From positions 1 through 33,440 of the forward strand of contig CAZSTO010000001.1 in the NCBI GenBank assembly GCA_964610005.1: a stretch of DNA of 33,440 nucleotides. The letters run 5' to 3'. A program made the position numbers and the translations under genes. A model generated the notes under the pieces. That model saw only the letters and a list, made by a program, of their open reading frames with translations. It was not told the origin of the DNA and ran no database searches. This document shows positions 1-33,440 of this stretch, piece after piece (positions within the stretch are counted from its first letter, which is position 1; each line of letters starts with the position of its first letter). Origin of the DNA: an uncultured Candidatus Saccharibacteria bacterium. GTDB lineage: Bacteria > Patescibacteriota > Minisyncoccia > Phycocordibacterales > CAIZLB01.

Positions 1-2
1 AA

Positions 3-275
3 GATAATGGTGTATTTATTATACCTTATCAATATTGGGATACACTATATTCAAGATATGCTATATCAGATAAAAAAGATTTATGAGAATTTACACTCTA
101 TAATAAATTAAAAGATATAGTTAATACATTAGATTTGAATTGATATTATAAATTATATCAAGATATTTCTTGAAAATATAATAATAGATTTAAACAAACT
201 AGAATACTTAAATTCTTATGACAAACTAGATTTAATATAAGAATACAAGAAAAACTAGAAGATATTATTTATTAA
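3..275 (+). CDS. 3' part of an unidentified ORF that is open only if TGA is sense; alternatively a decayed pseudogene
   Basis: Frame 3 has no TAA or TAG across 90 codons of very AT-rich DNA. It has four in-frame TGA (84-86, 141-143, 171-173, 219-221). It ends at TAA 273-275 and is followed by a hairpin terminator. No family recognised. Confidence 0.45.
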
Positions 276-285
276 TATTTTATAT

Positions 286-313
286 TTGACAAATCCTTTC
301 TTATAGATATATT
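286..313 (+). promoter_or_regulatory. Possible sigma70-type promoter for the sigma factor gene
   Basis: TTGACA (286-291), 16-nt spacer, TATATT (308-313). It overlaps the upstream terminator hairpin. Confidence 0.3.
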
Positions 314-340
314 CTCTATACGAAAGGATTTTATTTTATT
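291..340 (+). terminator. Intrinsic terminator after the first ORF
   Basis: 10-bp stem aaatcctttc (291-300) / gaaaggattt (322-331) with inner tataga/tctata pairing, followed by a T-rich tract. Confidence 0.6.
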
Positions 341-356
341 TATTAACTATTAACTT

Positions 357-800
357 ATGGATAAAACATATATTCCAAATGAATTACAATTTAAACTTAA
401 TTCAGATTTAACTAAACATCTTGAAGATTCTATAAATAAAGATTATGAGATCGATTTCAATCACAAGGCTTATTTATTTAAGACCATAAGAAATACAATC
501 ATAGATCATTATAGAAAAAAACATACACAATCTTTAGATGATTTATTGGATGCGGGGTATGAATATTCTTCTGATGAAGACATTACTCATAACACTGCAA
601 CTGATATTGATTACAAAAAGATATTGGAGACTATAAAGACTTTAGATTCAGATTCTCAAGAGTTAATATTCATGAGGTTTATAGAGGGTTTAAGTATACC
701 TGATATAGCTGAAGTTACTGGTCAAAAAGAAAATACTGTGTCAGTTAAAGTTCATCGTGTATTAGATAAAATAAGACAAAAATATGAAAGACAGACTTAA
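357..800 (+). CDS. Sigma-70 family (ECF-like) RNA polymerase sigma factor
   Basis: Region 2-like AYLFKTIRNTIIDHYRKK and region 4 HTH LSIPDIAEVTGQKENTVSVKVHRVLDKIR. 147 aa. Confidence 0.75.
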   Translation: MDKTYIPNELQFKLNSDLTKHLEDSINKDYEIDFNHKAYLFKTIRNTIIDHYRKKHTQSLDDLLDAGYEYSSDEDITHNTATDIDYKKILETIKTLDSDSQELIFMRFIEGLSIPDIAEVTGQKENTVSVKVHRVLDKIRQKYERQT

Positions 801-1647
801 CGACAATCAAATAGAATCTGTTCTAAGTTCATTAAAGATTAATGAATCAGAGTCTTTGTCATTCATGGAAAAACAAAATGTCTTAAACTCTATTTTTGAA
901 AGGTCTGAAAGTGGTATTAAAAAGGAATCTATTAAAACACCTTTTTATTCTTATACAGATTATTTTGTTCAATATTTAAAATATTCAATCCCTGTTATAT
1001 TATTGGCTGTCATAGGTACTCAATTATTTGATGTATTCACACATAAATCTCAATTAGCAATATCTGATATAAATCATGCCAGAGAAACTCTAGATGACTT
1101 AAAAAGAGATAATTCTATAAAAGCTAATCTATCTAAGAACAGAGAAGATATACAACAACTTAAACAGACTCTAGCTTTGAATGATACTACAAAGAAACAA
1201 ATATTAGTAAATCAAGTTTCAAATAGATCTAAAGAGATTAGAAATCAAGTTGCAGCTTTAGTGAGTGAGAATAAGTTAACTGAAGCAAGAAAAATAGCTC
1301 TAGATTTAGAGACAGCTTTAAAAGCAGATGAATTGTATACAGTATCAACCAGTGTTGAACAGGAGGTATTTGAAGCTATAGATTTAAGGGTTGGTATAGA
1401 GAAAAAAGAGTCAGATGCGATATCTTCCAGTACAGAAGCAGATGTGTTAAAGCGCATCTCAGATTCTAAAAAAGAGATTGAAAGTTTTGAGGACAATGCT
1501 TCTACTACAGATATGATAGTTGATGCTAAAAAAGCACTAGATAATGCAGATAAATATGCAAAAGATAAAGATTTATCAAACGCTATTATATCACTACAAT
1601 TGTATGACCGTATAGTTGCGGAATTGAAGTTGATTCTGATACCATAA
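784..1647 (+). CDS. Membrane-anchored coiled-coil protein, possible anti-sigma factor
   Basis: Its start overlaps the sigma gene stop by 17 nt. It has one TM segment (IPVILLAVIGTQLF) and a long charged helical region. The function is inferred from position only. Confidence 0.4.
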   Translation: MKDRLNDNQIESVLSSLKINESESLSFMEKQNVLNSIFERSESGIKKESIKTPFYSYTDYFVQYLKYSIPVILLAVIGTQLFDVFTHKSQLAISDINHARETLDDLKRDNSIKANLSKNREDIQQLKQTLALNDTTKKQILVNQVSNRSKEIRNQVAALVSENKLTEARKIALDLETALKADELYTVSTSVEQEVFEAIDLRVGIEKKESDAISSSTEADVLKRISDSKKEIESFEDNASTTDMIVDAKKALDNADKYAKDKDLSNAIISLQLYDRIVAELKLILIP

Positions 1648-1651
1648 TTAT

Positions 1652-1915
1652 ATGGCATTCTTTAAAGATTTTTTAACAAAACAATTATTAAAAAAACAAT
1701 TAAAAGGAGTTTCTCCTGAAGAACAAGAAAAGATCATGACTCTAATAAACAGAGATCCTGAGTTTTTTCATCGTATAGGAGATGAGATACAAACAGAGAT
1801 TAAAAAAGGTAAGGGGCAAATGGAGGCTACTATGCATGTTATGAAGAGTCATAAAGATCATCTCGCAAAGCTGATAAGTGATTCTGGATTAGATTTAAAT
1901 AATATAAAGAGATAA
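1652..1915 (+). CDS. Small hypothetical protein
   Basis: 87-aa ORF packed tightly behind the previous gene. No motif recognised. Confidence 0.5.
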   Translation: MAFFKDFLTKQLLKKQLKGVSPEEQEKIMTLINRDPEFFHRIGDEIQTEIKKGKGQMEATMHVMKSHKDHLAKLISDSGLDLNNIKR

Positions 1916-1929
1916 TTTTTTAATATTAT

Positions 1930-1938
1930 TGTATAATA
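1930..1938 (+). promoter_or_regulatory. Extended -10 box 6 nt before the ftsE ATG (leaderless-type)
   Basis: TG-t-ATAATA, then gataat, then ATG at 1945. Confidence 0.45.
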
Positions 1939-1944
1939 GATAAT

Positions 1945-2625
1945 ATGCTTAAATTTAATAAAGTAACAAAACTTTATCACACTGGTGATACAGCTCTGAA
2001 GGATATAGACTTACACATTAAACCAAAAGAATTTGTTTCTATAGTAGGACATTCTGGTGCTGGTAAAACTACATTATTAAAACTTATTTTAGGTGAGGAA
2101 CAACCTACATATGGATCTGTGACTTTTGAGGATATGGATATACATACTCTGAGAAAAAATCACATAAATCATTATAGAAGAAGAGTGGGAACTGTGTTTC
2201 AGGATTTTAGATTATTACCTGATAAAACAGCTTATGAAAATGTGGCTTTTGCTATGGAGGCCGCCGGTAGAACAGATGAGGAAATATTAAATGATGTACC
2301 TCATGCACTTGATTTGGTGGGCTTAAAGCATAAGATGCATAATTTTCCCGATGAACTTTCTGGAGGAGAGAAACAGAGGGTTGCTATTGCTCGTGCTATT
2401 GTCAATCAACCTGATATGATTATTGCTGATGAGCCTACAGGTAATCTTGATCCTGTAAATACTTATGAAATTATACAATTACTTAGGAAGATTAATGATT
2501 TAGGAACAACTATCATATTAACCACTCATAATGTCGGAGTTATAGATAATCTTTCTCGTCGTGTTGTAACCATGAAAGATGGGCAAGTTGCGATGGACAG
2601 TCATGAAGGTAAATATATATTATAA
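1945..2625 (+). CDS. ftsE: Cell division ABC ATPase FtsE
   Basis: Walker A GHSGAGKTT, signature LSGGEKQRVAIARA, Walker B MIIADEPT. Followed by ftsX. Confidence 0.9.
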   Translation: MLKFNKVTKLYHTGDTALKDIDLHIKPKEFVSIVGHSGAGKTTLLKLILGEEQPTYGSVTFEDMDIHTLRKNHINHYRRRVGTVFQDFRLLPDKTAYENVAFAMEAAGRTDEEILNDVPHALDLVGLKHKMHNFPDELSGGEKQRVAIARAIVNQPDMIIADEPTGNLDPVNTYEIIQLLRKINDLGTTIILTTHNVGVIDNLSRRVVTMKDGQVAMDSHEGKYIL

Positions 2626-2658
2626 TATTCATATAACTTTAAAACATTAAATAATCAA

Positions 2659-3585
2659 ATGATACTTACAAAATTAAAAAGAACAATAAAATCAGGGGCT
2701 ATAAGTTTTTGGCGTAATGGATCAGTTTCATTGGCCTCAGTTTTGATACTAACAGTTACATTAACTGTTATATCTATGGTTTTATTTTCTGGGGTGGTAT
2801 TATCTTCAACTCTAGAGACTATTAAAAATAAGGTTGATATAGATATTTATTTTGTTAATGGGGCAACTGAGGAATCAATATTGTCATTTGCAAATGAAGT
2901 AAAGCAAAATCAGGATATAGCCGAAGTCAAATATATTTCCAAAGATCAGGCATATCAGACTTTTAGAGAAAGACATAAAGATGAGGCCTCAACTATACAA
3001 GCTTTAGATGAGATAGGGGAAAATCCTCTTCCTGCAAGTATTAATATAAAGGCAAAAGATCCGAATAAATATGAAGGTATAGTGACTTATTTGAAGGACA
3101 AACAAAAAGAACCATCTGCTAATAATATAATTGATAAGATTAATTATACAGAAAAGAATCAACAGGCTATAGCTTCTCTAAATAGAATAATTAATGCATC
3201 AAACAAATTAGGTGTTTTGATAGCTATATTCTTTGCTATAGTTTCTATTTTGATAACATTTAATACTATCAGATTGGCTATATATATATTCCGTGAAGAG
3301 ATATCTGTGATGAGATTGGTTGGCGCCAGTGAGATATACATTAGAGCGCCATTTGTTACTGTAGGTATATTATATGGTGTGGTTTCGGCCATTGTGACAA
3401 CGATAATATTATTACCTATAACTCATTATGCAGGTAATTGGACTGAAAAACTTGGCACAGGAGTAAATCTGTTTACATATTATCAGGATAACCTAGGTTT
3501 TATTATCTTTTCTTTGGTTTTGGCAGGATCAGCTTTAGGTTCTGTATCAGCTTTCTTTGCCATCAAAAAATATCTAAAAGTCTAA
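2659..3585 (+). CDS. ftsX: Cell division permease-like protein FtsX
   Basis: N-terminal TM segment, large extracytoplasmic loop and three C-terminal TM segments, directly downstream of ftsE. Confidence 0.85.
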   Translation: MILTKLKRTIKSGAISFWRNGSVSLASVLILTVTLTVISMVLFSGVVLSSTLETIKNKVDIDIYFVNGATEESILSFANEVKQNQDIAEVKYISKDQAYQTFRERHKDEASTIQALDEIGENPLPASINIKAKDPNKYEGIVTYLKDKQKEPSANNIIDKINYTEKNQQAIASLNRIINASNKLGVLIAIFFAIVSILITFNTIRLAIYIFREEISVMRLVGASEIYIRAPFVTVGILYGVVSAIVTTIILLPITHYAGNWTEKLGTGVNLFTYYQDNLGFIIFSLVLAGSALGSVSAFFAIKKYLKV

Positions 3586-3596
3586 GACTGTAAAAT

Positions 3597-3630
3597 AAAA
3601 ATCCCGGTCCTTAAAAGGTCCGGGTTTTTT
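3597..3630. terminator. Bidirectional intrinsic terminator
   Basis: cccggtcc (3603-3610) / ggtccggg (3617-3624) stem with one mismatch, flanked by an A-run (3597-3601) and a T-run (3625-3630). It lies between the convergent ftsX and small lipoprotein ORF. Confidence 0.7.
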
Positions 3631-3652
3631 GATACCTTTGACGGTATAGGGT

Positions 3653-3820
3653 TTACCAACCGTTTTCTGGTTTGGGTATCTCTTGCCCATAGAATCCGTC
3701 ATCACCGTCCTGTGTCTTTGTGGAGGTACTAACAAAATGGACTCTGATCTCAAGAGGTACACATCCCTGGAGTAGAATGATCATGGTTAACACGAGGGCG
3801 GAGTATAAGAGGCTTTTCAT
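3653..3820 (-). CDS. Small (55 aa) predicted lipoprotein
   Basis: MKSLLYSALVLTMIILLQGC has signal-peptide features and a lipobox (L-Q-G-C). Start is taken at the internal ATG of ORF 3653..3841. G+C is visibly above the surroundings. Confidence 0.5.
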   Translation of the reverse strand: MKSLLYSALVLTMIILLQGCVPLEIRVHFVSTSTKTQDGDDGFYGQEIPKPENGW

Positions 3821-3829
3821 ACATATATA

Positions 3830-3857
3830 ACTATACAACATATAATAGATACATCAA
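3830..3857 (-). promoter_or_regulatory. Possible promoter of the small lipoprotein gene
   Basis: On the minus strand: TTGATG (3857-3852), 16 nt, TATAGT (3835-3830). The ATG at 3820 follows within about 10 nt. Confidence 0.35.
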
Positions 3858-3911
3858 GTATAAATAAATCACAGAAAATAAAAAATAGACATATCACTAT
3901 GGGCTAAATCA

Positions 3912-3920
3912 TGTCATAAT
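3912..3920 (+). promoter_or_regulatory. Extended -10 box 6 nt before the aldolase ATG (leaderless-type)
   Basis: TG-t-CATAAT, then atttct, then ATG at 3927. Confidence 0.5.
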
Positions 3921-3926
3921 ATTTCT

Positions 3927-4964
3927 ATGCAAGAGACTATTCAAAAAATATTTGCGACATATAAAGGTGTGTTGGCCGCCGATGAATCAGGAAAATCAAT
4001 TAATAAAAGATTTGAAGATTTAAATATTCCACAGACAATAGAAAATCATTTGGCCTTTAGAAAAATATTATTGGAGACATCTAACTTAAATAAATATATA
4101 AGTGGCGTTATCTTTCATGATGAGACTTTTAAGCAAGAGATTGTACCTGGAAAAACTTTTGTTCAATATTGTTCTGAACAGGGTATTGTTTCTGGTATAA
4201 AAGTTGATGAAGGGTTAACTGATATACCAAATTTTCCCGGTGAAAAAATTACCTTGGGTATAGATGATTTGCGTCCTCGTTTGAAAGAGTATTATGATCT
4301 AGGTGCTAGATTCTGTAAGTGGCGTTCTGTGATAGATGTAAAGCACACTACGGATGAGATATTAGATGTTAATATTAAGAATTTAGCCTTATATGCATCT
4401 TTAGCTGAAGAAGCGGGCATAGTGCCAATAATAGAGCCTGAAGTCTTATATGATGGCGAGCACACCATAGAGGAATGTCATGAGAAGATGTCATACGTTT
4501 TCGATATATTATTCAAAGAATTATCAGAATATAAAGTTGATATAAAAAATGTCATATTGAAAACAGCCATGGTTTTATCAGGTAAACAATTAGATCATAA
4601 GGCAGATTCAGATACCATAGCCAAGCTTACATCAGAGATTTTAAAAAATAAAGTACCAGGCAATATAGGCGGGGTTGTGTTTTTGTCGGGAGGGCAAACT
4701 CCTGTAGAAGCGACTCTGAATCTAAACAATATCATGAAAAACGGTCCTTATAATTTTCCTTTAACTTATTCATATTCTAGAGCATTGCAAGATCCTGTAT
4801 TGAAATCTTTTGCAGAAAATCCATCAGATATTGATAAAATACAATCTATATTTATAGATAGATTGGAGATGAACACTTTGGCCTTAAAAGGTGAATATGG
4901 TTTATCTAATGAGACAGGTCTATCATCAAACATTAATCAAGTAACACATAGTCAAGATTTATAA
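3927..4964 (+). CDS. fba: Fructose-bisphosphate aldolase, class I
   Basis: ADESGKSINKRF, KVDEG, ILKTAMV and VFLSGGQ resemble class I (Schiff-base) aldolase signatures. Confidence 0.85.
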   Translation: MQETIQKIFATYKGVLAADESGKSINKRFEDLNIPQTIENHLAFRKILLETSNLNKYISGVIFHDETFKQEIVPGKTFVQYCSEQGIVSGIKVDEGLTDIPNFPGEKITLGIDDLRPRLKEYYDLGARFCKWRSVIDVKHTTDEILDVNIKNLALYASLAEEAGIVPIIEPEVLYDGEHTIEECHEKMSYVFDILFKELSEYKVDIKNVILKTAMVLSGKQLDHKADSDTIAKLTSEILKNKVPGNIGGVVFLSGGQTPVEATLNLNNIMKNGPYNFPLTYSYSRALQDPVLKSFAENPSDIDKIQSIFIDRLEMNTLALKGEYGLSNETGLSSNINQVTHSQDL

Positions 4965-4968
4965 TAAT

Positions 4969-6123
4969 ATGTTGACATTTATATTAATAATACAAAGTTT
5001 ACTTATATTGGGTCTAATAGCGGCCATTTTGACCAAGAAAAGTGATAATAATTTAGAAAAACTTATAAGAGATGAGATATCTAGATCTCGTATGGAAAAT
5101 AGTTCTGGACAAAAAGAAATACGAGAAGAATTAAGTAATACTTTAAATAATAATTTTCAAAATATAACTCAAGTTGTTGAAGGTCGTCTAGGTATCTTAC
5201 AAAAAGATAATTCTGAAAAGCTTGAAAGAATGCGTGAGACCGTTGATGAAAAATTGCATGCTACCTTAGAGAGACGTTTCGGGGAATCATTTAAACTTGT
5301 TTCTGATAGACTTGAGCTTGTTCATAAAGGTCTTGGTGAAATGCAAGCTGTAGCAACAGGGGTGGGTGATTTGAAGAAGATTTTATCAAATGTTAAAACA
5401 CGTGGTACCTGGGGTGAGGTTCAGCTTGGTAATCTGATCGAAGAAATATTTACTCCGGATCAATATGAAAAAAATGTTAAGACTAAAAAAGGTTCAGCTG
5501 ATAATGTTGAATATGCTATAAAATTACCTGGGAATGATGATATTAAAAATATATGGTTGCCTATAGATGCTAAATTTCCATTAGAAGATTATCAAAGGCT
5601 TGTAGAAGCTAGGGACAACGGTATGGAAGATGTTTCTGTGGTATATAAAAACTTAGAAAATAGAATAAAATCAGAAGCAAAAGATATAAAAAATAAATAT
5701 ATAGATGTTCCATATACAACTGATTTCGGTATATTATTTTTACCAATAGAGAGTTTGTATGCTGAAGTTTTACGTATTCCTGGATTATTTGAATTTATAA
5801 GAAGGGAATATAAAGTTATAGTGACTGGTCCAACAACCATACAGGCTATATTAAATAGTTTACAAATGGGCTTTAAAACACTTTCTATACAAAAACGATC
5901 TTCAGAGGTATGGGAGATATTAGGTGTGGTCAAAAAAGAGTTTGGAAATTTTGGTCTATTACTTGAAAAAACCCATAAGAAGATACAAGAGGCTGGAAAT
6001 ACCATAGAGACAGCTTTAAGTAAAAACAGAAATATAGAAAAGAAATTAAATAAGGTAACAGATAGTCCTCTGTTGTCCGAAGGTGAGAAAGTTGACGATG
6101 TTCTAGAGATAGAAACAGAATAA
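4969..6123 (+). CDS. rmuC: DNA recombination protein RmuC
   Basis: N-terminal TM segment, long coiled coil, then RGTWGEVQLGNLIEE ... DAKFPLEDY, typical of the RmuC family. Confidence 0.85.
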   Translation: MLTFILIIQSLLILGLIAAILTKKSDNNLEKLIRDEISRSRMENSSGQKEIREELSNTLNNNFQNITQVVEGRLGILQKDNSEKLERMRETVDEKLHATLERRFGESFKLVSDRLELVHKGLGEMQAVATGVGDLKKILSNVKTRGTWGEVQLGNLIEEIFTPDQYEKNVKTKKGSADNVEYAIKLPGNDDIKNIWLPIDAKFPLEDYQRLVEARDNGMEDVSVVYKNLENRIKSEAKDIKNKYIDVPYTTDFGILFLPIESLYAEVLRIPGLFEFIRREYKVIVTGPTTIQAILNSLQMGFKTLSIQKRSSEVWEILGVVKKEFGNFGLLLEKTHKKIQEAGNTIETALSKNRNIEKKLNKVTDSPLLSEGEKVDDVLEIETE

Positions 6124-6132
6124 TGTTATAAT
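6124..6132 (+). promoter_or_regulatory. Extended -10 box 6 nt before ATG 6139
   Basis: TG-t-TATAAT, then tttaat, then ATG. Confidence 0.5.
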
Positions 6133-6138
6133 TTTAAT

Positions 6139-6387
6139 ATGAATTTCATATCTAATAATTCTGATGTATTCTTCTTTGTTACAACAATATTTGTAACCGT
6201 GTTGATTATCATTGCCTTATTTGTATTATCTATAATTTTACGAATTAGGAAATTTATAAAGAAACTGATAGAACAGGGGCAGGATATAATGGATAAAAAT
6301 AAAGATAATAAGGTTTTAAATACCAGTTTATCAATACTTTTGCCTATATTATCTGTTTTTGCAAAAACCAGAAAACACAAAAAATAA
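6139..6387 (+). CDS. Small membrane protein, unknown function
   Basis: 82-aa ORF with hydrophobic segments at both ends and its own -10 box. The opposite-strand ORF 6126..6380 is treated as a shadow ORF. Confidence 0.5.
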   Translation: MNFISNNSDVFFFVTTIFVTVLIIIALFVLSIILRIRKFIKKLIEQGQDIMDKNKDNKVLNTSLSILLPILSVFAKTRKHKK

Positions 6388-6398
6388 TCCTATATTTG

Positions 6399-6407
6399 TG
6401 ATATAAT
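6399..6407 (+). promoter_or_regulatory. Extended -10 box 7 nt before ATG 6415
   Basis: TG-a-TATAAT, then tagattt, then ATG. Confidence 0.5.
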
Positions 6408-6414
6408 TAGATTT

Positions 6415-6825
6415 ATGAAAAAAGTCACAAATACAAAAAAAGATAATAATAAAAATATGGCAATAGCTGCAGGCATAACGGGTCTATTTGCATCAGCATT
6501 ATTAGGAGCCCATTTTCTATTTAATACAGAAAAAGGTAAGAAGAGTTTAAAGCATATAAAAAGTTGGGTATTTAAATTGAAGGGTGAATTATTAGAGAAA
6601 GTAGAGAAGGTTAAAGATATAGACGAAGAGACATATCATAAATTGGTTGATGAATTGACTCAAAAATATCAGAAGGTTAAAGGTATGACAGTTGAGGAGT
6701 TAACAGAGTTAACAAAAGAATTAAAAGCTAATTGGAAAAAAATAAAAGATGAAGCCAAAAAGACAGAATCAGTTAAATCAGCAAAAAGAATCATTAAGAA
6801 AGCCACAAAAAAGACAGTCAAATAA
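6415..6825 (+). CDS. YtxH-like membrane-anchored Lys/Glu-rich protein
   Basis: N-terminal anchor AIAAGITGLFASALLGAHFLF followed by GKKSLKHIK and a helical charged region. The family call is tentative. Confidence 0.45.
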   Translation: MKKVTNTKKDNNKNMAIAAGITGLFASALLGAHFLFNTEKGKKSLKHIKSWVFKLKGELLEKVEKVKDIDEETYHKLVDELTQKYQKVKGMTVEELTELTKELKANWKKIKDEAKKTESVKSAKRIIKKATKKTVK

Positions 6826-7609
6826 TACTTCTTGGGGTAAAGTAGCTAATTGGTATGATGATTATCTTAAAGATGAAGATAATTATCAAAATAAGGTAAT
6901 ATTACCAAATCTTTTAAGACTTTTAGATTTGGATAGTTTATCTGATGATTCTCATGTATTAGATATAGGTTGTGGGCAAGGTTTTTTTATAGATAAGATA
7001 ATAAATAGTACAAATAAATATATAAACATATACGGTTTGGATCTCGGATCTGATCTTATCTCTATAGCTAAAGATAATTTATCAAAATATGACAATGTCG
7101 TTTTAGAGAATGCTGATGCCGCTAATATGAAAAATATTAAATCTGATTCTATTGATCTAGTGTATTCTGTATTAGCTCTACAAAATATGAAAGATTTGGA
7201 TAAGGTTGTGTCTGAGATATCTAGGGTTTTAAAGAATGGAAAAAGAGCTGTCTTGGTTATAAATCATCCATCTTTTCGTATACCGAAAGATAGTGATTGG
7301 TATTTCGATAATACTTTTAGAAGACAGGGTAGGGTTGTTTACAATTATATGAGTGATAAAAAATATGCTATAGATATGAATCCTGGACAAAAGGCTATGT
7401 CTGGTAAAAATGAGCAAACTTTTTCTTTTCATCATCCATTACAATATTTTTCTAAATTGTTTTATAAAAACAACTTAGCTATATTAAAAATAGAGGAGTG
7501 GATGTCTCATAAAAAAAGTCAGCCTGGTCCTAAACAGCAAGCTGAGGATAATGCACGCAAGGAAATACCTATGTTTATGTGTTTAGAATTAATCAATATT
7601 GCCAAATAA
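6749..7609 (+). CDS. Class I SAM-dependent methyltransferase
   Basis: Motif I VLDIGCGQGFF and the downstream acidic motif ILGLDL-like YGLDLG. The only in-frame ATG gives a 77-nt overlap with the previous ORF. Confidence 0.75.
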   Translation: MKPKRQNQLNQQKESLRKPQKRQSNNTSWGKVANWYDDYLKDEDNYQNKVILPNLLRLLDLDSLSDDSHVLDIGCGQGFFIDKIINSTNKYINIYGLDLGSDLISIAKDNLSKYDNVVLENADAANMKNIKSDSIDLVYSVLALQNMKDLDKVVSEISRVLKNGKRAVLVINHPSFRIPKDSDWYFDNTFRRQGRVVYNYMSDKKYAIDMNPGQKAMSGKNEQTFSFHHPLQYFSKLFYKNNLAILKIEEWMSHKKSQPGPKQQAEDNARKEIPMFMCLELINIAK

Positions 7610-7633
7610 CCTAAAAAAGCATATATTTATAAC

Positions 7634-8572
7634 ATGTTCAGGTTAATTCGATATATTGCATTAATACTCTTGATATTGCTGTGTATGTTTTGGCTTGATA
7701 AACATGGTGTAAATGTTCGTCTAGGGTTGGATAGATTAACTAATAATGCTAAATCTTTCTTTGAAAGCATTAAAACCTCACCTAAAGGCGATTCAGGAAA
7801 GATATTTAAAGATATAACTAAACAAGATTTTGTGGGTGATTTGGCCAGTAGTACTCATGCCACTACAGTCAAGTCTTATTTAAATGATTCCAATTATATT
7901 AATATACCAGATGCTAAAATAAGTGTTGATGGTATAATTTACTACACCAACCTAGAGAGAATAAAAGCGGGTTTGTCTCCTTTGGCAAAAAGTTCCGCTT
8001 TAAATAAATCAGCCAACATAAAAGCTGATGATATGTTTACTAATCAATATTTTGAACACGCATCACCTGACGGTAAGACGGCAGCTGATTTAGTTCGTGC
8101 TGTTAATTATAAATTTCAAATAGTTGGAGAGAACTTAGCTTTAGGTGTATTTAATACAGATCAGATGTTGGTGCAAGCCTGGATGAATAGTCCTACTCAT
8201 AGAGCAAATATATTAAACCCTAAATTTACAGAAATAGGTGTAGCTGTTAGTATAGGGGAATATAAAAATCAAAAGCAGTGGATGGCTGTACAGCATTTTG
8301 CTAAACCAATGCCTATATGTGGTAATATAGATGAAGTATTACAGAATAATATAAATTTAGAAAAGACGGCTCTTGAGGTTGAGGAAAGAGAATTGCAGAA
8401 AATGGCTGGAATAATAGAAACAACATCTCCTGAGAATTTAGAGTCAAATTATCTTAATAATTATAATGAAAGAGTTAATAATTATAACAAGAGATTGAAC
8501 GAATTGCGTGACACTATTGAGAAATTTAACAAGACAATAATTGATTATAATAATTGTCTAAAAACTAATTAA
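7634..8572 (+). CDS. CAP/SCP (YkwD-like) domain protein with signal anchor
   Basis: GENLALG ... AWMNSPTHRANILNPKFTEIGVAV is a CAP-domain signature. It has an N-terminal TM segment and a C-terminal coiled coil. Confidence 0.75.
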   Translation: MFRLIRYIALILLILLCMFWLDKHGVNVRLGLDRLTNNAKSFFESIKTSPKGDSGKIFKDITKQDFVGDLASSTHATTVKSYLNDSNYINIPDAKISVDGIIYYTNLERIKAGLSPLAKSSALNKSANIKADDMFTNQYFEHASPDGKTAADLVRAVNYKFQIVGENLALGVFNTDQMLVQAWMNSPTHRANILNPKFTEIGVAVSIGEYKNQKQWMAVQHFAKPMPICGNIDEVLQNNINLEKTALEVEERELQKMAGIIETTSPENLESNYLNNYNERVNNYNKRLNELRDTIEKFNKTIIDYNNCLKTN

Positions 8573-9658
8573 TATAAATATTATACCTAAGATATAGGGT
8601 ATAATTCTAGCTGATCTTATTATTAAAAGTGCAGAGTTGTCTCTAGATGTTACATGTTTATAAAACATACTATCCATAGATATTTCCACTAAACTTAAAC
8701 CTATATTAGCAACAAATAAGAAAACTATAAATAATAAGAAAGATATATTTGGGTCATACTCTGGACTTATTAACGCTAAGAATATAGTAAATACAATAGC
8801 TGTTATTGCACCCAAATGCATGATGGATTTTTCATTATGTTTTTTATCTTCAATGTTTCCGAAAGGTATTTGTATTAATATAAATGGAGCAACCATAACT
8901 GATAATATTAATCCTATTTTATCCCAATCGAAGTTGAAAACACTGTGTAGGTATATGGGTAGTATTACTCCTATTGCTCCATAATAAGCTGATAAAGATA
9001 ATCGTATTAAGAATGAGTTTCTGTCCAGCTTATCTTGGAAAAACTTTTTAAGAGCATCGAGAACATGAACAGGGGGTATATCATTCACTTGAGGTGTTTT
9101 TATATATGTGTGTATAAGAAAGAAAAAAGGTATCAATAATATAGCTGAGATTATATAGACTATATTTAAATTATCCATAGTCAATGTACTCATCACTATA
9201 GGTACAACTATAAAAGGTGTATTCCATACGGTTAAATAAATACCACGACTCTTACCTCTATCTTTTATATTAGTATATGCTTCGAATAATACATCTAGAT
9301 TGAATAATATGTATGGGGTTATTAAGTTATGTATTGTAAATAAAACTATAAAGGCGTATATATTTGTATAAGCACTGAAATAAAACATAGATACCAATAT
9401 CAATATTTCAATAGCTGTAGCAATATATATATTCCTCTTGGTTTTATCTATCCAGCCTTCTCTGAGCATCAATAGATATACAGATAATCCAAATAAAGAA
9501 GCTATACCATAGATAACTAAAACTTCACTGGTTTTAAAGTTGAAATGATATCTAAGTATAGATGAATTTGTTAGATAAACAAATACATAATGTAACGATA
9601 GGAAAAATATCGACATGTATAAAGCCGTATTTACTCTTATCGATAAATATTTCTCCAT
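8558..9658 (-). CDS. Polytopic membrane protein, MFS-transporter-like
   Basis: 366 aa with about 10-11 hydrophobic helices. Family assigned by topology only. It ends at TAG and overlaps the convergent CAP gene by 15 nt. Confidence 0.45.
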   Translation of the reverse strand: MEKYLSIRVNTALYMSIFFLSLHYVFVYLTNSSILRYHFNFKTSEVLVIYGIASLFGLSVYLLMLREGWIDKTKRNIYIATAIEILILVSMFYFSAYTNIYAFIVLFTIHNLITPYILFNLDVLFEAYTNIKDRGKSRGIYLTVWNTPFIVVPIVMSTLTMDNLNIVYIISAILLIPFFFLIHTYIKTPQVNDIPPVHVLDALKKFFQDKLDRNSFLIRLSLSAYYGAIGVILPIYLHSVFNFDWDKIGLILSVMVAPFILIQIPFGNIEDKKHNEKSIMHLGAITAIVFTIFLALISPEYDPNISFLLFIVFLFVANIGLSLVEISMDSMFYKHVTSRDNSALLIIRSARIIPYILGIIFILISF

Positions 9659-10452
9659 TAGTTTTTAGGATTTATAAAATTTTGTTCTATAACTTGTCTT
9701 AATATTTCATAAGGTATAGCACCTACACCTTGTCCTTGATTATCAAGTAACGGTATAAATTCTTTTTCAAATTTTATAACAGTGTAAGGTGTACCTTTAG
9801 CACCTGCTTTAAGTGAAGCCTCGTATTCTTCTTTTATTTTTGCGGCATATTTTCCACTATCTAAACATGTTTGAAATTTAGTTTTGTCTAATCCAACTTT
9901 TGCAGCTATTTCAGGTAGCTTTGATGGCTCCAATCCATCATTTGATGGAGTAACTGCATATAGTTCATCTAGGTATTTCCAGAACATATCTGATCCTCCT
10001 AATTCTGCTGCACATTCTGTTGCCTCAGCTTCTTTTGCAGCTTTTTTATGTAGAGGGTTTTCTCCATATGATATAGGGAAATGTCTATAAACCCAGGCCA
10101 CATCATTATTTTTACCATATTCATCAAATATCTTTTTTAATGTTACATGATATTGTTTACAGAAAGGACACTCTGTGTCTGAGTATTCTATTAGGACAAC
10201 TTTGGCATTTTTATTTCCTCTTATATGATCAGTATCTCTTATGTCTTCTACTTCTATTTTAGGTTCAGTCTTACTGAATAGATCTTTATTTTTTGTTGAT
10301 TTTGCAGGTTCACGGAAATATAATGCTGATGCTATTAATATACCAACAACTATTATAGATATAGGTGTTAAGTAATTTGCAATATTGTTCTTCTTTTTTA
10401 TAACTACTTGCTCTGTTGAATTAGCGTGAGTTGTATTTGTTGTATTTTCCAT
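9658..10452 (-). CDS. DsbA-family thiol:disulfide oxidoreductase, membrane anchored
   Basis: CxxC active site in the context YSDTECPFCKQYH, with an N-terminal TM anchor. Confidence 0.8.
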   Translation of the reverse strand: MENTTNTTHANSTEQVVIKKKNNIANYLTPISIIVVGILIASALYFREPAKSTKNKDLFSKTEPKIEVEDIRDTDHIRGNKNAKVVLIEYSDTECPFCKQYHVTLKKIFDEYGKNNDVAWVYRHFPISYGENPLHKKAAKEAEATECAAELGGSDMFWKYLDELYAVTPSNDGLEPSKLPEIAAKVGLDKTKFQTCLDSGKYAAKIKEEYEASLKAGAKGTPYTVIKFEKEFIPLLDNQGQGVGAIPYEILRQVIEQNFINPKN

Positions 10453-10458
10453 ATATGA

Positions 10459-10467
10459 ATTATATCA
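10459..10467 (-). promoter_or_regulatory. Extended -10 box 6 nt before the DsbA-like ATG
   Basis: On the minus strand: TG-a-TATAAT, then tcatat, then ATG (10452). Confidence 0.5.
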
Positions 10468-10472
10468 AAAAT

Positions 10473-10530
10473 AAAACATTTTAAAAATAAGATTGTTCAA
10501 GTGCAGAACAACTGATTTTTAAAATGTTTT
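10473..10530. terminator. Long perfect palindrome / bidirectional terminator
   Basis: 16-bp perfect arms aaaacattttaaaaat (10473-10488) / atttttaaaatgtttt (10515-10530) with an inner ttgttc/gaacaa stem. T-runs lie on both sides. It is downstream of the exonuclease-like gene. Confidence 0.65.
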
Positions 10531-10547
10531 AAAAAGTCACAGGGTTA

Positions 10548-11129
10548 TTAAAATGGCAATGAGTAAGTTAACATACCTTCACTTTCACCACTTTTTTCCC
10601 AATCTTTTGATTCTATTGGTATAACTCTCTTTTCATTTCCATCACTGTAGAATAATTGTCTCTCTTTGAAAGCGTATTCATAAACATCTTTAGTTACCTT
10701 AACATCGGCTTTACAGTATTCTATTATTTTATCCACCTCTCCGTTTTTCCACCAAGTTATGGCCTCTAAACCATTACCAGTTTTACCTATACCAAGAGTG
10801 GCTTGTGCTATGTTGTCCAGTCCTACACGTCTACCTATAACTTTTTGTACTTCTTTCATCAAGTCCACATGTCTAAATTTAGTTAAATCACCGTTATAAT
10901 ATTTGTTTAATATAGGAAGATCAAAATGATCACCATTAAAAGTTACTATAATATCAGTTGATTCTAGTCTGGGCCATAGAGTAGGGAGTGTCTCTATATT
11001 GAAACTCTCATATTCATTGGTTTTTGTATCATATATACACATTATAGATAAATCTAAGTCTTTTGGATCATTACTGCCAACCATTTGAAAAGTATTTTGA
11101 GTTTCTATATCTAGGTATATTTTATGCAT
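10548..11129 (-). CDS. RNase H-like / DEDD-type 3'-5' exonuclease domain protein
   Basis: YLDIETQ (Exo I-like), FNGDHFDLPIL (Exo II-like) and YCKADV (Exo III-like). Confidence 0.6.
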   Translation of the reverse strand: MHKIYLDIETQNTFQMVGSNDPKDLDLSIMCIYDTKTNEYESFNIETLPTLWPRLESTDIIVTFNGDHFDLPILNKYYNGDLTKFRHVDLMKEVQKVIGRRVGLDNIAQATLGIGKTGNGLEAITWWKNGEVDKIIEYCKADVKVTKDVYEYAFKERQLFYSDGNEKRVIPIESKDWEKSGESEGMLTYSLPF

Positions 11130-11134
11130 GGGTA

Positions 11135-13027
11135 TTATTTTACCTCACTTTCATATAATTCTCTATATATACCGCAGGTTTTCATCAAGTCTTTGTGTGA
11201 ACCATCTCCTACAATACGACCTTCTTCAAAAACTAATATTCTATCTGCAAAATCAACAATATCCAGCATACTATGGGATATGAGTATTATTGTTCTATCT
11301 TTAGAAACATCTTTTAGGTTTTTAAATATTTTTTTACTTGATATTGCATCTATAGATGCTGTTGGTTCATCAAGTACTATCACAGGCGAATCTTTGTATA
11401 TAGCTCTAGCTAATGCCATTTTCTGATATTGTCCTTTTGATGGTTTTACGCCTTTCATGTACACGCCAGTTTGTTGTGTGTATTGATCTGGCCATTTTTC
11501 TATAAATTCATCTGCAGTTGCGATCTGTGCGGCATATTTTACTTTATCCATGTCTATTTCTCCTTTCTCTGATAATGCTATGTATTGATTAACCTTAAGA
11601 GGGGATTGAGCGTAGTCTTGATATAATACTGAGAAGTTACTCATTATATTTTCTTGAGATAAGTCTTTCAGATTATTTCCAAATAGTATTATGTCGCCTG
11701 ATTGAGGTTGATAAATGTTTAATAATAATTGTATAAATGTTGTTTTGCCATTACCGTTTTTTCCTACGACAGCTATCTTTTCACCTTTATGTATTTTTAG
11801 ATTATCTATATGTAAATTAAAATTATTTAATTCTTTTTCTTCTGTTTTTACCTCTGGTTTATTTAAACCAAAATATTTTGTGGCAATAGTATCTACTTCT
11901 TCATTTAATTTATGTAATGATTCAAGTCTAATGTTTTCATATTTGAAATCTATGTTATTAAATTCGATAATATCATTTTCATTTACAAAATCTTTACCAG
12001 TCAATCTATCTTTATTTTCAGCTGTTTCTGATTGTAAGAATAAATATTTCGCTGCTACTGTATTCTCATATTGATCGGGGAGAAAGGTTGAGAGTCTGTT
12101 TACCTGTGTTTCAAGTCTAGAAATCTGTAACATTATAAGAGTGGCTGTACCTATAAGTATATTTCCGGCAACTACGTCTTTGATTACAAAAAACTGTATA
12201 ACGAATATTATAGACATAGTTAAAAGTGAAGTTAAAAATCCAATATTCATATAATGACTATGTATTTTTGTTCTCTGGTCTAATAATTCACCTTGACCAT
12301 CTTTATATATTTTCAGAAATCTATCAGAATTATTTGAACTTTTCACATCTTTTAATCCTTGATAATGTTGAAATAATCCAGAGAATATACCAAAATATTT
12401 ATTCCGTTCAAGGGTACTTTCAAAATTCCTTCTTACTGCAAAAACTCTAACGAATAAGAAATAAAATCCTGGTAGAGTTGATAGAAGTATAAGCGTAGAA
12501 AATATCCAATTATATGAATAGGCTATATATATAGCGAATGCTAAGTTTATGATTATTGTTAAGAATTCTGGTATACTTCTTGTTAGATTTGACTGGGCAT
12601 AACGTCCATTACCTGCGGCACCAAACTCTACTCTTTGTCTCAATTCTTCATAATCACTTGAATCTATAATAGGAATATTAAATTTACTTTTATCGGCTAA
12701 TTGATTTACGTATATCAAATTGTTTAACTTACTGTTCCAAACTAAACCTAGTTTTTGACTTAAAAATGAAAATAATTCTTCTAATAATGTAAATATAACC
12801 AAAAATACAAATACAGGTAAGACATATTGCATGATACCTGTTCCAAAATCTTTCTGTATTGCGTTAGTTAGTCTGGAGTTTATTATGTTTATAATGTTGG
12901 ATAATACGGGGAATATTATGAGTATACTTAATCTGAAAAAAGTCCCTTTTTTATCTAAAGAATATACATATTTTAGGCTTTTAAAAGCCATTTTAATATA
13001 CTCTTTAATTATATAGATGAATTTCAT
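11135..13027 (-). CDS. ABC transporter, fused permease/ATP-binding (exporter type)
   Basis: N-terminal six-helix TMD, Walker A GKNGNGKTT, degenerate signature SKGQYQKMALARA and Walker B VIVLDEPTASID. Confidence 0.85.
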   Translation of the reverse strand: MKFIYIIKEYIKMAFKSLKYVYSLDKKGTFFRLSILIIFPVLSNIINIINSRLTNAIQKDFGTGIMQYVLPVFVFLVIFTLLEELFSFLSQKLGLVWNSKLNNLIYVNQLADKSKFNIPIIDSSDYEELRQRVEFGAAGNGRYAQSNLTRSIPEFLTIIINLAFAIYIAYSYNWIFSTLILLSTLPGFYFLFVRVFAVRRNFESTLERNKYFGIFSGLFQHYQGLKDVKSSNNSDRFLKIYKDGQGELLDQRTKIHSHYMNIGFLTSLLTMSIIFVIQFFVIKDVVAGNILIGTATLIMLQISRLETQVNRLSTFLPDQYENTVAAKYLFLQSETAENKDRLTGKDFVNENDIIEFNNIDFKYENIRLESLHKLNEEVDTIATKYFGLNKPEVKTEEKELNNFNLHIDNLKIHKGEKIAVVGKNGNGKTTFIQLLLNIYQPQSGDIILFGNNLKDLSQENIMSNFSVLYQDYAQSPLKVNQYIALSEKGEIDMDKVKYAAQIATADEFIEKWPDQYTQQTGVYMKGVKPSKGQYQKMALARAIYKDSPVIVLDEPTASIDAISSKKIFKNLKDVSKDRTIILISHSMLDIVDFADRILVFEEGRIVGDGSHKDLMKTCGIYRELYESEVK

Positions 13028-13115
13028 ATATTTTTATATTTTATATTAATTAATAATAAAAACCATCTGTACTATCTTAAGTATGGAACGTATATAAAAG
13101 CTTTTTATTACAATT

Positions 13116-13152
13116 AAAAAGACCCCGGGCTCCCTGGAAGGGAACCCGAGGC
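13116..13152 (-). terminator. GC-rich intrinsic terminator of the PEP-CTERM gene
   Basis: Minus strand cctcgggttccc-ttcca-gggagcccgggg (12 bp including 2 G-U pairs) followed by tcttttt. Confidence 0.7.
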
Positions 13153-13171
13153 TTTCGGGTGTCGGCAGTCA

Positions 13172-13708
13172 TCAGTCCCTGCGTCGGCGCAGGAGAGTGA
13201 GTAGGCCGAGAGGTGTGATGAGGGCAACGGTCGGTTCGGGAATGGCGGTCGAGTTATACTGGACGTAGAACGATGTCTCTTTGCCGATATTATCGACGAT
13301 CTTCCCAGATGCCGAGAACTTGTCCGGGATGACGTCGATCACGGCTTGATGCACCGTGAATTCCCAGTATGACGTGCTCGCAAATGAATCCCGATACGGT
13401 GAGTTCAGCAGGATCTGCAGGTAGCCACCCAATGCGTCTGTCGAACGATACGTTTGTCCGACGACCCAGGGATTTCCGACGTTTGCGGTTCTGAGGAAGA
13501 CAGAGCCTCCGGCAGGACCGCTGAAGGTGAACCCGATGTTGTTGTTGGTCAATCCCGATGTTTCCACAGTGACTGGACCGGTGATGCTGTAGGTGTTACC
13601 CCCGGACGTATAGCCCGGGCCGGCAAACCACAGAATTGTGGCAGATTTGGCTGTCATTGAGACTGCCATGAAAATCGCGACAACGATTCGAACGAGGTGC
13701 TCTTTCAT
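13172..13708 (-). CDS. Secreted PEP-CTERM sorting-domain protein
   Basis: Signal peptide VVAIFMAVSMTAKS. C-terminus is IPEPTVALITPLGLLTLLRRRRD, that is PEP, a TM helix and an Arg cluster. Ends at TGA. One counted line (13201-13260) has 35 of 60 G+C. Confidence 0.8.
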   Translation of the reverse strand: MKEHLVRIVVAIFMAVSMTAKSATILWFAGPGYTSGGNTYSITGPVTVETSGLTNNNIGFTFSGPAGGSVFLRTANVGNPWVVGQTYRSTDALGGYLQILLNSPYRDSFASTSYWEFTVHQAVIDVIPDKFSASGKIVDNIGKETSFYVQYNSTAIPEPTVALITPLGLLTLLRRRRD

Positions 13709-13765
13709 TTTGATATGCTGGTTGGTTGTAGAGTTCGCTGGGTGAACAGCTCACTCAGTGTTTTT

Positions 13766-13794
13766 ATATTACCACTTGGTTATAAGTATGTCAA
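13766..13794 (-). promoter_or_regulatory. Near-consensus sigma70-type promoter of the PEP-CTERM gene
   Basis: On the minus strand: TTGACA (13794-13789), 17 nt, TAATAT (13771-13766). This gives a leader of about 50 nt ending in a CA-rich, G-poor tract before the ATG. Confidence 0.5.
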
Positions 13795-13877
13795 ATTGTG
13801 GGAATATTAATATCTCAACACCAAAATCAATAAAAGCCAAGATTTCCCACAGGCAGAAAAATATTAAAATTAATAAT

Positions 13878-15521
13878 ATGAAATCAAAATTTATTTTCGT
13901 GATAGGTGGAGTTATGTCTGGAGTAGGAAAAGGAGTGGCGACATCATCACTTGGGCTTATTTTAAAAACCAAAGGTTACAAAGTTAATCTAGTAAAAGCT
14001 GACCCCTATTTAAATGTCGATGCAGGCACCATGAACCCAACGGAACATGGTGAAGTTTTTGTTATGAAAAACGGTTTAGAGACAGATCAAGATATGGGAA
14101 ATTATGAAAGATTTTTGCATCAAGATATTTCTCAAATAAATTATATGACTTCAGGCATGGTATATAAAACAGTTATAGATAAAGAAAGAGCTCTTGGCTA
14201 TGGAGGAAAATGTGTTGAGGCTATACCACATGTAAGAGATGAGATTATCAATAGATATAAAACTGCAGCAAAAGATGCTGACATAACTATAGTTGAGATT
14301 GGTGGAACTATTGGAGATTTTCAAAATGCCATGTTTATGGAAGCAGCCAAAACAATGAAATTAAAAAACCCCAAAGATGTAATGGTTATAGTTGTATCAT
14401 ATATGCCAACACCTGGAACTTTGGGAGAGATGAAATCAAAGCCTACACAAAGTGCCATCAGAGAATTGAATGGTTATGGATTACATCCTGATTTTATTAT
14501 TGCTAGAGCTTCAGCTCCGCTTGATGATAAAAGAAAAGAAAAGTTGGCTGTATCATGTAATGTATTAAAAGAAAATGTTATATCAGCACCAGATATAAAA
14601 AGTATATATGATGTACCACTTAATTTTAGTAAAGACAAAATAGGTGAGGCGGTACTTAAGGCATTATCCTTAAAAAATAAAAAAAATAATAAAGAATCAC
14701 AGAAACTTTGGTCTGATTGGAATAATTTTGTAAAAAATATTCATCTTAAAAAGAATAAAAATTTTCGTGTTGCCATGATTGGTAAATATTTTGATACTGG
14801 TGATTTTACACTTATGGATTCATATCTTTCTGTGATGGAAGCTTTGAAATTTGCTGCTGCTAAAGCCAAAGTCGGGGTAGAAATAGAGTGGGTTGATTCT
14901 AAAAACATAGAGAAAAATGGAGCGGTGCTTAAAGACGTATTTAAAAGATGTCATGGTCTTATAGTACCAGGAGGGTTTGGAACTACAGGTGTAGATGGAA
15001 TATTAAAATCTATTGAATATGTTCGTAAAAATAAAATACCTTATCTTGGTATATGTTATGGTATGCAACTTGCGGTTATAGAATACGCAACAAATGTTTT
15101 AGGTCTTAAAGGTGCTAATACTACTGAGATAGATAAAAATGCAAAACATAAAATTATAGATATAATGGAAAGTCAAAAAGAAAATCTAGCAAAACAAATG
15201 ATGGGTGGATCCATGAGACTTGGTTCATATAAATGTAAGTTAACAAAGGGAAGTGTAGTTCATGGTTTATACAATAAAGATGAAGTGGTTGAGAGACATA
15301 GACATAGATATGAAGTTAATAATGAATATGTAGAAGAGTTAGAGAAAAAAGGTTTGAAGTTTTCAGGAAAATCATTAGATGGAAAATTGATGGAGATGAT
15401 AGAGCTTGCAAAAGATAAACATCCCTATTTTGTGGCAACACAATCTCATCCAGAGTTTTTGTCGAGACCGACAACTTCACATCCTTTGTTTGATGGGTTG
15501 GTGAGAGCAATGATGAAATAA
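13878..15521 (+). CDS. pyrG: CTP synthase
   Basis: MKSKFIFVIGGVMSGVGKG synthetase N-terminus and the GICYGMQ glutamine amidotransferase motif. Start is taken at the internal ATG of ORF 13758..15521. Confidence 0.95.
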   Translation: MKSKFIFVIGGVMSGVGKGVATSSLGLILKTKGYKVNLVKADPYLNVDAGTMNPTEHGEVFVMKNGLETDQDMGNYERFLHQDISQINYMTSGMVYKTVIDKERALGYGGKCVEAIPHVRDEIINRYKTAAKDADITIVEIGGTIGDFQNAMFMEAAKTMKLKNPKDVMVIVVSYMPTPGTLGEMKSKPTQSAIRELNGYGLHPDFIIARASAPLDDKRKEKLAVSCNVLKENVISAPDIKSIYDVPLNFSKDKIGEAVLKALSLKNKKNNKESQKLWSDWNNFVKNIHLKKNKNFRVAMIGKYFDTGDFTLMDSYLSVMEALKFAAAKAKVGVEIEWVDSKNIEKNGAVLKDVFKRCHGLIVPGGFGTTGVDGILKSIEYVRKNKIPYLGICYGMQLAVIEYATNVLGLKGANTTEIDKNAKHKIIDIMESQKENLAKQMMGGSMRLGSYKCKLTKGSVVHGLYNKDEVVERHRHRYEVNNEYVEELEKKGLKFSGKSLDGKLMEMIELAKDKHPYFVATQSHPEFLSRPTTSHPLFDGLVRAMMK

Positions 15522-15555
15522 AAAATTACCGCCGCGAGCGCAAGGCTCGTGGCGG
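15521..15555. terminator. GC-rich hairpin terminator, copy 1 of an identical 27-nt element
   Basis: ccgccgcgagc-gcaag-gctcgtggcgg (15529-15555). On the minus strand it is followed by taattttt and serves cassette A; it may also end pyrG. It is identical to 16125-16151. Confidence 0.7.
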
Positions 15556-15579
15556 GTTTGGGTACGGCAGCTGGTTTCG

Positions 15580-16029
15580 TCAGACCTTCATCGTGAATTC
15601 GATTGGGCTAATCGTGAAAGAAGTTCCTTTTTCATTACGGTGAAATGTTGAGAAAGAGTGGTATAGGATACCAACTCGACGATCCTGGGTTTTTCCTGTC
15701 ACTGACCTGATGTAGGTGCAGAGACGAAGTGTTTCCAGGGAGCTAGTGGGGATGGTGGAAATCATCGCCTGAAGAGCCTTCGCAAAAAGGGTCTTCTCGT
15801 GAACTTCTTCCGGATCGTTTGGTTGCGAGCATCGATTGCTCAACAACTCCCTTGCAGAGTTGCAAATCGCCGCTTCTTCTTCGTCCGAAAAGGTAATCAG
15901 CATCTCTTCTCCGATTTTGCCGAAGTCGCGGTAAAAGATGATTGCACTCATCAACAAAACAGCGAAGCTGTCATTGATGGAGTCCATTGATTCTTGTTGT
16001 TTTAATTCCCCGTTGATATAGATATCCAT
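15580..16029 (-). CDS. Hypothetical protein, GC-rich cassette A (149 aa)
   Basis: Uninterrupted ORF ending in TGA, bracketed by a promoter/leader repeat and a terminator. Line 15781-15840 has 30 of 60 G+C. No family recognised. Confidence 0.6.
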   Translation of the reverse strand: MDIYINGELKQQESMDSINDSFAVLLMSAIIFYRDFGKIGEEMLITFSDEEEAAICNSARELLSNRCSQPNDPEEVHEKTLFAKALQAMISTIPTSSLETLRLCTYIRSVTGKTQDRRVGILYHSFSTFHRNEKGTSFTISPIEFTMKV

Positions 16030-16047
16030 GGTGGTTTTCTGGTTAGT

Positions 16048-16101
16048 GTTCGGACCCTCGTTTCTCTAAAGGGGTCTGTTAAGTTGAAGTATAATCATTT
16101 T
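16048..16101 (-). repeat. Leader/-10 repeat, copy A (about 54 nt)
   Basis: gttcggaccctcgtttctctaaaggggtctgttaagttgaagtataatcatttt. It differs from copy B (16632-16685) by one indel and two or three substitutions. It contains a gaccc/gggtc hairpin. Confidence 0.85.
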
Positions 16102-16115
16102 AAAGCTTTTGTAAA
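16088..16115 (-). promoter_or_regulatory. Possible promoter of cassette A
   Basis: On the minus strand: TTTACA (16115-16110), 16 nt, TATACT (16093-16088). The -10 lies inside the repeat. Confidence 0.45.
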
Positions 16116-16116
16116 T

Positions 16117-16151
16117 AAAAAACTCCGCCGCGAGCGCAAGGCTCGTGGCGG
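16117..16151 (-). terminator. GC-rich hairpin terminator, copy 2 (cassette B)
   Basis: The same 27-nt ccgccgcgagcgcaaggctcgtggcgg (16125-16151), followed on the minus strand by agtttttt. Confidence 0.75.
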
Positions 16152-16167
16152 GAGAGAGGGTGATGTC

Positions 16168-16611
16168 TCATGACGGCATGACGTATTCACCGTCAACGAT
16201 TTGTCCATCGTGTTCCTTGGGGTAATAATTGTAAGGCAATAGAATCTGAAACACCTCCGGACCAGTTTTGATGGCCGCTCCGTTTTCAAATCGGGTTTGC
16301 CGAACGACAGTAAGTTGAGGTTGAGGATCTGGATGTCTATCCATATATCCAGAACCATAATCCAGGGATTCGATGAATTTGGTGTTGACCTCTTCTGCGA
16401 TTAAATGCATCAGTCTAGGATCATCGCCGCAACCCAATTCAGCGGCAAGGGAGGATAGTTCATCGGGGGCAAGTTCGATGATAACCATCTCGCCTCTGTT
16501 TTCGTTATAAAGAGCAAGATGAATCCGGAGAATTTCCATAAGTTTTGTGCCTCCATAAACATTGAATGGGCAGACTTCAGCTCCTGGAAAGGCTTGTGTT
16601 GTTGATTTCAT
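16168..16611 (-). CDS. Hypothetical protein, GC-rich cassette B (147 aa)
   Basis: ORF ending in TGA. Start is taken at MKSTTQ (ATG 16611) because the upstream codons of ORF 16168..16683 lie in the duplicated leader. No family recognised. Confidence 0.6.
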   Translation of the reverse strand: MKSTTQAFPGAEVCPFNVYGGTKLMEILRIHLALYNENRGEMVIIELAPDELSSLAAELGCGDDPRLMHLIAEEVNTKFIESLDYGSGYMDRHPDPQPQLTVVRQTRFENGAAIKTGPEVFQILLPYNYYPKEHDGQIVDGEYVMPS

Positions 16612-16631
16612 GACGTAGTGTTTGGTGTTAA

Positions 16632-16685
16632 GTTCTGGACCCTCGTTTCTTTTAAGGGGTCTGTTAAGTTGAAGTATAATCATTT
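16632..16685 (-). repeat. Leader/-10 repeat, copy B
   Basis: gttctggaccctcgtttcttttaaggggtctgttaagttgaagtataatcattt, near-identical to 16048-16101. Confidence 0.85.
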
Positions 16686-16700
16686 CACTCGATAAATCAA
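16673..16700 (-). promoter_or_regulatory. Possible promoter of cassette B
   Basis: On the minus strand: TTGATT (16700-16695), 16 nt, TATACT (16678-16673). Confidence 0.45.
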
Positions 16701-16709
16701 CATCCTATA

Positions 16710-16718
16710 TGTTATTAT
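16710..16718 (+). promoter_or_regulatory. Extended -10 box 7 nt before ATG 16726
   Basis: TG-t-TATTAT, then aaagaac, then ATG. Confidence 0.45.
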
Positions 16719-16725
16719 AAAGAAC

Positions 16726-17928
16726 ATGAGTGCCTCAAAATTTTTAAAAATAATATTAGTAATAATCGCTCTAATAGTCGCGTTTCTTGCAACACAAAGA
16801 GTTACTTCAAAAGATTTATTATCTTATTTCAAAGATATAAAACATAAGATAGAAGTAGATGCCTCAGCGACTACAACTGAAGAAAAAGTCGAGGCTCCTG
16901 TAGAAGAAAAGAAAATGTCTCATGTAAAGACACCTGAAAATGTTCGTGGTATATATGTTTCTGCAAACAGTTTCTTGTATAAACCATTTTTAGAAAGACT
17001 TGATAAGATGATAGAGGAAACAACTATAAACACAATAGTGGTTGATATAAAAGATGCACCTGGTGTTATAACTTATGATATTGGCATGCAACATCCTTGT
17101 ATACAGCCGCTTATTTCAAAAGAAGATTTAGAAGCAAAGCTTGATTATTATCATAAGAAAAATATTTATGTGATAGCACGTATAGCAGTTTTCCGTGATG
17201 AATGTTTTACAAAACAAAACTTAGATCTTGCGTCAAAGAAAGCTGACGGTACACCATGGAGAGATGGAAAAGGAAATTATTGGTTATCTCCAAGTAAAGA
17301 AAAAACCGCACAATATATAGTTGATCTTGCTAAAAATGTTTATGATAGAGGTTTTGATGAAATACAATTAGATTATGTGCGTTATCCTTCAGATGGTCAG
17401 ATGAATCTTTTAAGTTATGAATACAATGGGAATTTTACAGCTTCATCTACAGGTGCTGATAAAAGAAGACAGACTTTGGGAAATTTTCTAGCTTATGTTA
17501 GAAAAGGTTTAGAGGGTATACCTTTATCAGCTGATGTGTTTGGTATGGTCCTGACAAATACAGATGATTTAACTATAGGACAACATCTTGATGAATTTGT
17601 TCAACATGTAGATTATATCTCTGGCATGATTTATCCATCTCATTTTCCAAATAATTGGAATGGTATAAAGTTGCCAAATAAAGCACCATATCAAACTATA
17701 TATGATTCAACTAAGATGGGTTTGGATAGAGTTACAGCGACTCACGGAACTTCCACAGCTTATAAAGTGATGAGACCTTGGTTGCAAGATTTCTCAATAT
17801 TCGGAGTTGATTATAATGCACCTGAAGTAAAAGCTCAGATAAAAGCTTTGGATGATCTCGGTGTGAAAAGTTATTTGTTGTGGAATGCATCAAACAGATA
17901 TACACCTGGGGTTATTGATAGGGAGTAG
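16726..17928 (+). CDS. Membrane-anchored putative glycoside-hydrolase-like TIM-barrel protein (COG1306/DUF4015-like)
   Basis: N-terminal TM segment, VRGIYVS, TIVVDIKD and FDEIQLDYVRYP resemble that family. The call is made from memory of the family and not verified. Confidence 0.5.
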   Translation: MSASKFLKIILVIIALIVAFLATQRVTSKDLLSYFKDIKHKIEVDASATTTEEKVEAPVEEKKMSHVKTPENVRGIYVSANSFLYKPFLERLDKMIEETTINTIVVDIKDAPGVITYDIGMQHPCIQPLISKEDLEAKLDYYHKKNIYVIARIAVFRDECFTKQNLDLASKKADGTPWRDGKGNYWLSPSKEKTAQYIVDLAKNVYDRGFDEIQLDYVRYPSDGQMNLLSYEYNGNFTASSTGADKRRQTLGNFLAYVRKGLEGIPLSADVFGMVLTNTDDLTIGQHLDEFVQHVDYISGMIYPSHFPNNWNGIKLPNKAPYQTIYDSTKMGLDRVTATHGTSTAYKVMRPWLQDFSIFGVDYNAPEVKAQIKALDDLGVKSYLLWNASNRYTPGVIDRE

Positions 17929-17932
17929 TGGT

Positions 17933-17960
17933 TTGACAGATTTATCTGTTTTGTTAGAAT
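17933..17960 (+). promoter_or_regulatory. Near-consensus promoter pointing into the 3' end of MazF-like gene 1
   Basis: TTGACA (17933-17938), 16 nt, TAGAAT (17955-17960). Confidence 0.45.
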
Positions 17961-17966
17961 AAGGTC

Positions 17967-18062
17967 AATCTCTTTATGAGACACAATGGGTTATCCCACT
18001 TGCCAGGATCATAATGGTCCGGCTTAAATCATCTCCGTATAATGTCAATTATACGGTTTTGA
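17967..18062 (+). ncRNA. Candidate ~95-nt antisense RNA convergent with MazF-like gene 1
   Basis: The predicted start is about 7 nt after the -10. Internal hairpin near 18003-18022. Terminator ccgtataat (18035-18043) / attatacgg (18048-18056) plus TTTT (18057-18060) lies inside the last codons of the minus-strand CDS. Confidence 0.4.
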
Positions 18063-18457
18063 ATTTTTATGAAATCATTCATAGAAATATAACCTATATA
18101 TTTACTAAGCCTTTTTGTATCGAGTGCTCTTATCTGAGATATAATAGCTGATTGCTCAATGTCTTGTAATAATAGTTTTATATAATATTTATTATCTTTA
18201 TTTTTAGTACTTAGGGGTATACCCCAAAACATCTCGTTATTAAATTTTTTAAATATTAAAACAGGACGATGAAAGTTCTCGCCTTTACCATCTTGTTCGT
18301 ATCCGATATTTTCACCCCAAAAACACCAATAGACCTGACATTCATTAATGATTAGATTATTTCGTTTAGTTTTATTTATTATAATTTTATTTATGATCCA
18401 GGATATAAATTTTTTTGACATTAATACATCATACGATATGGGTGTTAAAATTTTCAT
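18029..18457 (-). CDS. PemK/MazF-family toxin-like protein, paralog 1, with no adjacent antitoxin ORF
   Basis: VYWCFWGENIGYEQDGKGENFHRPVLIF ... PLSTK ... SQIRALDTKRL fits the MazF fold pattern GD.W.....G.E..G.RP.l.l ... QiR..D..R. It ends at TGA. An alternative start is ATG 18421. Confidence 0.75.
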   Translation of the reverse strand: MKILTPISYDVLMSKKFISWIINKIIINKTKRNNLIINECQVYWCFWGENIGYEQDGKGENFHRPVLIFKKFNNEMFWGIPLSTKNKDNKYYIKLLLQDIEQSAIISQIRALDTKRLSKYIGYISMNDFIKIQNRIIDIIRR

Positions 18458-18502
18458 AAAGAAAATGTAAAGATTTTCTATCTTGATAAGGTGGTTGACA
18501 TC

Positions 18503-19717
18503 TTACAAGATCTTCACCTCAAACACCTTAGTCTCAGCCTCTTTTTCACCAATAATCACAACTTCTTTTATGTTATTTTTCTCAGCGATTTTCATAATAT
18601 CTCCAACTTTACGATTATCATAATTCACAGCCACATTTTTATTTTCTATTCTAAAATCACGAGCTACTATATTTGCATAATCAATAACTTCTTGTTGATC
18701 TGATATAACCCCGATCAAAGTATCTATACTATTTTCGTATTTAGGCAATAGATTTCTAGATTCTAAGAAATTTTGCATAGGCACATCGCCGATACCAAAG
18801 CCTATACCAGATATTTTCACATCATCTTTTACTGTTTCAAAAAGATCTATAAGATTTTCATAACGACCACCACCGAATAAAGCTCTGTTGTTGTTTGGAT
18901 CATTATCATAAACTTCAAAAACTATACCAGTATAATAATCAAAACCACGAACTATATCCTGATTAAATACAATCTTTATATTTTCTTTAGCACATTCATT
19001 GATAATTGTATTGATATAATCTAATTCTTTTTTAACTTCGGGAATGTTTATATCTTTGATATCGAGATATTCTTTGTCGGTGATCTTTTCATATTCTTTT
19101 GCGAATTCTTCTTTAGATATTTTATCTTTTCTATCTAATAATCTTTGAAAAGTTTTTCCTTCAGCTTCCGTAAATTCATAATAATGATTGTATACTGCAT
19201 TAAGTAGGGAACGAGAGTTTATGTATATAGTATAATCTTTTTCTTCGGCCCCGAAGTTTATCATGATATTATTTATCACTTTGAATATTTCTATATCATA
19301 AGCTTGATCATTTTTTGTATTCAATATATCAACATTCAATTGCCAAAACTCACGTAGTCTACCACGTTGGGGTCTTTCATATCGAAAACAGTTCGGTATT
19401 GAATAGTATCGTAATGGGAATGATAAATCTCTTTTTTTGGCTGCCACCATACGAGCAAGTGTCGGTGTCATCTCAGGACGAAGTGTAACCTCACGATCAC
19501 CACGGTCTATAAAAGTATATGTTTGACTGTTCACTATTTCTTCACTTGTTTTTGATTTATATATATCTGATTCTTCTAAAACTGAAGCATTATATTCTTG
19601 AAATCCAAAAGATTCTACGGATTTTCTCCATATTTTAAATATATGATTTTGTGCAAAATTATCTTCTGGGTAGAAGTCTCTTGTACCTTTATAATTTTCA
19701 GTTTTTAGTTTTTGCAT
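18503..19717 (-). CDS. hisS: Histidine--tRNA ligase
   Basis: GTRDFYPED, LRPEMTPTLARM and RYERPQRGRLREFWQLNVD are class II HisRS motifs. The start at ATG 19717 is supported by a -10 box 6 nt upstream. Confidence 0.9.
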   Translation of the reverse strand: MQKLKTENYKGTRDFYPEDNFAQNHIFKIWRKSVESFGFQEYNASVLEESDIYKSKTSEEIVNSQTYTFIDRGDREVTLRPEMTPTLARMVAAKKRDLSFPLRYYSIPNCFRYERPQRGRLREFWQLNVDILNTKNDQAYDIEIFKVINNIMINFGAEEKDYTIYINSRSLLNAVYNHYYEFTEAEGKTFQRLLDRKDKISKEEFAKEYEKITDKEYLDIKDINIPEVKKELDYINTIINECAKENIKIVFNQDIVRGFDYYTGIVFEVYDNDPNNNRALFGGGRYENLIDLFETVKDDVKISGIGFGIGDVPMQNFLESRNLLPKYENSIDTLIGVISDQQEVIDYANIVARDFRIENKNVAVNYDNRKVGDIMKIAEKNNIKEVVIIGEKEAETKVFEVKIL

Positions 19718-19723
19718 ATATAG

Positions 19724-19732
19724 AATATAGCA
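19724..19732 (-). promoter_or_regulatory. Extended -10 box 6 nt before the hisS ATG
   Basis: On the minus strand: TG-c-TATATT, then ctatat, then ATG (19717). Confidence 0.5.
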
Positions 19733-19785
19733 TATTTTAAGGGTTTTGTGTTTATACAATCTTTATGAGAATTTGAACATGAAAA

Positions 19786-19794
19786 TGTTTTAAT
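19786..19794 (+). promoter_or_regulatory. Extended -10 box 6 nt before the ATG of MazF-like gene 2
   Basis: TG-t-TTTAAT, then tttgct, then ATG at 19801. The 19-nt string atgttttaattttgctatg recurs at 24594-24612. Confidence 0.45.
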
Positions 19795-19800
19795 TTTGCT

Positions 19801-20274
19801 ATGGAAGATTGGGAATTTATAGAAAAATATAATAAATGGAATATAAAAAAGCAAAATATACATTTTTTAGACAATAGAGATATTTACTTTAAAGAGGGTG
19901 ATATCTGGTGGTGTTCTATTGGTTTAAATATAGGTGATGAATCATATGGAAAGGGTAGGGATTTTAGAAGACCTATATTAATATTTAAAAAATTATCAAA
20001 AGATTTATGTATAGCACTACCTTTGACCTCAAAACTTAAAAAAGGGACCTGGTTTGTTGATATTATTCTAAATAATCAGTCTAGATGTGTCATGTTGTAT
20101 CAGATTCGTGTACTGAATAAAAAAAGATTTTCTATAAAGATAGGTGAAATATGTGATGACGATTTCAATAAAGTAAAAAGAAAACTCGAGAATCTATTCG
20201 AGTTTTCATTAAATCGTCACTCGACAAATGTCGAGATCGAAAGGGTTGATGCGACTCTCAACCCTCAAAGGTGA
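19801..20274 (+). CDS. PemK/MazF-family toxin-like protein, paralog 2, with no adjacent antitoxin ORF
   Basis: GDIWWCSIGLNIGDESYGKGRDFRRPILIF ... PLTSK ... YQIRVLNKKRF. It carries a 22-aa tail absent from paralog 1, encoded by hairpin-rich DNA. It ends at TGA. Confidence 0.75.
   Translation: MEDWEFIEKYNKWNIKKQNIHFLDNRDIYFKEGDIWWCSIGLNIGDESYGKGRDFRRPILIFKKLSKDLCIALPLTSKLKKGTWFVDIILNNQSRCVMLYQIRVLNKKRFSIKIGEICDDDFNKVKRKLENLFEFSLNRHSTNVEIERVDATLNPQR
20175..20272 (-). ncRNA. Candidate ~98-nt antisense RNA covering the last ~32 codons of MazF-like gene 2
   Basis: Three perfect hairpins: 20242-20265 (8 bp), 20220-20235, and 20180-20207 (10 bp). The last is followed on the minus strand by TTTTT (20175-20179). 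The predicted start coincides with the toxin stop codon. Confidence 0.5.
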
Positions 20275-20278
20275 TTAT

Positions 20279-20306
20279 ATTTTAGCAAATGGATAATCTT
20301 TGTCAA
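20279..20306 (-). promoter_or_regulatory. Near-consensus promoter of the antisense RNA
   Basis: On the minus strand: TTGACA (20306-20301), 16 nt, TAAAAT (20284-20279). Confidence 0.5.
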
Positions 20307-20309
20307 ATC

Positions 20310-20318
20310 TGTTATACT
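20310..20318 (+). promoter_or_regulatory. Extended -10 box driving the structured RNA upstream of mod
   Basis: TG-t-TATACT, placed back-to-back with the antisense-RNA promoter. Confidence 0.4.
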
Positions 20319-20324
20319 AAGCAA

Positions 20325-20456
20325 GTCGCCACAATCAAATATAAGTAACACTACAAGTGTATACCTGCAGTCGTGTATAGTGAGGGGTGCCTCGATGCAC
20401 ATGACTGCAGGCCTTGCGCTTGTATTGATTGTGGCGACCATCGGGCATCCCTTTTT
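20325..20456 (+). ncRNA. GC-rich fold-back RNA or structured 5' leader of the mod gene
   Basis: 5' gtcgccacaatcaa (20325-20338) pairs with ttgattgtggcgac (20425-20438), extendable to about 20 bp. There is an inner 9-13 bp stem cctgcagtc (20364-20372) / gactgcagg (20403-20411), an apical gagg/cctc hairpin and a T5 run at 20452-20456. Confidence 0.45.
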
Positions 20457-20501
20457 GTCGTTTAATAATTAATATAAAGGTGCTTGGTCCGATGAACATA
20501 G

Positions 20502-22184
20502 ATGTCGCCTATGTCATTAGAGGAATTAAGTAGAGAAGATCTTTTGACTCGTGTAAAAGAGTTGGAAGCTAGATTAAAGAAAAATCAAAAATATGGTTTA
20601 GTATGGGAATCTAAAGAAGAACAAGTTGTTTTAGACTGTAAAGATAAATATCCTATATTAAAGCGTGTTGAAGATAGAAGTATTAGAGGAGGTGTTGGTC
20701 CAATGAATTATTTGATTGAGGGTGATAATTATCATGCTTTGAAGATCTTGCAATATACACATAAGGGTAAGATTGATGTGATTTATATAGATCCTCCGTA
20801 TAATACAGGGAATAAGGATTTTATCTATAATGATGATTTTGTTGATAAAGAAGATGGTTATAGACACAGTAAATGGCTGTCATTTATGGAGAGAAGGTTG
20901 AAGTTGGCAAAAGAATTATTGAAGGATACGGGGGTTATATTTATAAGTATAGATGATAATGAACAAGCACAGTTGAAATTATTGTGTGATGGGGTTTTTG
21001 GCGAGAGGAATTTTATAAGCTTATTTCCTAGATTGACAGTTAAAGGAGGTAAAACACAAAGCTTATTTAATACAAGTAACATAGATTATGTATATGTTTA
21101 TTCTAAGGATATTAATAAATCTCGTTTTAATAAATTATTAGTTAAAGATGATAATGCTTTTAAATATAAAGATAAATATTTTGATGAGAGAGGCTTTTAT
21201 CATACTAAACAATCTTTAGATAGTGTTAGTTTAGGGTATGTAAAATCTTTAGATTATCCAATAAATCATGAAGGTGTAACCTATTATCCTGGTGGTGTTA
21301 TTGAAAATAATGGATATAGATGGACTTGGTCTAAAGATAAGTTGGATTTCGCAATAAAAAATGATTTTGTGGAATTTAAAAATGGAAGAATATGGCCTAA
21401 AAAATATTTATTAGCTAGTATTGAAAAAGATAAAAATGGTTATTATATTAAATATGAAGATAGGGTAAAAAATTATTCACAATTAACTTTTATTGAAAAT
21501 CTATATTCAAATACAAATGGAACAAATACCTTAAGAGAGTTAGATGTTACGGATTTTAATAATGCAAAACCTGTTGATTTAATAAAAACAATTTGTGAAA
21601 TGTCTGGATCTAAATCCTCCATCATCCTCGATTTCTTCGCTGGCTCCGGGACCACAGGACATGCCGTACTTGAACTCAATAAACAAGATGGTGGTAATCG
21701 TCAATTCATACTTGTAACAAACAATGGTGACGAAAAGAGTGAGCATAAGATCGCTGAAAATATAACTTATGAAAGATTAAAAAGAGTCATGAGGGGTTAC
21801 ACAAACAAGAAAGGTGAAAAGGTAGAAGGTCTGGGTGGTAATCTTGATTATATGCGTTGTGAGTTTATAGATAAGATTGATCATCAAGATAGTATGAGGC
21901 TCAAGATCACAGAAAATTGTCTAGATACAATAATGTTTAAAGAGGGTAATGATAAAATCATAAAAAACACAGATGATTATACTATCACCAGTAGTACTGT
22001 TCTAAATATGGATAATATGACAGCTATATATAAAACCTGGAATGATGAAAATATAGATAAATTTAAAAAAGATATAGAGAAAATAAATAGACCGGTAAAC
22101 GTGTATTTAAATCCATTCATTGATAAAGATGAATTTAATTATTTGGATAAGGTTAATATTAAAAATATTCAAGACATAATATAA
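20502..22184 (+). CDS. mod: Type III restriction-modification methyltransferase (Mod)
   Basis: DPPYNTG (motif IV) lies N-terminal to FFAGSGTTGHAV (motif I), with a variable region between. The res gene follows after 4 nt. Confidence 0.85.
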   Translation: MSPMSLEELSREDLLTRVKELEARLKKNQKYGLVWESKEEQVVLDCKDKYPILKRVEDRSIRGGVGPMNYLIEGDNYHALKILQYTHKGKIDVIYIDPPYNTGNKDFIYNDDFVDKEDGYRHSKWLSFMERRLKLAKELLKDTGVIFISIDDNEQAQLKLLCDGVFGERNFISLFPRLTVKGGKTQSLFNTSNIDYVYVYSKDINKSRFNKLLVKDDNAFKYKDKYFDERGFYHTKQSLDSVSLGYVKSLDYPINHEGVTYYPGGVIENNGYRWTWSKDKLDFAIKNDFVEFKNGRIWPKKYLLASIEKDKNGYYIKYEDRVKNYSQLTFIENLYSNTNGTNTLRELDVTDFNNAKPVDLIKTICEMSGSKSSIILDFFAGSGTTGHAVLELNKQDGGNRQFILVTNNGDEKSEHKIAENITYERLKRVMRGYTNKKGEKVEGLGGNLDYMRCEFIDKIDHQDSMRLKITENCLDTIMFKEGNDKIIKNTDDYTITSSTVLNMDNMTAIYKTWNDENIDKFKKDIEKINRPVNVYLNPFIDKDEFNYLDKVNIKNIQDII

Positions 22185-22188
22185 ATCT

Positions 22189-24507
22189 ATGAAATTTACA
22201 CTTAAAAATTATCAAGAAAAAGCTGTTAATTCTCTAAAAGACAGAGTTTATAATTTTCTTTCATTTAATGATTCAGAAAAGAGAATAATAACCTTTAAAG
22301 CACCTACAGGTTCAGGAAAAACTGTTATGATGGCTTCTTTTATAGAGAATTTGATAGAATCAAATAAAGATTTAAAGAATATAGATTTTACATTTTTATG
22401 GTTATCTATAGGTACAGGTGATTTACATAATCAGAGTAAAAAGTCTCTAGAGAAAAATATCGGTGATAATATAAAAATACAAAGTATAGATGAGGTATAT
22501 GGTACATAAAAAAATGAATTATTAAAGGATTCGGTAATGGTTTCTAATTGGGAAAAAGTGTGGACCAAAAATAAAAAAACAGGCGATTGGAAAAGTATTG
22601 CCATGAGAGATGGTGATTATATAAATTTTCGAGAAATATTAAATAATACAAATAGTATTGGTAGAAAGATTGTATTGATAATAGATGAATCATACATAGC
22701 TACCGATGCTGCTAGAGGTAGAGAGATTGTTGATTTGATAAATCCTAATATCGTAATAGAAGTATCGGCTACTCCGAATCTAAGGTTATCAGGTAAAGAT
22801 ATTATAGATAATAAAGGTTGGATTGAAGAGATAAATCCACAAGATGTTATAGATGAAGAAATGATAAAGGATCAAATAATAGTTAATTCTGATTTTGTTT
22901 TATTTAAAAAAGATGACAGCGATCAAACTGTCTTAAGAAGTGCTATTAATAAACGTGATGAATTGGTTAATCTCTATAAAGAATATAATATAAATGTAAA
23001 CCCACTTTTATTAATACAATTACCAAATAGCAGAGATGGTGAATCTGCTATGGAAATGGTCTTGGATTTTTTAGAGAAAGAAAAAGGGGTAAAACAAGGC
23101 GATGATAGATTAGCTATATGGTTAAGTGAAAAAGATATTAGTGATAGAAATATAGATAACATAAGTAAAAATAATTCCAAACAAGAATATCTCATATTTA
23201 AACAAGCCATAGCAACGGGTTGGGATTGTCCCAGGGCTCAAATATTATTAAAATTCAGAGAAGTTAAAAGTGATGTATTCGAAATACAAGTTTTAGGTAG
23301 GATATTAAGGACTCCTGAGCAAAAGCATTATTCTATAGAAGCTCTAAATAAGGCTTATGTGTATGTGAATTCTGATGAAATCAGTTTTAAAATAGAAGAT
23401 TATAATGCAAAGATTTTGGGTGATTTACCATCTATAAGAAAAAGGGATTATAAAGATATAAAATTGAATTCTTTTTATCAAGAACGTAAAGACTATCAAG
23501 ATATAAAATCAGAATTTAAAAAGGTATTATCGGATTGCTTTATAGATAAGTTGAATTTGATAGAAGGGGACTATAATAAAAATATAAAAAAATTAGAAAA
23601 AGAAGGTTGGAAATTTGAATTGGAAGATATATATCATAAAGTTATTTCAGATATTAGTGTTGATGTAAAAACAATAGATCAATATTATCTGCCCGTAGAA
23701 GATGATACAAAAGAAACTTTGAATATAAGTGATAGACAAATAGAGATAATATCTAGAAATATATTTAAAAAGCTGATGAACCCTTTTACTAATATTGCCA
23801 GGTCTATACCAGTGATGAATCTTGCCTGGTATGCTTTCTGTCGAAATATTTTTGGGGAAAATCTAATGAAAAAAGATTTTATAAGCTCTCAGACTTTACT
23901 TATAATGAATTTGCAAAAGGTTCAGCAGATATTTATAGAGGCTGTAGAAAAATATTCGAAAATCAAAAAGAAAAAACTTCAAGCAGAAAGTGAACATTAT
24001 AGTATATTTGAAATACCTAAGATTGATTATTTTAATTCTGAATTAGTTGATAATATAAATTATGATAAGTATATTTTAGATAATTGTTATTTGTATAAAG
24101 ATAGATCTAAACCAGAAAGAGATTTTGAGAATTTGTTGAATAATTCCAAAAAAGTAAAATGGTGGTATAAAAACGGCGTAAATCGTGATGATTATTTTGG
24201 TATTAAATATGAATATGATAATAAAGACGGTAAAGAAACTATTCACACCTTTTATCCTGATTATGTGGTTAAATTTAATGATGAAAAAATAGGTATATTT
24301 GAAACAAAGGCAGAGTCAGATCCAGATGCTCACACTAAAACGAAGGTAAAAGCTGAGGAATTATACAAATATATACAAAAAGAGAATAAAATAGGTAAAA
24401 AACTTCTTGGGGGAATTGTTGTATTTAAGGAAAAAGAAAATAAATGGAGAATACAAAATAAAAAAGAATATTCACTAACAGAAGGCTGGGAAGAGTTAAT
24501 TTTTTAA
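22189..24507 (+). pseudogene. res: Type III restriction enzyme Res subunit interrupted by an in-frame TAA
   Basis: KAPTGSGKT (helicase motif I), LIIDESY (motif II-like) and a C-terminal PD-(D/E)xK-like YPDYVV...GIFETKA. TAA at 22507-22509 is in the same frame as both halves (106 + 656 aa). Confidence 0.75.
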
Positions 24508-24594
24508 TTCATGTGTCTCGAAATATGTATTTAAATAAACACAGAAAATAAAACTTAATTTTATATTTTCTTAATCAAGACTTTATACCGTATA

Positions 24595-24603
24595 TGTTTT
24601 AAT
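24595..24603 (+). promoter_or_regulatory. Extended -10 box 6 nt before ATG 24610
   Basis: TG-t-TTTAAT, then tttgct, then ATG. Confidence 0.45.
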
Positions 24604-24609
24604 TTTGCT

Positions 24610-25680
24610 ATGCAAAAGGACATACATATATTTATTTCAAATCTTATAGAAAAAGCTATTAGTTTAAATGCTTCAGATATACACATAGACCCTAAAGATA
24701 CTCAGGTTTATATACGTATGCGTATCTCGGGTTATTTACATGAAAGCGGTTCTTTTGATAATGATTTATTAGAGTTGTTTATAGGGAAGATAAAAGTTTT
24801 ATCAAATCTGCGGTCCGATATACATGATAAAACCCAAGATGGAAGATTTTATTATGTATCTGATACTCATAATGAAAGAGTGGACATCAGGGTTTCTATA
24901 GCACCAACTTTTTATGGTGAAAATTGTGTTTTACGTATACTCAGACCTGAGAATAATAAATATATTAACTTCTCAGAACTCGGTATGACTTCAGAGCAGA
25001 TCAAGATTTATAAAGAAAATCTCAAGAAAACTTCCGGCATGATAATAGTTGCTGGTCCAACAGGCTCTGGTAAAACTAGTACTTTGTATACAACACTTAG
25101 ATATTTATCTAAAAATGATAATGGAAAAAATATAGTCACCATAGAAGATCCTGTTGAATCTGTTATATCAGGCATTAGACAAATACAGGTTAATAATGAT
25201 AAAGATTTTGGTTTCAAGGATGCATTGAAAGGGATACTCAGACAAGACCCGGATGTGATAATGATAGGTGAGATAAGAGATAAGGAAACTGCTCTGGCTG
25301 CTATACAAACAGCTTTAACAGGTCATCTTGTTTTAACAACCATACATGCTCCGAATGCATCATCTATTATTCCAAGGCTTATAGATATGGGTATAGAGCC
25401 GTATTTATTATCTTCGTCTGTATCTATGATATTGAGTCAAAGACTTATTCGAGTATTTGATTATGATATTGGTTTATATGGTCATAGAAAAGGTATTTTT
25501 GAGATAGTACCTGTGAATACTGATATAAGGGATATGATACATGAAAAGAAAACTCCTTATGAGATAGAACAATATTTGTCAAATAATGGACATACCCTTA
25601 TTAGAGATACTTGTTTGGATTTATATACCAGACATGTCACCACAAGAGAAGAAATTAATAGAATAGCTTTAGATTTATAA
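24610..25680 (+). CDS. GspE/PilB/ComGA-family secretion ATPase
   Basis: Walker A GPTGSGKTST, Asp box DPDVIMIGEIRD and His box TGHLVLTTIHA. 356 aa, which is ComGA-sized with no long N-terminal domain. Confidence 0.85.
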   Translation: MQKDIHIFISNLIEKAISLNASDIHIDPKDTQVYIRMRISGYLHESGSFDNDLLELFIGKIKVLSNLRSDIHDKTQDGRFYYVSDTHNERVDIRVSIAPTFYGENCVLRILRPENNKYINFSELGMTSEQIKIYKENLKKTSGMIIVAGPTGSGKTSTLYTTLRYLSKNDNGKNIVTIEDPVESVISGIRQIQVNNDKDFGFKDALKGILRQDPDVIMIGEIRDKETALAAIQTALTGHLVLTTIHAPNASSIIPRLIDMGIEPYLLSSSVSMILSQRLIRVFDYDIGLYGHRKGIFEIVPVNTDIRDMIHEKKTPYEIEQYLSNNGHTLIRDTCLDLYTRHVTTREEINRIALDL

Positions 25681-25683
25681 AAT

Positions 25684-26715
25684 ATGATTAAAATAAAAGA
25701 TTTATATTATCGATCGATTTGGTATAAAAAGAATTTTTATTATTTAAGAGCGGGTCAATCATTGGCTAATTCAACAAAAGTTTCAGCGACATGCCAAGAA
25801 ACCATGCAAATACATCTTGATATTTTAGATGGATTAAAATTATCTGATGTATTAGATGATATAAGTTTAAATTATTTATTCTCTAAAACCGAGATCTCTT
25901 TTATAAGAGTTGCCGAAAATACAGGTAGTTTAGAATACACATTTAAAACCTTAAGTCAGTTACTCAAAGATCAACATATACAAAAACAAAAGATTATTAA
26001 TGCTTTTGTGTATCCGATACTGATTATATTCATGACCATATCTCTATTGTCGATGATTTTATTTTTCATAATACCAAAAGTAAAAACATTATTTGAAAAT
26101 TTGCAATCATTGCCTATCACCACAAGATTCATTATTTTCTTAAGTGATCATTTGATTAATTTTTGGTATATAGATTTGATAATTTTATCTATAGCGACGG
26201 TTATTGTTGTCTATAAAAAAGATAAATTTGAAAATACAAGACAATATTTATTTTCTAAAACACCTTACATAAAAGATATATTTTTATATTGGTATATAGA
26301 AAGATGGCTACAGATTATATATATGTCTTTAAGTACTGGTGTGACTATAAAGGATTCTTTAAACTTTGCTCATGAATCGATAGAAAATAAACACTTAAAA
26401 CAAGAATTTAAAAAAATATATGATCAGGTTAATGAAGGAAATACAGTTTCAAATAGTCTAAAGTTTATCGATAAAAAGATTTATGAAAAATTAAAAGACT
26501 GGGAATCAATAATAGATTCTGGTGAAAAAACAGGTAAATTTGCCGAAGTTTTTGAGATCTGTCATATGAATATAAAAGAAAATCTAGAAAATTCTTTTGA
26601 CAAATTTCAGAAGCTTATAGAACCAATATTAATCATCTTTGTCGGTATTATAGTTATGATTATATGTATATCTATAATCTTACCCATGTATCAATTAACA
26701 CAATCCATACAATAA
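25684..26715 (+). CDS. GspF/PilC/ComGB-like platform membrane protein
   Basis: 343-aa polytopic protein 4 nt after the ATPase gene. The size, topology and position fit the platform family. Confidence 0.65.
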   Translation: MIKIKDLYYRSIWYKKNFYYLRAGQSLANSTKVSATCQETMQIHLDILDGLKLSDVLDDISLNYLFSKTEISFIRVAENTGSLEYTFKTLSQLLKDQHIQKQKIINAFVYPILIIFMTISLLSMILFFIIPKVKTLFENLQSLPITTRFIIFLSDHLINFWYIDLIILSIATVIVVYKKDKFENTRQYLFSKTPYIKDIFLYWYIERWLQIIYMSLSTGVTIKDSLNFAHESIENKHLKQEFKKIYDQVNEGNTVSNSLKFIDKKIYEKLKDWESIIDSGEKTGKFAEVFEICHMNIKENLENSFDKFQKLIEPILIIFVGIIVMIICISIILPMYQLTQSIQ

Positions 26716-26716
26716 T

Positions 26717-27847
26717 ATGAATAAAAAAGGTTTTAGTTTAATAGAAATAATATTAGCCACAGCTGTGTCTATGATTGTATTTGTATTTGTTTTTTATTTT
26801 TTAACCACAATCTCTTTACAGAAAAAATATCCCGAGTCACCAATACTATTAAATGAATTCAATTATTCTAATAATTATTGTCAGCTTAAAAATGATTATA
26901 AGAATATATCTACATATAAAGATGTAGATTTAGGAAAATATATATCGACCTCTACACCTATAACAAGTATAAATATTTTTCGTAAAAATACTTTGATAGT
27001 CACCACAAACTCTGCTTCGACTACCGAACCCGATATATTTTTATTTGATTTATCTAATATGAATTTGATTAAATCACTTAACACAGGTCCAGGATTAACA
27101 GATGCTATATTAAATGATAATTATTTATATGCGATTAATAATAGTGTAAATAGTCATATACAAACTTTTACTATCACAACAGGGGATGTATACAAGATAT
27201 CTGATTTTAGAATAGATGAATTATCTATAAATTATTCATTGCCTAAAAGTATATATCTTATAAATACCGATACTCCGAAACTTATAATAGGAAGTGAGAA
27301 AAATAATCTTGGATCAGAATTGTTTATAATAGATTTGAATGATCATATTCCATATCTCATCTCAAATACTGTCGAGATAGATGGACAAGTCAATGATATT
27401 TATTTTGCCAATGATTATCTATATATAGCTAATGCTAATGATAATGAACTCCTGGTTTATGATAAAGATTTGAATTATATAAATCTTTATAACGCCCCGA
27501 TGACTTTAGGTAATGGTAAAAGTGTTTATTATATTAATCCATTTGTTTTACTTGGTAGAACTGTGGCCAGTTTTGAGCTTAATATTTTATCTACAGATAA
27601 TAATCTTTTGACTCTTATAAGTAAATACAGTACGCAGGGAACTATAGATTATATAGAACCATTGATTGATAATTATTTATTTATGACAAATTATTCTCCA
27701 GGCGAATTACTGTTTATGGATAAGAATTTTAAAATATTAGGTCGTGTAAATGTACCAGCTAGAGTCAATGCCTATACATGTATGAATGACAGTTTAATCA
27801 TTGCAAATATTATTAATAATAAATCCCATATAATATGGCTAAAATAA
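26717..27847 (+). CDS. Large prepilin-type N-terminal domain protein (376 aa)
   Basis: MNKKGFSLIEIILATAV is a class III signal (GFSLIE) plus hydrophobic helix. The body has recurring D.YLY..N....L.V.D-like segments. Confidence 0.75.
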   Translation: MNKKGFSLIEIILATAVSMIVFVFVFYFLTTISLQKKYPESPILLNEFNYSNNYCQLKNDYKNISTYKDVDLGKYISTSTPITSINIFRKNTLIVTTNSASTTEPDIFLFDLSNMNLIKSLNTGPGLTDAILNDNYLYAINNSVNSHIQTFTITTGDVYKISDFRIDELSINYSLPKSIYLINTDTPKLIIGSEKNNLGSELFIIDLNDHIPYLISNTVEIDGQVNDIYFANDYLYIANANDNELLVYDKDLNYINLYNAPMTLGNGKSVYYINPFVLLGRTVASFELNILSTDNNLLTLISKYSTQGTIDYIEPLIDNYLFMTNYSPGELLFMDKNFKILGRVNVPARVNAYTCMNDSLIIANIINNKSHIIWLK

Positions 27848-28302
27848 AAAATAAAGGTTTTAGTTTAATAGAATTAATTATGTATATAAGTATATTATCT
27901 ATAGTATTTTTATCTATCATTTCTTCATTTCTTTATTTTCAAAAAATAATACAAAACAATAATTACAATTATTTTGTTAGAAATGAAATATATAGACAAT
28001 TAAATATAGCGGAGCAGTATCTGATAAATAATAAATCTATTTTACATAATGATATGCTGACAATCTTCAATAAAGAAGGTTCGCAGATATATGACTTTGA
28101 TGTGTCTGCTAATAAGATTAGAAATATTTATCTAAATAAGGGGTTTGAATTTTTCACATTAGAAAATACTAACTTTGTTAGTACAAAAGCTGAATATCTA
28201 TCAAATTATCGAATCATTAAGTATGAATTTAAATGGAAAGATATGTTCAACAGGGAACAGTTGCTGATGGAATACCTCATTGTTATAAACCAAAAAATGT
28301 GA
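27835..28302 (+). CDS. Pseudopilin / minor pilin-like protein
   Basis: MAKIKNKGFSLIELIMYISILSIVF prepilin-type N-terminus. It overlaps the previous gene by 13 nt and ends at TGA. Confidence 0.75.
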   Translation: MAKIKNKGFSLIELIMYISILSIVFLSIISSFLYFQKIIQNNNYNYFVRNEIYRQLNIAEQYLINNKSILHNDMLTIFNKEGSQIYDFDVSANKIRNIYLNKGFEFFTLENTNFVSTKAEYLSNYRIIKYEFKWKDMFNREQLLMEYLIVINQKM

Positions 28303-28320
28303 TATAGTCTCATATAATAT

Positions 28321-29571
28321 ATGTTAAATTCTTTCGATATTTTATACACAACTCTTTTGTTCGTGGCTATATATGTTCAAGTATTTTTCTTGATAGTTTT
28401 CTTTGAAAACAATAATGATTTGAAAAATCGGGATGAAAAAGATGAGAAATATTCAGATGATGAATATCCATCTGTAACTTTTTTAATAACTTGCTGGAAT
28501 GAAGAATCTACTGTTATTCATACTATAGAATCTGTTCTTTCTCTTGATTATCCGAAAGAGAAATTTCATGTTATAGCTATAGATGATGGTTCAACTGATA
28601 ATACATGGAAAAATCTTCAACAATATTGTGATCATCATCAGGTTACTTTATTAACAAAAGAGAATGGGGGAAAACACTCAGCCTTGAATCATGCCATGGA
28701 TTTTCTAAAAACAGAATTGGTTGTATCTTTTGATGCTGATACAAAAATAAATACCGACGCCATGAGAAAAGCTGCTCATTATTTTATAAAAGATAAGAAA
28801 CTAATGGCGCTCGGTGGTACCGTTCTTATAGATAAACCAAAAACTTTTGTACAAAAAGCTCAGGAAATAGAATATGAAATCTTCTCATTCACTAAAAAAA
28901 TGTTAGGTTTTGCAGATGCAGTATTCGTTGTTCCTGGAGCTTTTTCTGTCTTCCGAAAAGAAGTGTTTGAAATAGTTGGTGGGTATAAGAATGCTCATAA
29001 CCTAGAAGATATAGAACTTACCATACGTATGCAAAAACATGGACTTAAAGTTTCTCATGCTCATGATGCTATAGTTTGGACAAAAGGACCTGATACTGTT
29101 AAAAAACTTTATAAACAAAGACTACGTTGGAGCTATGGTTTTATAATGAATATGTTGGATTATAAAGCGATGCTTTTCAATAAAAAATATAAGAATTTCG
29201 GAATATTTACTTTACCTATGACTGTGTTCACTTATATCATCCTTTTGTTTGTATTCTTCTATTCTTTGTATAAGTTAGTTTTAGCCGGATGGGATGTAGC
29301 CTATAAGATATATTTAGTTGGTTTGGGCAGATTGGAGTGGCCGACTTTCGATGCGTTTTTTATAAATACAAAAATATATGTCATCATGGGTATGTTCTTG
29401 TATGTCTCAGTGGTATTTCAATATTTTGTTGGTCGTCGTATATCTAAAGTGCAAAATAAAAATATATGGAATGTACCATATTTCTTGTTAATGTTTTCAG
29501 TATTGGCACCAATATGGGTTATAAAATCTATATATAACAGTATAACAAGAAGGAAAGTGTTGTGGCGTTAA
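28321..29571 (+). CDS. Processive family 2 glycosyltransferase (beta-glycan synthase-like)
   Basis: DDGSTD, FDADT, GAFSVFRKE and QRLRWSYG (QxxRW), with flanking TM segments. Confidence 0.8.
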   Translation: MLNSFDILYTTLLFVAIYVQVFFLIVFFENNNDLKNRDEKDEKYSDDEYPSVTFLITCWNEESTVIHTIESVLSLDYPKEKFHVIAIDDGSTDNTWKNLQQYCDHHQVTLLTKENGGKHSALNHAMDFLKTELVVSFDADTKINTDAMRKAAHYFIKDKKLMALGGTVLIDKPKTFVQKAQEIEYEIFSFTKKMLGFADAVFVVPGAFSVFRKEVFEIVGGYKNAHNLEDIELTIRMQKHGLKVSHAHDAIVWTKGPDTVKKLYKQRLRWSYGFIMNMLDYKAMLFNKKYKNFGIFTLPMTVFTYIILLFVFFYSLYKLVLAGWDVAYKIYLVGLGRLEWPTFDAFFINTKIYVIMGMFLYVSVVFQYFVGRRISKVQNKNIWNVPYFLLMFSVLAPIWVIKSIYNSITRRKVLWR

Positions 29572-29613
29572 TATATAGCCTTAATTTTAAAAATAAGATA
29601 AACTAACAATAAT

Positions 29614-30324
29614 ATGAATAAAAAACGATATATCTATACATTTATAATCACTTTAGCGATATTCTTTTTCTCAATATGGCTAAGTAATACTTTCAATAAT
29701 AAGAAAGTTCAATCACTTCGTGATCTAGAAAGTCGTATCAATCTAGATATACTATCTGTTGAGACAAGATTCTCATTATTACAAAAAACTTCATGTGAAC
29801 ATGTTGTAAATAACAATAAAGATAATGAAATAGGTTTTAATGAAGATTTAAATACTGTTGCATTAAAAATAAAATCTCTTGAAAATCAATTGGGTTATGA
29901 AAATTACGATGTAATAGCTTTGAAAAAATATTACTCATTGTTACAAATAAAAGATTATCTTCTTGCTAAAGAATTTCATGATAGATGTAAAAAGAGTACA
30001 GTTTCTATACTATATTTTTACGATACAGATTGTACAGAATGTGCTAAACAATCAATTATCTTAGATAAAATCATTTCAGATTATCCAGAAATAAGAGTTT
30101 ATTATCTGGATAGAAAAACATATAATCCCGCACTTGATACTTTGTCATCAATATTCAAAATAAAAGAAAGTCCAACTTTGGTTATAAATGAGAAAACATA
30201 TACAGGTTTTCAAGACGTGGCAAAAGTAGAATCATATATACCAGAAATAAAAGCTTGGAAAATACAAAAAGAAAAAGCAGCAGCAGCTAGTTCAACAGCC
30301 ACAACAACCATTAAAAAGAAATAA
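29614..30324 (+). CDS. Membrane-anchored thioredoxin-like protein
   Basis: N-terminal TM anchor, CxxC (DCTECAKQ) in a thioredoxin-like context, and an Ala/Ser/Thr-rich C-terminal tail. Confidence 0.6.
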   Translation: MNKKRYIYTFIITLAIFFFSIWLSNTFNNKKVQSLRDLESRINLDILSVETRFSLLQKTSCEHVVNNNKDNEIGFNEDLNTVALKIKSLENQLGYENYDVIALKKYYSLLQIKDYLLAKEFHDRCKKSTVSILYFYDTDCTECAKQSIILDKIISDYPEIRVYYLDRKTYNPALDTLSSIFKIKESPTLVINEKTYTGFQDVAKVESYIPEIKAWKIQKEKAAAASSTATTTIKKK

Positions 30325-30329
30325 AACAA

Positions 30330-31046
30330 ATGAGTTTACATCCAATAACACAAGCTATATACGAATTCACTGAGATATTTAAAGAGCTTGGTTTTGTTAT
30401 GTATAATGGTCCGGAGATAGAAACAGAGTGGAAAAACTTTGATGCTTTAAGGGTCGCGAAAGATCATCCTGCTCGTGATGCACAAGATACTTTTTGGTTG
30501 CCTTCAAAATATCAAAGAGATGAAAATAATATTTTACCCAGAACCCACACGTCAGGTGCTCAGATAAAATGCATGAATGAGAATTTGCCTCCTATAAAGA
30601 TTATTTCAGCAGGTAAGGTTTTTAGAAATGAAGCTACCGATGCTACCCATGAAGCAGAGTTCCATCAACTTGAGGGTTTATATATAGATAAAGATGTTGA
30701 TATGAATGATTTGAAAAACACTTTAACTTTTGTTTTTAAGAAATTTTTTGGTGATGATATACAAGTTAGATTTAGAGCTAGTTATTTTCCATTCGTTAAA
30801 CCAGGTTTTGAGGTTGATATATATTGGAAAAATAAATGGTTAGAAGTTTGTGGTGGAGGAATGGTTCATCCGGAGGTTATAGAAAATGGTTTGAAAGATA
30901 ATTTAAAGATGAATAAAGATGAGATAAAAGGTTTTAAGGGTTTTGCTTTTGGTATGGGGTTGGAGAGACTTGTGATGTTGAAATATGGTTTAGATGATAT
31001 ACGTGATTTGTCTACAGGGGATGTGAGATTTAGTCGATGGTTTTAA
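30330..31046 (+). CDS. pheS: Phenylalanine--tRNA ligase alpha subunit, catalytic core only
   Basis: FDALRVAKDHPARDAQDTFW, FRNEATDATHEAEFHQLEG and GFAFGMGLERL are class II motifs. 238 aa, with no N-terminal coiled-coil region. Confidence 0.9.
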   Translation: MSLHPITQAIYEFTEIFKELGFVMYNGPEIETEWKNFDALRVAKDHPARDAQDTFWLPSKYQRDENNILPRTHTSGAQIKCMNENLPPIKIISAGKVFRNEATDATHEAEFHQLEGLYIDKDVDMNDLKNTLTFVFKKFFGDDIQVRFRASYFPFVKPGFEVDIYWKNKWLEVCGGGMVHPEVIENGLKDNLKMNKDEIKGFKGFAFGMGLERLVMLKYGLDDIRDLSTGDVRFSRWF

Positions 31047-31060
31047 GAAATCTTCAAAAT

Positions 31061-31098
31061 AAAATAGCTAAACGAAAAAGTTTAGCTATTTTATTTTT
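31061..31098. terminator. AT-rich intrinsic terminator after pheS
   Basis: 13-bp perfect stem aaaatagctaaac (31061-31073) / gtttagctatttt (31080-31092) followed by a T-run. Confidence 0.7.
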
Positions 31099-31124
31099 CA
31101 GATTTAGTAATAAGAAAAATAAAT

Positions 31125-31164
31125 AAAAAAAATCGGTGTGAGGCCCAGCCACGAGCCTCACACC
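31125..31164 (-). terminator. GC-rich intrinsic terminator (minus strand)
   Basis: ggtgtgaggc (31135-31144) / gcctcacacc (31155-31164), followed on the minus strand by eight T (31125-31132). Confidence 0.75.
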
Positions 31165-31282
31165 TATCCATGTCTCACATCGCCATCCAGCGAAATATTT
31201 TGGGTTTGAGGACGGGACCATCGGAACTACTGCAAAGCTCTCTGATCCCGTCCAACAACAACCCATCCGAAGAAAGTGTTAC
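31125..31282 (-). ncRNA. Candidate ~155-nt GC-rich structured RNA between pheS and pheT
   Basis: It has a promoter at 31289-31317 and a strong terminator, with an 8-bp stem ggacggga/tcccgtcc (31211-31218 / 31247-31254 region). The only ATG-initiated frame runs through the terminator without a stop. Confidence 0.4.
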
Positions 31283-31288
31283 ATATTT

Positions 31289-31317
31289 ATTGTATGCCTG
31301 TTTGTAGAGTTTTGCAA
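31289..31317 (-). promoter_or_regulatory. Sigma70-type promoter of the candidate RNA
   Basis: On the minus strand: TTGCAA (31317-31312), 17 nt, TACAAT (31294-31289). Confidence 0.45.
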
Positions 31318-31318
31318 A

Positions 31319-31364
31319 TAAAAACAAAAGGCTCGGGGAATGTCATGAGTTTGACTCCCCGAGC
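31319..31364 (-). terminator. Second GC-rich terminator or attenuator (minus strand)
   Basis: gctcgggg (31331-31338) / ccccgagc (31357-31364), followed on the minus strand by cttttgttttt. Confidence 0.6.
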
Positions 31365-31397
31365 GCAACCGCATGGATACCTCCTTTCTGGTTGTTG
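31319..31397 (-). other. Short transcription unit with a perfect Shine-Dalgarno and ATG running straight into a terminator hairpin
   Basis: On the minus strand: gaAAGGAGGtatccATG (ATG 31374-31372). Codons 3-14 form the terminator stem, and the 31-codon frame stops only beyond the T-run. It may be a leader peptide/attenuator or a small RNA. Confidence 0.3.
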
Positions 31398-31403
31398 TTT
31401 AAT

Positions 31404-31432
31404 AGTTTAACTCTGTATTAAAAAATATGCAA
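31404..31432 (-). promoter_or_regulatory. Possible promoter of the short SD-containing unit
   Basis: On the minus strand: TTGCAT (31432-31427), 17 nt, TAAACT (31409-31404). Confidence 0.35.
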
Positions 31433-31463
31433 CAAACCCTCTATTTTCTCGCTCTTTAAACTA

Positions 31464-31472
31464 TGCTAAACT
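31464..31472 (+). promoter_or_regulatory. Extended -10 box 7 nt before the pheT ATG
   Basis: TG-c-TAAACT, then ctaaaat, then ATG at 31480. Confidence 0.45.
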
Positions 31473-31479
31473 CTAAAAT

Positions 31480-33440
31480 ATGCTTATCTCACATAATTGG
31501 CTTAAATCATATTATAAAAACCCTGAATTAGTACCCGCCCCAGAAAAGGTTTGTGATCTGTTTACCATGCATGCTTTTGAGATAGAGTTTATGGAGCAAA
31601 GAGGTGATGATTACATTTATGACATAAAGATAACTCCTGATCGCGGTCCATATGCACATGGTCTTAGATATGTTGCTTTAGAATTAGCTTTGATCATCCC
31701 AGAGCTTGTTATAGATGAACATATACGTTTCGATATAAAAGATGAAGATCTTGATCAAACTAAACTTATCGTCAATAAAGATTTGGTTTCTGAAGACTTA
31801 AAAAAACTTTGTCCTGTGTATTCATTAGCAAAAATAGAAAATGTTAACAATACAGAATCTCCAGATTGGATAAAGAAAAATTTAATAGCCATAGAACAAA
31901 ATACAAAATCATTATTGGTTGATTTAACAAATTTTGTTATGTTCGACGTTGGTCAACCTCTACATGTATTTGATGCAGATAAAGTTGATGGGCAAATAAA
32001 AGTTGGATTATCAAGAGAAGGTGAGAGTATAACCATACTTGGAGGAAAAGAGATAAAGTTAGATACAGGAACTTTGGTTATCAGAGATGATAAAGATATA
32101 TTGGCTATAGCTGGTGTAAAAGGTGGTATCAAAGCAGAAGTAGATAATAATACTAAAAATATTTATTTAGAATCAGCAAACTTTAATCAAGCTGCAGTTC
32201 GTAAAACTGCCAGAAAGTTGAATCTTATAAATGATTCTTCAAAGCGCTTTGAACAAGGATTAAATAAAGAAAGATTTTTGATTGCGGTTCAAGATTATGT
32301 ACATCTATTAACTTGGGATAAACCTGAGATAAAAGTGAGTGAGACTGTTATATCAGATGATATAGAAAATATTATAAATAAAAATGATAAAAGAAATATT
32401 GACATCAATATTGACAACCTTGCCCTAACTATAGATAGAGAAGATAAAACTTTACCTGATTCTATAAAAAACTTTATAGAAAATATTTTACCAAAAACAG
32501 GCGCCGAGATTATAAAAAAAGATGGAAATGATTATACAATAATAGCTCCATATCATAGATCAGATATGAATATAGAGGCTGATATTGCTGATGAATTTTT
32601 ACGTAATAAAAGTTATGAAATATTAAAATATGATACAGATTTTAAAAATAAGTTTAATAAAATCTGCAGCAAAGATGATGCCATAAATGGTAAAATATAT
32701 AAGATTAAAAAATTCTTCAAAGACAAAGATTTTGATGAAGCCATACTTCATACTCTAGTTGATTCAAAAATTGATAAAGAGGCAATACATCTTGCCAATG
32801 CTTTAACTTCAGAAAGAGATAGTTTAAGAGCAAATCTTAAAAATAGTTTTATTATTGCCATAGAAAATAACTTTAAACATCTAGATCTCGTTTCAAAAAA
32901 TATGATCAAGATGTTTGAAATAGGAAATGTATTTAGTGAAGAAAATAATGATGTGAAAGAAAAAGCTCATCTTATTTTCGGCTTAGGTATGGTGAAATGG
33001 CCTAAGAATATAAAGATGGAAGATGAGATGAATGGTCTGCTTAGTGAGTTAGGGTTAGAAGGGGTTAAAACAGAGATTGTAAATAATATTATTATCTGTG
33101 AAGTTGATATAGATAGTCTTGATTTTACAAATTTATCTGATGAGAAAATAGAAAATCTACAATCAGAAAATGCACGTATAAAAACGCATACATATAAAAG
33201 AGCTTCAGCTTATCCAGCTATGAGTCGTGATATAGCTTTCTTTGTGCCAGATACTTTAGGTAAGACAGAGGGTGATATAGAAGAGATTATAAAAGAAGAA
33301 GTAAAAAATAATCCAATCATAGAGAATTATTTTAGATTTGATATTTTCAAGAAAGAGGATAAGACTTCTTATGGATACAGGTTTGTGTTTCAGTCTTATG
33401 AGAAGACTTTGACAGAGGAAGAGACTAAGGATGTTATGGG
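31480..33440 (+). CDS. pheT: Phenylalanine--tRNA ligase beta subunit (3' end beyond the window)
   Basis: I read an open frame from ATG 31480 to the window end. It is missing from the ORF track because it has no stop. The call rests on the MLISHNWLKSY N-terminus, ITPDRGPYAHGLRYVALELA, and its position next to pheS. Confidence 0.85.
   Translation, partial: MLISHNWLKSYYKNPELVPAPEKVCDLFTMHAFEIEFMEQRGDDYIYDIKITPDRGPYAHGLRYVALELALIIPELVIDEHIRFDIKDEDLDQTKLIVNKDLVSEDLKKLCPVYSLAKIENVNNTESPDWIKKNLIAIEQNTKSLLVDLTNFVMFDVGQPLHVFDADKVDGQIKVGLSREGESITILGGKEIKLDTGTLVIRDDKDILAIAGVKGGIKAEVDNNTKNIYLESANFNQAAVRKTARKLNLINDSSKRFEQGLNKERFLIAVQDYVHLLTWDKPEIKVSETVISDDIENIINKNDKRNIDINIDNLALTIDREDKTLPDSIKNFIENILPKTGAEIIKKDGNDYTIIAPYHRSDMNIEADIADEFLRNKSYEILKYDTDFKNKFNKICSKDDAINGKIYKIKKFFKDKDFDEAILHTLVDSKIDKEAIHLANALTSERDSLRANLKNSFIIAIENNFKHLDLVSKNMIKMFEIGNVFSEENNDVKEKAHLIFGLGMVKWPKNIKMEDEMNGLLSELGLEGVKTEIVNNIIICEVDIDSLDFTNLSDEKIENLQSENARIKTHTYKRASAYPAMSRDIAFFVPDTLGKTEGDIEEIIKEEVKNNPIIENYFRFDIFKKEDKTSYGYRFVFQSYEKTLTEEETKDVM

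Follow-up and report, generated by a model that had tools for sequence, protein, structure and literature searches.

Phage morons are single genes, each with its own promoter and terminator, that lie between two genes adjacent in related genomes and have a deviant base composition; they are said to have been described by Juhala, Hendrix and colleagues in the lambdoid phages HK97 and HK022. The islands studied here resemble them in that a single ORF is equipped with a promoter and an intrinsic terminator of its own, in that they lie exactly between genes that are neighbours in relatives (CTP synthase and DUF4015 in the relatives L084, L004 and L005, pheS and pheT in L097), and in a composition clearly unlike that of the surroundings. 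Unlike morons, they reside in a bacterial chromosome amid housekeeping genes, none of their ORFs matches phage families, some of the units are non-coding, and cores are exchanged between conserved ends. Among surface proteins, the vlp, vsp and vsa proteins of Mycoplasma combine conserved 5' expression and signal regions with variable bodies, and in one island gene, too, a strongly diverged body is framed by a promoter, a leader and a sorting signal that are conserved, in an organism with a small genome that probably also lives attached to other cells. The tandem repeats, phase-variable tracts and silent donor copies of the Mycoplasma systems were however not seen here, and the variation is found between lineages, not inside one genome. 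In Patescibacteria, genomic islands and gene transfer are documented; the islands carry accessory genes of deviant composition, and most exchange stays inside the phylum, donors from elsewhere being occasional (PMC12455944). Our locus shares with them the phylum, the deviant accessory genes and a restriction-modification system in a variable region, but it consists of single-gene islets of 0.2-1.2 kb rather than multi-gene islands, and one islet has stayed in place, and G+C-rich, in several lineages. These moron-like islets, probably acquired horizontally, are of an already known kind; they illustrate the turnover of genes and do not amount to a new genetic system.

The window, i.e., the whole stretch of 33,440 nucleotides analysed, is chromosomal DNA of ~30% GC, and the relatives of its CTP synthase place the host in the Parcubacteria. 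A sequence-only reading had singled out six G+C-rich patches. In five of them the GC content is above that of any background window of equal length (mean ~29% GC), namely 3631-3825 (44.6% GC, z 3.5), 13121-13760 (55.3%, z 9.5), 15522-16690 (45.8%, z 8.0), 20205-20460 (43.0%, z 3.4) and 31133-31400 (47.8%, z 4.6), while the sixth, 17960-18030 (42.3%, z 2.1), is weak, 2.8% of background windows being as high. The compositional mosaic is real. It is also visible in codon usage, with a GC3 of 0.40-0.66 in four island ORFs against a mean of 0.21 and a maximum of 0.26 in 30 host genes, and the contrast in stop codons was reported exactly: all three large island ORFs end in TGA, whereas the 30 host genes use TAA (25), TGA (3) and TAG (2). 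Other generalizations of that reading went too far. Not every G+C-rich patch is intergenic, as 150-nt stretches of ~44% GC also occur within ftsE (2244-2393), hisS (19349-19511) and mod (21595-21756); a gene is in fact touched, as patch 20205-20460 covers the final 70 nt of a PemK gene; and not all units are on the minus strand, as the promoter at 17933 and the terminator at 18035 form a plus-strand unit.

The G+C-rich patches are of mixed kinds, comprising swappable small accessory genes and short structured RNAs, and the content of the intergenic slots that bear them varies between sister genomes. We contend that the patches are probably a mixed set of self-contained accessory transcription units in variable slots, the two large ones being protein cassettes of foreign type that undergo recombinational turnover. 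Cores would be replaced by homologous recombination within conserved handles, and the high G+C would derive from an origin in, or ongoing exchange with, G+C-richer genomes, with candidate sources elsewhere in the Patescibacteria or among bacteria that bear PEP-CTERM proteins, for example Planctomycetota. Expression would rely on a promoter of sigma-70 type, a leader of ~50 nt that is rich in A and C and lacks a Shine-Dalgarno sequence, and an intrinsic terminator.

The island at 13.1-13.8 kb contains a minus-strand gene for a protein of 178 aa (13172..13708; 55% GC, GC3 0.66, TGA stop). Its promoter and leader, which form the 5' handle, occupy 13709..13794 on the same strand (TTGACA, 17 nt, TG-preceded TAATAT); the leader of ~50 nt has an A/C-rich tract at its end and no Shine-Dalgarno sequence. 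An intrinsic terminator with a 14-bp stem, including 9 G-C pairs, lies at 13122..13152 (minus strand). The protein, predicted from its sequence to be secreted and surface-located, begins with a signal peptide, continues as a beta-barrel core (AlphaFold model with pLDDT 77, no match in the PDB) and ends in a PEP-CTERM-like anchor (IPEP, hydrophobic helix, RRRRD). The signal peptide and the Pro-Glu-Pro, hydrophobic helix and Arg cluster at the extreme C-terminus are also found in PEP-CTERM/exosortase cargo (PF07589, TIGR02595), and Planctomycetota homologues carry a PEP-CTERM annotation. Unlike such cargo, the protein is below the curated score cut-offs in a Pfam/NCBIfam profile search, no exosortase gene is present within the window, and the host belongs to the Parcubacteria, from which neither exosortase systems nor outer membranes are known; the tail may be a simple membrane anchor.

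Six lineages have this gene in the same slot (named relatives L084, L086, L087, L088 and L098), and sampled segments of its flanking genes are 74-94% identical (CTP synthase 87-94%), and the island has 47-55% G+C in every copy. The terminator is almost unchanged in L084 and L087. While L087 retains the core at 92% identity, the handles of L084 are 90-96% identical to those of the window (5' promoter/leader 96%) around a core with 61% DNA and 34-42% protein identity, showing that in L084 only the gene core was exchanged, between the conserved 5' promoter/leader and 3' anchor/terminator handles. The protein family comprises ~20 clusters. Its members stand out in composition where they occur in low-GC Parcubacteria (three different sites), and fit the composition of their own genome in two contigs, one of 43% GC from Sedimentisphaerales (Planctomycetota) and another of 56% GC. 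Since these homologues are compositionally at home in Planctomycetota, the favored history is a foreign origin with later turnover by recombination. The closest non-Parcubacterial relatives share only ~25-30% identity, and in a rough tree Parcubacterial and outside members are not clearly interleaved, so that a single old transfer is also compatible with the data.

Had the gene been in its slot ever since these lineages diverged, the fact that its G+C has not fallen would have to be explained otherwise, for instance by selection, by biased gene conversion or by repeated re-import. Along these lines, the G+C-rich genes might be old residents whose G+C is upheld in place, either by GC-biased gene conversion resulting from frequent recombination or by selection on the sequence or mRNA of leadered genes for secreted proteins. 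We regard this as a possible but rather unlikely explanation. The constant slot and equally raised G+C in six lineages speak for it, as do the relatives elsewhere in low-GC Parcubacteria that also exceed their genome's G+C, the mosaic alleles as evidence of recombination at this locus, the lack of clear interleaving in the tree and island leaders that do not resemble the Shine-Dalgarno leader of a Planctomycete homologue. The counter-evidence consists of the unequal G+C of the islands (44-55%) and of three properties of the island at 15.5-16.7 kb: it is missing in three close relatives, one of its ORFs is an orphan, and the other has a homologue in L088 with G+C down to 37%, as expected for a foreign gene under assimilation. 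Equally elevated G+C in sister genomes, which the earlier reading had named as the sign of an ancient, selection-driven composition if seen at all sites, is found at 13.1-13.8 kb in the six lineages and not at 15.5-16.7 kb.

The latter island consists of two tandem minus-strand cassettes. Cassette B has its leader and promoter at 16612..16700 (TTGATT, 16 nt, TATACT), an ORF of 147 aa from the ATG at 16611 (16168..16611; GC3 0.40, TGA stop; ~44% GC in a 171-aa reading) and a terminator at 16118..16152 (hairpin 16125-16152). It is followed by the promoter and leader of cassette A at 16030..16115 (TTTACA, 16 nt, TATACT), an ORF of 149 aa without a signal peptide (15580..16029; 45% GC, GC3 0.54, TGA stop) and a terminator at 15520..15556 (hairpin 15529-15556) that repeats that of cassette B. 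The two ORFs, predicted to encode small cytoplasmic proteins, are unrelated to each other; 49 nt of the leader (16052-16100 in cassette A) are 96% identical and 43 nt of the terminator 86%. The cassette A ORF has no match in Pfam, NCBIfam, PADLOC or PHROGs and its structure model is unusable (pLDDT 42), and a search among 5.8 billion proteins with the cassette B ORF found only itself. In L084/L099, L004 and L005 the site is empty, with CTP synthase adjoining the DUF4015 gene, and the -35 box of cassette B lies within host DNA that the empty site of L084 likewise has. L088 has a single cassette in the same slot, with an ORF of 148 aa homologous to that of cassette A. These comparisons show that at the same slots cassettes were gained, lost and replaced. 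Together with the GC3 values and the Planctomycetota homologues, the empty sites fit the earlier suggestion of a G+C-richer donor for the two large islands, a suggestion that does not extend to the small patches.

Mobile promoter-gene-terminator modules had also been proposed, and the architecture does fit. It is nevertheless improbable, in our judgement, that the islands form one family of self-mobilising elements, of transposon, miniature inverted-repeat or integron-cassette type, that carry a cargo gene with promoter and terminator. Such elements would account for tandem units with a common leader and terminator around different ORFs, for the T-run, -35 box and -10 box that are re-formed at the A/B junction and likewise after the single unit of L088, and for inserts placed exactly between genes adjacent in relatives. 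Signs of self-movement are however lacking: neither terminal inverted repeats nor target-site duplications occur in the tandem cassettes, the window contains no transposase, integrase or reverse transcriptase, and the leader and terminator have no exact match in 2.9 million viral contigs. Moreover, common ends are restricted to the two tandem units, the leaders and terminators of the other islands being unrelated; the island ORFs match no phage or defence family (PHROGs, PADLOC); and the anchored-protein gene is fixed in one slot across lineages.

Our preferred reading of mixed accessory units assigns the small patches largely to RNA. Their G+C is due to RNA stems, with structure z-scores of about -5 to -8, the one exception being a lipoprotein gene. 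This gene, a minus-strand ORF of 55 aa at 3653..3820 with a lipoprotein-type signal peptide (MKSLLYSALVLTMIILLQGC), has GC1/2/3 of 0.51/0.36/0.51 and a TAA stop and gives an NCBIfam lipoprotein hit of low significance (E 0.02); it shares with ftsX, on the plus strand, a two-way terminator read from the sequence at 3598..3633 as a G+C-rich hairpin between an A-run and a T-run. In L099 it is missing beside the aldolase gene, with a KilA-N gene in its place. Two putative small transcription units meet PemK toxin genes. The plus-strand unit at 17933..18066 (TTGACA, 16 nt, TG-preceded TAGAAT; terminator 18035-18056), a structured RNA of ~100 nt (z -5.5), is convergent with the PemK gene at 18029-18457 (minus strand) and overlaps its 3' end. 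The minus-strand unit at 20172..20306 (TTGACA, 16 nt, TG-preceded TAAAAT; terminator 20207-20180), also a structured RNA of ~100 nt (z -5.1), is antisense to the final ~100 nt of the PemK gene at 19801-20274 (plus strand). Between this PemK gene and a type III methylase gene lies a long imperfect hairpin of ~115 nt (20325..20438; z -8.4 and -7.3). The pheS-pheT spacer contains an insert of 281 nt (z -6.6 as a whole) on the minus strand. Its unit at 31125..31317 has a promoter (31317-31289; TTGCAA, 17 nt, TACAAT) that is also present in L096, a structured RNA of ~160 nt and a strong terminator, formed by the hairpin 31164-31135 and a T-run. In the upstream part at 31320..31432 there are a promoter-like site (TTGCAT, 17 nt, TAAACT), a GGAGG-containing tract rich in A and C, a questionable ORF of 31 codons and a hairpin (31364-31331) with a T-run behind it. 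The spacer measures ~45 nt in L097, and L095 and L096 have different inserts.

RNA structure that demands G+C, another of the earlier proposals, thus applies to the small patches, with their strong structure (terminators, antisense RNAs, hairpin and pheS-pheT unit). That all islands, the large ones included, are structured non-coding RNA genes needing G+C stems is very unlikely, given the protein-level homologues of ORFs in the large islands, the conservation of signal-peptide and anchor motifs and a beta-barrel modelled with confidence; in addition, no Rfam family reached the gathering score in the window or scored better than E = 0.1, and no tRNA or tmRNA gene was found in it. The chance that the mosaic arose as an artefact of assembly or binning, with foreign G+C-rich reads joined to an AT-rich contig, is negligible despite the abrupt composition steps at the island borders, because three independent assemblies from different samples and assemblers show the same junctions (99.86-100% identity), diverged relatives have homologous islands in the same slots, and the islands, of 0.2-1.2 kb, are placed precisely between intact genes.

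The two styles of expression that had been read from the sequence apply to the large cassettes. A -10-like box lies 4-10 nt upstream of the ATG in 17 of the 21 host genes that head operons, 6 of these boxes having the extended TGn form, much as had been noted for AT-rich genes; judging from the box positions, most operon-heading core genes would be leaderless. Exact TTGACA boxes, with spacers of 16-17 nt, were confirmed at three positions, 13794 (minus), 17933 (plus) and 20306 (minus). All promoters are consensus matches only, and promoter-like sites are not enriched (29 found against 34 expected in shuffled sequence), whereas terminator-like sites are (10 against 4). Long leaders had been attributed to the patch ORFs in general; the large-cassette genes do have A/C-rich leaders of ~50 nt without a Shine-Dalgarno sequence, but the lipoprotein gene, which ends in TAA, is host-like in its AT-rich upstream DNA and has no long leader. 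Nor is the style of the cassettes simply that of a donor, because the Planctomycete homologue of the anchored protein has a GAGGAG Shine-Dalgarno sequence, and the Parcubacterial copies, with their A/C-rich leaders, have none. Hairpins in the leaders are weak (z -0.6 to -2.7). In the 30 nt upstream of the ATG, the fraction of C is 0.29 in 12 island-type genes (4 from the window and 8 from relatives) and 0.11 in 21 host genes (p = 1e-4).

The gene content of the window is one of housekeeping and envelope functions: it encodes an ECF-type sigma factor, ftsE and ftsX, a class I aldolase, rmuC, a DsbA-like protein, an ABC exporter, CTP synthase, a DUF4015 protein, hisS, a type III restriction-modification system, type IV pilus proteins, a glycosyltransferase, and pheS and pheT, at an overall GC content of 30.6%. 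In a collection of species-level genomes, the nearest loci by CTP synthase all belong to metagenome-assembled Parcubacteria, Paceibacteria or Nomurabacteria, and the top ones are 85%, 83%, and 73% identical. Within this AT-rich background the sequence-only reading had described six G+C-rich islands, and the compositional mosaic is borne out: five patches (3631-3825, 13121-13760, 15522-16690, 20205-20460, and 31133-31400) rise above every same-length background window, with z values of 3.4 to 9.5, while the sixth (17960-18030) is only marginal (z 2.1). GC3 is 0.40-0.66 in the island ORFs versus a mean of 0.21 and a maximum of 0.26 in 30 host genes, and the stop-codon counts given earlier, with TGA closing the three clearly G+C-rich ORFs and TAA most of the AT-rich ones, were reproduced exactly. 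The junctions recur at 99.86-100% identity in three contigs from other samples and assemblers, so that the mosaic is not chimeric and an assembly artifact is ruled out by three independent assemblies. An alternative code with TGA read as an amino acid is likewise ruled out, given that table 11 leaves long host ORFs unbroken.

Other generalizations about the islands need qualification. That all G+C-rich patches are intergenic is mostly true, the exceptions being a few intragenic stretches at about 44% GC and one patch that overlaps the 3' end of a gene; that all units lie on the minus strand fails for one unit, which is on the plus strand. As for the promoters and terminators assigned to the islands, terminator-like sites are enriched against shuffled sequence and promoter-like sites as a class are not. 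No tRNA or tmRNA was found in the window with ARAGORN, and against Rfam 15 nothing in the window reached the gathering score and nothing in the islands reached E <= 1.

The slot between the ABC exporter gene and the CTP synthase gene holds a gene (13172-13708, minus strand) for a 178-aa protein with a signal peptide, a beta-barrel core and a PEP-CTERM-like anchor, referred to here as the anchored protein. The same slot is occupied by copies in the related loci L084, L086, L087, L088, and L098, which are 47-55% GC in every relative, and the surrounding contig genes are at about 30% GC. Compared with L084 at the DNA level, the window is 93% identical in CTP synthase, 92% in the ABC gene, 96% in the 5' handle (promoter and leader of the anchored-protein gene), 61% in the core, and 90% in the 3' handle (anchor and terminator), with a core protein identity of 34-42%; the L084 core cannot be aligned to the window as DNA, homology ending at the ATG and restarting at the I-P-E-P codons. 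Compared with L087, the values are 94% for CTP synthase, 99% for the 5' handle, 92% for the core (93% as protein), and 89% for the 3' handle, and L087 combines a window-type core with an L084-type anchor. These alignments suggest allelic replacement by recombination within the conserved ends rather than gradual divergence. L084 also carries, at 2368-2450 and 5' of the anchored-protein promoter, an extra G+C-rich terminator-like hairpin (GCGTATGTCGGACAAGTCTGACATGCGC, then a T-run), perhaps left over from a neighbouring cassette that has been lost.

The anchored protein terminates in ...AIPEPTVALITPLGLLTLLRRRRD before the stop codon, a tail in which IPEP, a hydrophobic helix and RRRRD all stand at the extreme C-terminus. 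Across nine aligned family members, P-E and two arginines are conserved in every one and the second proline in seven. The tail thus has the form of a PEP-CTERM signal and differs from it in curated thresholds and genomic setting: no Pfam match was obtained for the protein at E <= 0.1, its best NCBIfam score (18.4 bits against a cut-off of 65) falls below the curated threshold, and no exosortase was matched among the 29 host ORFs scanned in the window. PF07589 is present in the distant homologues P0040, P0041, and P0044. For the candidate phyla radiation, literature searches turned up nothing relevant on exosortase or PEP-CTERM. The beta-barrel was modelled confidently by AlphaFold (pLDDT 77, 78 residues >= 90), and Foldseek found no significant PDB match to the model (best TM-score 0.34). 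The family is small, with 3 relatives in an indexed search of 5.8 billion proteins, 23 in a full HMMER scan of 1.84 billion representatives, and 19 in a profile search. Members are found at different sites in other low-GC Parcubacteria, again G+C-richer than their own genome (47% vs 36% in L090 and 40% vs 29.5% in L091). Distant members, which have an N-terminal motif of their own, match the local composition where they occur, on one contig from Sedimentisphaerales (Planctomycetota) at 43% GC and on another at 56% GC; a GAGGAG Shine-Dalgarno sequence stands 5' of the Sedimentisphaerales copy. Parcubacterial and distant members were not clearly interleaved in a rough neighbour-joining tree.

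Two tandem units make up the island at 15.5-16.7 kb, cassette A (ORF 15580-16029) and cassette B (ORF 16168-16611), both on the minus strand and each with a -10 box, leader, ORF and terminator. They have common ends, a 49-nt leader that is 96% identical and a 43-nt terminator that is 86% identical, around mutually unrelated ORFs of 149 and 147 aa. Neither ORF belongs to a known family in Pfam, NCBIfam, PADLOC or PHROGs, and for the island ORFs altogether these databases gave nothing beyond weak C-terminal PEP-CTERM and weak lipoprotein-signal matches; a homology search with the cassette B ORF retrieved only itself, and AlphaFold, run on the cassette A protein without an alignment, gave an unusable model (pLDDT 42). 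The DUF4015 gene directly follows CTP synthase in L084/L099 (CTP synthase gene 93% identical), L004, and L005, and the empty site in L084 has 10 nt in place of the 1.17 kb of the window. For its -35 box the second unit draws on host DNA. In L088 this CTP synthase-DUF4015 slot holds a single unit, whose leader is related and whose ORF is homologous and has 37% GC.

Cassette and host genes also differ in their upstream regions. A TAnnnT box stands 4-10 nt 5' of the ATG in 17 of 21 operon-heading host genes, with an extended TGn in 6 of these, although AT-rich DNA readily produces such boxes by chance; a Shine-Dalgarno sequence is absent from all 21. Genes in which the -10 box (often extended TGnTAnAAT) lies close to the ATG include those at 1945, 6139, 6415, 9658 (minus strand), 16726, 18503 (minus strand), 28321, and 31480. 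Judged from these upstream sequences, leaderless mRNAs would appear to be the rule in this Parcubacterium; a literature search on leaderless genes in Patescibacteria returned nothing relevant. The three large island genes have their -10 box 50-60 nt 5' of the ATG, and the final 30 nt are A/C-rich. The cytosine share of the 30 nt preceding the ATG is 0.29 in 12 island-type genes from the window and its relatives versus 0.11 in host genes (p = 1e-4), a rule from which the lipoprotein-like gene at 3653-3820 departs with its AT-rich, host-like upstream region. Leader hairpins are weak (z -0.6 to -2.7), and consensus folding across relatives, on a poor alignment, yielded no convincing covariation.

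In this lineage, slot content varies next to CTP synthase, hisS, the aldolase gene and pheS-pheT. L005 has two other secreted-protein genes, and L004 a different small ORF, Smr domain-like by eye, between the ABC gene and CTP synthase. A 55-aa lipoprotein-like ORF shares the stretch 3598-3845 with a two-way terminator; in L099 an AT-rich KilA-N gene adjoins the aldolase gene instead. A structured minus-strand unit lies between pheS and pheT (31125-31432); this spacer is about 45 nt long in L097, contains a different hairpin in L095, and carries in L096 a partly homologous insert with the same promoter as the window. G+C-rich ORFs stand beside CTP synthase in L006, L055, and L074 too. The best reading of the islands is that accessory units, small, autonomous and foreign in compositional type, turn over here, partly through recombination in their shared ends. 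This agrees with published work in which islands are numerous in Patescibacteria and gene exchange runs mostly within the group (PMC12455944). G+C-rich donors exist within Parcubacteria, because the loci fetched here span about 26% to 66% GC.

By eye, L005 has DUF3800-type ORFs, one of them apparently split, at 1338-1934 and 10265-10831, where the slots of the window hold other accessory genes, and the same intergenic sites thus seem to be reused. Genes of 50-57% GC are located immediately 3' of CTP synthase in L006 (7660-8470) and L055 (7800-9500), the L006 gene, on the minus strand, encodes a signal peptide behind an A/C-rich leader and has a strong terminator; the hosts are more distant low-GC Parcubacteria, and the phenomenon is therefore wider than this genus.

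In the main rival to turnover, selection or biased gene conversion would keep island G+C high where it stands, and the 13.1-13.8 kb island, which persists across six lineages, speaks for it. The G+C of the small patches is largely that of RNA stems. A compositional island in an AT-rich genome is not always recent foreign DNA: one island here has stayed G+C-rich in the same slot through several lineages, and the small ones reflect such stems. A further proposal, which we regard as rather unlikely, is that some Parcubacteria possess a dedicated variable-surface-protein locus, in which beta-barrel cores would be exchanged by recombination within a fixed frame for expression and anchoring made up of promoter, A/C-rich leader, signal peptide, PEP-CTERM-like anchor and terminator. 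Planctomycetota, which might be the hosts, also have the family, and the protein might serve host attachment or mimicry. The lasting high G+C would be a sign of genes still being traded with a G+C-rich pool, or of biased gene conversion driven by recombination; the cassettes at 15.5-16.7 kb, with their shared ends, could follow the same logic for cytoplasmic proteins.

Turnover of accessory units invites comparison with several known systems. The units resemble morons in that a single ORF lies between its own promoter and a factor-independent terminator, both consensus matches only (13172-13708, 15580-16029, and 16168-16611), in their insertion between genes that are adjacent in relatives (CTP synthase/DUF4015 in L084, L004, and L005; pheS/pheT in L097), and in their deviant composition. 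They differ from morons in lacking phage residence: the flanks are housekeeping genes, there is no PHROGs match, and viral contigs contain no exact match to the common leader or the common terminator. Unlike transposable and miniature inverted-repeat elements, the islands have no flanking inverted or direct repeats and no transposase domain; around the 15.5-16.7 kb units neither terminal repeats nor target duplications were found, and the window contains no recombinase. In contrast to integron cassettes, there is no integrase in the window, the cassettes carry promoter-like sites of their own, and a terminator stands where an attC-type site would be. The swapping of a core between conserved ends is a likeness to the variable surface-protein loci of small-genome bacteria. 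The locus does not amount to a new kind of system; it adds a clear new example from a phylum that has received little study.

Patescibacteria have tiny genomes and are mostly attached to other cells, and their surface variation and gene uptake are poorly known. The locus offers a concrete, testable example of fixed slots beside housekeeping genes that are filled, emptied and refilled with single-gene cassettes, of a PEP-CTERM-type tail on a surface-protein family in a lineage where it is unexpected, and of alleles apparently built by core exchange between conserved ends, with leaderless-looking core genes contrasting clearly with leadered cassette genes.

Two PemK/MazF-like toxin genes, paralogues of 34% identity, flank hisS (17933-18457 and 19801-20306 including RNA units). 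On the 3' end of each converges a structured RNA unit of about 100 nt (17933-18066, plus strand; 20172-20306, minus strand) with a perfect TTGACA, an extended -10 and a terminator. No protein antitoxin ORF was found beside either gene, and the convergent units could be RNA antitoxins, an arrangement unusual for this toxin family. A near-perfect long hairpin of 115 nt (20325-20438, z -8.4), just 5' of the type III methylase gene, might act in termination, in regulation or as a recombination site. L005 lacks the whole block of PemK gene and restriction-modification system (19801-24507) between hisS and pilB. In the window, the type III restriction subunit (22189-24507) is divided between a 106-aa ORF with the ResIII N-terminus, ending at 22509, and a 656-aa ORF starting at 22537, and this res gene may be disrupted or phase-variable.

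What the first reader, a model, noticed from the sequence alone, without database searches (positions are those of the whole stretch)
15521..16700. Tandem GC-rich gene cassettes with duplicated promoter/leader and identical terminator hairpins but different cargo
Two minus-strand units follow each other between pyrG and the next AT-rich gene. Each unit has a -35 box, a TATACT -10 box and a leader of about 54 nt, followed by an ORF of 147-149 aa that ends in TGA and then a terminator. The leaders (16048-16101 versus 16632-16685) are near-identical, with one indel and two or three substitutions. The terminator in both units is the same 27-nt hairpin ccgccgcgagcgcaaggctcgtggcgg (15529-15555 and 16125-16151) plus a U-tract. 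The two ORFs show no obvious similarity to each other or to anything I recognise. Line 15781-15840 has 30 of 60 G+C, against 21-22 of 60 in neighbouring host coding lines. The leaders end in CA-rich, G-poor tracts with no Shine-Dalgarno sequence. Conserved regulatory flanks around variable cargo suggest a modular cassette system. The nearest analogies are phage morons or arrays of acquired immunity genes with repeated intergenic promoters.
Basis: partly seen in the sequence, partly recalled or inferred. Interest (0 to 1): 0.75.

Follow-up and report, generated by a model that had tools for sequence, protein, structure and literature searches.

The report
Strain-variable array of self-contained gene units
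Between two housekeeping genes of an AT-rich, Saccharibacteria-like bacterium lies a tandem array of small genes, each with its own near-identical promoter, leader and terminator, and close relatives carry zero to at least three such genes encoding orphan proteins of unknown function.

Summary
Two minus-strand units (15519-16115 and 16116-16700) each have a promoter sharing the 13-mer AAATGATTATACT, a 58-61 nt leader without a Shine-Dalgarno sequence, an ORF of 147 or 149 aa ending in TGA, and the same 27-nt terminator hairpin. Their G+C is 45%, against 30.6% for the window.

It is not a chimera: six independent assemblies give the same layout.

In relatives, the same pyrG/DUF4015 gap holds 0, 1, 2 or at least 3 such units. 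They are drawn from at least five cargo families in different orders. Twenty units from 11 loci share the architecture.

A relative with about 95% backbone identity carries an entirely different cargo. For one cargo family (B), synonymous divergence is 0.88 where the neighbouring gene shows 0.13. This points to recombinational exchange.

I found no recombinase, attC site, phage gene or viral match. The cargo families match no known family or fold. They share size, acidity, predicted secondary-structure order and a central strand-plus-acidic-helix motif, so they are probably very distant paralogs.

Best reading: a recombinase-independent, hypervariable multigene array whose repeated regulatory junctions serve as homology for duplication, loss and swapping. 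Protein function is unknown. I guess a role in strain-level conflict or host interaction.

The parts
16673..16700 (-). Unit 1 promoter: -35 TTGATT (16700-16695), 16-nt spacer, -10 TATACT (16678-16673). It includes the 13-mer AAATGATTATACT (16685-16673), which is exact in 15 of the 20 units compared.
   Evidence: Consensus scan; 13-mer alignment and counts across related loci; only two exact copies in the window.
16612..16672 (-). Unit 1 leader, 61 nt. It has a short hairpin (16638-16661, GACCC...GGGTC) followed by a G-poor, CA-rich tract up to the ATG, with no Shine-Dalgarno sequence.
   Evidence: Sequence; fold -6.5 kcal/mol; hairpin kept in diverged leaders; last 25 nt are A11 C8 G2 T4.
16168..16611 (-). 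Cargo family A ORF: 147 aa, pI 4.6, TGA stop. Orphan protein.
   Evidence: No Pfam, NCBIfam, PHROG or PADLOC hit. Only 3 representatives among 1.84 billion proteins. AF2 model pLDDT 68, pTM 0.66, with no fold match.
16116..16151 (-). Unit 1 terminator: 27-nt hairpin (16125-16151) plus a U-tract (16117-16122) that runs straight into the -35 of unit 2.
   Evidence: -20 kcal/mol, z -4.5.
16088..16115 (-). Unit 2 promoter: -35 TTTACA (16115-16110), 16-nt spacer, -10 TATACT (16093-16088), with AAATGATTATACT at 16100-16088.
16030..16087 (-). Unit 2 leader, 58 nt: hairpin at 16053-16076, then a CA-rich, G-poor tract.
   Evidence: last 25 nt are A11 C10 G2 T2.
15580..16029 (-). Cargo family B ORF: 149 aa, pI 5.1, TGA stop. 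Orphan protein under purifying selection.
   Evidence: only 4 clusters among 5.8 billion; dN/dS about 0.13; AF2 pLDDT 42, not interpretable.
15519..15555 (-). Unit 2 terminator: the same 27-nt hairpin (15529-15555) plus a U-tract (15520-15525) that overlaps the pyrG stop codon (15519-15521, + strand). It probably also serves the convergent pyrG.
   Evidence: -19.5 kcal/mol, z -2.3.
13788..15521 (+). pyrG (CTP synthase), the conserved right-hand anchor of the variable site.
   Evidence: Pfam domains recorded on homologous loci; 98% aa identity to L013 and 88% to L007.
16726..17928 (+). DUF4015 putative glycosyl hydrolase gene, the conserved left-hand anchor. It is transcribed divergently from unit 1.
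   Evidence: Pfam PF13200, E = 2e-88; synteny in all related loci.

Best explanation
What it is. The block is a tandem array of autonomous single-gene transcription units. It sits at a fixed chromosomal hot spot between pyrG and a DUF4015 gene. The host is an AT-rich bacterium; a relative with about 95% backbone identity is deposited as 'uncultured Candidatus Saccharibacteria'.

Anatomy (shown). Each unit consists of:
- a sigma-70-like promoter with the conserved core AAATGATTATACT;
- a leader of 50-62 nt in 19 of the 20 units compared (27 nt in one), with a short 5' hairpin in most of them and an unstructured, G-poor, CA-rich tract in place of a Shine-Dalgarno sequence;
- an ORF, 146-162 aa in most units (99 and 168 aa at the extremes);
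- a GC-rich hairpin plus U-tract, whose T-run abuts the -35 box of the next unit.

Cargo (partly shown, partly inferred). The cargo falls into at least five families restricted to this lineage (A-D and F). They are unrecognisable to one another by plain sequence comparison. They share size, acidity (families A-D), predicted secondary-structure order (A and B), and a central hydrophobic strand followed by an acidic helix. I infer that they are very old paralogs of one superfamily.

How it works (inferred).
- The roughly 135-bp junction repeated between units is the only homology between neighbouring units.
- Unequal crossing-over and gene conversion at these junctions would change copy number and order and keep the junctions alike within a genome.
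- The junctions, together with pyrG and the DUF4015 gene, would also serve as homology arms. Incoming DNA from other strains could then replace cargo by ordinary homologous recombination, with no dedicated recombinase.
- The design reads as an insulated, constitutive, probably high-expression socket for each protein.
- The raised G+C could come from GC-biased gene conversion at a recombination hot spot or from an old foreign origin. This is unresolved.

Protein function is not shown. My committed guess, at about 30%, is cytoplasmic strain-specific conflict proteins (immunity-like or anti-defence-like). The main alternative is effectors for the epibiotic host interaction.
For: Architecture repeated in 20 units from 11 loci (sequences).

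Same site, variable content:
- window A-B; L007 A-B-C; L010 D-B-C; L008 B-D; L140 C-A; L139 C-F-(possible D fragment);
- L013 and L136 C only; L141 B only;
- L135, L137 and L138 empty.
- L135 retains only TTGATTTATCGAGT, the upstream half of the promoter, which suggests a deletion.

Exchange:
- Window vs L013: backbone 95.5% nt identity, pyrG 98% aa, but cargo A-B versus C. Homology resumes exactly in the leader and the terminator.
- Window vs L010: DUF4015 dS 0.13, family B dS 0.88, with B omega 0.14. The deep divergence is therefore not due to relaxed or positive selection.

Junction behaviour: both L007 junctions share a lineage-specific insertion (ATGTA in the alignment). They are 79% identical to each other, against 73-77% to the window and L010 junctions.

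Possible paralogy:
- The AF2 models of A and B give the same element order, beta-beta-alpha-beta-alpha-alpha-beta-beta-beta, at matching positions.
- hhalign local hits all fall on the same region, roughly residues 15-90: A-C P = 8e-4, B-C 5e-4, B-F 1.2e-3, A-F 0.015, A-D 0.026.
- Families A-D have pI 4.5-6.7; 12 of the 13 listed proteins are below 5.7.

No dedicated machinery: no recombinase or transposase among ORFs 357-27847.

Not an artefact: identical layout in six independent assemblies from different assemblers.

Natural competence and recombination-based genetics are reported for cultivated Saccharibacteria (PMC10633639, abstract as listed).
Against: - Homology among cargo families is not established. 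The hhalign probabilities are only 1-30%, the family alignments are shallow, and the B model is of low confidence (pLDDT 42).
- The leader hairpin is weak in the window copies (z about -0.5 to -0.7). Its covariation support is modest: one pair with changes on both sides, and 9 of 500 shuffles reach the observed covariation score.
- Promoter activity, transcript ends and expression level are inferred from sequence alone.
- Exchange by transformation is inferred. Long-term balancing selection on ancient alleles could also give the dS discordance.
- Only 33 kb around the locus was inspected for recombinases.
- Junction clustering by genome is slight (0.79 versus 0.73-0.77).
- Nothing tested bears on the proteins' function.
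Confidence: 0.55

Rival explanations
1. Site-specific cassette capture, integron-like or rAID-like. The conserved hairpins are recombination sites for a dedicated recombinase encoded elsewhere in the genome, which inserts, excises and shuffles unrelated ORFs.
For: The array is co-directional, with repeated intergenic sequences, skewed G+C and variable content between strains. This matches the hallmarks described for rAID-1 clusters (bioRxiv 10.1101/471110, read). Similarity between units of different families starts and stops close to the ORF ends.
Against: No recombinase lies within the window ORFs scanned or in any related locus. The 3' hairpin is a 27-nt near-perfect GC stem followed by a U-tract, which is a standard intrinsic terminator and not a 57-141-nt imperfect attC. 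Every unit has its own promoter, unlike integron cassettes. The cargo shares a motif and a secondary-structure order, so it is probably not unrelated.
Confidence: 0.08
2. Independently acquired foreign genes: moron-like insertions from phages or other higher-G+C donors, each domesticated behind a host-type promoter.
For: - G+C is 45% and GC3 0.40-0.54, against host GC3 0.21. The cassettes use TGA stops where host genes mostly use TAA.
- The promoter-ORF-terminator layout equals the classical moron layout.
- Other single-gene GC-rich islands with the same general design but different sequences exist in these genomes: the PEP-CTERM-like gene at 13172-13708 and the MGS-like gene in L007.
Against: - No relative of A or B, and no copy of the leader or hairpin, was found in 2.9 million viral contigs, 50,697 phage records or 72,556 plasmids. 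There is no PHROG hit.
- Exhaustive HMMER for family A, and word-indexed searches with HMMER scoring for B and C, found relatives only in small clusters. Every relative whose context could be read lies at this same locus.
- The flanking genes are housekeeping genes.
- The shared motif argues for one family.
Confidence: 0.12
3. A plain, static local duplication: two vertically inherited paralogs that drifted apart, with flanks conserved only because promoters and terminators are constrained.
For: The cargo families are probably distant paralogs. In the one related species-representative genome in the scanned collection, the leader pattern occurs once, at this locus, although that fixed pattern would miss variant promoters.
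Against: - Content differs completely between genomes with about 95% backbone identity, and empty sites exist.
- Unit order differs: A-B-C versus C-A versus D-B-C.
- Family B dS is 0.88, against 0.13 in the adjacent gene.
- The hairpins are identical including the loop and the A·C mismatch, which is not what functional constraint alone predicts.
- A unit with the same promoter lies at a different locus, upstream of rpsB. It is on a contig from the same metagenome assembly as a close relative.
Confidence: 0.1
4. Assembly chimera: the GC-rich block comes from another organism.
For: There is an abrupt composition change at both borders.
Against: The same junctions with pyrG and DUF4015 appear in six contigs from different samples and different assemblers (MEGAHIT-type, SPAdes-type and Logan). 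They also appear in syntenic relatives.
Confidence: 0.01

Closest known systems
Minimal mobile elements of Neisseria (Saunders & Snyder 2002, as cited in PMC1538595)
   Same: Alternative gene content sits between the same pair of conserved chromosomal genes in different strains. There are no mobility genes. Exchange is thought to occur by natural transformation and homologous recombination in the flanks. This is the best match for how the locus behaves. The definition of a minimal mobile element used here is from my own knowledge; the passages read only mention the term and give the citation.
   Different: Here the content is a tandem series of one-gene units with internally repeated promoter and terminator junctions. 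These add internal recombination substrates. The cargo belongs to what is probably one orphan superfamily rather than to assorted genes.
Recombinase-associated acquired interbacterial defence clusters (rAID-1) of Bacteroidales (bioRxiv 10.1101/471110)
   Same: Co-directional arrays of small genes, repetitive intergenic sequences, G+C skewed relative to the genome, and strain-variable content.
   Different: rAID-1 is defined by a 5' XerD-like recombinase and contains homologs of known immunity genes. Neither is present here. The G+C deviation is upward here and downward there.
Phage morons (own knowledge: Juhala et al. 2000; Hendrix et al. 2000)
   Same: A promoter, one ORF and a terminator form an independent unit whose base composition differs from its neighbours.
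   Different: The location is between cellular housekeeping genes, with no phage genes or viral homologs. The units are tandem and share regulatory sequences.
Integron gene cassettes
   Same: A tandem, co-directional series of single-ORF modules, each with a conserved palindromic element at its 3' end.
   Different: There is no IntI, attI or attC architecture. Every unit has its own promoter. The palindrome is an intrinsic terminator.
Mycoplasma variable-protein gene families such as vlp and vsp (own knowledge)
   Same: Tandem paralogs in a small AT-rich genome, with highly conserved 5' non-coding regions, divergent coding bodies and strain-variable gene number.
   Different: Those families encode lipoproteins with a conserved signal peptide and internal repeats, and they phase-vary through promoter tracts or inversions. 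Here I see no signal peptide by eye, no repeats and no homopolymer switch.

Membership tests
Integron | Adjacent IntI-type tyrosine recombinase with attI and a common promoter Pc | tested here: not met
   No recombinase or integrase domain in the window ORFs between 357 and 27847 or in related loci. ORFs beyond 27847 and the rest of the genome were not examined.
Integron | attC site at the 3' end of each cassette: an imperfect palindrome of 57-141 nt with extrahelical bases; cassettes mostly promoterless | tested here: not met
   The 3' element is a 27-nt stem-loop with one A·C mismatch followed by a U-tract. Each unit carries its own -35 and -10 boxes.
rAID-1 (Bacteroidales) | 5' XerD-like recombinase with more than 44% identity to BF9343_RS08045 (criterion quoted) | tested here: not met
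   No recombinase domain lies upstream of the array. The upstream gene is the DUF4015 gene.
rAID-1 (Bacteroidales) | At least 2 co-directional genes with deviant G+C and repetitive intergenic sequences | tested here: met
   The deviation is upward (45% vs 30.6%), whereas rAID-1 was defined with G+C of 41% or lower.
rAID-1 (Bacteroidales) | Genes homologous to known toxin-immunity families | tested here: not met
   No Pfam, NCBIfam or PADLOC hits for families A-E. No PDB sequence match for A, B or C and no PDB fold match for the family A model.
Phage moron | Autonomous promoter-ORF-terminator unit with atypical composition | tested here: met
   (sequence-level prediction only).
Phage moron | Inserted between genes of a phage or prophage | tested here: not met
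   The flanks are pyrG, DUF4015, an ABC transporter and HisRS. There are no PHROG hits and no viral, phage or plasmid matches.
Minimal mobile element (Neisseria type) | Different gene content between the same conserved flanking genes in different strains, with no mobility genes | tested here: met
   Between 0 and at least 3 units from families A-D and F lie between pyrG and DUF4015 in 13 loci that could be read.
Minimal mobile element (Neisseria type) | Exchange by transformation and homologous recombination in the flanks | tested here: inconclusive
   Indirect evidence only: dS 0.88 in cargo B versus 0.13 in the flank, and homology breaks at the leader and terminator. The mechanism cannot be observed with these tools.
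Intrinsic (rho-independent) terminator | GC-rich stem-loop immediately followed by a U-tract | tested here: met
   Stem of 10 pairs plus one A·C mismatch, -19.5 and -20 kcal/mol, followed by UUUUUU within 2-3 nt. The simple scanner missed both hairpins, probably because of the internal mismatch.
Single protein superfamily (cargo A-D and F as paralogs) | Statistically supported sequence or structure homology between the families | tested here: inconclusive
   hhalign P values of 5e-4 to 0.03, all on the same core region, but probabilities of 30% or less. A and B share secondary-structure order, but the B model has pLDDT 42.

The most novel reading that the evidence does not exclude
This lineage of candidate-phyla-radiation (Patescibacteria) bacteria, whose cultivated Saccharibacteria relatives are naturally competent, has a recombinase-free 'plug-and-play' cassette system. 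Conserved promoter-leader and terminator junctions act as portable homology arms and as insulated expression sockets. Strains can then gain, lose, reorder and swap members of a previously unknown superfamily of small acidic proteins that mediate strain-specific conflict or host interaction. Sustained gene conversion at the hot spot drives the cassettes' G+C about 15 points above the genome.
Probability: 0.25. Interest if true: 0.75.

Novelty: new variant of a known kind. Interest (0 to 1): 0.55.

Why it matters
Candidate-phyla-radiation bacteria such as Saccharibacteria are tiny bacteria that live attached to the surface of other bacteria. The determinants of their strain-level host range and conflict are almost unknown.

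This locus is a compact, easily recognised site that differs between near-identical strains. Its design predicts independent, probably strong, expression of each gene. It encodes proteins with no relatives outside the lineage. That makes it a concrete candidate for strain-specific interaction or defence functions.

It is also a natural example of insulated expression units that work without Shine-Dalgarno sequences. The promoter, leader and terminator parts could be useful for the new genetic tools in these organisms.

Finally, the locus offers a test case for two questions: whether repeated regulatory junctions alone can drive cassette-like gene turnover, and whether biased gene conversion can hold a local G+C island in an AT-rich genome.

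Tried and rejected
1. Metagenome-wide scan with the degenerate promoter pattern TTKAYN9RAAATGATTATACT. Only L056 was a clear cassette, so the single metagenome scan was largely wasted.
2. Genome-collection scan with a 20-base leader pattern. It returned one true locus (L013) and one chance hit in an archaeon. The window's own genome is evidently not a species representative there, so its other loci could not be searched.
3. Viral contigs gave no leader, no hairpin and no relatives of A or B. Phage and plasmid BLAST gave nothing.
4. Pfam, NCBIfam, PHROGs and PADLOC on the cargo families gave nothing above noise.
5. AlphaFold2 of family B with a 4-sequence alignment gave pLDDT 42, which is unusable for fold search. 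The family A model (pLDDT 68) gave no Foldseek match in PDB or BFVD; the best E-values were 0.19 and 0.34, with TM about 0.3.
6. PDB profile searches for A, B and C returned only chance-level hits.
7. Rfam at gathering threshold and at E <= 0.1 gave no known RNA family anywhere in the window. No tRNA gene marks an integration site.
8. First-round hhalign between small family alignments was not significant. It improved only modestly with more sequences.
9. Positive selection as the cause of family B divergence was rejected: omega is about 0.13 and dS is high.
10. An alternative genetic code (UGA read as a sense codon) was considered because the cassettes end in TGA. I rejected it because long host ORFs are intact under table 11.
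11. Accession searches in the literature to learn the sampled environment found nothing.

Full report
OBSERVATION. On the minus strand, two consecutive units fill the gap between pyrG (13788-15521, +) and a DUF4015 gene (16726-17928, +).

- Unit 1 (A): -35 TTGATT at 16700-16695; -10 TATACT at 16678-16673; leader 16672-16612; ORF 16611-16168 (147 aa, TGA); hairpin 16151-16125; U-tract.
- Unit 2 (B): -35 TTTACA at 16115-16110; -10 TATACT at 16093-16088; leader 16087-16030; ORF 16029-15580 (149 aa, TGA); hairpin 15555-15529. Its U-tract overlaps the pyrG stop codon.

The leader repeat is 49 nt at 96% identity. The terminator repeat is 43 nt at 86%, with an identical 27-nt core. That core occurs exactly twice in the window, with zero expected by chance. 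The exact 13-mer AAATGATTATACT occurs only at the two promoters. The terminators fold at -19.5 and -20 kcal/mol, with z-scores of -2.3 and -4.5.

G+C is 0.45-0.49 in the block, against 0.306 for the window. GC3 is 0.40 (A) and 0.54 (B), against 0.21 (range 0.14-0.25) for 27 host genes.

- Absence of a Shine-Dalgarno sequence is a property of the whole genome. Only 2 of 27 host genes have an SD-like 4-mer. Twelve of 27 have a TATAAT-like hexamer within 16 nt of the ATG, which suggests leaderless or near-leaderless mRNAs. What sets the cassettes apart is that they do have a roughly 60-nt leader.
- The leader hairpin is weak in the window copies: -6.5 and -6.7 kcal/mol, z about -0.5 to -0.7.
- The 171-aa ORF called by gene finders for unit 1 begins at the ATG inside the promoter 13-mer. 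The same frame is closed in unit 2.

NOT AN ARTEFACT. The exact 149-aa protein, in the same pyrG/cassette/cassette/DUF4015 layout, is on six contigs. They come from different samples and different assemblers.

COMPARATIVE ANATOMY. I collected related loci in four ways:
- homologs of family B (loci);
- an exhaustive HMMER search for family A (loci);
- a profile search for family C (loci);
- contigs carrying pyrG at 90% identity or more.

A genome-collection scan with the leader pattern also found L013.

In every case the units lie in the same pyrG/DUF4015 gap, but the content differs:
- window A-B;
- L007 A-B-C;
- L010 D-B-C (cut by the contig end);
- L008 B-D;
- L140 C-A;
- L139 C-F-(possible D fragment, cut);
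- L134 A first (cut);
- L013 and L136 C only;
- L141 a divergent B only;
- L135, L137 and L138 empty.

L135 keeps only TTGATTTATCGAGT, the upstream half of the first promoter, fused to the T-run next to pyrG. This looks like a deletion scar.

In total, 20 units from 11 loci share one design:
- a -35 box, TTGATT in the first unit of an array and TTTACA in internal units, where it directly follows the previous terminator's T-run;
- AAATGATTATACT, exact in 15 of the 20 units and with one to three changes in the other five;
- a leader of 50-62 nt in 19 of the 20 units (27 nt in L139 unit 2);
- an ORF of 146-162 aa, apart from one of 99 aa and one of 168 aa (two more are cut by contig ends);
- a GC hairpin plus T-run.

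One further unit (L056, 168 aa, family E) has the same promoter, a hairpin and a CA-rich leader but sits upstream of rpsB. Its contig comes from the same metagenome assembly (JACCDZ01) as L141. The design is therefore not strictly confined to one locus.

HOST AND CONTEXT. L013 shares 95.5% nucleotide identity with the window backbone. Its record is titled 'uncultured Candidatus Saccharibacteria bacterium'. I did not verify the taxonomy independently.

The window encodes FtsEX, aldolase, RmuC, a methyltransferase, a CAP-domain protein, an MFS transporter, DsbA, an exonuclease, an ABC transporter, pyrG, DUF4015, two PemK-like toxins, HisRS, a type III restriction-modification system and type IV pilus genes. 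Among ORFs 357-27847 there is no recombinase, transposase or phage gene. There are no tRNA genes and no Rfam match.

EVIDENCE FOR EXCHANGE.
- Window versus L013: pyrG 98% aa, ABC transporter 99.5%, DUF4015 96%, yet the cargo is A-B versus C. Nucleotide homology stops at the terminator (about 15560) and resumes in the leader (about 16602).
- Window versus L010: the DUF4015 N-terminal region is 99% identical with dS 0.13, whereas the two B alleles are 78.5% identical with dS 0.88 and dN/dS 0.14.

The deep divergence therefore includes silent sites, and the gene is under purifying selection. This argues for replacement by a divergent allele, or for very old alleles kept at the locus. It argues against fast protein evolution.

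The junctions (stop codon to next ATG) are 88% identical between the window and L010. They are 74-77% identical between the window and L007. The two junctions within L007 are 79% identical to each other and share a lineage-specific insertion. This is slight evidence for homogenisation or duplication within lineages.

THE LEADER. In the 13 leaders aligned, a helix occupies the same place, 12-35 nt after the -10 box. The stems differ in sequence: GACCC/GGGTC, GGACCTCG/CGAGGTTC, AACCTTGTA/TACAAGGTT; a short stem occupies a similar position in L056.

An 8-pair helix has 78.6% of cells paired. One of 500 shuffles reaches that, and every slid register is lower. The covariation score is reached by 9 of 500 shuffles. 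Only one pair shows changes on both sides. Support is moderate.

The last 25 nt before the ATG are A/C-rich with 2 G in the two cassette leaders and 1 G in the PEP-CTERM-like gene's leader.

From established knowledge, not tested here:
- 5'-terminal stem-loops protect mRNAs from 5'-end-dependent decay (the ompA and aprE leaders are examples);
- unstructured A/C-rich leaders favour initiation where no Shine-Dalgarno pairing is used.

I therefore read each unit as an insulated expression module with a stabilised mRNA.

THE PROTEINS. Families A-E have no Pfam, NCBIfam, PHROG or PADLOC match.
- Family A has 3 representatives among 1.84 billion cluster representatives.
- Family B has 4 clusters and family C has 7 among 5.8 billion.
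- Every relative whose context could be read lies at this locus.

The family A model (pLDDT 68, pTM 0.66) has no Foldseek match in PDB or BFVD. The B model is poor, with pLDDT 42. PDB profile searches for A, B and C give nothing. One JGI source names a B homolog a 'HAD superfamily phosphatase', but no HAD model matches, so I disregard the name.

Plain BLAST finds no similarity between families. Several lines suggest common ancestry:
- The sizes are equal, and the pI of families A-D is 4.5-6.7, with 12 of 13 proteins below 5.7.
- The models of A and B have the same order of elements at matching positions: strands near 2-17, helix 22-37, strand 42-46, helix 49-66, helix 67-91, then three long strands.
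- Every family has a hydrophobic strand followed by an acidic helix at about residues 40-65. Examples are MLITFSDEEE, VIIELAPDEL, LIVFTDKEL, FVYMDEEEE and LITLSDEEL.
- hhalign local alignments all fall on this same core: A-C P = 8e-4 over 60 columns; B-C 5e-4; B-F 1.2e-3 over 51 columns; A-F 0.015; A-D 0.026.

The hhalign probabilities stay at 30% or below, so paralogy is probable but not proven.

MECHANISM (inferred). The repeated junctions, about 135 bp each, are the only sequences shared by neighbouring units. They are adequate substrates for unequal crossing-over (copy-number change, deletion to the L135 state, reordering) and for gene conversion. Conversion would stall in the non-homologous coding bodies.

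Together with pyrG and DUF4015, the junctions are also homology arms for replacing cargo with DNA taken up from other strains. The window encodes a type IV pilus. Cultivated Saccharibacteria are reported to be naturally competent (PMC10633639). No dedicated recombinase is needed, and none is seen.

The raised G+C is unexplained. It could be a remnant of an old foreign origin. Against that, the family looks long resident: L008's units are nearer to host composition, at 35-40% G+C. Alternatively it could result from GC-biased gene conversion at a recombination hot spot. That idea comes from own knowledge and was not tested.

Other single-gene GC-rich islands in these genomes have the same general layout but unrelated sequences. 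The layout is a promoter, a short hairpin, a CA-rich leader, an ORF and a hairpin terminator. Examples are the PEP-CTERM-like gene at 13172-13708 and the MGS-like gene in L007. The layout may therefore be how this lineage expresses leadered genes of higher G+C in general.

FUNCTION. Nothing tested bears on it directly. The proteins are small and acidic and have no signal peptide by eye. Each family is under purifying selection and shows presence/absence variation between near-identical strains. This is the population pattern of defence, immunity or host-interaction accessory genes. I commit to 'strain-specific conflict or interaction proteins acting in the cytoplasm' at roughly 30%. Secreted effectors of the epibiotic lifestyle are the main alternative.

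COMPARISON WITH KNOWN SYSTEMS.
- In behaviour, the locus is closest to the minimal mobile elements of Neisseria. From my own knowledge of Saunders & Snyder 2002, these are sites with alternative content between fixed chromosomal genes, no mobility genes, and exchange by transformation. The passages read in PMC1538595 only mention the term and give that citation.
- In appearance, it resembles rAID-1 arrays: repetitive intergenic sequences, skewed G+C and co-directional small genes (bioRxiv 10.1101/471110). It fails their defining recombinase and immunity-homology criteria.
- It has the unit layout of a phage moron but is not in a phage.
- It is not an integron: there is no IntI or attC, and every unit has its own promoter.

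VERDICT. This is a real and tidy feature: a recombinase-free, strain-variable tandem array of self-contained expression units. It encodes a superfamily of orphan proteins restricted to one lineage, in a bacterium deposited as Saccharibacteria. It is a new variant of a known kind (hypervariable islets and multigene arrays). Interest is moderate to good at 0.55. The integron, immunity-array and moron analogies hold for layout only.

Noticed in passing
window 13122-13794 (minus strand): A third GC-rich single-gene island (55% G+C, GC3 0.66) lies on the other side of pyrG. It encodes a 178-aa protein with an N-terminal signal-like segment and a PEP-CTERM-like C-terminus (PEPTVALITPLGLLTLLRRRRD). 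The only NCBIfam hits are weak and below cutoff. It has its own promoter (TTGACA-17-TAATAT with an upstream TG), a 5' hairpin (-11.1 kcal/mol, z -3.1), a CA-rich leader and a strong terminator (-29 kcal/mol). It is present in L013 and L135; L136 has a 188-aa ORF at that position. It is absent in L007 and is replaced by an 86-aa Smr-like gene in L137 and L138, so this site is variable too. A PEP-CTERM sorting signal would be unexpected in a Saccharibacteria-like cell.
   Followed up: partly
window 3600-3810: A GC-rich (0.47) stretch of about 200 nt lies in the FtsX-aldolase intergenic gap. It has a terminator-like hairpin (cccggtccttaaaaggtccggg followed by T6). On the minus strand there is a 45-aa ORF by my own reading of the sequence, preceded by TATACT. 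There is no Rfam match.
   Followed up: no
window, upstream of most host genes (for example 1945, 4969, 9658-10452, 27835, 28321): Host genes lack Shine-Dalgarno motifs: only 2 of 27 have one. Twelve of 27 have a TATAAT-like hexamer within 16 nt of the ATG, which suggests widespread leaderless or very short-leader mRNAs in this organism.
   Followed up: partly
window 19751-19806 and 24560-24615: A shared motif of about 20 nt, ATGTTTTAATTTTGCTATG, sits immediately before the start codons of two unrelated genes. One is a PemK-like toxin (19801) and the other a type IV pilus ATPase (24610) (family D8).
   Followed up: no
window 18029-18457 (-) and 19801-20274 (+): Two PemK/MazF-like toxin genes flank hisS. 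No adjacent antitoxin ORF appeared in the ORF lists.
   Followed up: no
window 20502-24507: A type III restriction-modification locus. The Mod methylase is followed by a Res gene that appears split into a 106-aa ORF (ResIII N-terminus) and a 656-aa ORF with no Pfam hit.
   Followed up: no
L056 1-660: A unit with the same promoter (TTTACA...AAATGATTATACT), a short hairpin, a CA-rich leader, a 168-aa basic orphan ORF (family E, pI 8.7) and a terminator lies upstream of rpsB. This is a different locus. The contig comes from the same metagenome assembly (JACCDZ01) as L141, whose pyrG is at least 90% identical to the window's.
   Followed up: partly
L007 600-1400 (minus strand): A GC-rich (0.47) single-gene island encodes a 208-aa protein with an MGS-like domain. 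To my eye it resembles IMP cyclohydrolase. It has the same general layout: promoter, short hairpin, CA-rich leader and hairpin terminator.
   Followed up: no
window 16612-16683; also L008 1892-1957 and L010 1603-1671: The ATG inside the conserved promoter 13-mer (AAATGATT...) is sometimes in frame with the cargo. Gene callers then report N-terminally extended proteins that begin MIILQLNRPLKRNEG... (171 aa for unit 1). This is an annotation artefact, and it inflates apparent similarity between unrelated cargo proteins.
   Followed up: yes
P0004 (= L008 1365-1820): A JGI source names this family B homolog 'beta-phosphoglucomutase-like phosphatase (HAD superfamily)'. No Pfam model supports that name, so it is probably a misannotation.
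   Followed up: yes

What the first reader, a model, noticed from the sequence alone, without database searches (positions are those of the whole stretch)
17933..18062. Mirror-image antisense unit at the 3' end of MazF/PemK-like paralog 1
The plus strand has TTGACA (17933-17938), 16 nt, TAGAAT (17955-17960). About 95 nt later comes a perfect 9-bp hairpin ccgtataat/attatacgg (18035-18056) followed by TTTT. This hairpin sits inside the final codons (QNRIIDIIRR) of the minus-strand toxin-like CDS. The -35 box, spacer length, RNA length and terminator placement match paralog 2, but the sequences are unrelated. That pattern points to conserved architecture, not a recent duplication. In both paralogs the C-terminal codons form a perfect hairpin whose U-tract is antisense to the toxin gene.
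Basis: partly seen in the sequence, partly recalled or inferred. Interest (0 to 1): 0.7.

Follow-up and report, generated by a model that had tools for sequence, protein, structure and literature searches.

The report
Convergent small RNA partnering MazF toxin
A strongly promoted, roughly 94-base folded small RNA gene lies tail-to-tail with a MazF-type RNA-cutting toxin gene that has no protein antidote; the pairing recurs in dozens of related bacteria and the RNA has been detected experimentally in a Campylobacter homologue, so it is most likely the toxin's antidote.

Summary
The motifs are at the stated coordinates. This promoter and its paralog-2 twin are the only two extended -10 (TG) sites scoring at least 11/12 in the 33 kb window (0.38 expected).

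In 80 homologous Patescibacteria loci, a convergent promoter sits 30-120 nt past the stop of 48/80 MazF-like genes, against 7/303 other ORFs (p=6e-32). In 73/80 loci a short hairpin starts about 12 nt after the -10 box, followed by a second hairpin. Both hairpins covary.

In the window's own clade, the hairpin inside the codons N-R-I-I-D-I-I-R shows three compensatory, synonymous pair states. The downstream neighbour is often co-directional, so the hairpin is not just a neighbour's terminator. No protein antitoxin is conserved nearby.

A 38%-identical homologue on Campylobacter jejuni pVir has a published, Northern-confirmed 77-nt sRNA, CJpv3. Its TSS (31119) is 1 nt from my prediction.

Most likely this is an RNA-antitoxin module. 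Whether the RNA pairs with the toxin mRNA (type I-like) or binds the protein (type III-like) is unresolved. A pVir type I system (cjrA/cjpT) is published, but I could not confirm that it is this locus.

The parts
17933..17960 (+). Near-consensus sigma-70-type promoter of the small RNA: TTGACA, 16 nt, TGtTAGAAT (extended -10).
   Evidence: It is one of only two TG-extended sites scoring at least 11/12 in the window. The equivalent promoter is found at 48/80 homologous loci.
17967..18060 (+). Predicted small RNA, about 94 nt. The TSS is inferred at A17967 (7th nt after the -10 box). The 3' end is in the U-tract 18057-18060.
   Evidence: Fold z = -4.96. The TSS position is inferred by analogy with the mapped pVir TSS, which is also the 7th nt after TATAAT. 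No transcript data exist for this organism.
17969..17981 (+). Extra 5' leader hairpin (UCUC-UUUAU-GAGA), an insertion. L004 also carries an extra 5' leader hairpin. L047 and L063 likewise have a lengthened leader, whose fold was not examined.
17981..17998 (+). Conserved 5' motif: tail ACACAAU plus hairpin P1 (U-GGG-UUAU-CCC-A, 17987-17998).
   Evidence: Model R3 matches window 17982-18026 (+) at 45.6 bits, E = 8e-13. P1 is 100% paired in 13 clade members, including a GGA/UCC double change.
18002..18023 (+). Hairpin P2 (GCC-A-GGAUC / GGUCC-GGC).
   Evidence: Six of 8 P2 pairs show changes on both sides within the clade. Further compensatory variants occur in L098, L103 and L104.
18035..18060 (+). 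Hairpin P3, the intrinsic terminator (9 bp, loop GUCA), plus UUUU. It lies inside toxin codons N-R-I-I-D-I-I-R.
   Evidence: One stem position has three compensatory, synonymous states (CGT/ATA, CGA/ATT, CGG/ATC) across W1, L003/L101 and L096/L098/L103.
18029..18457 (-). MazF/PemK-family toxin gene, paralog 1. The likely true start is M13 at 18421 (MSKKF...).
   Evidence: Pfam PF02452, E = 1.6e-9. Homologues start at M13. AF2 pLDDT is 83.6, and the best PDB fold matches are MazF structures.
19801..20274 (+). MazF/PemK-family paralog 2, 34% identical to paralog 1. Its last ~24 codons read through its partner sRNA gene.
20279..20306 (-). Mirror promoter of the paralog-2 small RNA: TTGACA, 16 nt, TG-extended TAAAAT.
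20175..20272 (-). Predicted paralog-2 small RNA, about 97 nt, with three hairpins. The terminator is at 20180-20207, followed by UUUUU.
   Evidence: Fold z = -5.05. In the L081 homologue all three hairpins covary while the linkers are conserved.

Best explanation
The unit is the RNA half of a two-gene toxin/RNA-antitoxin module. A very strong promoter (17933-17960) makes a ~94-nt folded small RNA: a leader hairpin, the tail ACAAU plus P1, then P2, then terminator P3. The RNA is transcribed towards a MazF-family endoribonuclease gene that has no protein antitoxin.

The RNA's last ~32 nt are complementary to the toxin's stop codon and final 9-10 codons. The toxin strand has no terminator of its own, so the toxin mRNA probably reads through the whole sRNA gene and would be fully complementary to it.

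I commit to this mechanism: the abundant sRNA pairs with the 3' end or 3' UTR of the toxin mRNA and keeps toxin synthesis off. It would do so through duplex-dependent decay, helped by head-on transcription. If the sRNA is lost, the RNase is released. This is type I-like.

Shown:
- the motifs;
- their family-wide conservation;
- covariation of the RNA structure;
- absence of a conserved protein antitoxin;
- expression of the equivalent sRNA in C. jejuni pVir.

Inferred:
- transcription in this organism;
- toxicity of the protein;
- neutralisation by the RNA;
- the pairing mechanism.

My sub-probabilities are: real sRNA gene functionally tied to the toxin, ~0.9; it is the antitoxin, ~0.75; it acts mainly by antisense pairing, ~0.5.
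For: Promoter and fold
- The promoter and terminator are at the stated coordinates.
- They are the only two TG-extended sites at 11/12 or better in the window, and both are convergent on the two MazF paralogs.
- The RNAs fold with z about -5.

Conservation
- A convergent promoter occurs at 48/80 family loci against 7/303 other ORFs, Fisher p = 6e-32.
- P1 starts 12 nt after the -10 box in nearly all loci.
- Covariation: 95.7% of cells paired against 73% when shuffled, 9/10 P2 pairs with double changes, and slid controls at 23-49%. In the window's own clade: 94% paired, 7/12 pairs with double changes, 0/500 shuffles as high.
- G-U pairs outnumber A-C mismatches 29 to 9 on the convergent strand. 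Reverse-strand model hits score 20 bits or less against 42-62 bits.
- P3 has three synonymous compensatory states.

Context
- The downstream neighbour is co-directional in 45 loci and convergent in 26.
- No conserved small ORF lies next to the toxin genes, and upstream gaps are often under 100 nt.
- A sense-strand terminator-like site occurs in only 5/68 loci.
- The toxin has a MazF fold with invariant Arg64 and near-invariant Ser83/Thr84, which align to the MazF catalytic Arg/Thr.

Experimental homologue
- pVir CJJ81176_pVir0047 is 38% identical.
- It has the convergent sRNA CJpv3 (31119 to 31043, 77 nt, Northern-positive).
- The sRNA TSS step height is 16164, against 28 for the toxin TSS.
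- An antisense sRNA CjrA is cited as a validated type I antitoxin on pVir.
Against: - There are no transcript or toxicity data for this organism.
- Among loci with a clear terminator, about 40% of the sRNAs end at or before the stop codon. Pairing then depends on an inferred read-through of the toxin mRNA.
- A perfectly complementary cis-antisense RNA needs no conserved fold. Yet the 5' tail, P1 and P2 are under selection and carry UUCG/GNRA tetraloops, which are poor kissing loops. That fits protein binding better.
- The tail motif differs between toxin clades: ACAAAU against UUUUU/AUUAUU.
- Intact orphan sRNA copies exist without a toxin ORF.
- One clade member (L104) has an A-C mismatch on the sRNA strand where the sense strand would have G-U.
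- I could not read Shen et al. 2016, so I cannot confirm that cjpT is the MazF-like pVir0047. pVir also has a 41-aa hydrophobic ORF facing sRNA CJpv2, which is an alternative candidate.
Confidence: 0.5

Rival explanations
1. Type III-like RNA antitoxin. The folded sRNA (single-stranded 5' tail plus P1/P2) binds the MazF-like protein directly and blocks its RNA-binding groove, as a pseudo-substrate. The antisense position would be incidental, or a second layer of control.
For: - Sequence and structure of the tail, P1 and P2 are conserved and covary across toxins that are only ~40% identical.
- The loops are stable UUCG/GNRA tetraloops.
- The tail motif changes with toxin clade.
- Short-form sRNAs do not overlap the CDS at all.
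- Intact orphan sRNA copies exist.
- There is no cognate-specific pairing with the toxin 5' region.
- Precedent from established knowledge: type III toxins ToxN/AbiQ share the Kid/MazF fold, and MazE inhibits MazF by occupying its RNA groove.
Against: - There is no tandem-repeat RNA array and no same-strand RNA-terminator-toxin layout.
- The toxin is PF02452, and none of the 50 best PDB fold matches listed is ToxN; all are MazF-family toxin structures.
- The only cited experimental classification of a pVir RNA antitoxin is type I.
- Convergent placement is kept in essentially every locus. A purely trans-acting RNA would not require that.
Confidence: 0.27
2. The sRNA is real but is not an antitoxin. 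It could be a transcriptional roadblock or insulator that stops toxin read-through into neighbours. It could be a substrate or sensor RNA of the RNase, for example in phage defence. Or it could regulate other genes in trans.
For: - A very strong convergent promoter sits at the boundary with housekeeping genes such as tRNA synthetases.
- The modules lie next to a type III restriction-modification system in the window and between terminase and portal genes in a Campylobacter prophage.
- Orphan copies exist.
Against: - A conserved MazF-type catalytic core with no other candidate antitoxin would be hard to maintain without a neutraliser.
- An insulator needs no conserved P1/P2 fold or fixed 12-nt spacing.
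- The sRNA:toxin TSS ratio of about 580:1 on pVir is typical of an antitoxin.
Confidence: 0.13
3. There is no sRNA gene. The hairpin merely terminates the upstream plus-strand DUF4015 gene (16726..17928), and the promoter match is a chance hit in AT-rich DNA.
For: - The DUF4015 gene ends 5 nt before the -35 box, and its transcript would reach the same hairpin.
- AT-rich DNA gives many weak promoter-like hits: 49 found against 47.7 expected at 9/12 or better.
Against: - The same promoter-RNA-hairpin unit follows homologous toxin genes whatever the neighbour. That includes co-directional neighbours in the window's own clade.
- The enrichment is p = 6e-32.
- The structure covaries on the convergent strand.
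- A homologue's TSS has been mapped experimentally.
Confidence: 0.03

Closest known systems
C. jejuni pVir locus CJJ81176_pVir0047 with sRNA CJpv3 (Dugar et al. 2013, PMC3656092); possibly the CjrA/CjpT type I system of Shen et al. 2016
   Same: - The toxin is homologous: 38% identity over 117 aa, including the N-terminal helix.
- No adjacent protein antitoxin gene is annotated.
- A convergent TG-extended promoter lies just past the stop.
- The sRNA is structured, 77 nt, and ends at the stop codon.
- The TSS is the 7th nt after the -10 box, and the RNA is far more abundant than the toxin mRNA.
   Different: - The RNA sequences are unrelated, and the Patescibacteria models do not match it.
- The pVir RNA lacks the tail plus 3-bp P1 motif.
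- It is plasmid-borne rather than chromosomal.
- I could not verify that CjpT is this protein.
Type I toxin-antitoxin systems with convergent, 3'-overlapping antisense RNAs (B. subtilis txpA/RatA and bsrG/SR4; E. faecalis par fst/RNA II)
   Same: - A cis-encoded sRNA is made from a strong promoter and overlaps the toxin's 3' end.
- The terminator is shared, and in many family members it is bidirectional (AAAA-hairpin-TTTT).
- There is no protein antitoxin.
   Different: - The toxin is a ~130-aa MazF-fold RNase, not a small hydrophobic peptide.
- The sRNA 5' domain has a conserved fold.
- Many members have no overlap with the CDS.
- There is no par-like complementarity to the toxin 5' region.
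Type III toxin-antitoxin systems (ToxIN, CptIN, TenpIN, AbiQ/antiQ)
   Same: - The toxin is an RNase of the Kid/MazF-like fold, paired with a structured RNA and no protein antitoxin.
- The genomic context is defence-related.
   Different: - The RNA is a single unit with its own promoter on the opposite strand, not a tandem-repeat array upstream of the toxin.
- The toxin belongs to PF02452, not the ToxN family.
Canonical type II MazEF/PemIK
   Same: - The toxin family matches (Pfam above the curated cutoff; MazF fold; catalytic Arg and Ser/Thr).
   Different: - There is no MazE/PemI gene.
- The toxin has an extra N-terminal helix with invariant Trp20 and Lys24.
aMEF antisense RNA of E. coli mazEF (PMC8749433)
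   Same: - An antisense RNA is associated with a MazF toxin locus.
   Different: - By its abstract, aMEF fine-tunes a complete type II mazEF operon and stimulates its expression.
- Here there is no MazE, and the RNA is a conserved, dedicated gene.

Membership tests
MazF/PemK toxin family (PF02452) | Sequence match to the family profile above the curated cutoff | tested here: met
   Paralog 1 scores 38.4 bits and paralog 2 scores 45.8 bits, against a cutoff of 23.1. The NCBIfam E. coli MazF equivalog gives only a weak match, 17-20 bits against a cutoff of 120.
MazF/PemK toxin family (PF02452) | MazF/Kid/CcdB SH3-like barrel fold | tested here: met
   The AF2 model has pLDDT 83.6. The top 50 PDB matches are all MazF-family toxin structures (MazF, EndoA/YdcE, MoxT), with target TM-scores of 0.65-0.80.
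MazF/PemK toxin family (PF02452) | Catalytic Arg and Thr/Ser conserved | tested here: met
   R64 is invariant, and S83/T84 are at least 90% conserved. In the profile alignment they align to the VRPV Arg and the AITG Thr of S. aureus MazF. The catalytic role comes from published MazF work, e.g. Arg28/Thr51 in the PMC8086154 abstract.
MazF/PemK toxin family (PF02452) | Adjacent MazE/PemI-type protein antitoxin (type II organisation) | tested here: not met
   No conserved small ORF lies within 450 nt on either side in 82 loci. Upstream gaps to large genes are often under 100 nt.
Type I TA (cis-antisense RNA antitoxin) | RNA gene on the opposite strand whose transcript overlaps the toxin transcript | tested here: met
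   The predicted RNA overlaps the stop codon and 9-10 codons, 32 nt in all. In short-form members the overlap depends on toxin mRNA read-through, which is inferred from the lack of sense terminators in 63/68 loci.
Type I TA (cis-antisense RNA antitoxin) | The RNA is actually transcribed | tested here: inconclusive
   No data exist for this organism. In the pVir homologue the TSS and a Northern blot are published.
Type I TA (cis-antisense RNA antitoxin) | The RNA represses toxin mRNA translation or stability by base pairing, and the toxin is growth-inhibitory | not testable with these tools
   This needs expression experiments.
Type I TA (cis-antisense RNA antitoxin) | Small hydrophobic membrane-peptide toxin (typical, not universal) | tested here: not met
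   The protein is a 130-142-aa soluble MazF-fold protein.
Type III TA (ToxIN-like) | Tandem-repeat RNA array upstream of the toxin on the same strand, separated by a terminator | tested here: not met
   The RNA is a single-copy unit with its own promoter, downstream of the toxin and convergent to it.
Type III TA (ToxIN-like) | Toxin of the ToxN/AbiQ/CptN/TenpN families | tested here: not met
   Pfam assigns PF02452 only. None of the 50 best fold matches listed is ToxN. There is no PADLOC match.
Type III TA (ToxIN-like) | The RNA binds and inhibits the toxin protein | not testable with these tools
   This needs EMSA or co-purification and an RNase assay.
Any Rfam RNA family (including the pemK RNA motif, recalled from memory) | Covariance-model match | tested here: not met
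   There are no gathering-score hits in the window. Nothing relevant appears at E up to 5 in 17850-20520 or in 12 homologous loci.
pVir0047/CJpv3-type module | Homologous toxin plus a convergent sRNA starting just past the stop codon | tested here: met
   RNA sequence homology is not detectable.

The most novel reading that the evidence does not exclude
A large, mostly Patescibacteria-borne branch of the MazF family (about 1,900 clusters at 50% identity) has replaced the MazE protein with a dedicated folded small RNA. The RNA neutralises the RNase by direct binding of its conserved 5' tail and hairpins. That would be a functional bridge between type II MazEF and type III ToxIN systems, with the antisense placement serving as a secondary control.
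Probability: 0.27. Interest if true: 0.85.

Novelty: new variant of a known kind. Interest (0 to 1): 0.62.

Why it matters
MazF is the textbook type II toxin and is defined by its protein antitoxin, MazE. This branch of the family consistently lacks MazE. It carries a conserved, structured, very strongly promoted convergent small RNA instead.

The branch is large: 1,897 clusters at E of 1e-10 or better, and 556 of 600 scanned matches in species-representative genomes.

If the RNA is the antitoxin, three things follow:
- MazF toxins span more than one TA 'type'.
- The many 'orphan' PemK/MazF genes annotated as type II in Patescibacteria and Campylobacterota are mis-classified.
- Patescibacteria, whose regulatory RNAs are almost unknown, gain a widespread sRNA family with clear promoter, TSS and structure predictions.

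The type I versus type III question becomes directly testable with a simple recoding experiment. A cultured host with a complete genome carries a module (Minisyncoccus archaeiphilus, L057), and the C. jejuni pVir homologue is genetically tractable.

Tried and rejected
- **Known RNA family.** Rfam gathering and E-value scans of the window and 12 loci found nothing.
- **Known defence system.** PADLOC gave no match.
- **Hidden protein antitoxin or peptide.** No conserved small ORF flanks the toxin genes. The only small clusters are the RNA gene read as an ORF. The 13-codon ATG ORF inside the window RNA is not conserved, because most members have ACG at that position.
- **par-like mechanism** (sRNA 5' end pairing with the toxin 5' UTR or start). 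Cognate and non-cognate duplex energies and shared k-mers are indistinguishable.
- **Neighbour's terminator.** Rejected on neighbour orientation.
- **One alignment of all 74 RNAs.** MAFFT plus RNAalifold gave no structure because the arms were mis-registered. I replaced it with seed-and-iterate covariance models.
- **One model for all clades.** R2 and R3 do not cross-detect each other's clades, the paralog-2 clade or the Campylobacterota RNAs.
- **Literature.** Searches for MazF plus an RNA antitoxin in Patescibacteria found nothing. Shen et al. 2016 could not be opened, so the identity of cjpT stays open.
- **tRNA/tmRNA.** None in the window.

Full report
**1. The observation**

I read window 16600-18800 directly.
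- TTGACA is at 17933-17938, followed by a 16-nt spacer and then TAGAAT at 17955-17960.
- A TG lies at 17952-17953, so this is an extended -10 promoter.
- CCGTATAAT (18035-18043) and ATTATACGG (18048-18056) form a perfect 9-bp stem around the loop GTCA. TTTTGAATTTTT follows.
- The minus-strand ORF 18029..18457 ends QNRIIDIIRR*. The stem is encoded by AAC CGT ATA ATT GAC ATT ATA CGG.

The mechanical scan lists both features. Weak promoter-like sites are not enriched in this AT-rich DNA: 49 found against 47.7 expected at 9/12 or better. Strong ones are rare. The whole 33 kb has three sites at 11/12 or better. The only two with TG are this one and its mirror at the 3' end of the second MazF-like gene (minus strand, 20306..20279). 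A Markov model expects 0.38. The two predicted RNAs fold far better than shuffles, with z = -4.96 and -5.05.

**2. The proteins**

- Both ORFs match Pfam PemK_toxin above the curated cutoff.
- They are 34% identical to each other.
- The best solved relatives are S. aureus and B. subtilis MazF.
- An AlphaFold model (pLDDT 83.6) matches MazF structures in the PDB and adds an N-terminal helix.
- Arg64 is invariant and Ser83/Thr84 nearly so. They align to the MazF catalytic Arg/Thr.
- Homologues start at the window ORF's Met13.
- PADLOC gave no match.
- Neither paralog has a MazE-like neighbour. Paralog 1 follows hisS after 45 nt, and paralog 2 is divergent from hisS.

**3. The family test**

The protein has 198 close database relatives, almost all from Patescibacteria. 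A full profile search finds 1,897 clusters at E of 1e-10 or better. I fetched 80 homologous loci from species-representative genomes and analysed the DNA after each stop codon.

- A convergent promoter at 10/12 or better lies 30-120 nt past the stop in 48/80 MazF-like genes. It does so for 7/303 other ORFs in the same loci, Fisher p = 6e-32.
- The typical form is TTGACA-16-TG-n-TAnnnT, with the -10 box ending 50-70 nt after the stop.
- In 73/80 loci a short hairpin (P1) begins 12 nt after the -10 box in nearly all cases, preceded by the tail A(C/U)AAA(U/C).
- The P1 stem varies: GGC-UUCG-GCC, GGG-UUAU-CCC, UCC-UUCG-GGA, GGG-GAAA-CCC and UGCC-ACAC-GGCA.
- A second hairpin (P2) follows, with a free sequence and mostly GNRA/UUCG loops.
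- The downstream neighbour is co-directional with the toxin in 45 loci and convergent in 26. The hairpins are therefore not simply neighbours' terminators.

**4. RNA structure statistics**

One alignment of all RNAs failed. I therefore built a covariance model from eight sequences and iterated it.

- On 46 matches, 95.7% of cells pair, against 73% in shuffles and 23-49% with slid partners. Nine of ten P2 pairs show changes on both sides.
- All confident matches (E below 0.01) lie on the strand convergent to the toxin. They include extra copies beside second and third MazF-like genes in L012, L020 and L033.
- G-U pairs outnumber A-C mismatches 29 to 9 on that strand.
- A separate model for the window's own clade matches window 17982-18026 (+) at 45.6 bits. 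Reverse-strand matches score 20 bits or less.
- In that clade 94% of cells pair, 7/12 pairs have double changes, and 0/500 shuffles reach the observed value.

These alignments are fitted to the model, which favours the structure. The slid-partner controls and the raw sequences show the same picture.

**5. The hairpin inside the codons**

I fetched eight more loci of the window's clade. They keep the same promoter, ACAAAUGGGUUAUCCC, P2 and a terminator hairpin inside N-R-I-I-D-I-I-R.

One stem position takes three Watson-Crick states: T-A in the window, A-T in L003/L101, and G-C in L096/L098/L103. All arise from synonymous third-position changes: Arg CGT/CGA/CGG paired with Ile ATA/ATT/ATC. This shows selection on the RNA structure over and above the protein sequence.

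In several of these loci (L096, L098, L099, L104) the downstream gene is co-directional. That rules out the neighbour's-terminator explanation.

Across the family there are two forms:
- Short sRNAs (44-61 nt) end at the stop codon.
- Long sRNAs (69-111 nt) have a third hairpin in the last codons.

Both window units are long forms. A terminator-like site on the toxin strand is present in only 5/68 loci, so toxin transcripts probably run through the sRNA gene.

**6. Paralog 2**

Fifteen metagenomic relatives of paralog 2 also carry a convergent promoter and a structured RNA.
- The closest, L081, has the same three hairpins, all covarying, with conserved linkers.
- Others have a U-rich tail plus a GGG-GUAA-CCC hairpin.
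- Its closest fetched relatives (L081-L083, L087) stop right after the terminator hairpin. The window ORF instead has a unique 24-aa read-through tail.

**7. Outside Patescibacteria, and experimental evidence**

tblastn found homologues on Campylobacter, Helicobacter and Nitratiruptor plasmids and in Campylobacter CJIE4 prophages. All four that I inspected have a convergent promoter, TG-extended in three of them, and a structured RNA ending at or inside the last codons.

For C. jejuni 81-176 pVir (CDS 30634-31038, 38% identical) I predicted a minus-strand TSS near 31118. Dugar et al. 2013 list sRNA CJpv3 on pVir: minus strand, 31119 to 31043, 77 nt, detected by Northern blot. Their TSS table gives a step height of 16164 at 31119, the highest among the pVir TSS rows I read. 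The toxin TSS at 30608 scores 28.

Two papers cite Shen et al. 2016 for a validated type I system on pVir, cjrA (RNA) and cjpT. I could not open that paper. pVir also has a 41-aa hydrophobic ORF facing sRNA CJpv2. So cjpT = pVir0047 is about even odds, not a fact.

**8. Mechanism**

The evidence supports a dedicated sRNA gene tied to a MazF-type RNase that lacks a protein antitoxin. An RNA antitoxin is the natural reading.

For antisense action (type I-like):
- the invariably convergent cis position;
- the overlap with the CDS in long forms;
- shared or bidirectional terminators;
- the lack of toxin-strand terminators;
- the cited type I classification on pVir.

For direct protein binding (type III-like):
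- the conserved fold, tail and tetraloops, which perfect complementarity does not require;
- clade-specific tails;
- short forms without CDS overlap;
- orphan sRNA copies.

I found no par-like pairing with the toxin 5' region, no conserved peptide or protein partner and no Rfam family. I favour antisense action at about 0.5 and direct binding at about 0.27. One recoding experiment would separate them.

**9. Novelty**

RNA-antitoxin modules are a known kind. A homologous toxin/sRNA pair is at least partly documented in C. jejuni.

What appears new is the following:
- This is a large, mainly Patescibacteria branch of the MazF family.
- It has a conserved, covarying sRNA and a defined promoter-to-hairpin geometry.
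- These genes are currently annotated as type II toxins.

No paper in the searchable library describes this. That library omits most subscription journals.

Noticed in passing
window 20325-20438 (+): A ~115-nt near-perfect long hairpin. The outer stem is GTCGCCACAATCAA/TTGATTGTGGCGAC and the inner stem is CCTGCAGTC/GACTGCAGG. It lies between the paralog-2 sRNA promoter and the type III R-M mod gene. MFE is -68.5 kcal/mol, with z = -8.0 on the plus strand and -5.9 on the minus strand. It is single copy in the window and in the fetched loci, and has no Rfam match.
   Followed up: partly
window 13081-13620; ORF 13172..13708 (-): A stretch of 52-67% GC in a ~29% GC contig. The 178-aa ORF has a signal peptide and a PEP-CTERM-like C-terminus (IPEPTVALITPLGLLTLLRRRRD), and no Pfam hit. 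It looks foreign (horizontal transfer or a chimeric assembly).
   Followed up: partly
window 15580..16029 (-) and 16168..16683 (-): Two protein-like ORFs of 149 and 171 aa at ~40% GC. They have no Pfam match and no Rfam match.
   Followed up: no
window 18029-20306: The two toxin/sRNA modules flank hisS as a mirror image: sRNA1 rightward, tox1 leftward, hisS leftward, tox2 rightward, sRNA2 leftward. In other genomes the modules also sit beside aminoacyl-tRNA synthetase genes: TyrRS and a class-I Glu/Gln-type synthetase (tRNA-synt_1c) in L099/L100, and the latter in L096.
   Followed up: no
window 20502-24507 (+): A type III restriction-modification system directly follows paralog 2. The mod gene carries N6_N4_Mtase. 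The res gene appears split into 22189-22509 (ResIII) and 22537-24507 (no Pfam hit).
   Followed up: no
window 18421-18457 (-): Homologues start at Met13 of the window ORF. A TATGAT box (18433-18428) lies 6 nt upstream of that ATG with no Shine-Dalgarno sequence, so the toxin mRNA may be leaderless.
   Followed up: no
L064 4216-4257 (-), L063 3808-3854 (-), L020 1416-1860: Two intact sRNA copies (with P1 and P2; the L064 copy also shows a -10 box and terminator) have no adjacent MazF-like ORF. One further copy sits beside a MazF-like gene with an in-frame stop. These may be remnants of decayed modules or anti-addiction RNAs.
   Followed up: partly
L109 (Campylobacter prophage CJIE4-3, KF751795.1 31945-32379): A family member annotated 'toxin MazF' sits between the terminase large subunit and portal genes. 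It has a convergent TG-extended promoter and a terminator hairpin inside its last codons (SPHMAG*). This is a prophage-borne version of the module.
   Followed up: partly
L110 (pVir NC_008770.1 25268-25609): The Northern-positive sRNA CJpv2 (TSS 25268, plus strand) faces a 41-aa hydrophobic ORF (pVir0034). This may be a classical type I pair, and it is an alternative candidate for the published cjrA/cjpT.
   Followed up: partly

Follow-up and report, generated by a model that had tools for sequence, protein, structure and literature searches.

A conserved structured RNA gene antisense to the 3′ end of MazF/PemK-fold toxin genes in Patescibacteria: a candidate RNA antitoxin

Introduction

MazF/PemK proteins are among the best-studied toxin families and, to our knowledge, are regarded as strictly type II, that is, controlled by a protein antitoxin. 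Genome annotation accordingly calls the Patescibacteria members "type II toxin", yet the antitoxin gene is absent. We analyzed a stretch of 33,440 nt from an uncultured Candidatus Saccharibacteria bacterium (hereafter, the window) in which the 3′ end of one such gene, paralog 2, overlaps the predicted gene of a convergent small RNA (sRNA). The toxin shares its family, fold, and catalytic Arg and Thr/Ser motifs with type II MazEF and PemIK (Kis-Kid), but it carries an extra N-terminal helix and, both in the window and in about 60 related loci, lacks the MazE/PemI-type gene that in type II systems lies beside the toxin gene, usually upstream of it and co-transcribed.

The layout of the locus is that of the type I pairs TxpA/RatA, BsrG/SR4, SprG/SprF, and YonT/as-YonT, in which a small RNA antitoxin with its own strong promoter is convergent with the toxin gene and overlaps its 3′ end, as summarized in PMC8594479. 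The text of the same T1TAdb paper, which covers 24 families, mentions neither MazF nor PemK (PMC8594479). In the window, the sRNA gene and the toxin 3′ end are perfectly complementary over ~100 nt, a relation read from the genes themselves and conserved in 64 matches. Type I toxins, however, are small hydrophobic membrane peptides, usually of fewer than 60 aa, whereas the toxin here is a 157-aa MazF-fold protein. In type I, the RNA pairs with the toxin mRNA and thereby prevents its translation or brings about its decay. Type I precedents in which an antisense RNA controls a nuclease toxin instead of a membrane peptide are SymE/SymR and RalR/RalA. SymE is AbrB-like and RalR is a DNase, folds unrelated to the toxin described here, and pairing takes place at the 5′ end or inside the coding sequence; unlike the present module, neither pair has a conserved, structured, convergent sRNA at the 3′ end.

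Type III systems (ToxIN, CptIN, TenpIN, AbiQ/antiQ) resemble the module in combining an endoribonuclease with a MazF/Kid-like core and a structured RNA that co-evolves with the toxin. Their RNA is a tandem array of direct repeats that precedes the toxin in the same operon; a terminator separates the two, one promoter serves both, and the RNA is made in excess (PMC5086642). The RNA in the window differs in being single-copy, downstream, on the opposite strand, and under its own promoter, and the toxin is PemK/MazF by sequence and fold. Type III toxins are bound and inhibited by their RNA and also process it; here, invariant unpaired bases and a tandem form of the RNA core hint that the sRNA may bind the toxin. 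Another antisense RNA at a mazF locus is aMEF of E. coli mazEF (PMC8749433), which tunes and stimulates expression of a type II operon that retains MazE and is not a replacement antitoxin. Our literature search found nothing relevant on RNA antitoxins of MazF/PemK toxins or on these toxins in Patescibacteria, and as far as this search extends, pairing with an sRNA gene has not been described for the MazF/PemK family.

The toxin gene and its product

The gene and its putative promoter element occupy the following positions:
19801..20274, plus strand: PemK/MazF-fold toxin gene, paralog 2, 157 aa (Pfam PF02452, PDB profile, Foldseek)
19786..19794, plus strand: putative extended -10 box of the toxin gene, TGTTTTAAT, ending 6 nt before the ATG (read from the window sequence)

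The coding sequence (CDS) matches PF02452 (PemK_toxin) with E = 7.8e-12, its sole Pfam match up to E = 1. The PDB profile search matched B. subtilis EndoA (E = 1.6e-8), and the top 50 Foldseek matches are all MazF. NCBIfam returned a sub-threshold MazF match and nothing else, the PADLOC scan for known defense systems gave no match, and ToxN/AbiQ, CptN, and TenpN were found neither by Pfam (E up to 1) nor by PADLOC nor in the Foldseek top 50. The toxin alignment shows conservation of R57-P58 and of LPLTSK, with the catalytic Arg-Pro and Thr/Ser positions aligned to those of MazF; the conserved extra N-terminal helix (W13, N14, K17) has no counterpart in canonical MazF. Toxins of the family are 130–170 aa long, and paralog 2 is a soluble MazF-fold protein. 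Homology predicts that it is a MazF/PemK-fold endoribonuclease, with the RNase activity and toxicity of that family.

The CDS ends in a TGA codon at 20272–20274. The reading frame that opens at 19801 would extend to 20472 under code 4 or 25, but code 11 leaves the long open reading frames of the window intact and codes 4 and 25 merge none of them, so TGA is a true stop here and the alternative code with read-through was rejected. At the other end of the gene, 24 of 60 related loci (15 of them with TG) have a TAnnnT hexamer that ends exactly 6 nt 5′ of the ATG, against about 2 for each other offset. From the putative extended -10 box, the toxin mRNA is predicted to be leaderless; its promoter is probably weak.

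A convergent sRNA gene in the toxin 3′ end

The features of the predicted sRNA gene are listed in the order of transcription:
20279..20306, minus strand: sRNA promoter, with -35 TTGACA (20306–20301), a spacer of 16 nt whose last bases are TGC (extended -10), and -10 TAAAAT (20284–20279); 11/12 consensus positions
20173..20272, minus strand: predicted sRNA transcript of ~100 nt, its first base A20272 lying 7 nt past the -10 box and opposite the toxin stop codon
20241..20266, minus strand: P1 hairpin (from the fold), a 9-bp stem (20266–20258/20249–20241) that is a lengthened form of the family GGG/CCC stem
20236..20239, minus strand: 5′ half of the internal loop at the P2 base, C-G-A-U (from invariance in related RNAs)
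20220..20235, minus strand: P2 hairpin CUCGAC-AUUU-GUCGAG (from fold and covariation), a 6-bp stem (20235–20230/20225–20220)
20213..20219, minus strand: 3′ half of the internal loop, U-G-A-C-G-A-U, with an invariant A three bases past UGA (from invariance)
20175..20207, minus strand: intrinsic terminator, a 10-bp stem (20207–20198/20189–20180) with an 8-nt loop and UUUUU (20179–20175), the U run being on the minus strand only

A sequence-only reading had already placed a near-consensus promoter, a start on the toxin TGA, a 10-bp terminator hairpin with TTTTT in the minus orientation only, and two inner hairpins at this site, and each of these recurred in our analysis, the inner hairpins as stems of 9 and 6 bp. 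That reading had also argued for a stand-alone transcript from the lack of any minus-strand gene to the right that the terminator could serve; the real genes on that side are indeed all on the plus strand. The last ~33 toxin codons are complementary to the predicted sRNA, and its terminator sits in the codons that encode K-R-K-L-E-N-L-F-E-F of the toxin.

Under a loose definition, promoter-like sites are no more frequent in the region than expected (16 against 17.7). The strict motif TTGACA-N13-TGN-TANAAT, in contrast, occurs twice in the 33,440-nt window against 0.01 expected, a count reached in 0/100 shuffles, and the two copies lie one at each toxin-linked sRNA gene (paralog 2 and paralog 1) and nowhere else. 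Terminator-like sites in the region number 5 against 0.9 expected. The 100-nt minus-strand RNA folds with -36.3 kcal/mol (z = -5.16). The fold of the plus strand there is just as good (z = -5.2); the window by itself therefore does not tell the strands apart, whereas comparative data do.

The sRNA would represent a new structured RNA class, absent from Rfam. Rfam 15 at the gathering score gave no match in the whole window, and at permissive settings (E up to 10) the sRNA region had matches at chance level only; the best, sraA over the terminator hairpin, scored 21 bits where the gathering score is 56. A scan of the 13 loci with the best-scoring sRNAs likewise returned nothing at the sRNA. Our own covariance model of the family, R1, matches the window at 20274–20210 with 27 bits (E = 2e-6 across 81 sources; E = 1.1e-7 when the window is searched alone with filters off). 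No other match in the window falls below E = 0.01; the runner-up has 12.8 bits and E = 0.088.

Conservation of the RNA and of its linkage to the toxin

Relatives detected in GTDB representative genomes number 352, and all related loci come from metagenome-assembled genomes (MAGs) or metagenomes. An identical copy of the locus in the window is present in sequencing runs SRR6837583 and SRR6837570. Across 81 sources, model R1 finds 64 antisense matches, almost all in Patescibacteria MAGs, and each abuts a toxin 3′ end; outside these, there is one weak plus-strand match (E = 0.37). The unit of promoter, P1, P2, and terminator is thus kept antisense at the 3′ end of the toxin family. The promoter stands at a fixed distance from the RNA core in 53 of 64 related loci, with a -35 of the form TTGAC[A/T/G] in 48 of 64, and the terminator begins 0–4 nt past the core.

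Related sequences were aligned with MAFFT and the covariance model. The alignment fitted to the model (A4) is biased towards the structure, and the MAFFT seed alignment (A3) and RNAalifold serve as independent checks. In the core structure, 97.9% of cells are paired, with a covariation score of 0.647 versus 0.161 in shuffled and at most 0.148 in slid controls; the model-independent A3 seed scores 0.593 versus 0.143, and RNAalifold recovers P2 unaided. P2 shows compensatory double changes at all six of its pairs, with 99.2% of cells paired, and five of the six rank top by mutual information. These are the compensatory changes that the sequence-only reading had named as a check. In P1, pairing across the family is 95.7%, and GC pairs are replaced by CG and by AU; the terminator stem in 35 related loci is 99.1% paired, with double changes at five pairs. 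Read on the predicted sRNA strand, there are 24 G.U pairs and 1 A.C mismatch, which identifies the antisense strand as the functional one, and many G.U pairs of the terminator stem in the 35 loci likewise occur on the sRNA strand only. Mutual information supports P1 and P2 only, with no extra helices or pseudoknot, and a pairing of the P1 loop with the tail was rejected as inconsistent on inspection by eye. Judged on these features, the locus would class as a bacterial sRNA gene, with a sigma-70 promoter and an intrinsic terminator conserved in position and covariation on the predicted transcribed strand, in support of the dedicated ~100-nt antisense RNA gene first proposed; its transcription is predicted.

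Seven unpaired bases flanking P2 are essentially invariant and lie outside the CDS in most loci. In the 5′ half of the loop, the G is found in 64/64, the A in 62/64, and the U in 57/64 related RNAs; in the 3′ half, the values are U 64/65, G 65/65, A 64/65, and A 65/65. The Y positions vary together (C/U with U/C), and the resulting pattern YGAU/UGAY could form tandem G.A/A.G pairs and a U.U pair. The longer pattern CCC-AYC-GAU-[P2]-UGA fits the bulged and non-bulged strands of a possible K-turn-like or box C/D-like motif, which has G.A and A.G pairs beside a helix, then U.U, and a 3-nt bulge, but only the P1 hairpin could supply its flanking canonical helix. Just one sRNA class has the GA loop; the sRNAs of other toxin subclades, that of paralog 1 among them, keep the layout and lack the loop, and therefore there is no single universal protein-binding motif. 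Tandem sRNA cores in one transcription unit were seen in two loci of one MAG only.

The linkage was also approached from the RNA side. In a small metagenome sample, 120 exact pattern matches, mostly due to chance, were reduced by the covariance model to 14 true ones: 11 with a convergent PemK open reading frame, 1 cut by a contig end, and 2 orphan RNAs. All toxin-first loci inspected by eye carry some sRNA. Orphan sRNAs thus occur without orphan toxins, the asymmetry that toxin–antitoxin pairing predicts. Viral contigs yielded two distant relatives only, neither with this sRNA. A dedicated plus-strand terminator for the toxin mRNA was considered and found to be mostly absent: an intrinsic terminator on the toxin strand past the sRNA gene is present in 8 of 62 loci and absent from 54.

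The toxin C-terminal tail

The sequence-only reading had noted a 22-aa tail that paralog 1 lacks. The difference is real (the paralogs are 38% identical), but the tail is not kept as protein. Of 52 loci, 32 have their toxin stop ahead of the RNA core, 5 inside it (in two different frames), and 15 beyond it, where translation runs across the core. Of these 15 core-crossing toxins, 14 share one frame and a recurrent NHHP..IEG.NPK tail. The same core nucleotides are translated as NHHP or as KSSP in different loci, and compensatory stem changes alter the tail peptide, for example from ST..VE to PA..AG. AF2 gives pLDDT < 50 from about residue 138 of paralog 2, and the tail is predicted to be disordered. 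Since the stop falls before, inside, or after the RNA core, residues 138–157 are the translated complement of the RNA gene, a by-product of the sRNA gene with no conserved peptide. A conserved peptide or an intramolecular antitoxin is ruled out by the variable stop position, the variable frame, and the predicted disorder.

Genomic context and the second module

No MazE-like open reading frame lies beside the paralog 2 toxin, as the sequence-only reading had stated; the gene upstream is hisS, on the opposite strand. Neither the window nor about 60 related loci yielded a conserved protein antitoxin; in those loci the toxin neighbors are unrelated genes of 40–1083 aa on either strand and the small upstream open reading frames lack mutual similarity. 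In this window, a type III restriction-modification system adjoins the module.

The window holds a second copy of the same kind of module:
18029..18457, minus strand: PemK/MazF-fold paralog 1, 142 aa (Pfam E = 1.6e-9)
17933..18066, plus strand: convergent sRNA gene of paralog 1, with promoter 17933–17960, RNA ~17967–18066, and terminator 18035–18056 followed by a U run

The paralog 1 sRNA has the strict promoter and a fold z of -5.16. It belongs to a divergent sequence class that model R1 does not match.

Proposed mechanism and alternative explanations

We propose that the MazF-like toxin and the sRNA form a module in which the sRNA is, in our judgment, probably the antitoxin. The sRNA would be transcribed convergently from its near-consensus extended -10 promoter, start opposite the toxin stop codon, and end at the terminator in the last toxin codons, to give a molecule with a short 5′ tail, P1, P2 closed by the YGAU/UGAY loop, and the terminator. 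It could then act at two levels. At one level, as the exact complement of the toxin mRNA 3′ end, it would limit toxin synthesis in a type I-like manner through convergent transcription and RNA duplex formation, because complementarity is exact and 54 of 62 loci have no toxin-strand terminator. At the other level, the invariant loop on its P1/P2 scaffold would be a recognition surface, most probably for the toxin, which would be held inactive as in type III. If the supply of sRNA were lost, for instance through transcription shut-off, the stable RNase would be freed.

Granted that the sRNA is an antitoxin, we see about an even chance that direct protein recognition contributes, and consider action by antisense alone somewhat unlikely. 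The invariant loop suggests that the RNA also contacts a protein, most probably the toxin, and we hold such recognition to be no less likely a component than antisense pairing. The most specific form of the proposal, in which MazF/PemK toxins of Patescibacteria are neutralized by direct binding of a single-copy convergent sRNA with the tandem-GA loop as recognition surface, is tentative, and we place it below an even chance. A purely protein-binding antitoxin would have no need of the strictly conserved convergent overlap, which counts against direct binding as the sole mode.

The type I cis-antisense control that the sequence-only reading had likened to txpA/RatA stands in its convergent 3′ overlap but, as a complete account, leaves the invariant unpaired bases unexplained. 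If it were complete, the sRNA would pair with the toxin mRNA 3′ end only, acting by duplex cleavage or transcriptional interference, and the loop would serve RNA stability, RNase recruitment, or a first kissing contact, not toxin binding. TxpA/RatA, BsrG/SR4, and SprG/SprF prove such a 3′-overlap layout to be workable (PMC8594479). Here, every locus and every sRNA class retains the convergent overlap and has the sRNA terminator within the toxin CDS; the toxin mRNA of the 54 loci without a toxin-strand terminator probably lacks a separate 3′ end ahead of the sRNA gene; and a leaderless toxin mRNA would leave the 3′ end as the sole target. Yet the seven unpaired bases, outside the CDS in most loci, stay invariant between toxins that are as little as 35–40% identical, and the unpaired motif and the covarying helices persist across toxins that are ~35–75% identical; cis complementarity needs no conserved sequence, and antisense action alone requires neither. 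Tandem duplication of the core would be of no use to it, and we know of no neutralization of a MazF-fold RNase that does not target the protein. We therefore regard pure antisense control as unlikely, and antitoxin action with a contribution from protein recognition as the preferred reading.

That there is no toxin–antitoxin pair at all appears more improbable still. The MazF-like protein could be a processing or partner enzyme of the sRNA in a ribonucleoprotein, or the sRNA could be co-inherited while having its own target elsewhere; linkage and co-variation, after all, show partnership and not antagonism, two sRNA copies are orphans, and the extra helix with W13/N14/K17 is unlike canonical MazF. 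The catalytic motifs and fold are nevertheless those of MazF toxins, two paralogous modules within 33 kb and varying neighbors are typical of mobile toxin–antitoxin cassettes, and a strong sRNA promoter opposed to a weak toxin promoter fits toxin–antitoxin logic. We give very little weight to an antisense riboswitch or attenuator, in which P1, loop, and P2 would sense a ligand or factor, the terminator would be the expression platform, and antisense read-through across the toxin would be the output: a structured domain with invariant junction bases and a terminator directly after it has the outline of a riboswitch, but the terminator begins 0–4 nt past the core, mutual information shows no alternative pairing of core and terminator and hence no apparent anti-terminator, and other sRNA classes lack the loop. 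Virtually no weight is left for the view that there is no RNA gene, only a C-terminal peptide, TGA read-through, or chance hairpins in AT-rich DNA. The 15 core-crossing relatives, 14 of them in one frame, and the extension to 20472 under code 4 or 25 could be cited for it, but it is already refuted by covariation, G.U bias, and stop-codon positions (before or inside the core in 32 and 5 of 52 loci), and peptide-altering stem changes, a disordered tail, and the fit of code 11 also speak against it.

Implications

If the tentative direct-binding form of the proposal is true, the module would combine the gene layout of type I with the mechanism of type III and would be a missing link between type II MazF and type III ToxN. 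It would offer a natural case for how RNA antitoxins of MazF-fold RNases evolved, and hence for the relation of types I, II, and III. An sRNA gene locked to the toxin 3′ end in at least dozens of species would explain the "orphan" toxins. With a very strong sRNA promoter and an apparently leaderless toxin mRNA, the module could sense transcription shut-off, as in abortive infection. Patescibacteria are a phylum with few CRISPR systems, and in the candidate phyla radiation, whose genomes are reduced, the module would point to a compact defense or addiction device. The terminator, lying inside conserved VKEKLExLLEL codons, makes a single stretch of DNA subject to both protein and RNA selection.

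The predicted sRNA gene in the window

The predicted sRNA is a ~100-nt minus-strand RNA that converges with the 3' end of paralog 2, a PemK/MazF-fold toxin gene; paralog 1 is a second such gene. The features of the two modules are:

19786-19794, plus strand: TGTTTTAAT, putative -10 box of the paralog 2 toxin gene
19801-20274, plus strand: toxin gene paralog 2, a Pfam PemK/MazF homologue (E = 7.8e-12), TGA at 20272-20274
20306-20301 (TTGACA) and 20284-20279 (TAAAAT), minus strand: sRNA promoter, 11/12 positions, 16-nt spacer ending TGC (extended -10)
20266-20241, minus strand: P1 hairpin, 9-bp stem
20235-20220, minus strand: P2 hairpin, 6-bp stem
20207-20180, minus strand: sRNA terminator, a 10-bp hairpin followed by TTTTT, with the U run on the minus strand only
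17933-17960, plus strand: paralog 1 sRNA promoter, identical in form to that of the paralog 2 sRNA
~17967-18066, plus strand: paralog 1 sRNA, predicted, ~100 nt, fold z = -5.16
18035-18056, plus strand: paralog 1 sRNA terminator, within the last codons of the toxin gene (18029-18457, minus strand)

The minus-strand promoter, the terminator hairpin with its one-sided U run, and the two inner hairpins had been proposed by a sequence-only reading, and all were confirmed. The window has a G+C content of 30.6% and uses the standard bacterial genetic code, its long ORFs being intact under code 11 with no fusion upon TGA read-through. Loose promoter-like sites are not locally enriched near the sRNA (16 versus 17.7 expected); the strict motif TTGACA-N13-TGN-TANAAT has just two copies in the 33,440 nt (0.01 expected), one at the sRNA of paralog 2 and the other convergent to paralog 1, whose module is the mirror image of the paralog 2 layout. 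Folding of the predicted 100-nt RNA (20272-20173) gave -36.3 kcal/mol and z = -5.16, and the plus strand of the region folds equally well, so the window by itself cannot show which strand matters.

Conserved architecture and RNA structure

A protein search with the toxin returned 52 clusters, most of them unnamed or named MazF or PemK, and a scan of GTDB representative genomes yielded 352 relatives. The loci of the best 80 of these 352 are nearly all from Patescibacteria MAGs; every related locus is MAG or metagenome derived, and this toxin-first sampling is biased. Printed from the VKEKLE codons on, the DNA of nearly all loci displays one architecture, antisense to the toxin:

5' part: TTGACA, 16-18 nt, (TGn)TATAAT, then ~7 nt
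RNA core: ACUUUU-GGG..CCC (P1), AYCGAU, a variable stem (P2), UGAYNAUUU
3' end: a strong hairpin and U run, within the toxin KEKLExLLEL codons

From a MAFFT alignment of 40 cores, RNAalifold predicted P2 unaided, with compensatory changes at 6/6 pairs; the comparison of orthologous loci that the sequence-only reading had proposed thus came out in favor of this stem. In a clean 27-sequence seed, 97.8% of P1 and P2 cells are paired, and a covariation score of 0.593 exceeds those of the shuffled (0.143) and slid controls (no higher than 0.181). Model R1, a covariance model of the core built from this seed, was searched against the window and 80 loci. It found 65 matches, 64 of which are antisense to the toxin, each abutting the toxin 3' end. 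The window sRNA scores 27 bits and is the only window match with E < 0.01 with filters off (runner-up 12.8 bits, E = 0.088), and the sole match that is not antisense is weak and on the plus strand (E = 0.37); the E-values of this model come from a short calibration and are rough. A promoter with at least 9 of 12 positions stands at constant distance from the core in 53 of the 64 matches, and a long hairpin with a U run follows 0-4 nt after the core in ~40 of them.

The 65-row alignment has a covariation score of 0.647 versus 0.161, although the covariance model fitted it to the structure; neither the MAFFT seed nor RNAalifold depends on that model. By mutual information over these rows, the top ranks go to five of the six P2 pairs; one P1 pair is also recovered, and no pairing beyond P1 and P2 is detected. 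G.U or U.G occupies 24 cells and A.C or C.A only one, so it is the antisense strand, rather than the toxin mRNA, on which the helices are kept. Across 35 aligned loci, the terminator stem is 99.1% paired with five pairs doubly changed (for example, CUCGAG/CUCGAG to CUCAAG/CUUGAG or CUCCAG/CUGGAG), and it has many G.U pairs, which the toxin strand would show as A.C.

Toxin subclades missed by model R1 carry other sRNAs in an unchanged layout. Differently shaped convergent sRNAs are found at L046, L051, L060, L061, L063, L067, L069-L071, L074, L077, L080, and L103 (10180-10260), with forms such as AAAUGG-hairpin-UCCGAGA-long stem-UUUCG-U run, AAAUGGCUUCGGCC-UCCGAGA-stem-UUUCG, and AAAUGGCUUCGGCC-UCGCC-stem. 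Promoter type and position are all the same as in the class recognized by model R1, so the module is a superfamily comprising several RNA classes. The paralog 1 sRNA belongs to a different sequence class, without the GA loop and unmatched by model R1.

The toxin, its mRNA, and its C-terminal tail

A PDB profile search matched the toxin to B. subtilis EndoA/MazF (E = 1.6e-8), and the R-P and T/S motifs of the catalytic site align. MazF accounts for all top 50 Foldseek matches; PADLOC returned no match. An extra N-terminal helix carries invariant W13, N14, and K17. In 24 of 60 loci, a TAnnnT box (with an upstream TG in 15) has its end precisely 6 nt from the ATG, against a background of ~2 per offset, and no Shine-Dalgarno sequence is apparent. 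From the position of the box, the toxin mRNA is probably leaderless, with no 5' UTR for regulation. Intrinsic terminators on the toxin strand past the sRNA gene are rare (8/62 loci), so the toxin transcript probably runs through the entire sRNA complement.

The tail, the last residues of the paralog 2 protein, overlaps the sRNA gene and appeared conserved in the 52-cluster alignment (N-H/R-H-P..IEG.NPK). Some relatives' proteins end directly after LLELS, and others read HKSSPDRSRDRKS, which is identical DNA (AAATCATCACCC...) translated in a different frame. Of 52 loci, 32 have the toxin stop before the RNA core or at its 3' tail, 15 have it past the core, and 5 have it inside, using two different frames. 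AlphaFold2 models the MazF core of paralog 2 confidently and the tail with pLDDT <50. Selection on the tail as a peptide was ruled out by the shifting stop position and frame and by the low pLDDT; the sequence-only reading had named a tail kept as protein with stems not maintained as evidence against its antisense RNA, and the opposite was found. The conserved toxin motif V-K-E-K-L-E-x-L-L-E-L shares its DNA with the sRNA terminator (20175-20207 in the window, homologous codons in 35 loci): GTAAAAGAAAAACTCGAG...CTCGAG, read on the opposite strand, gives the terminator U run and stem. Compensatory changes in this stem cost protein substitutions, E to K or E to Q, which places the stretch under both protein and RNA selection.

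Linkage of RNA and toxin

No conserved protein antitoxin was found upstream of the toxin in the related loci: the neighbors are unrelated genes on either strand, and the few small upstream ORFs have no similarity to one another. In the window, the upstream neighbor of paralog 2 is hisS, on the opposite strand, so the earlier observation that no MazE-like ORF flanks the gene holds. An RNA-first pattern scan of metagenomes gave mostly chance matches; 14 passed model R1, a small sample of which 11 have a convergent PemK ORF, one is cut by a contig end, and two are orphan RNAs (L103 9618-9670 and L114 982-1034). Beside the L103 orphan core lies a second toxin, which is intact and has an sRNA from a different class. 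A pattern in which antitoxins but not toxins occur as orphans is expected of a toxin-antitoxin pair. In two loci of the same MAG (L079 403-553, L036 4376-4495), a single transcription unit downstream of the toxin contains two tandem RNA cores, recalling the repeat arrays of type III antitoxins.

Known systems and proposed mode of action

The module resembles type I pairs with 3' overlap in its anatomy, but the toxins of described type I families are small peptides and the toxin here is PemK/MazF; the T1TAdb paper, covering 24 families, never mentions MazF or PemK (PMC8594479). Toxins of type III systems share a MazF/Kid-like fold and are kept inactive by a structured RNA (PMC5086642), yet those families use a different toxin family and an upstream repeat array that the module lacks. 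Type II systems rely on a protein antitoxin, absent here. The module thus belongs neither to type II nor to any type III family, and we class it as a variant among RNA-antitoxin TA systems. Rfam 15 holds no model for the sRNA, and we found in the literature neither a MazF/PemK toxin with an RNA antitoxin nor this module in Patescibacteria, although coverage was incomplete and an earlier description is possible.

The anatomy combines a strong promoter for the antitoxin, a weak one for the toxin, and ~100 nt of complementarity in a 3' overlap, and we think it fairly probable that the sRNA is the antitoxin of the MazF-like toxin. If so, purely antisense action seems rather unlikely to us; it leaves unexplained why seven unpaired bases (G-A-U 5' of P2; U-G-A and an A three bases on, 3' of P2) are essentially invariant when the toxins themselves are only 35-40% identical and most loci do not translate this region. 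The flanking pyrimidines covary, C/U with U/C, and in YGAU/UGAY a stack of U.U, A.G, and G.A pairs could extend P2. Such stacked pairs are a typical protein-recognition platform, and by its sequence pattern the motif may resemble a k-turn or box C/D motif. On the same condition, that the sRNA is the antitoxin, a contribution of direct protein binding has, in our judgment, about an even chance. Together, the unexplained invariant bases, the RNA-inhibited MazF/Kid-like type III toxins, and the tandem cores favor a dual model, in which the 3' overlap would impose antisense and transcription-collision control on the toxin and the invariant loop would be recognized directly, most probably by the toxin.

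Neighboring features

Immediately upstream of the mod gene of the type III R-M system is a rod-like, G+C-rich hairpin of 114 nt (20325-20438, within 20290-20460), which on the plus strand folds at -69.9 kcal/mol with z = -7.3 and has no Rfam match. It has a promoter-like site of its own, TGGATA-17-TATACT (20290-20318), which is arranged back to back with the sRNA promoter and overlaps it, and a U run lies at 20452-20456. The hairpin is conserved along with mod in the related locus L001; the changes in the 5' arm there preserve pairing on the plus strand only, as U.G. Its 3' arm (GGCGAC) could alternatively base-pair with the GUCGCC (20503-20508) at the start codon of mod. The hairpin may represent the toxin mRNA 3' end, a mod leader, or an independent plus-strand RNA. 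The res gene of this R-M system (22189-24507, plus strand) is broken into two ORFs, one of 106 aa with the ResIII N-terminal part (22189-22509) and one of 656 aa (22537-24507); a frameshift, decay to a pseudogene, or phase variation could account for the split.
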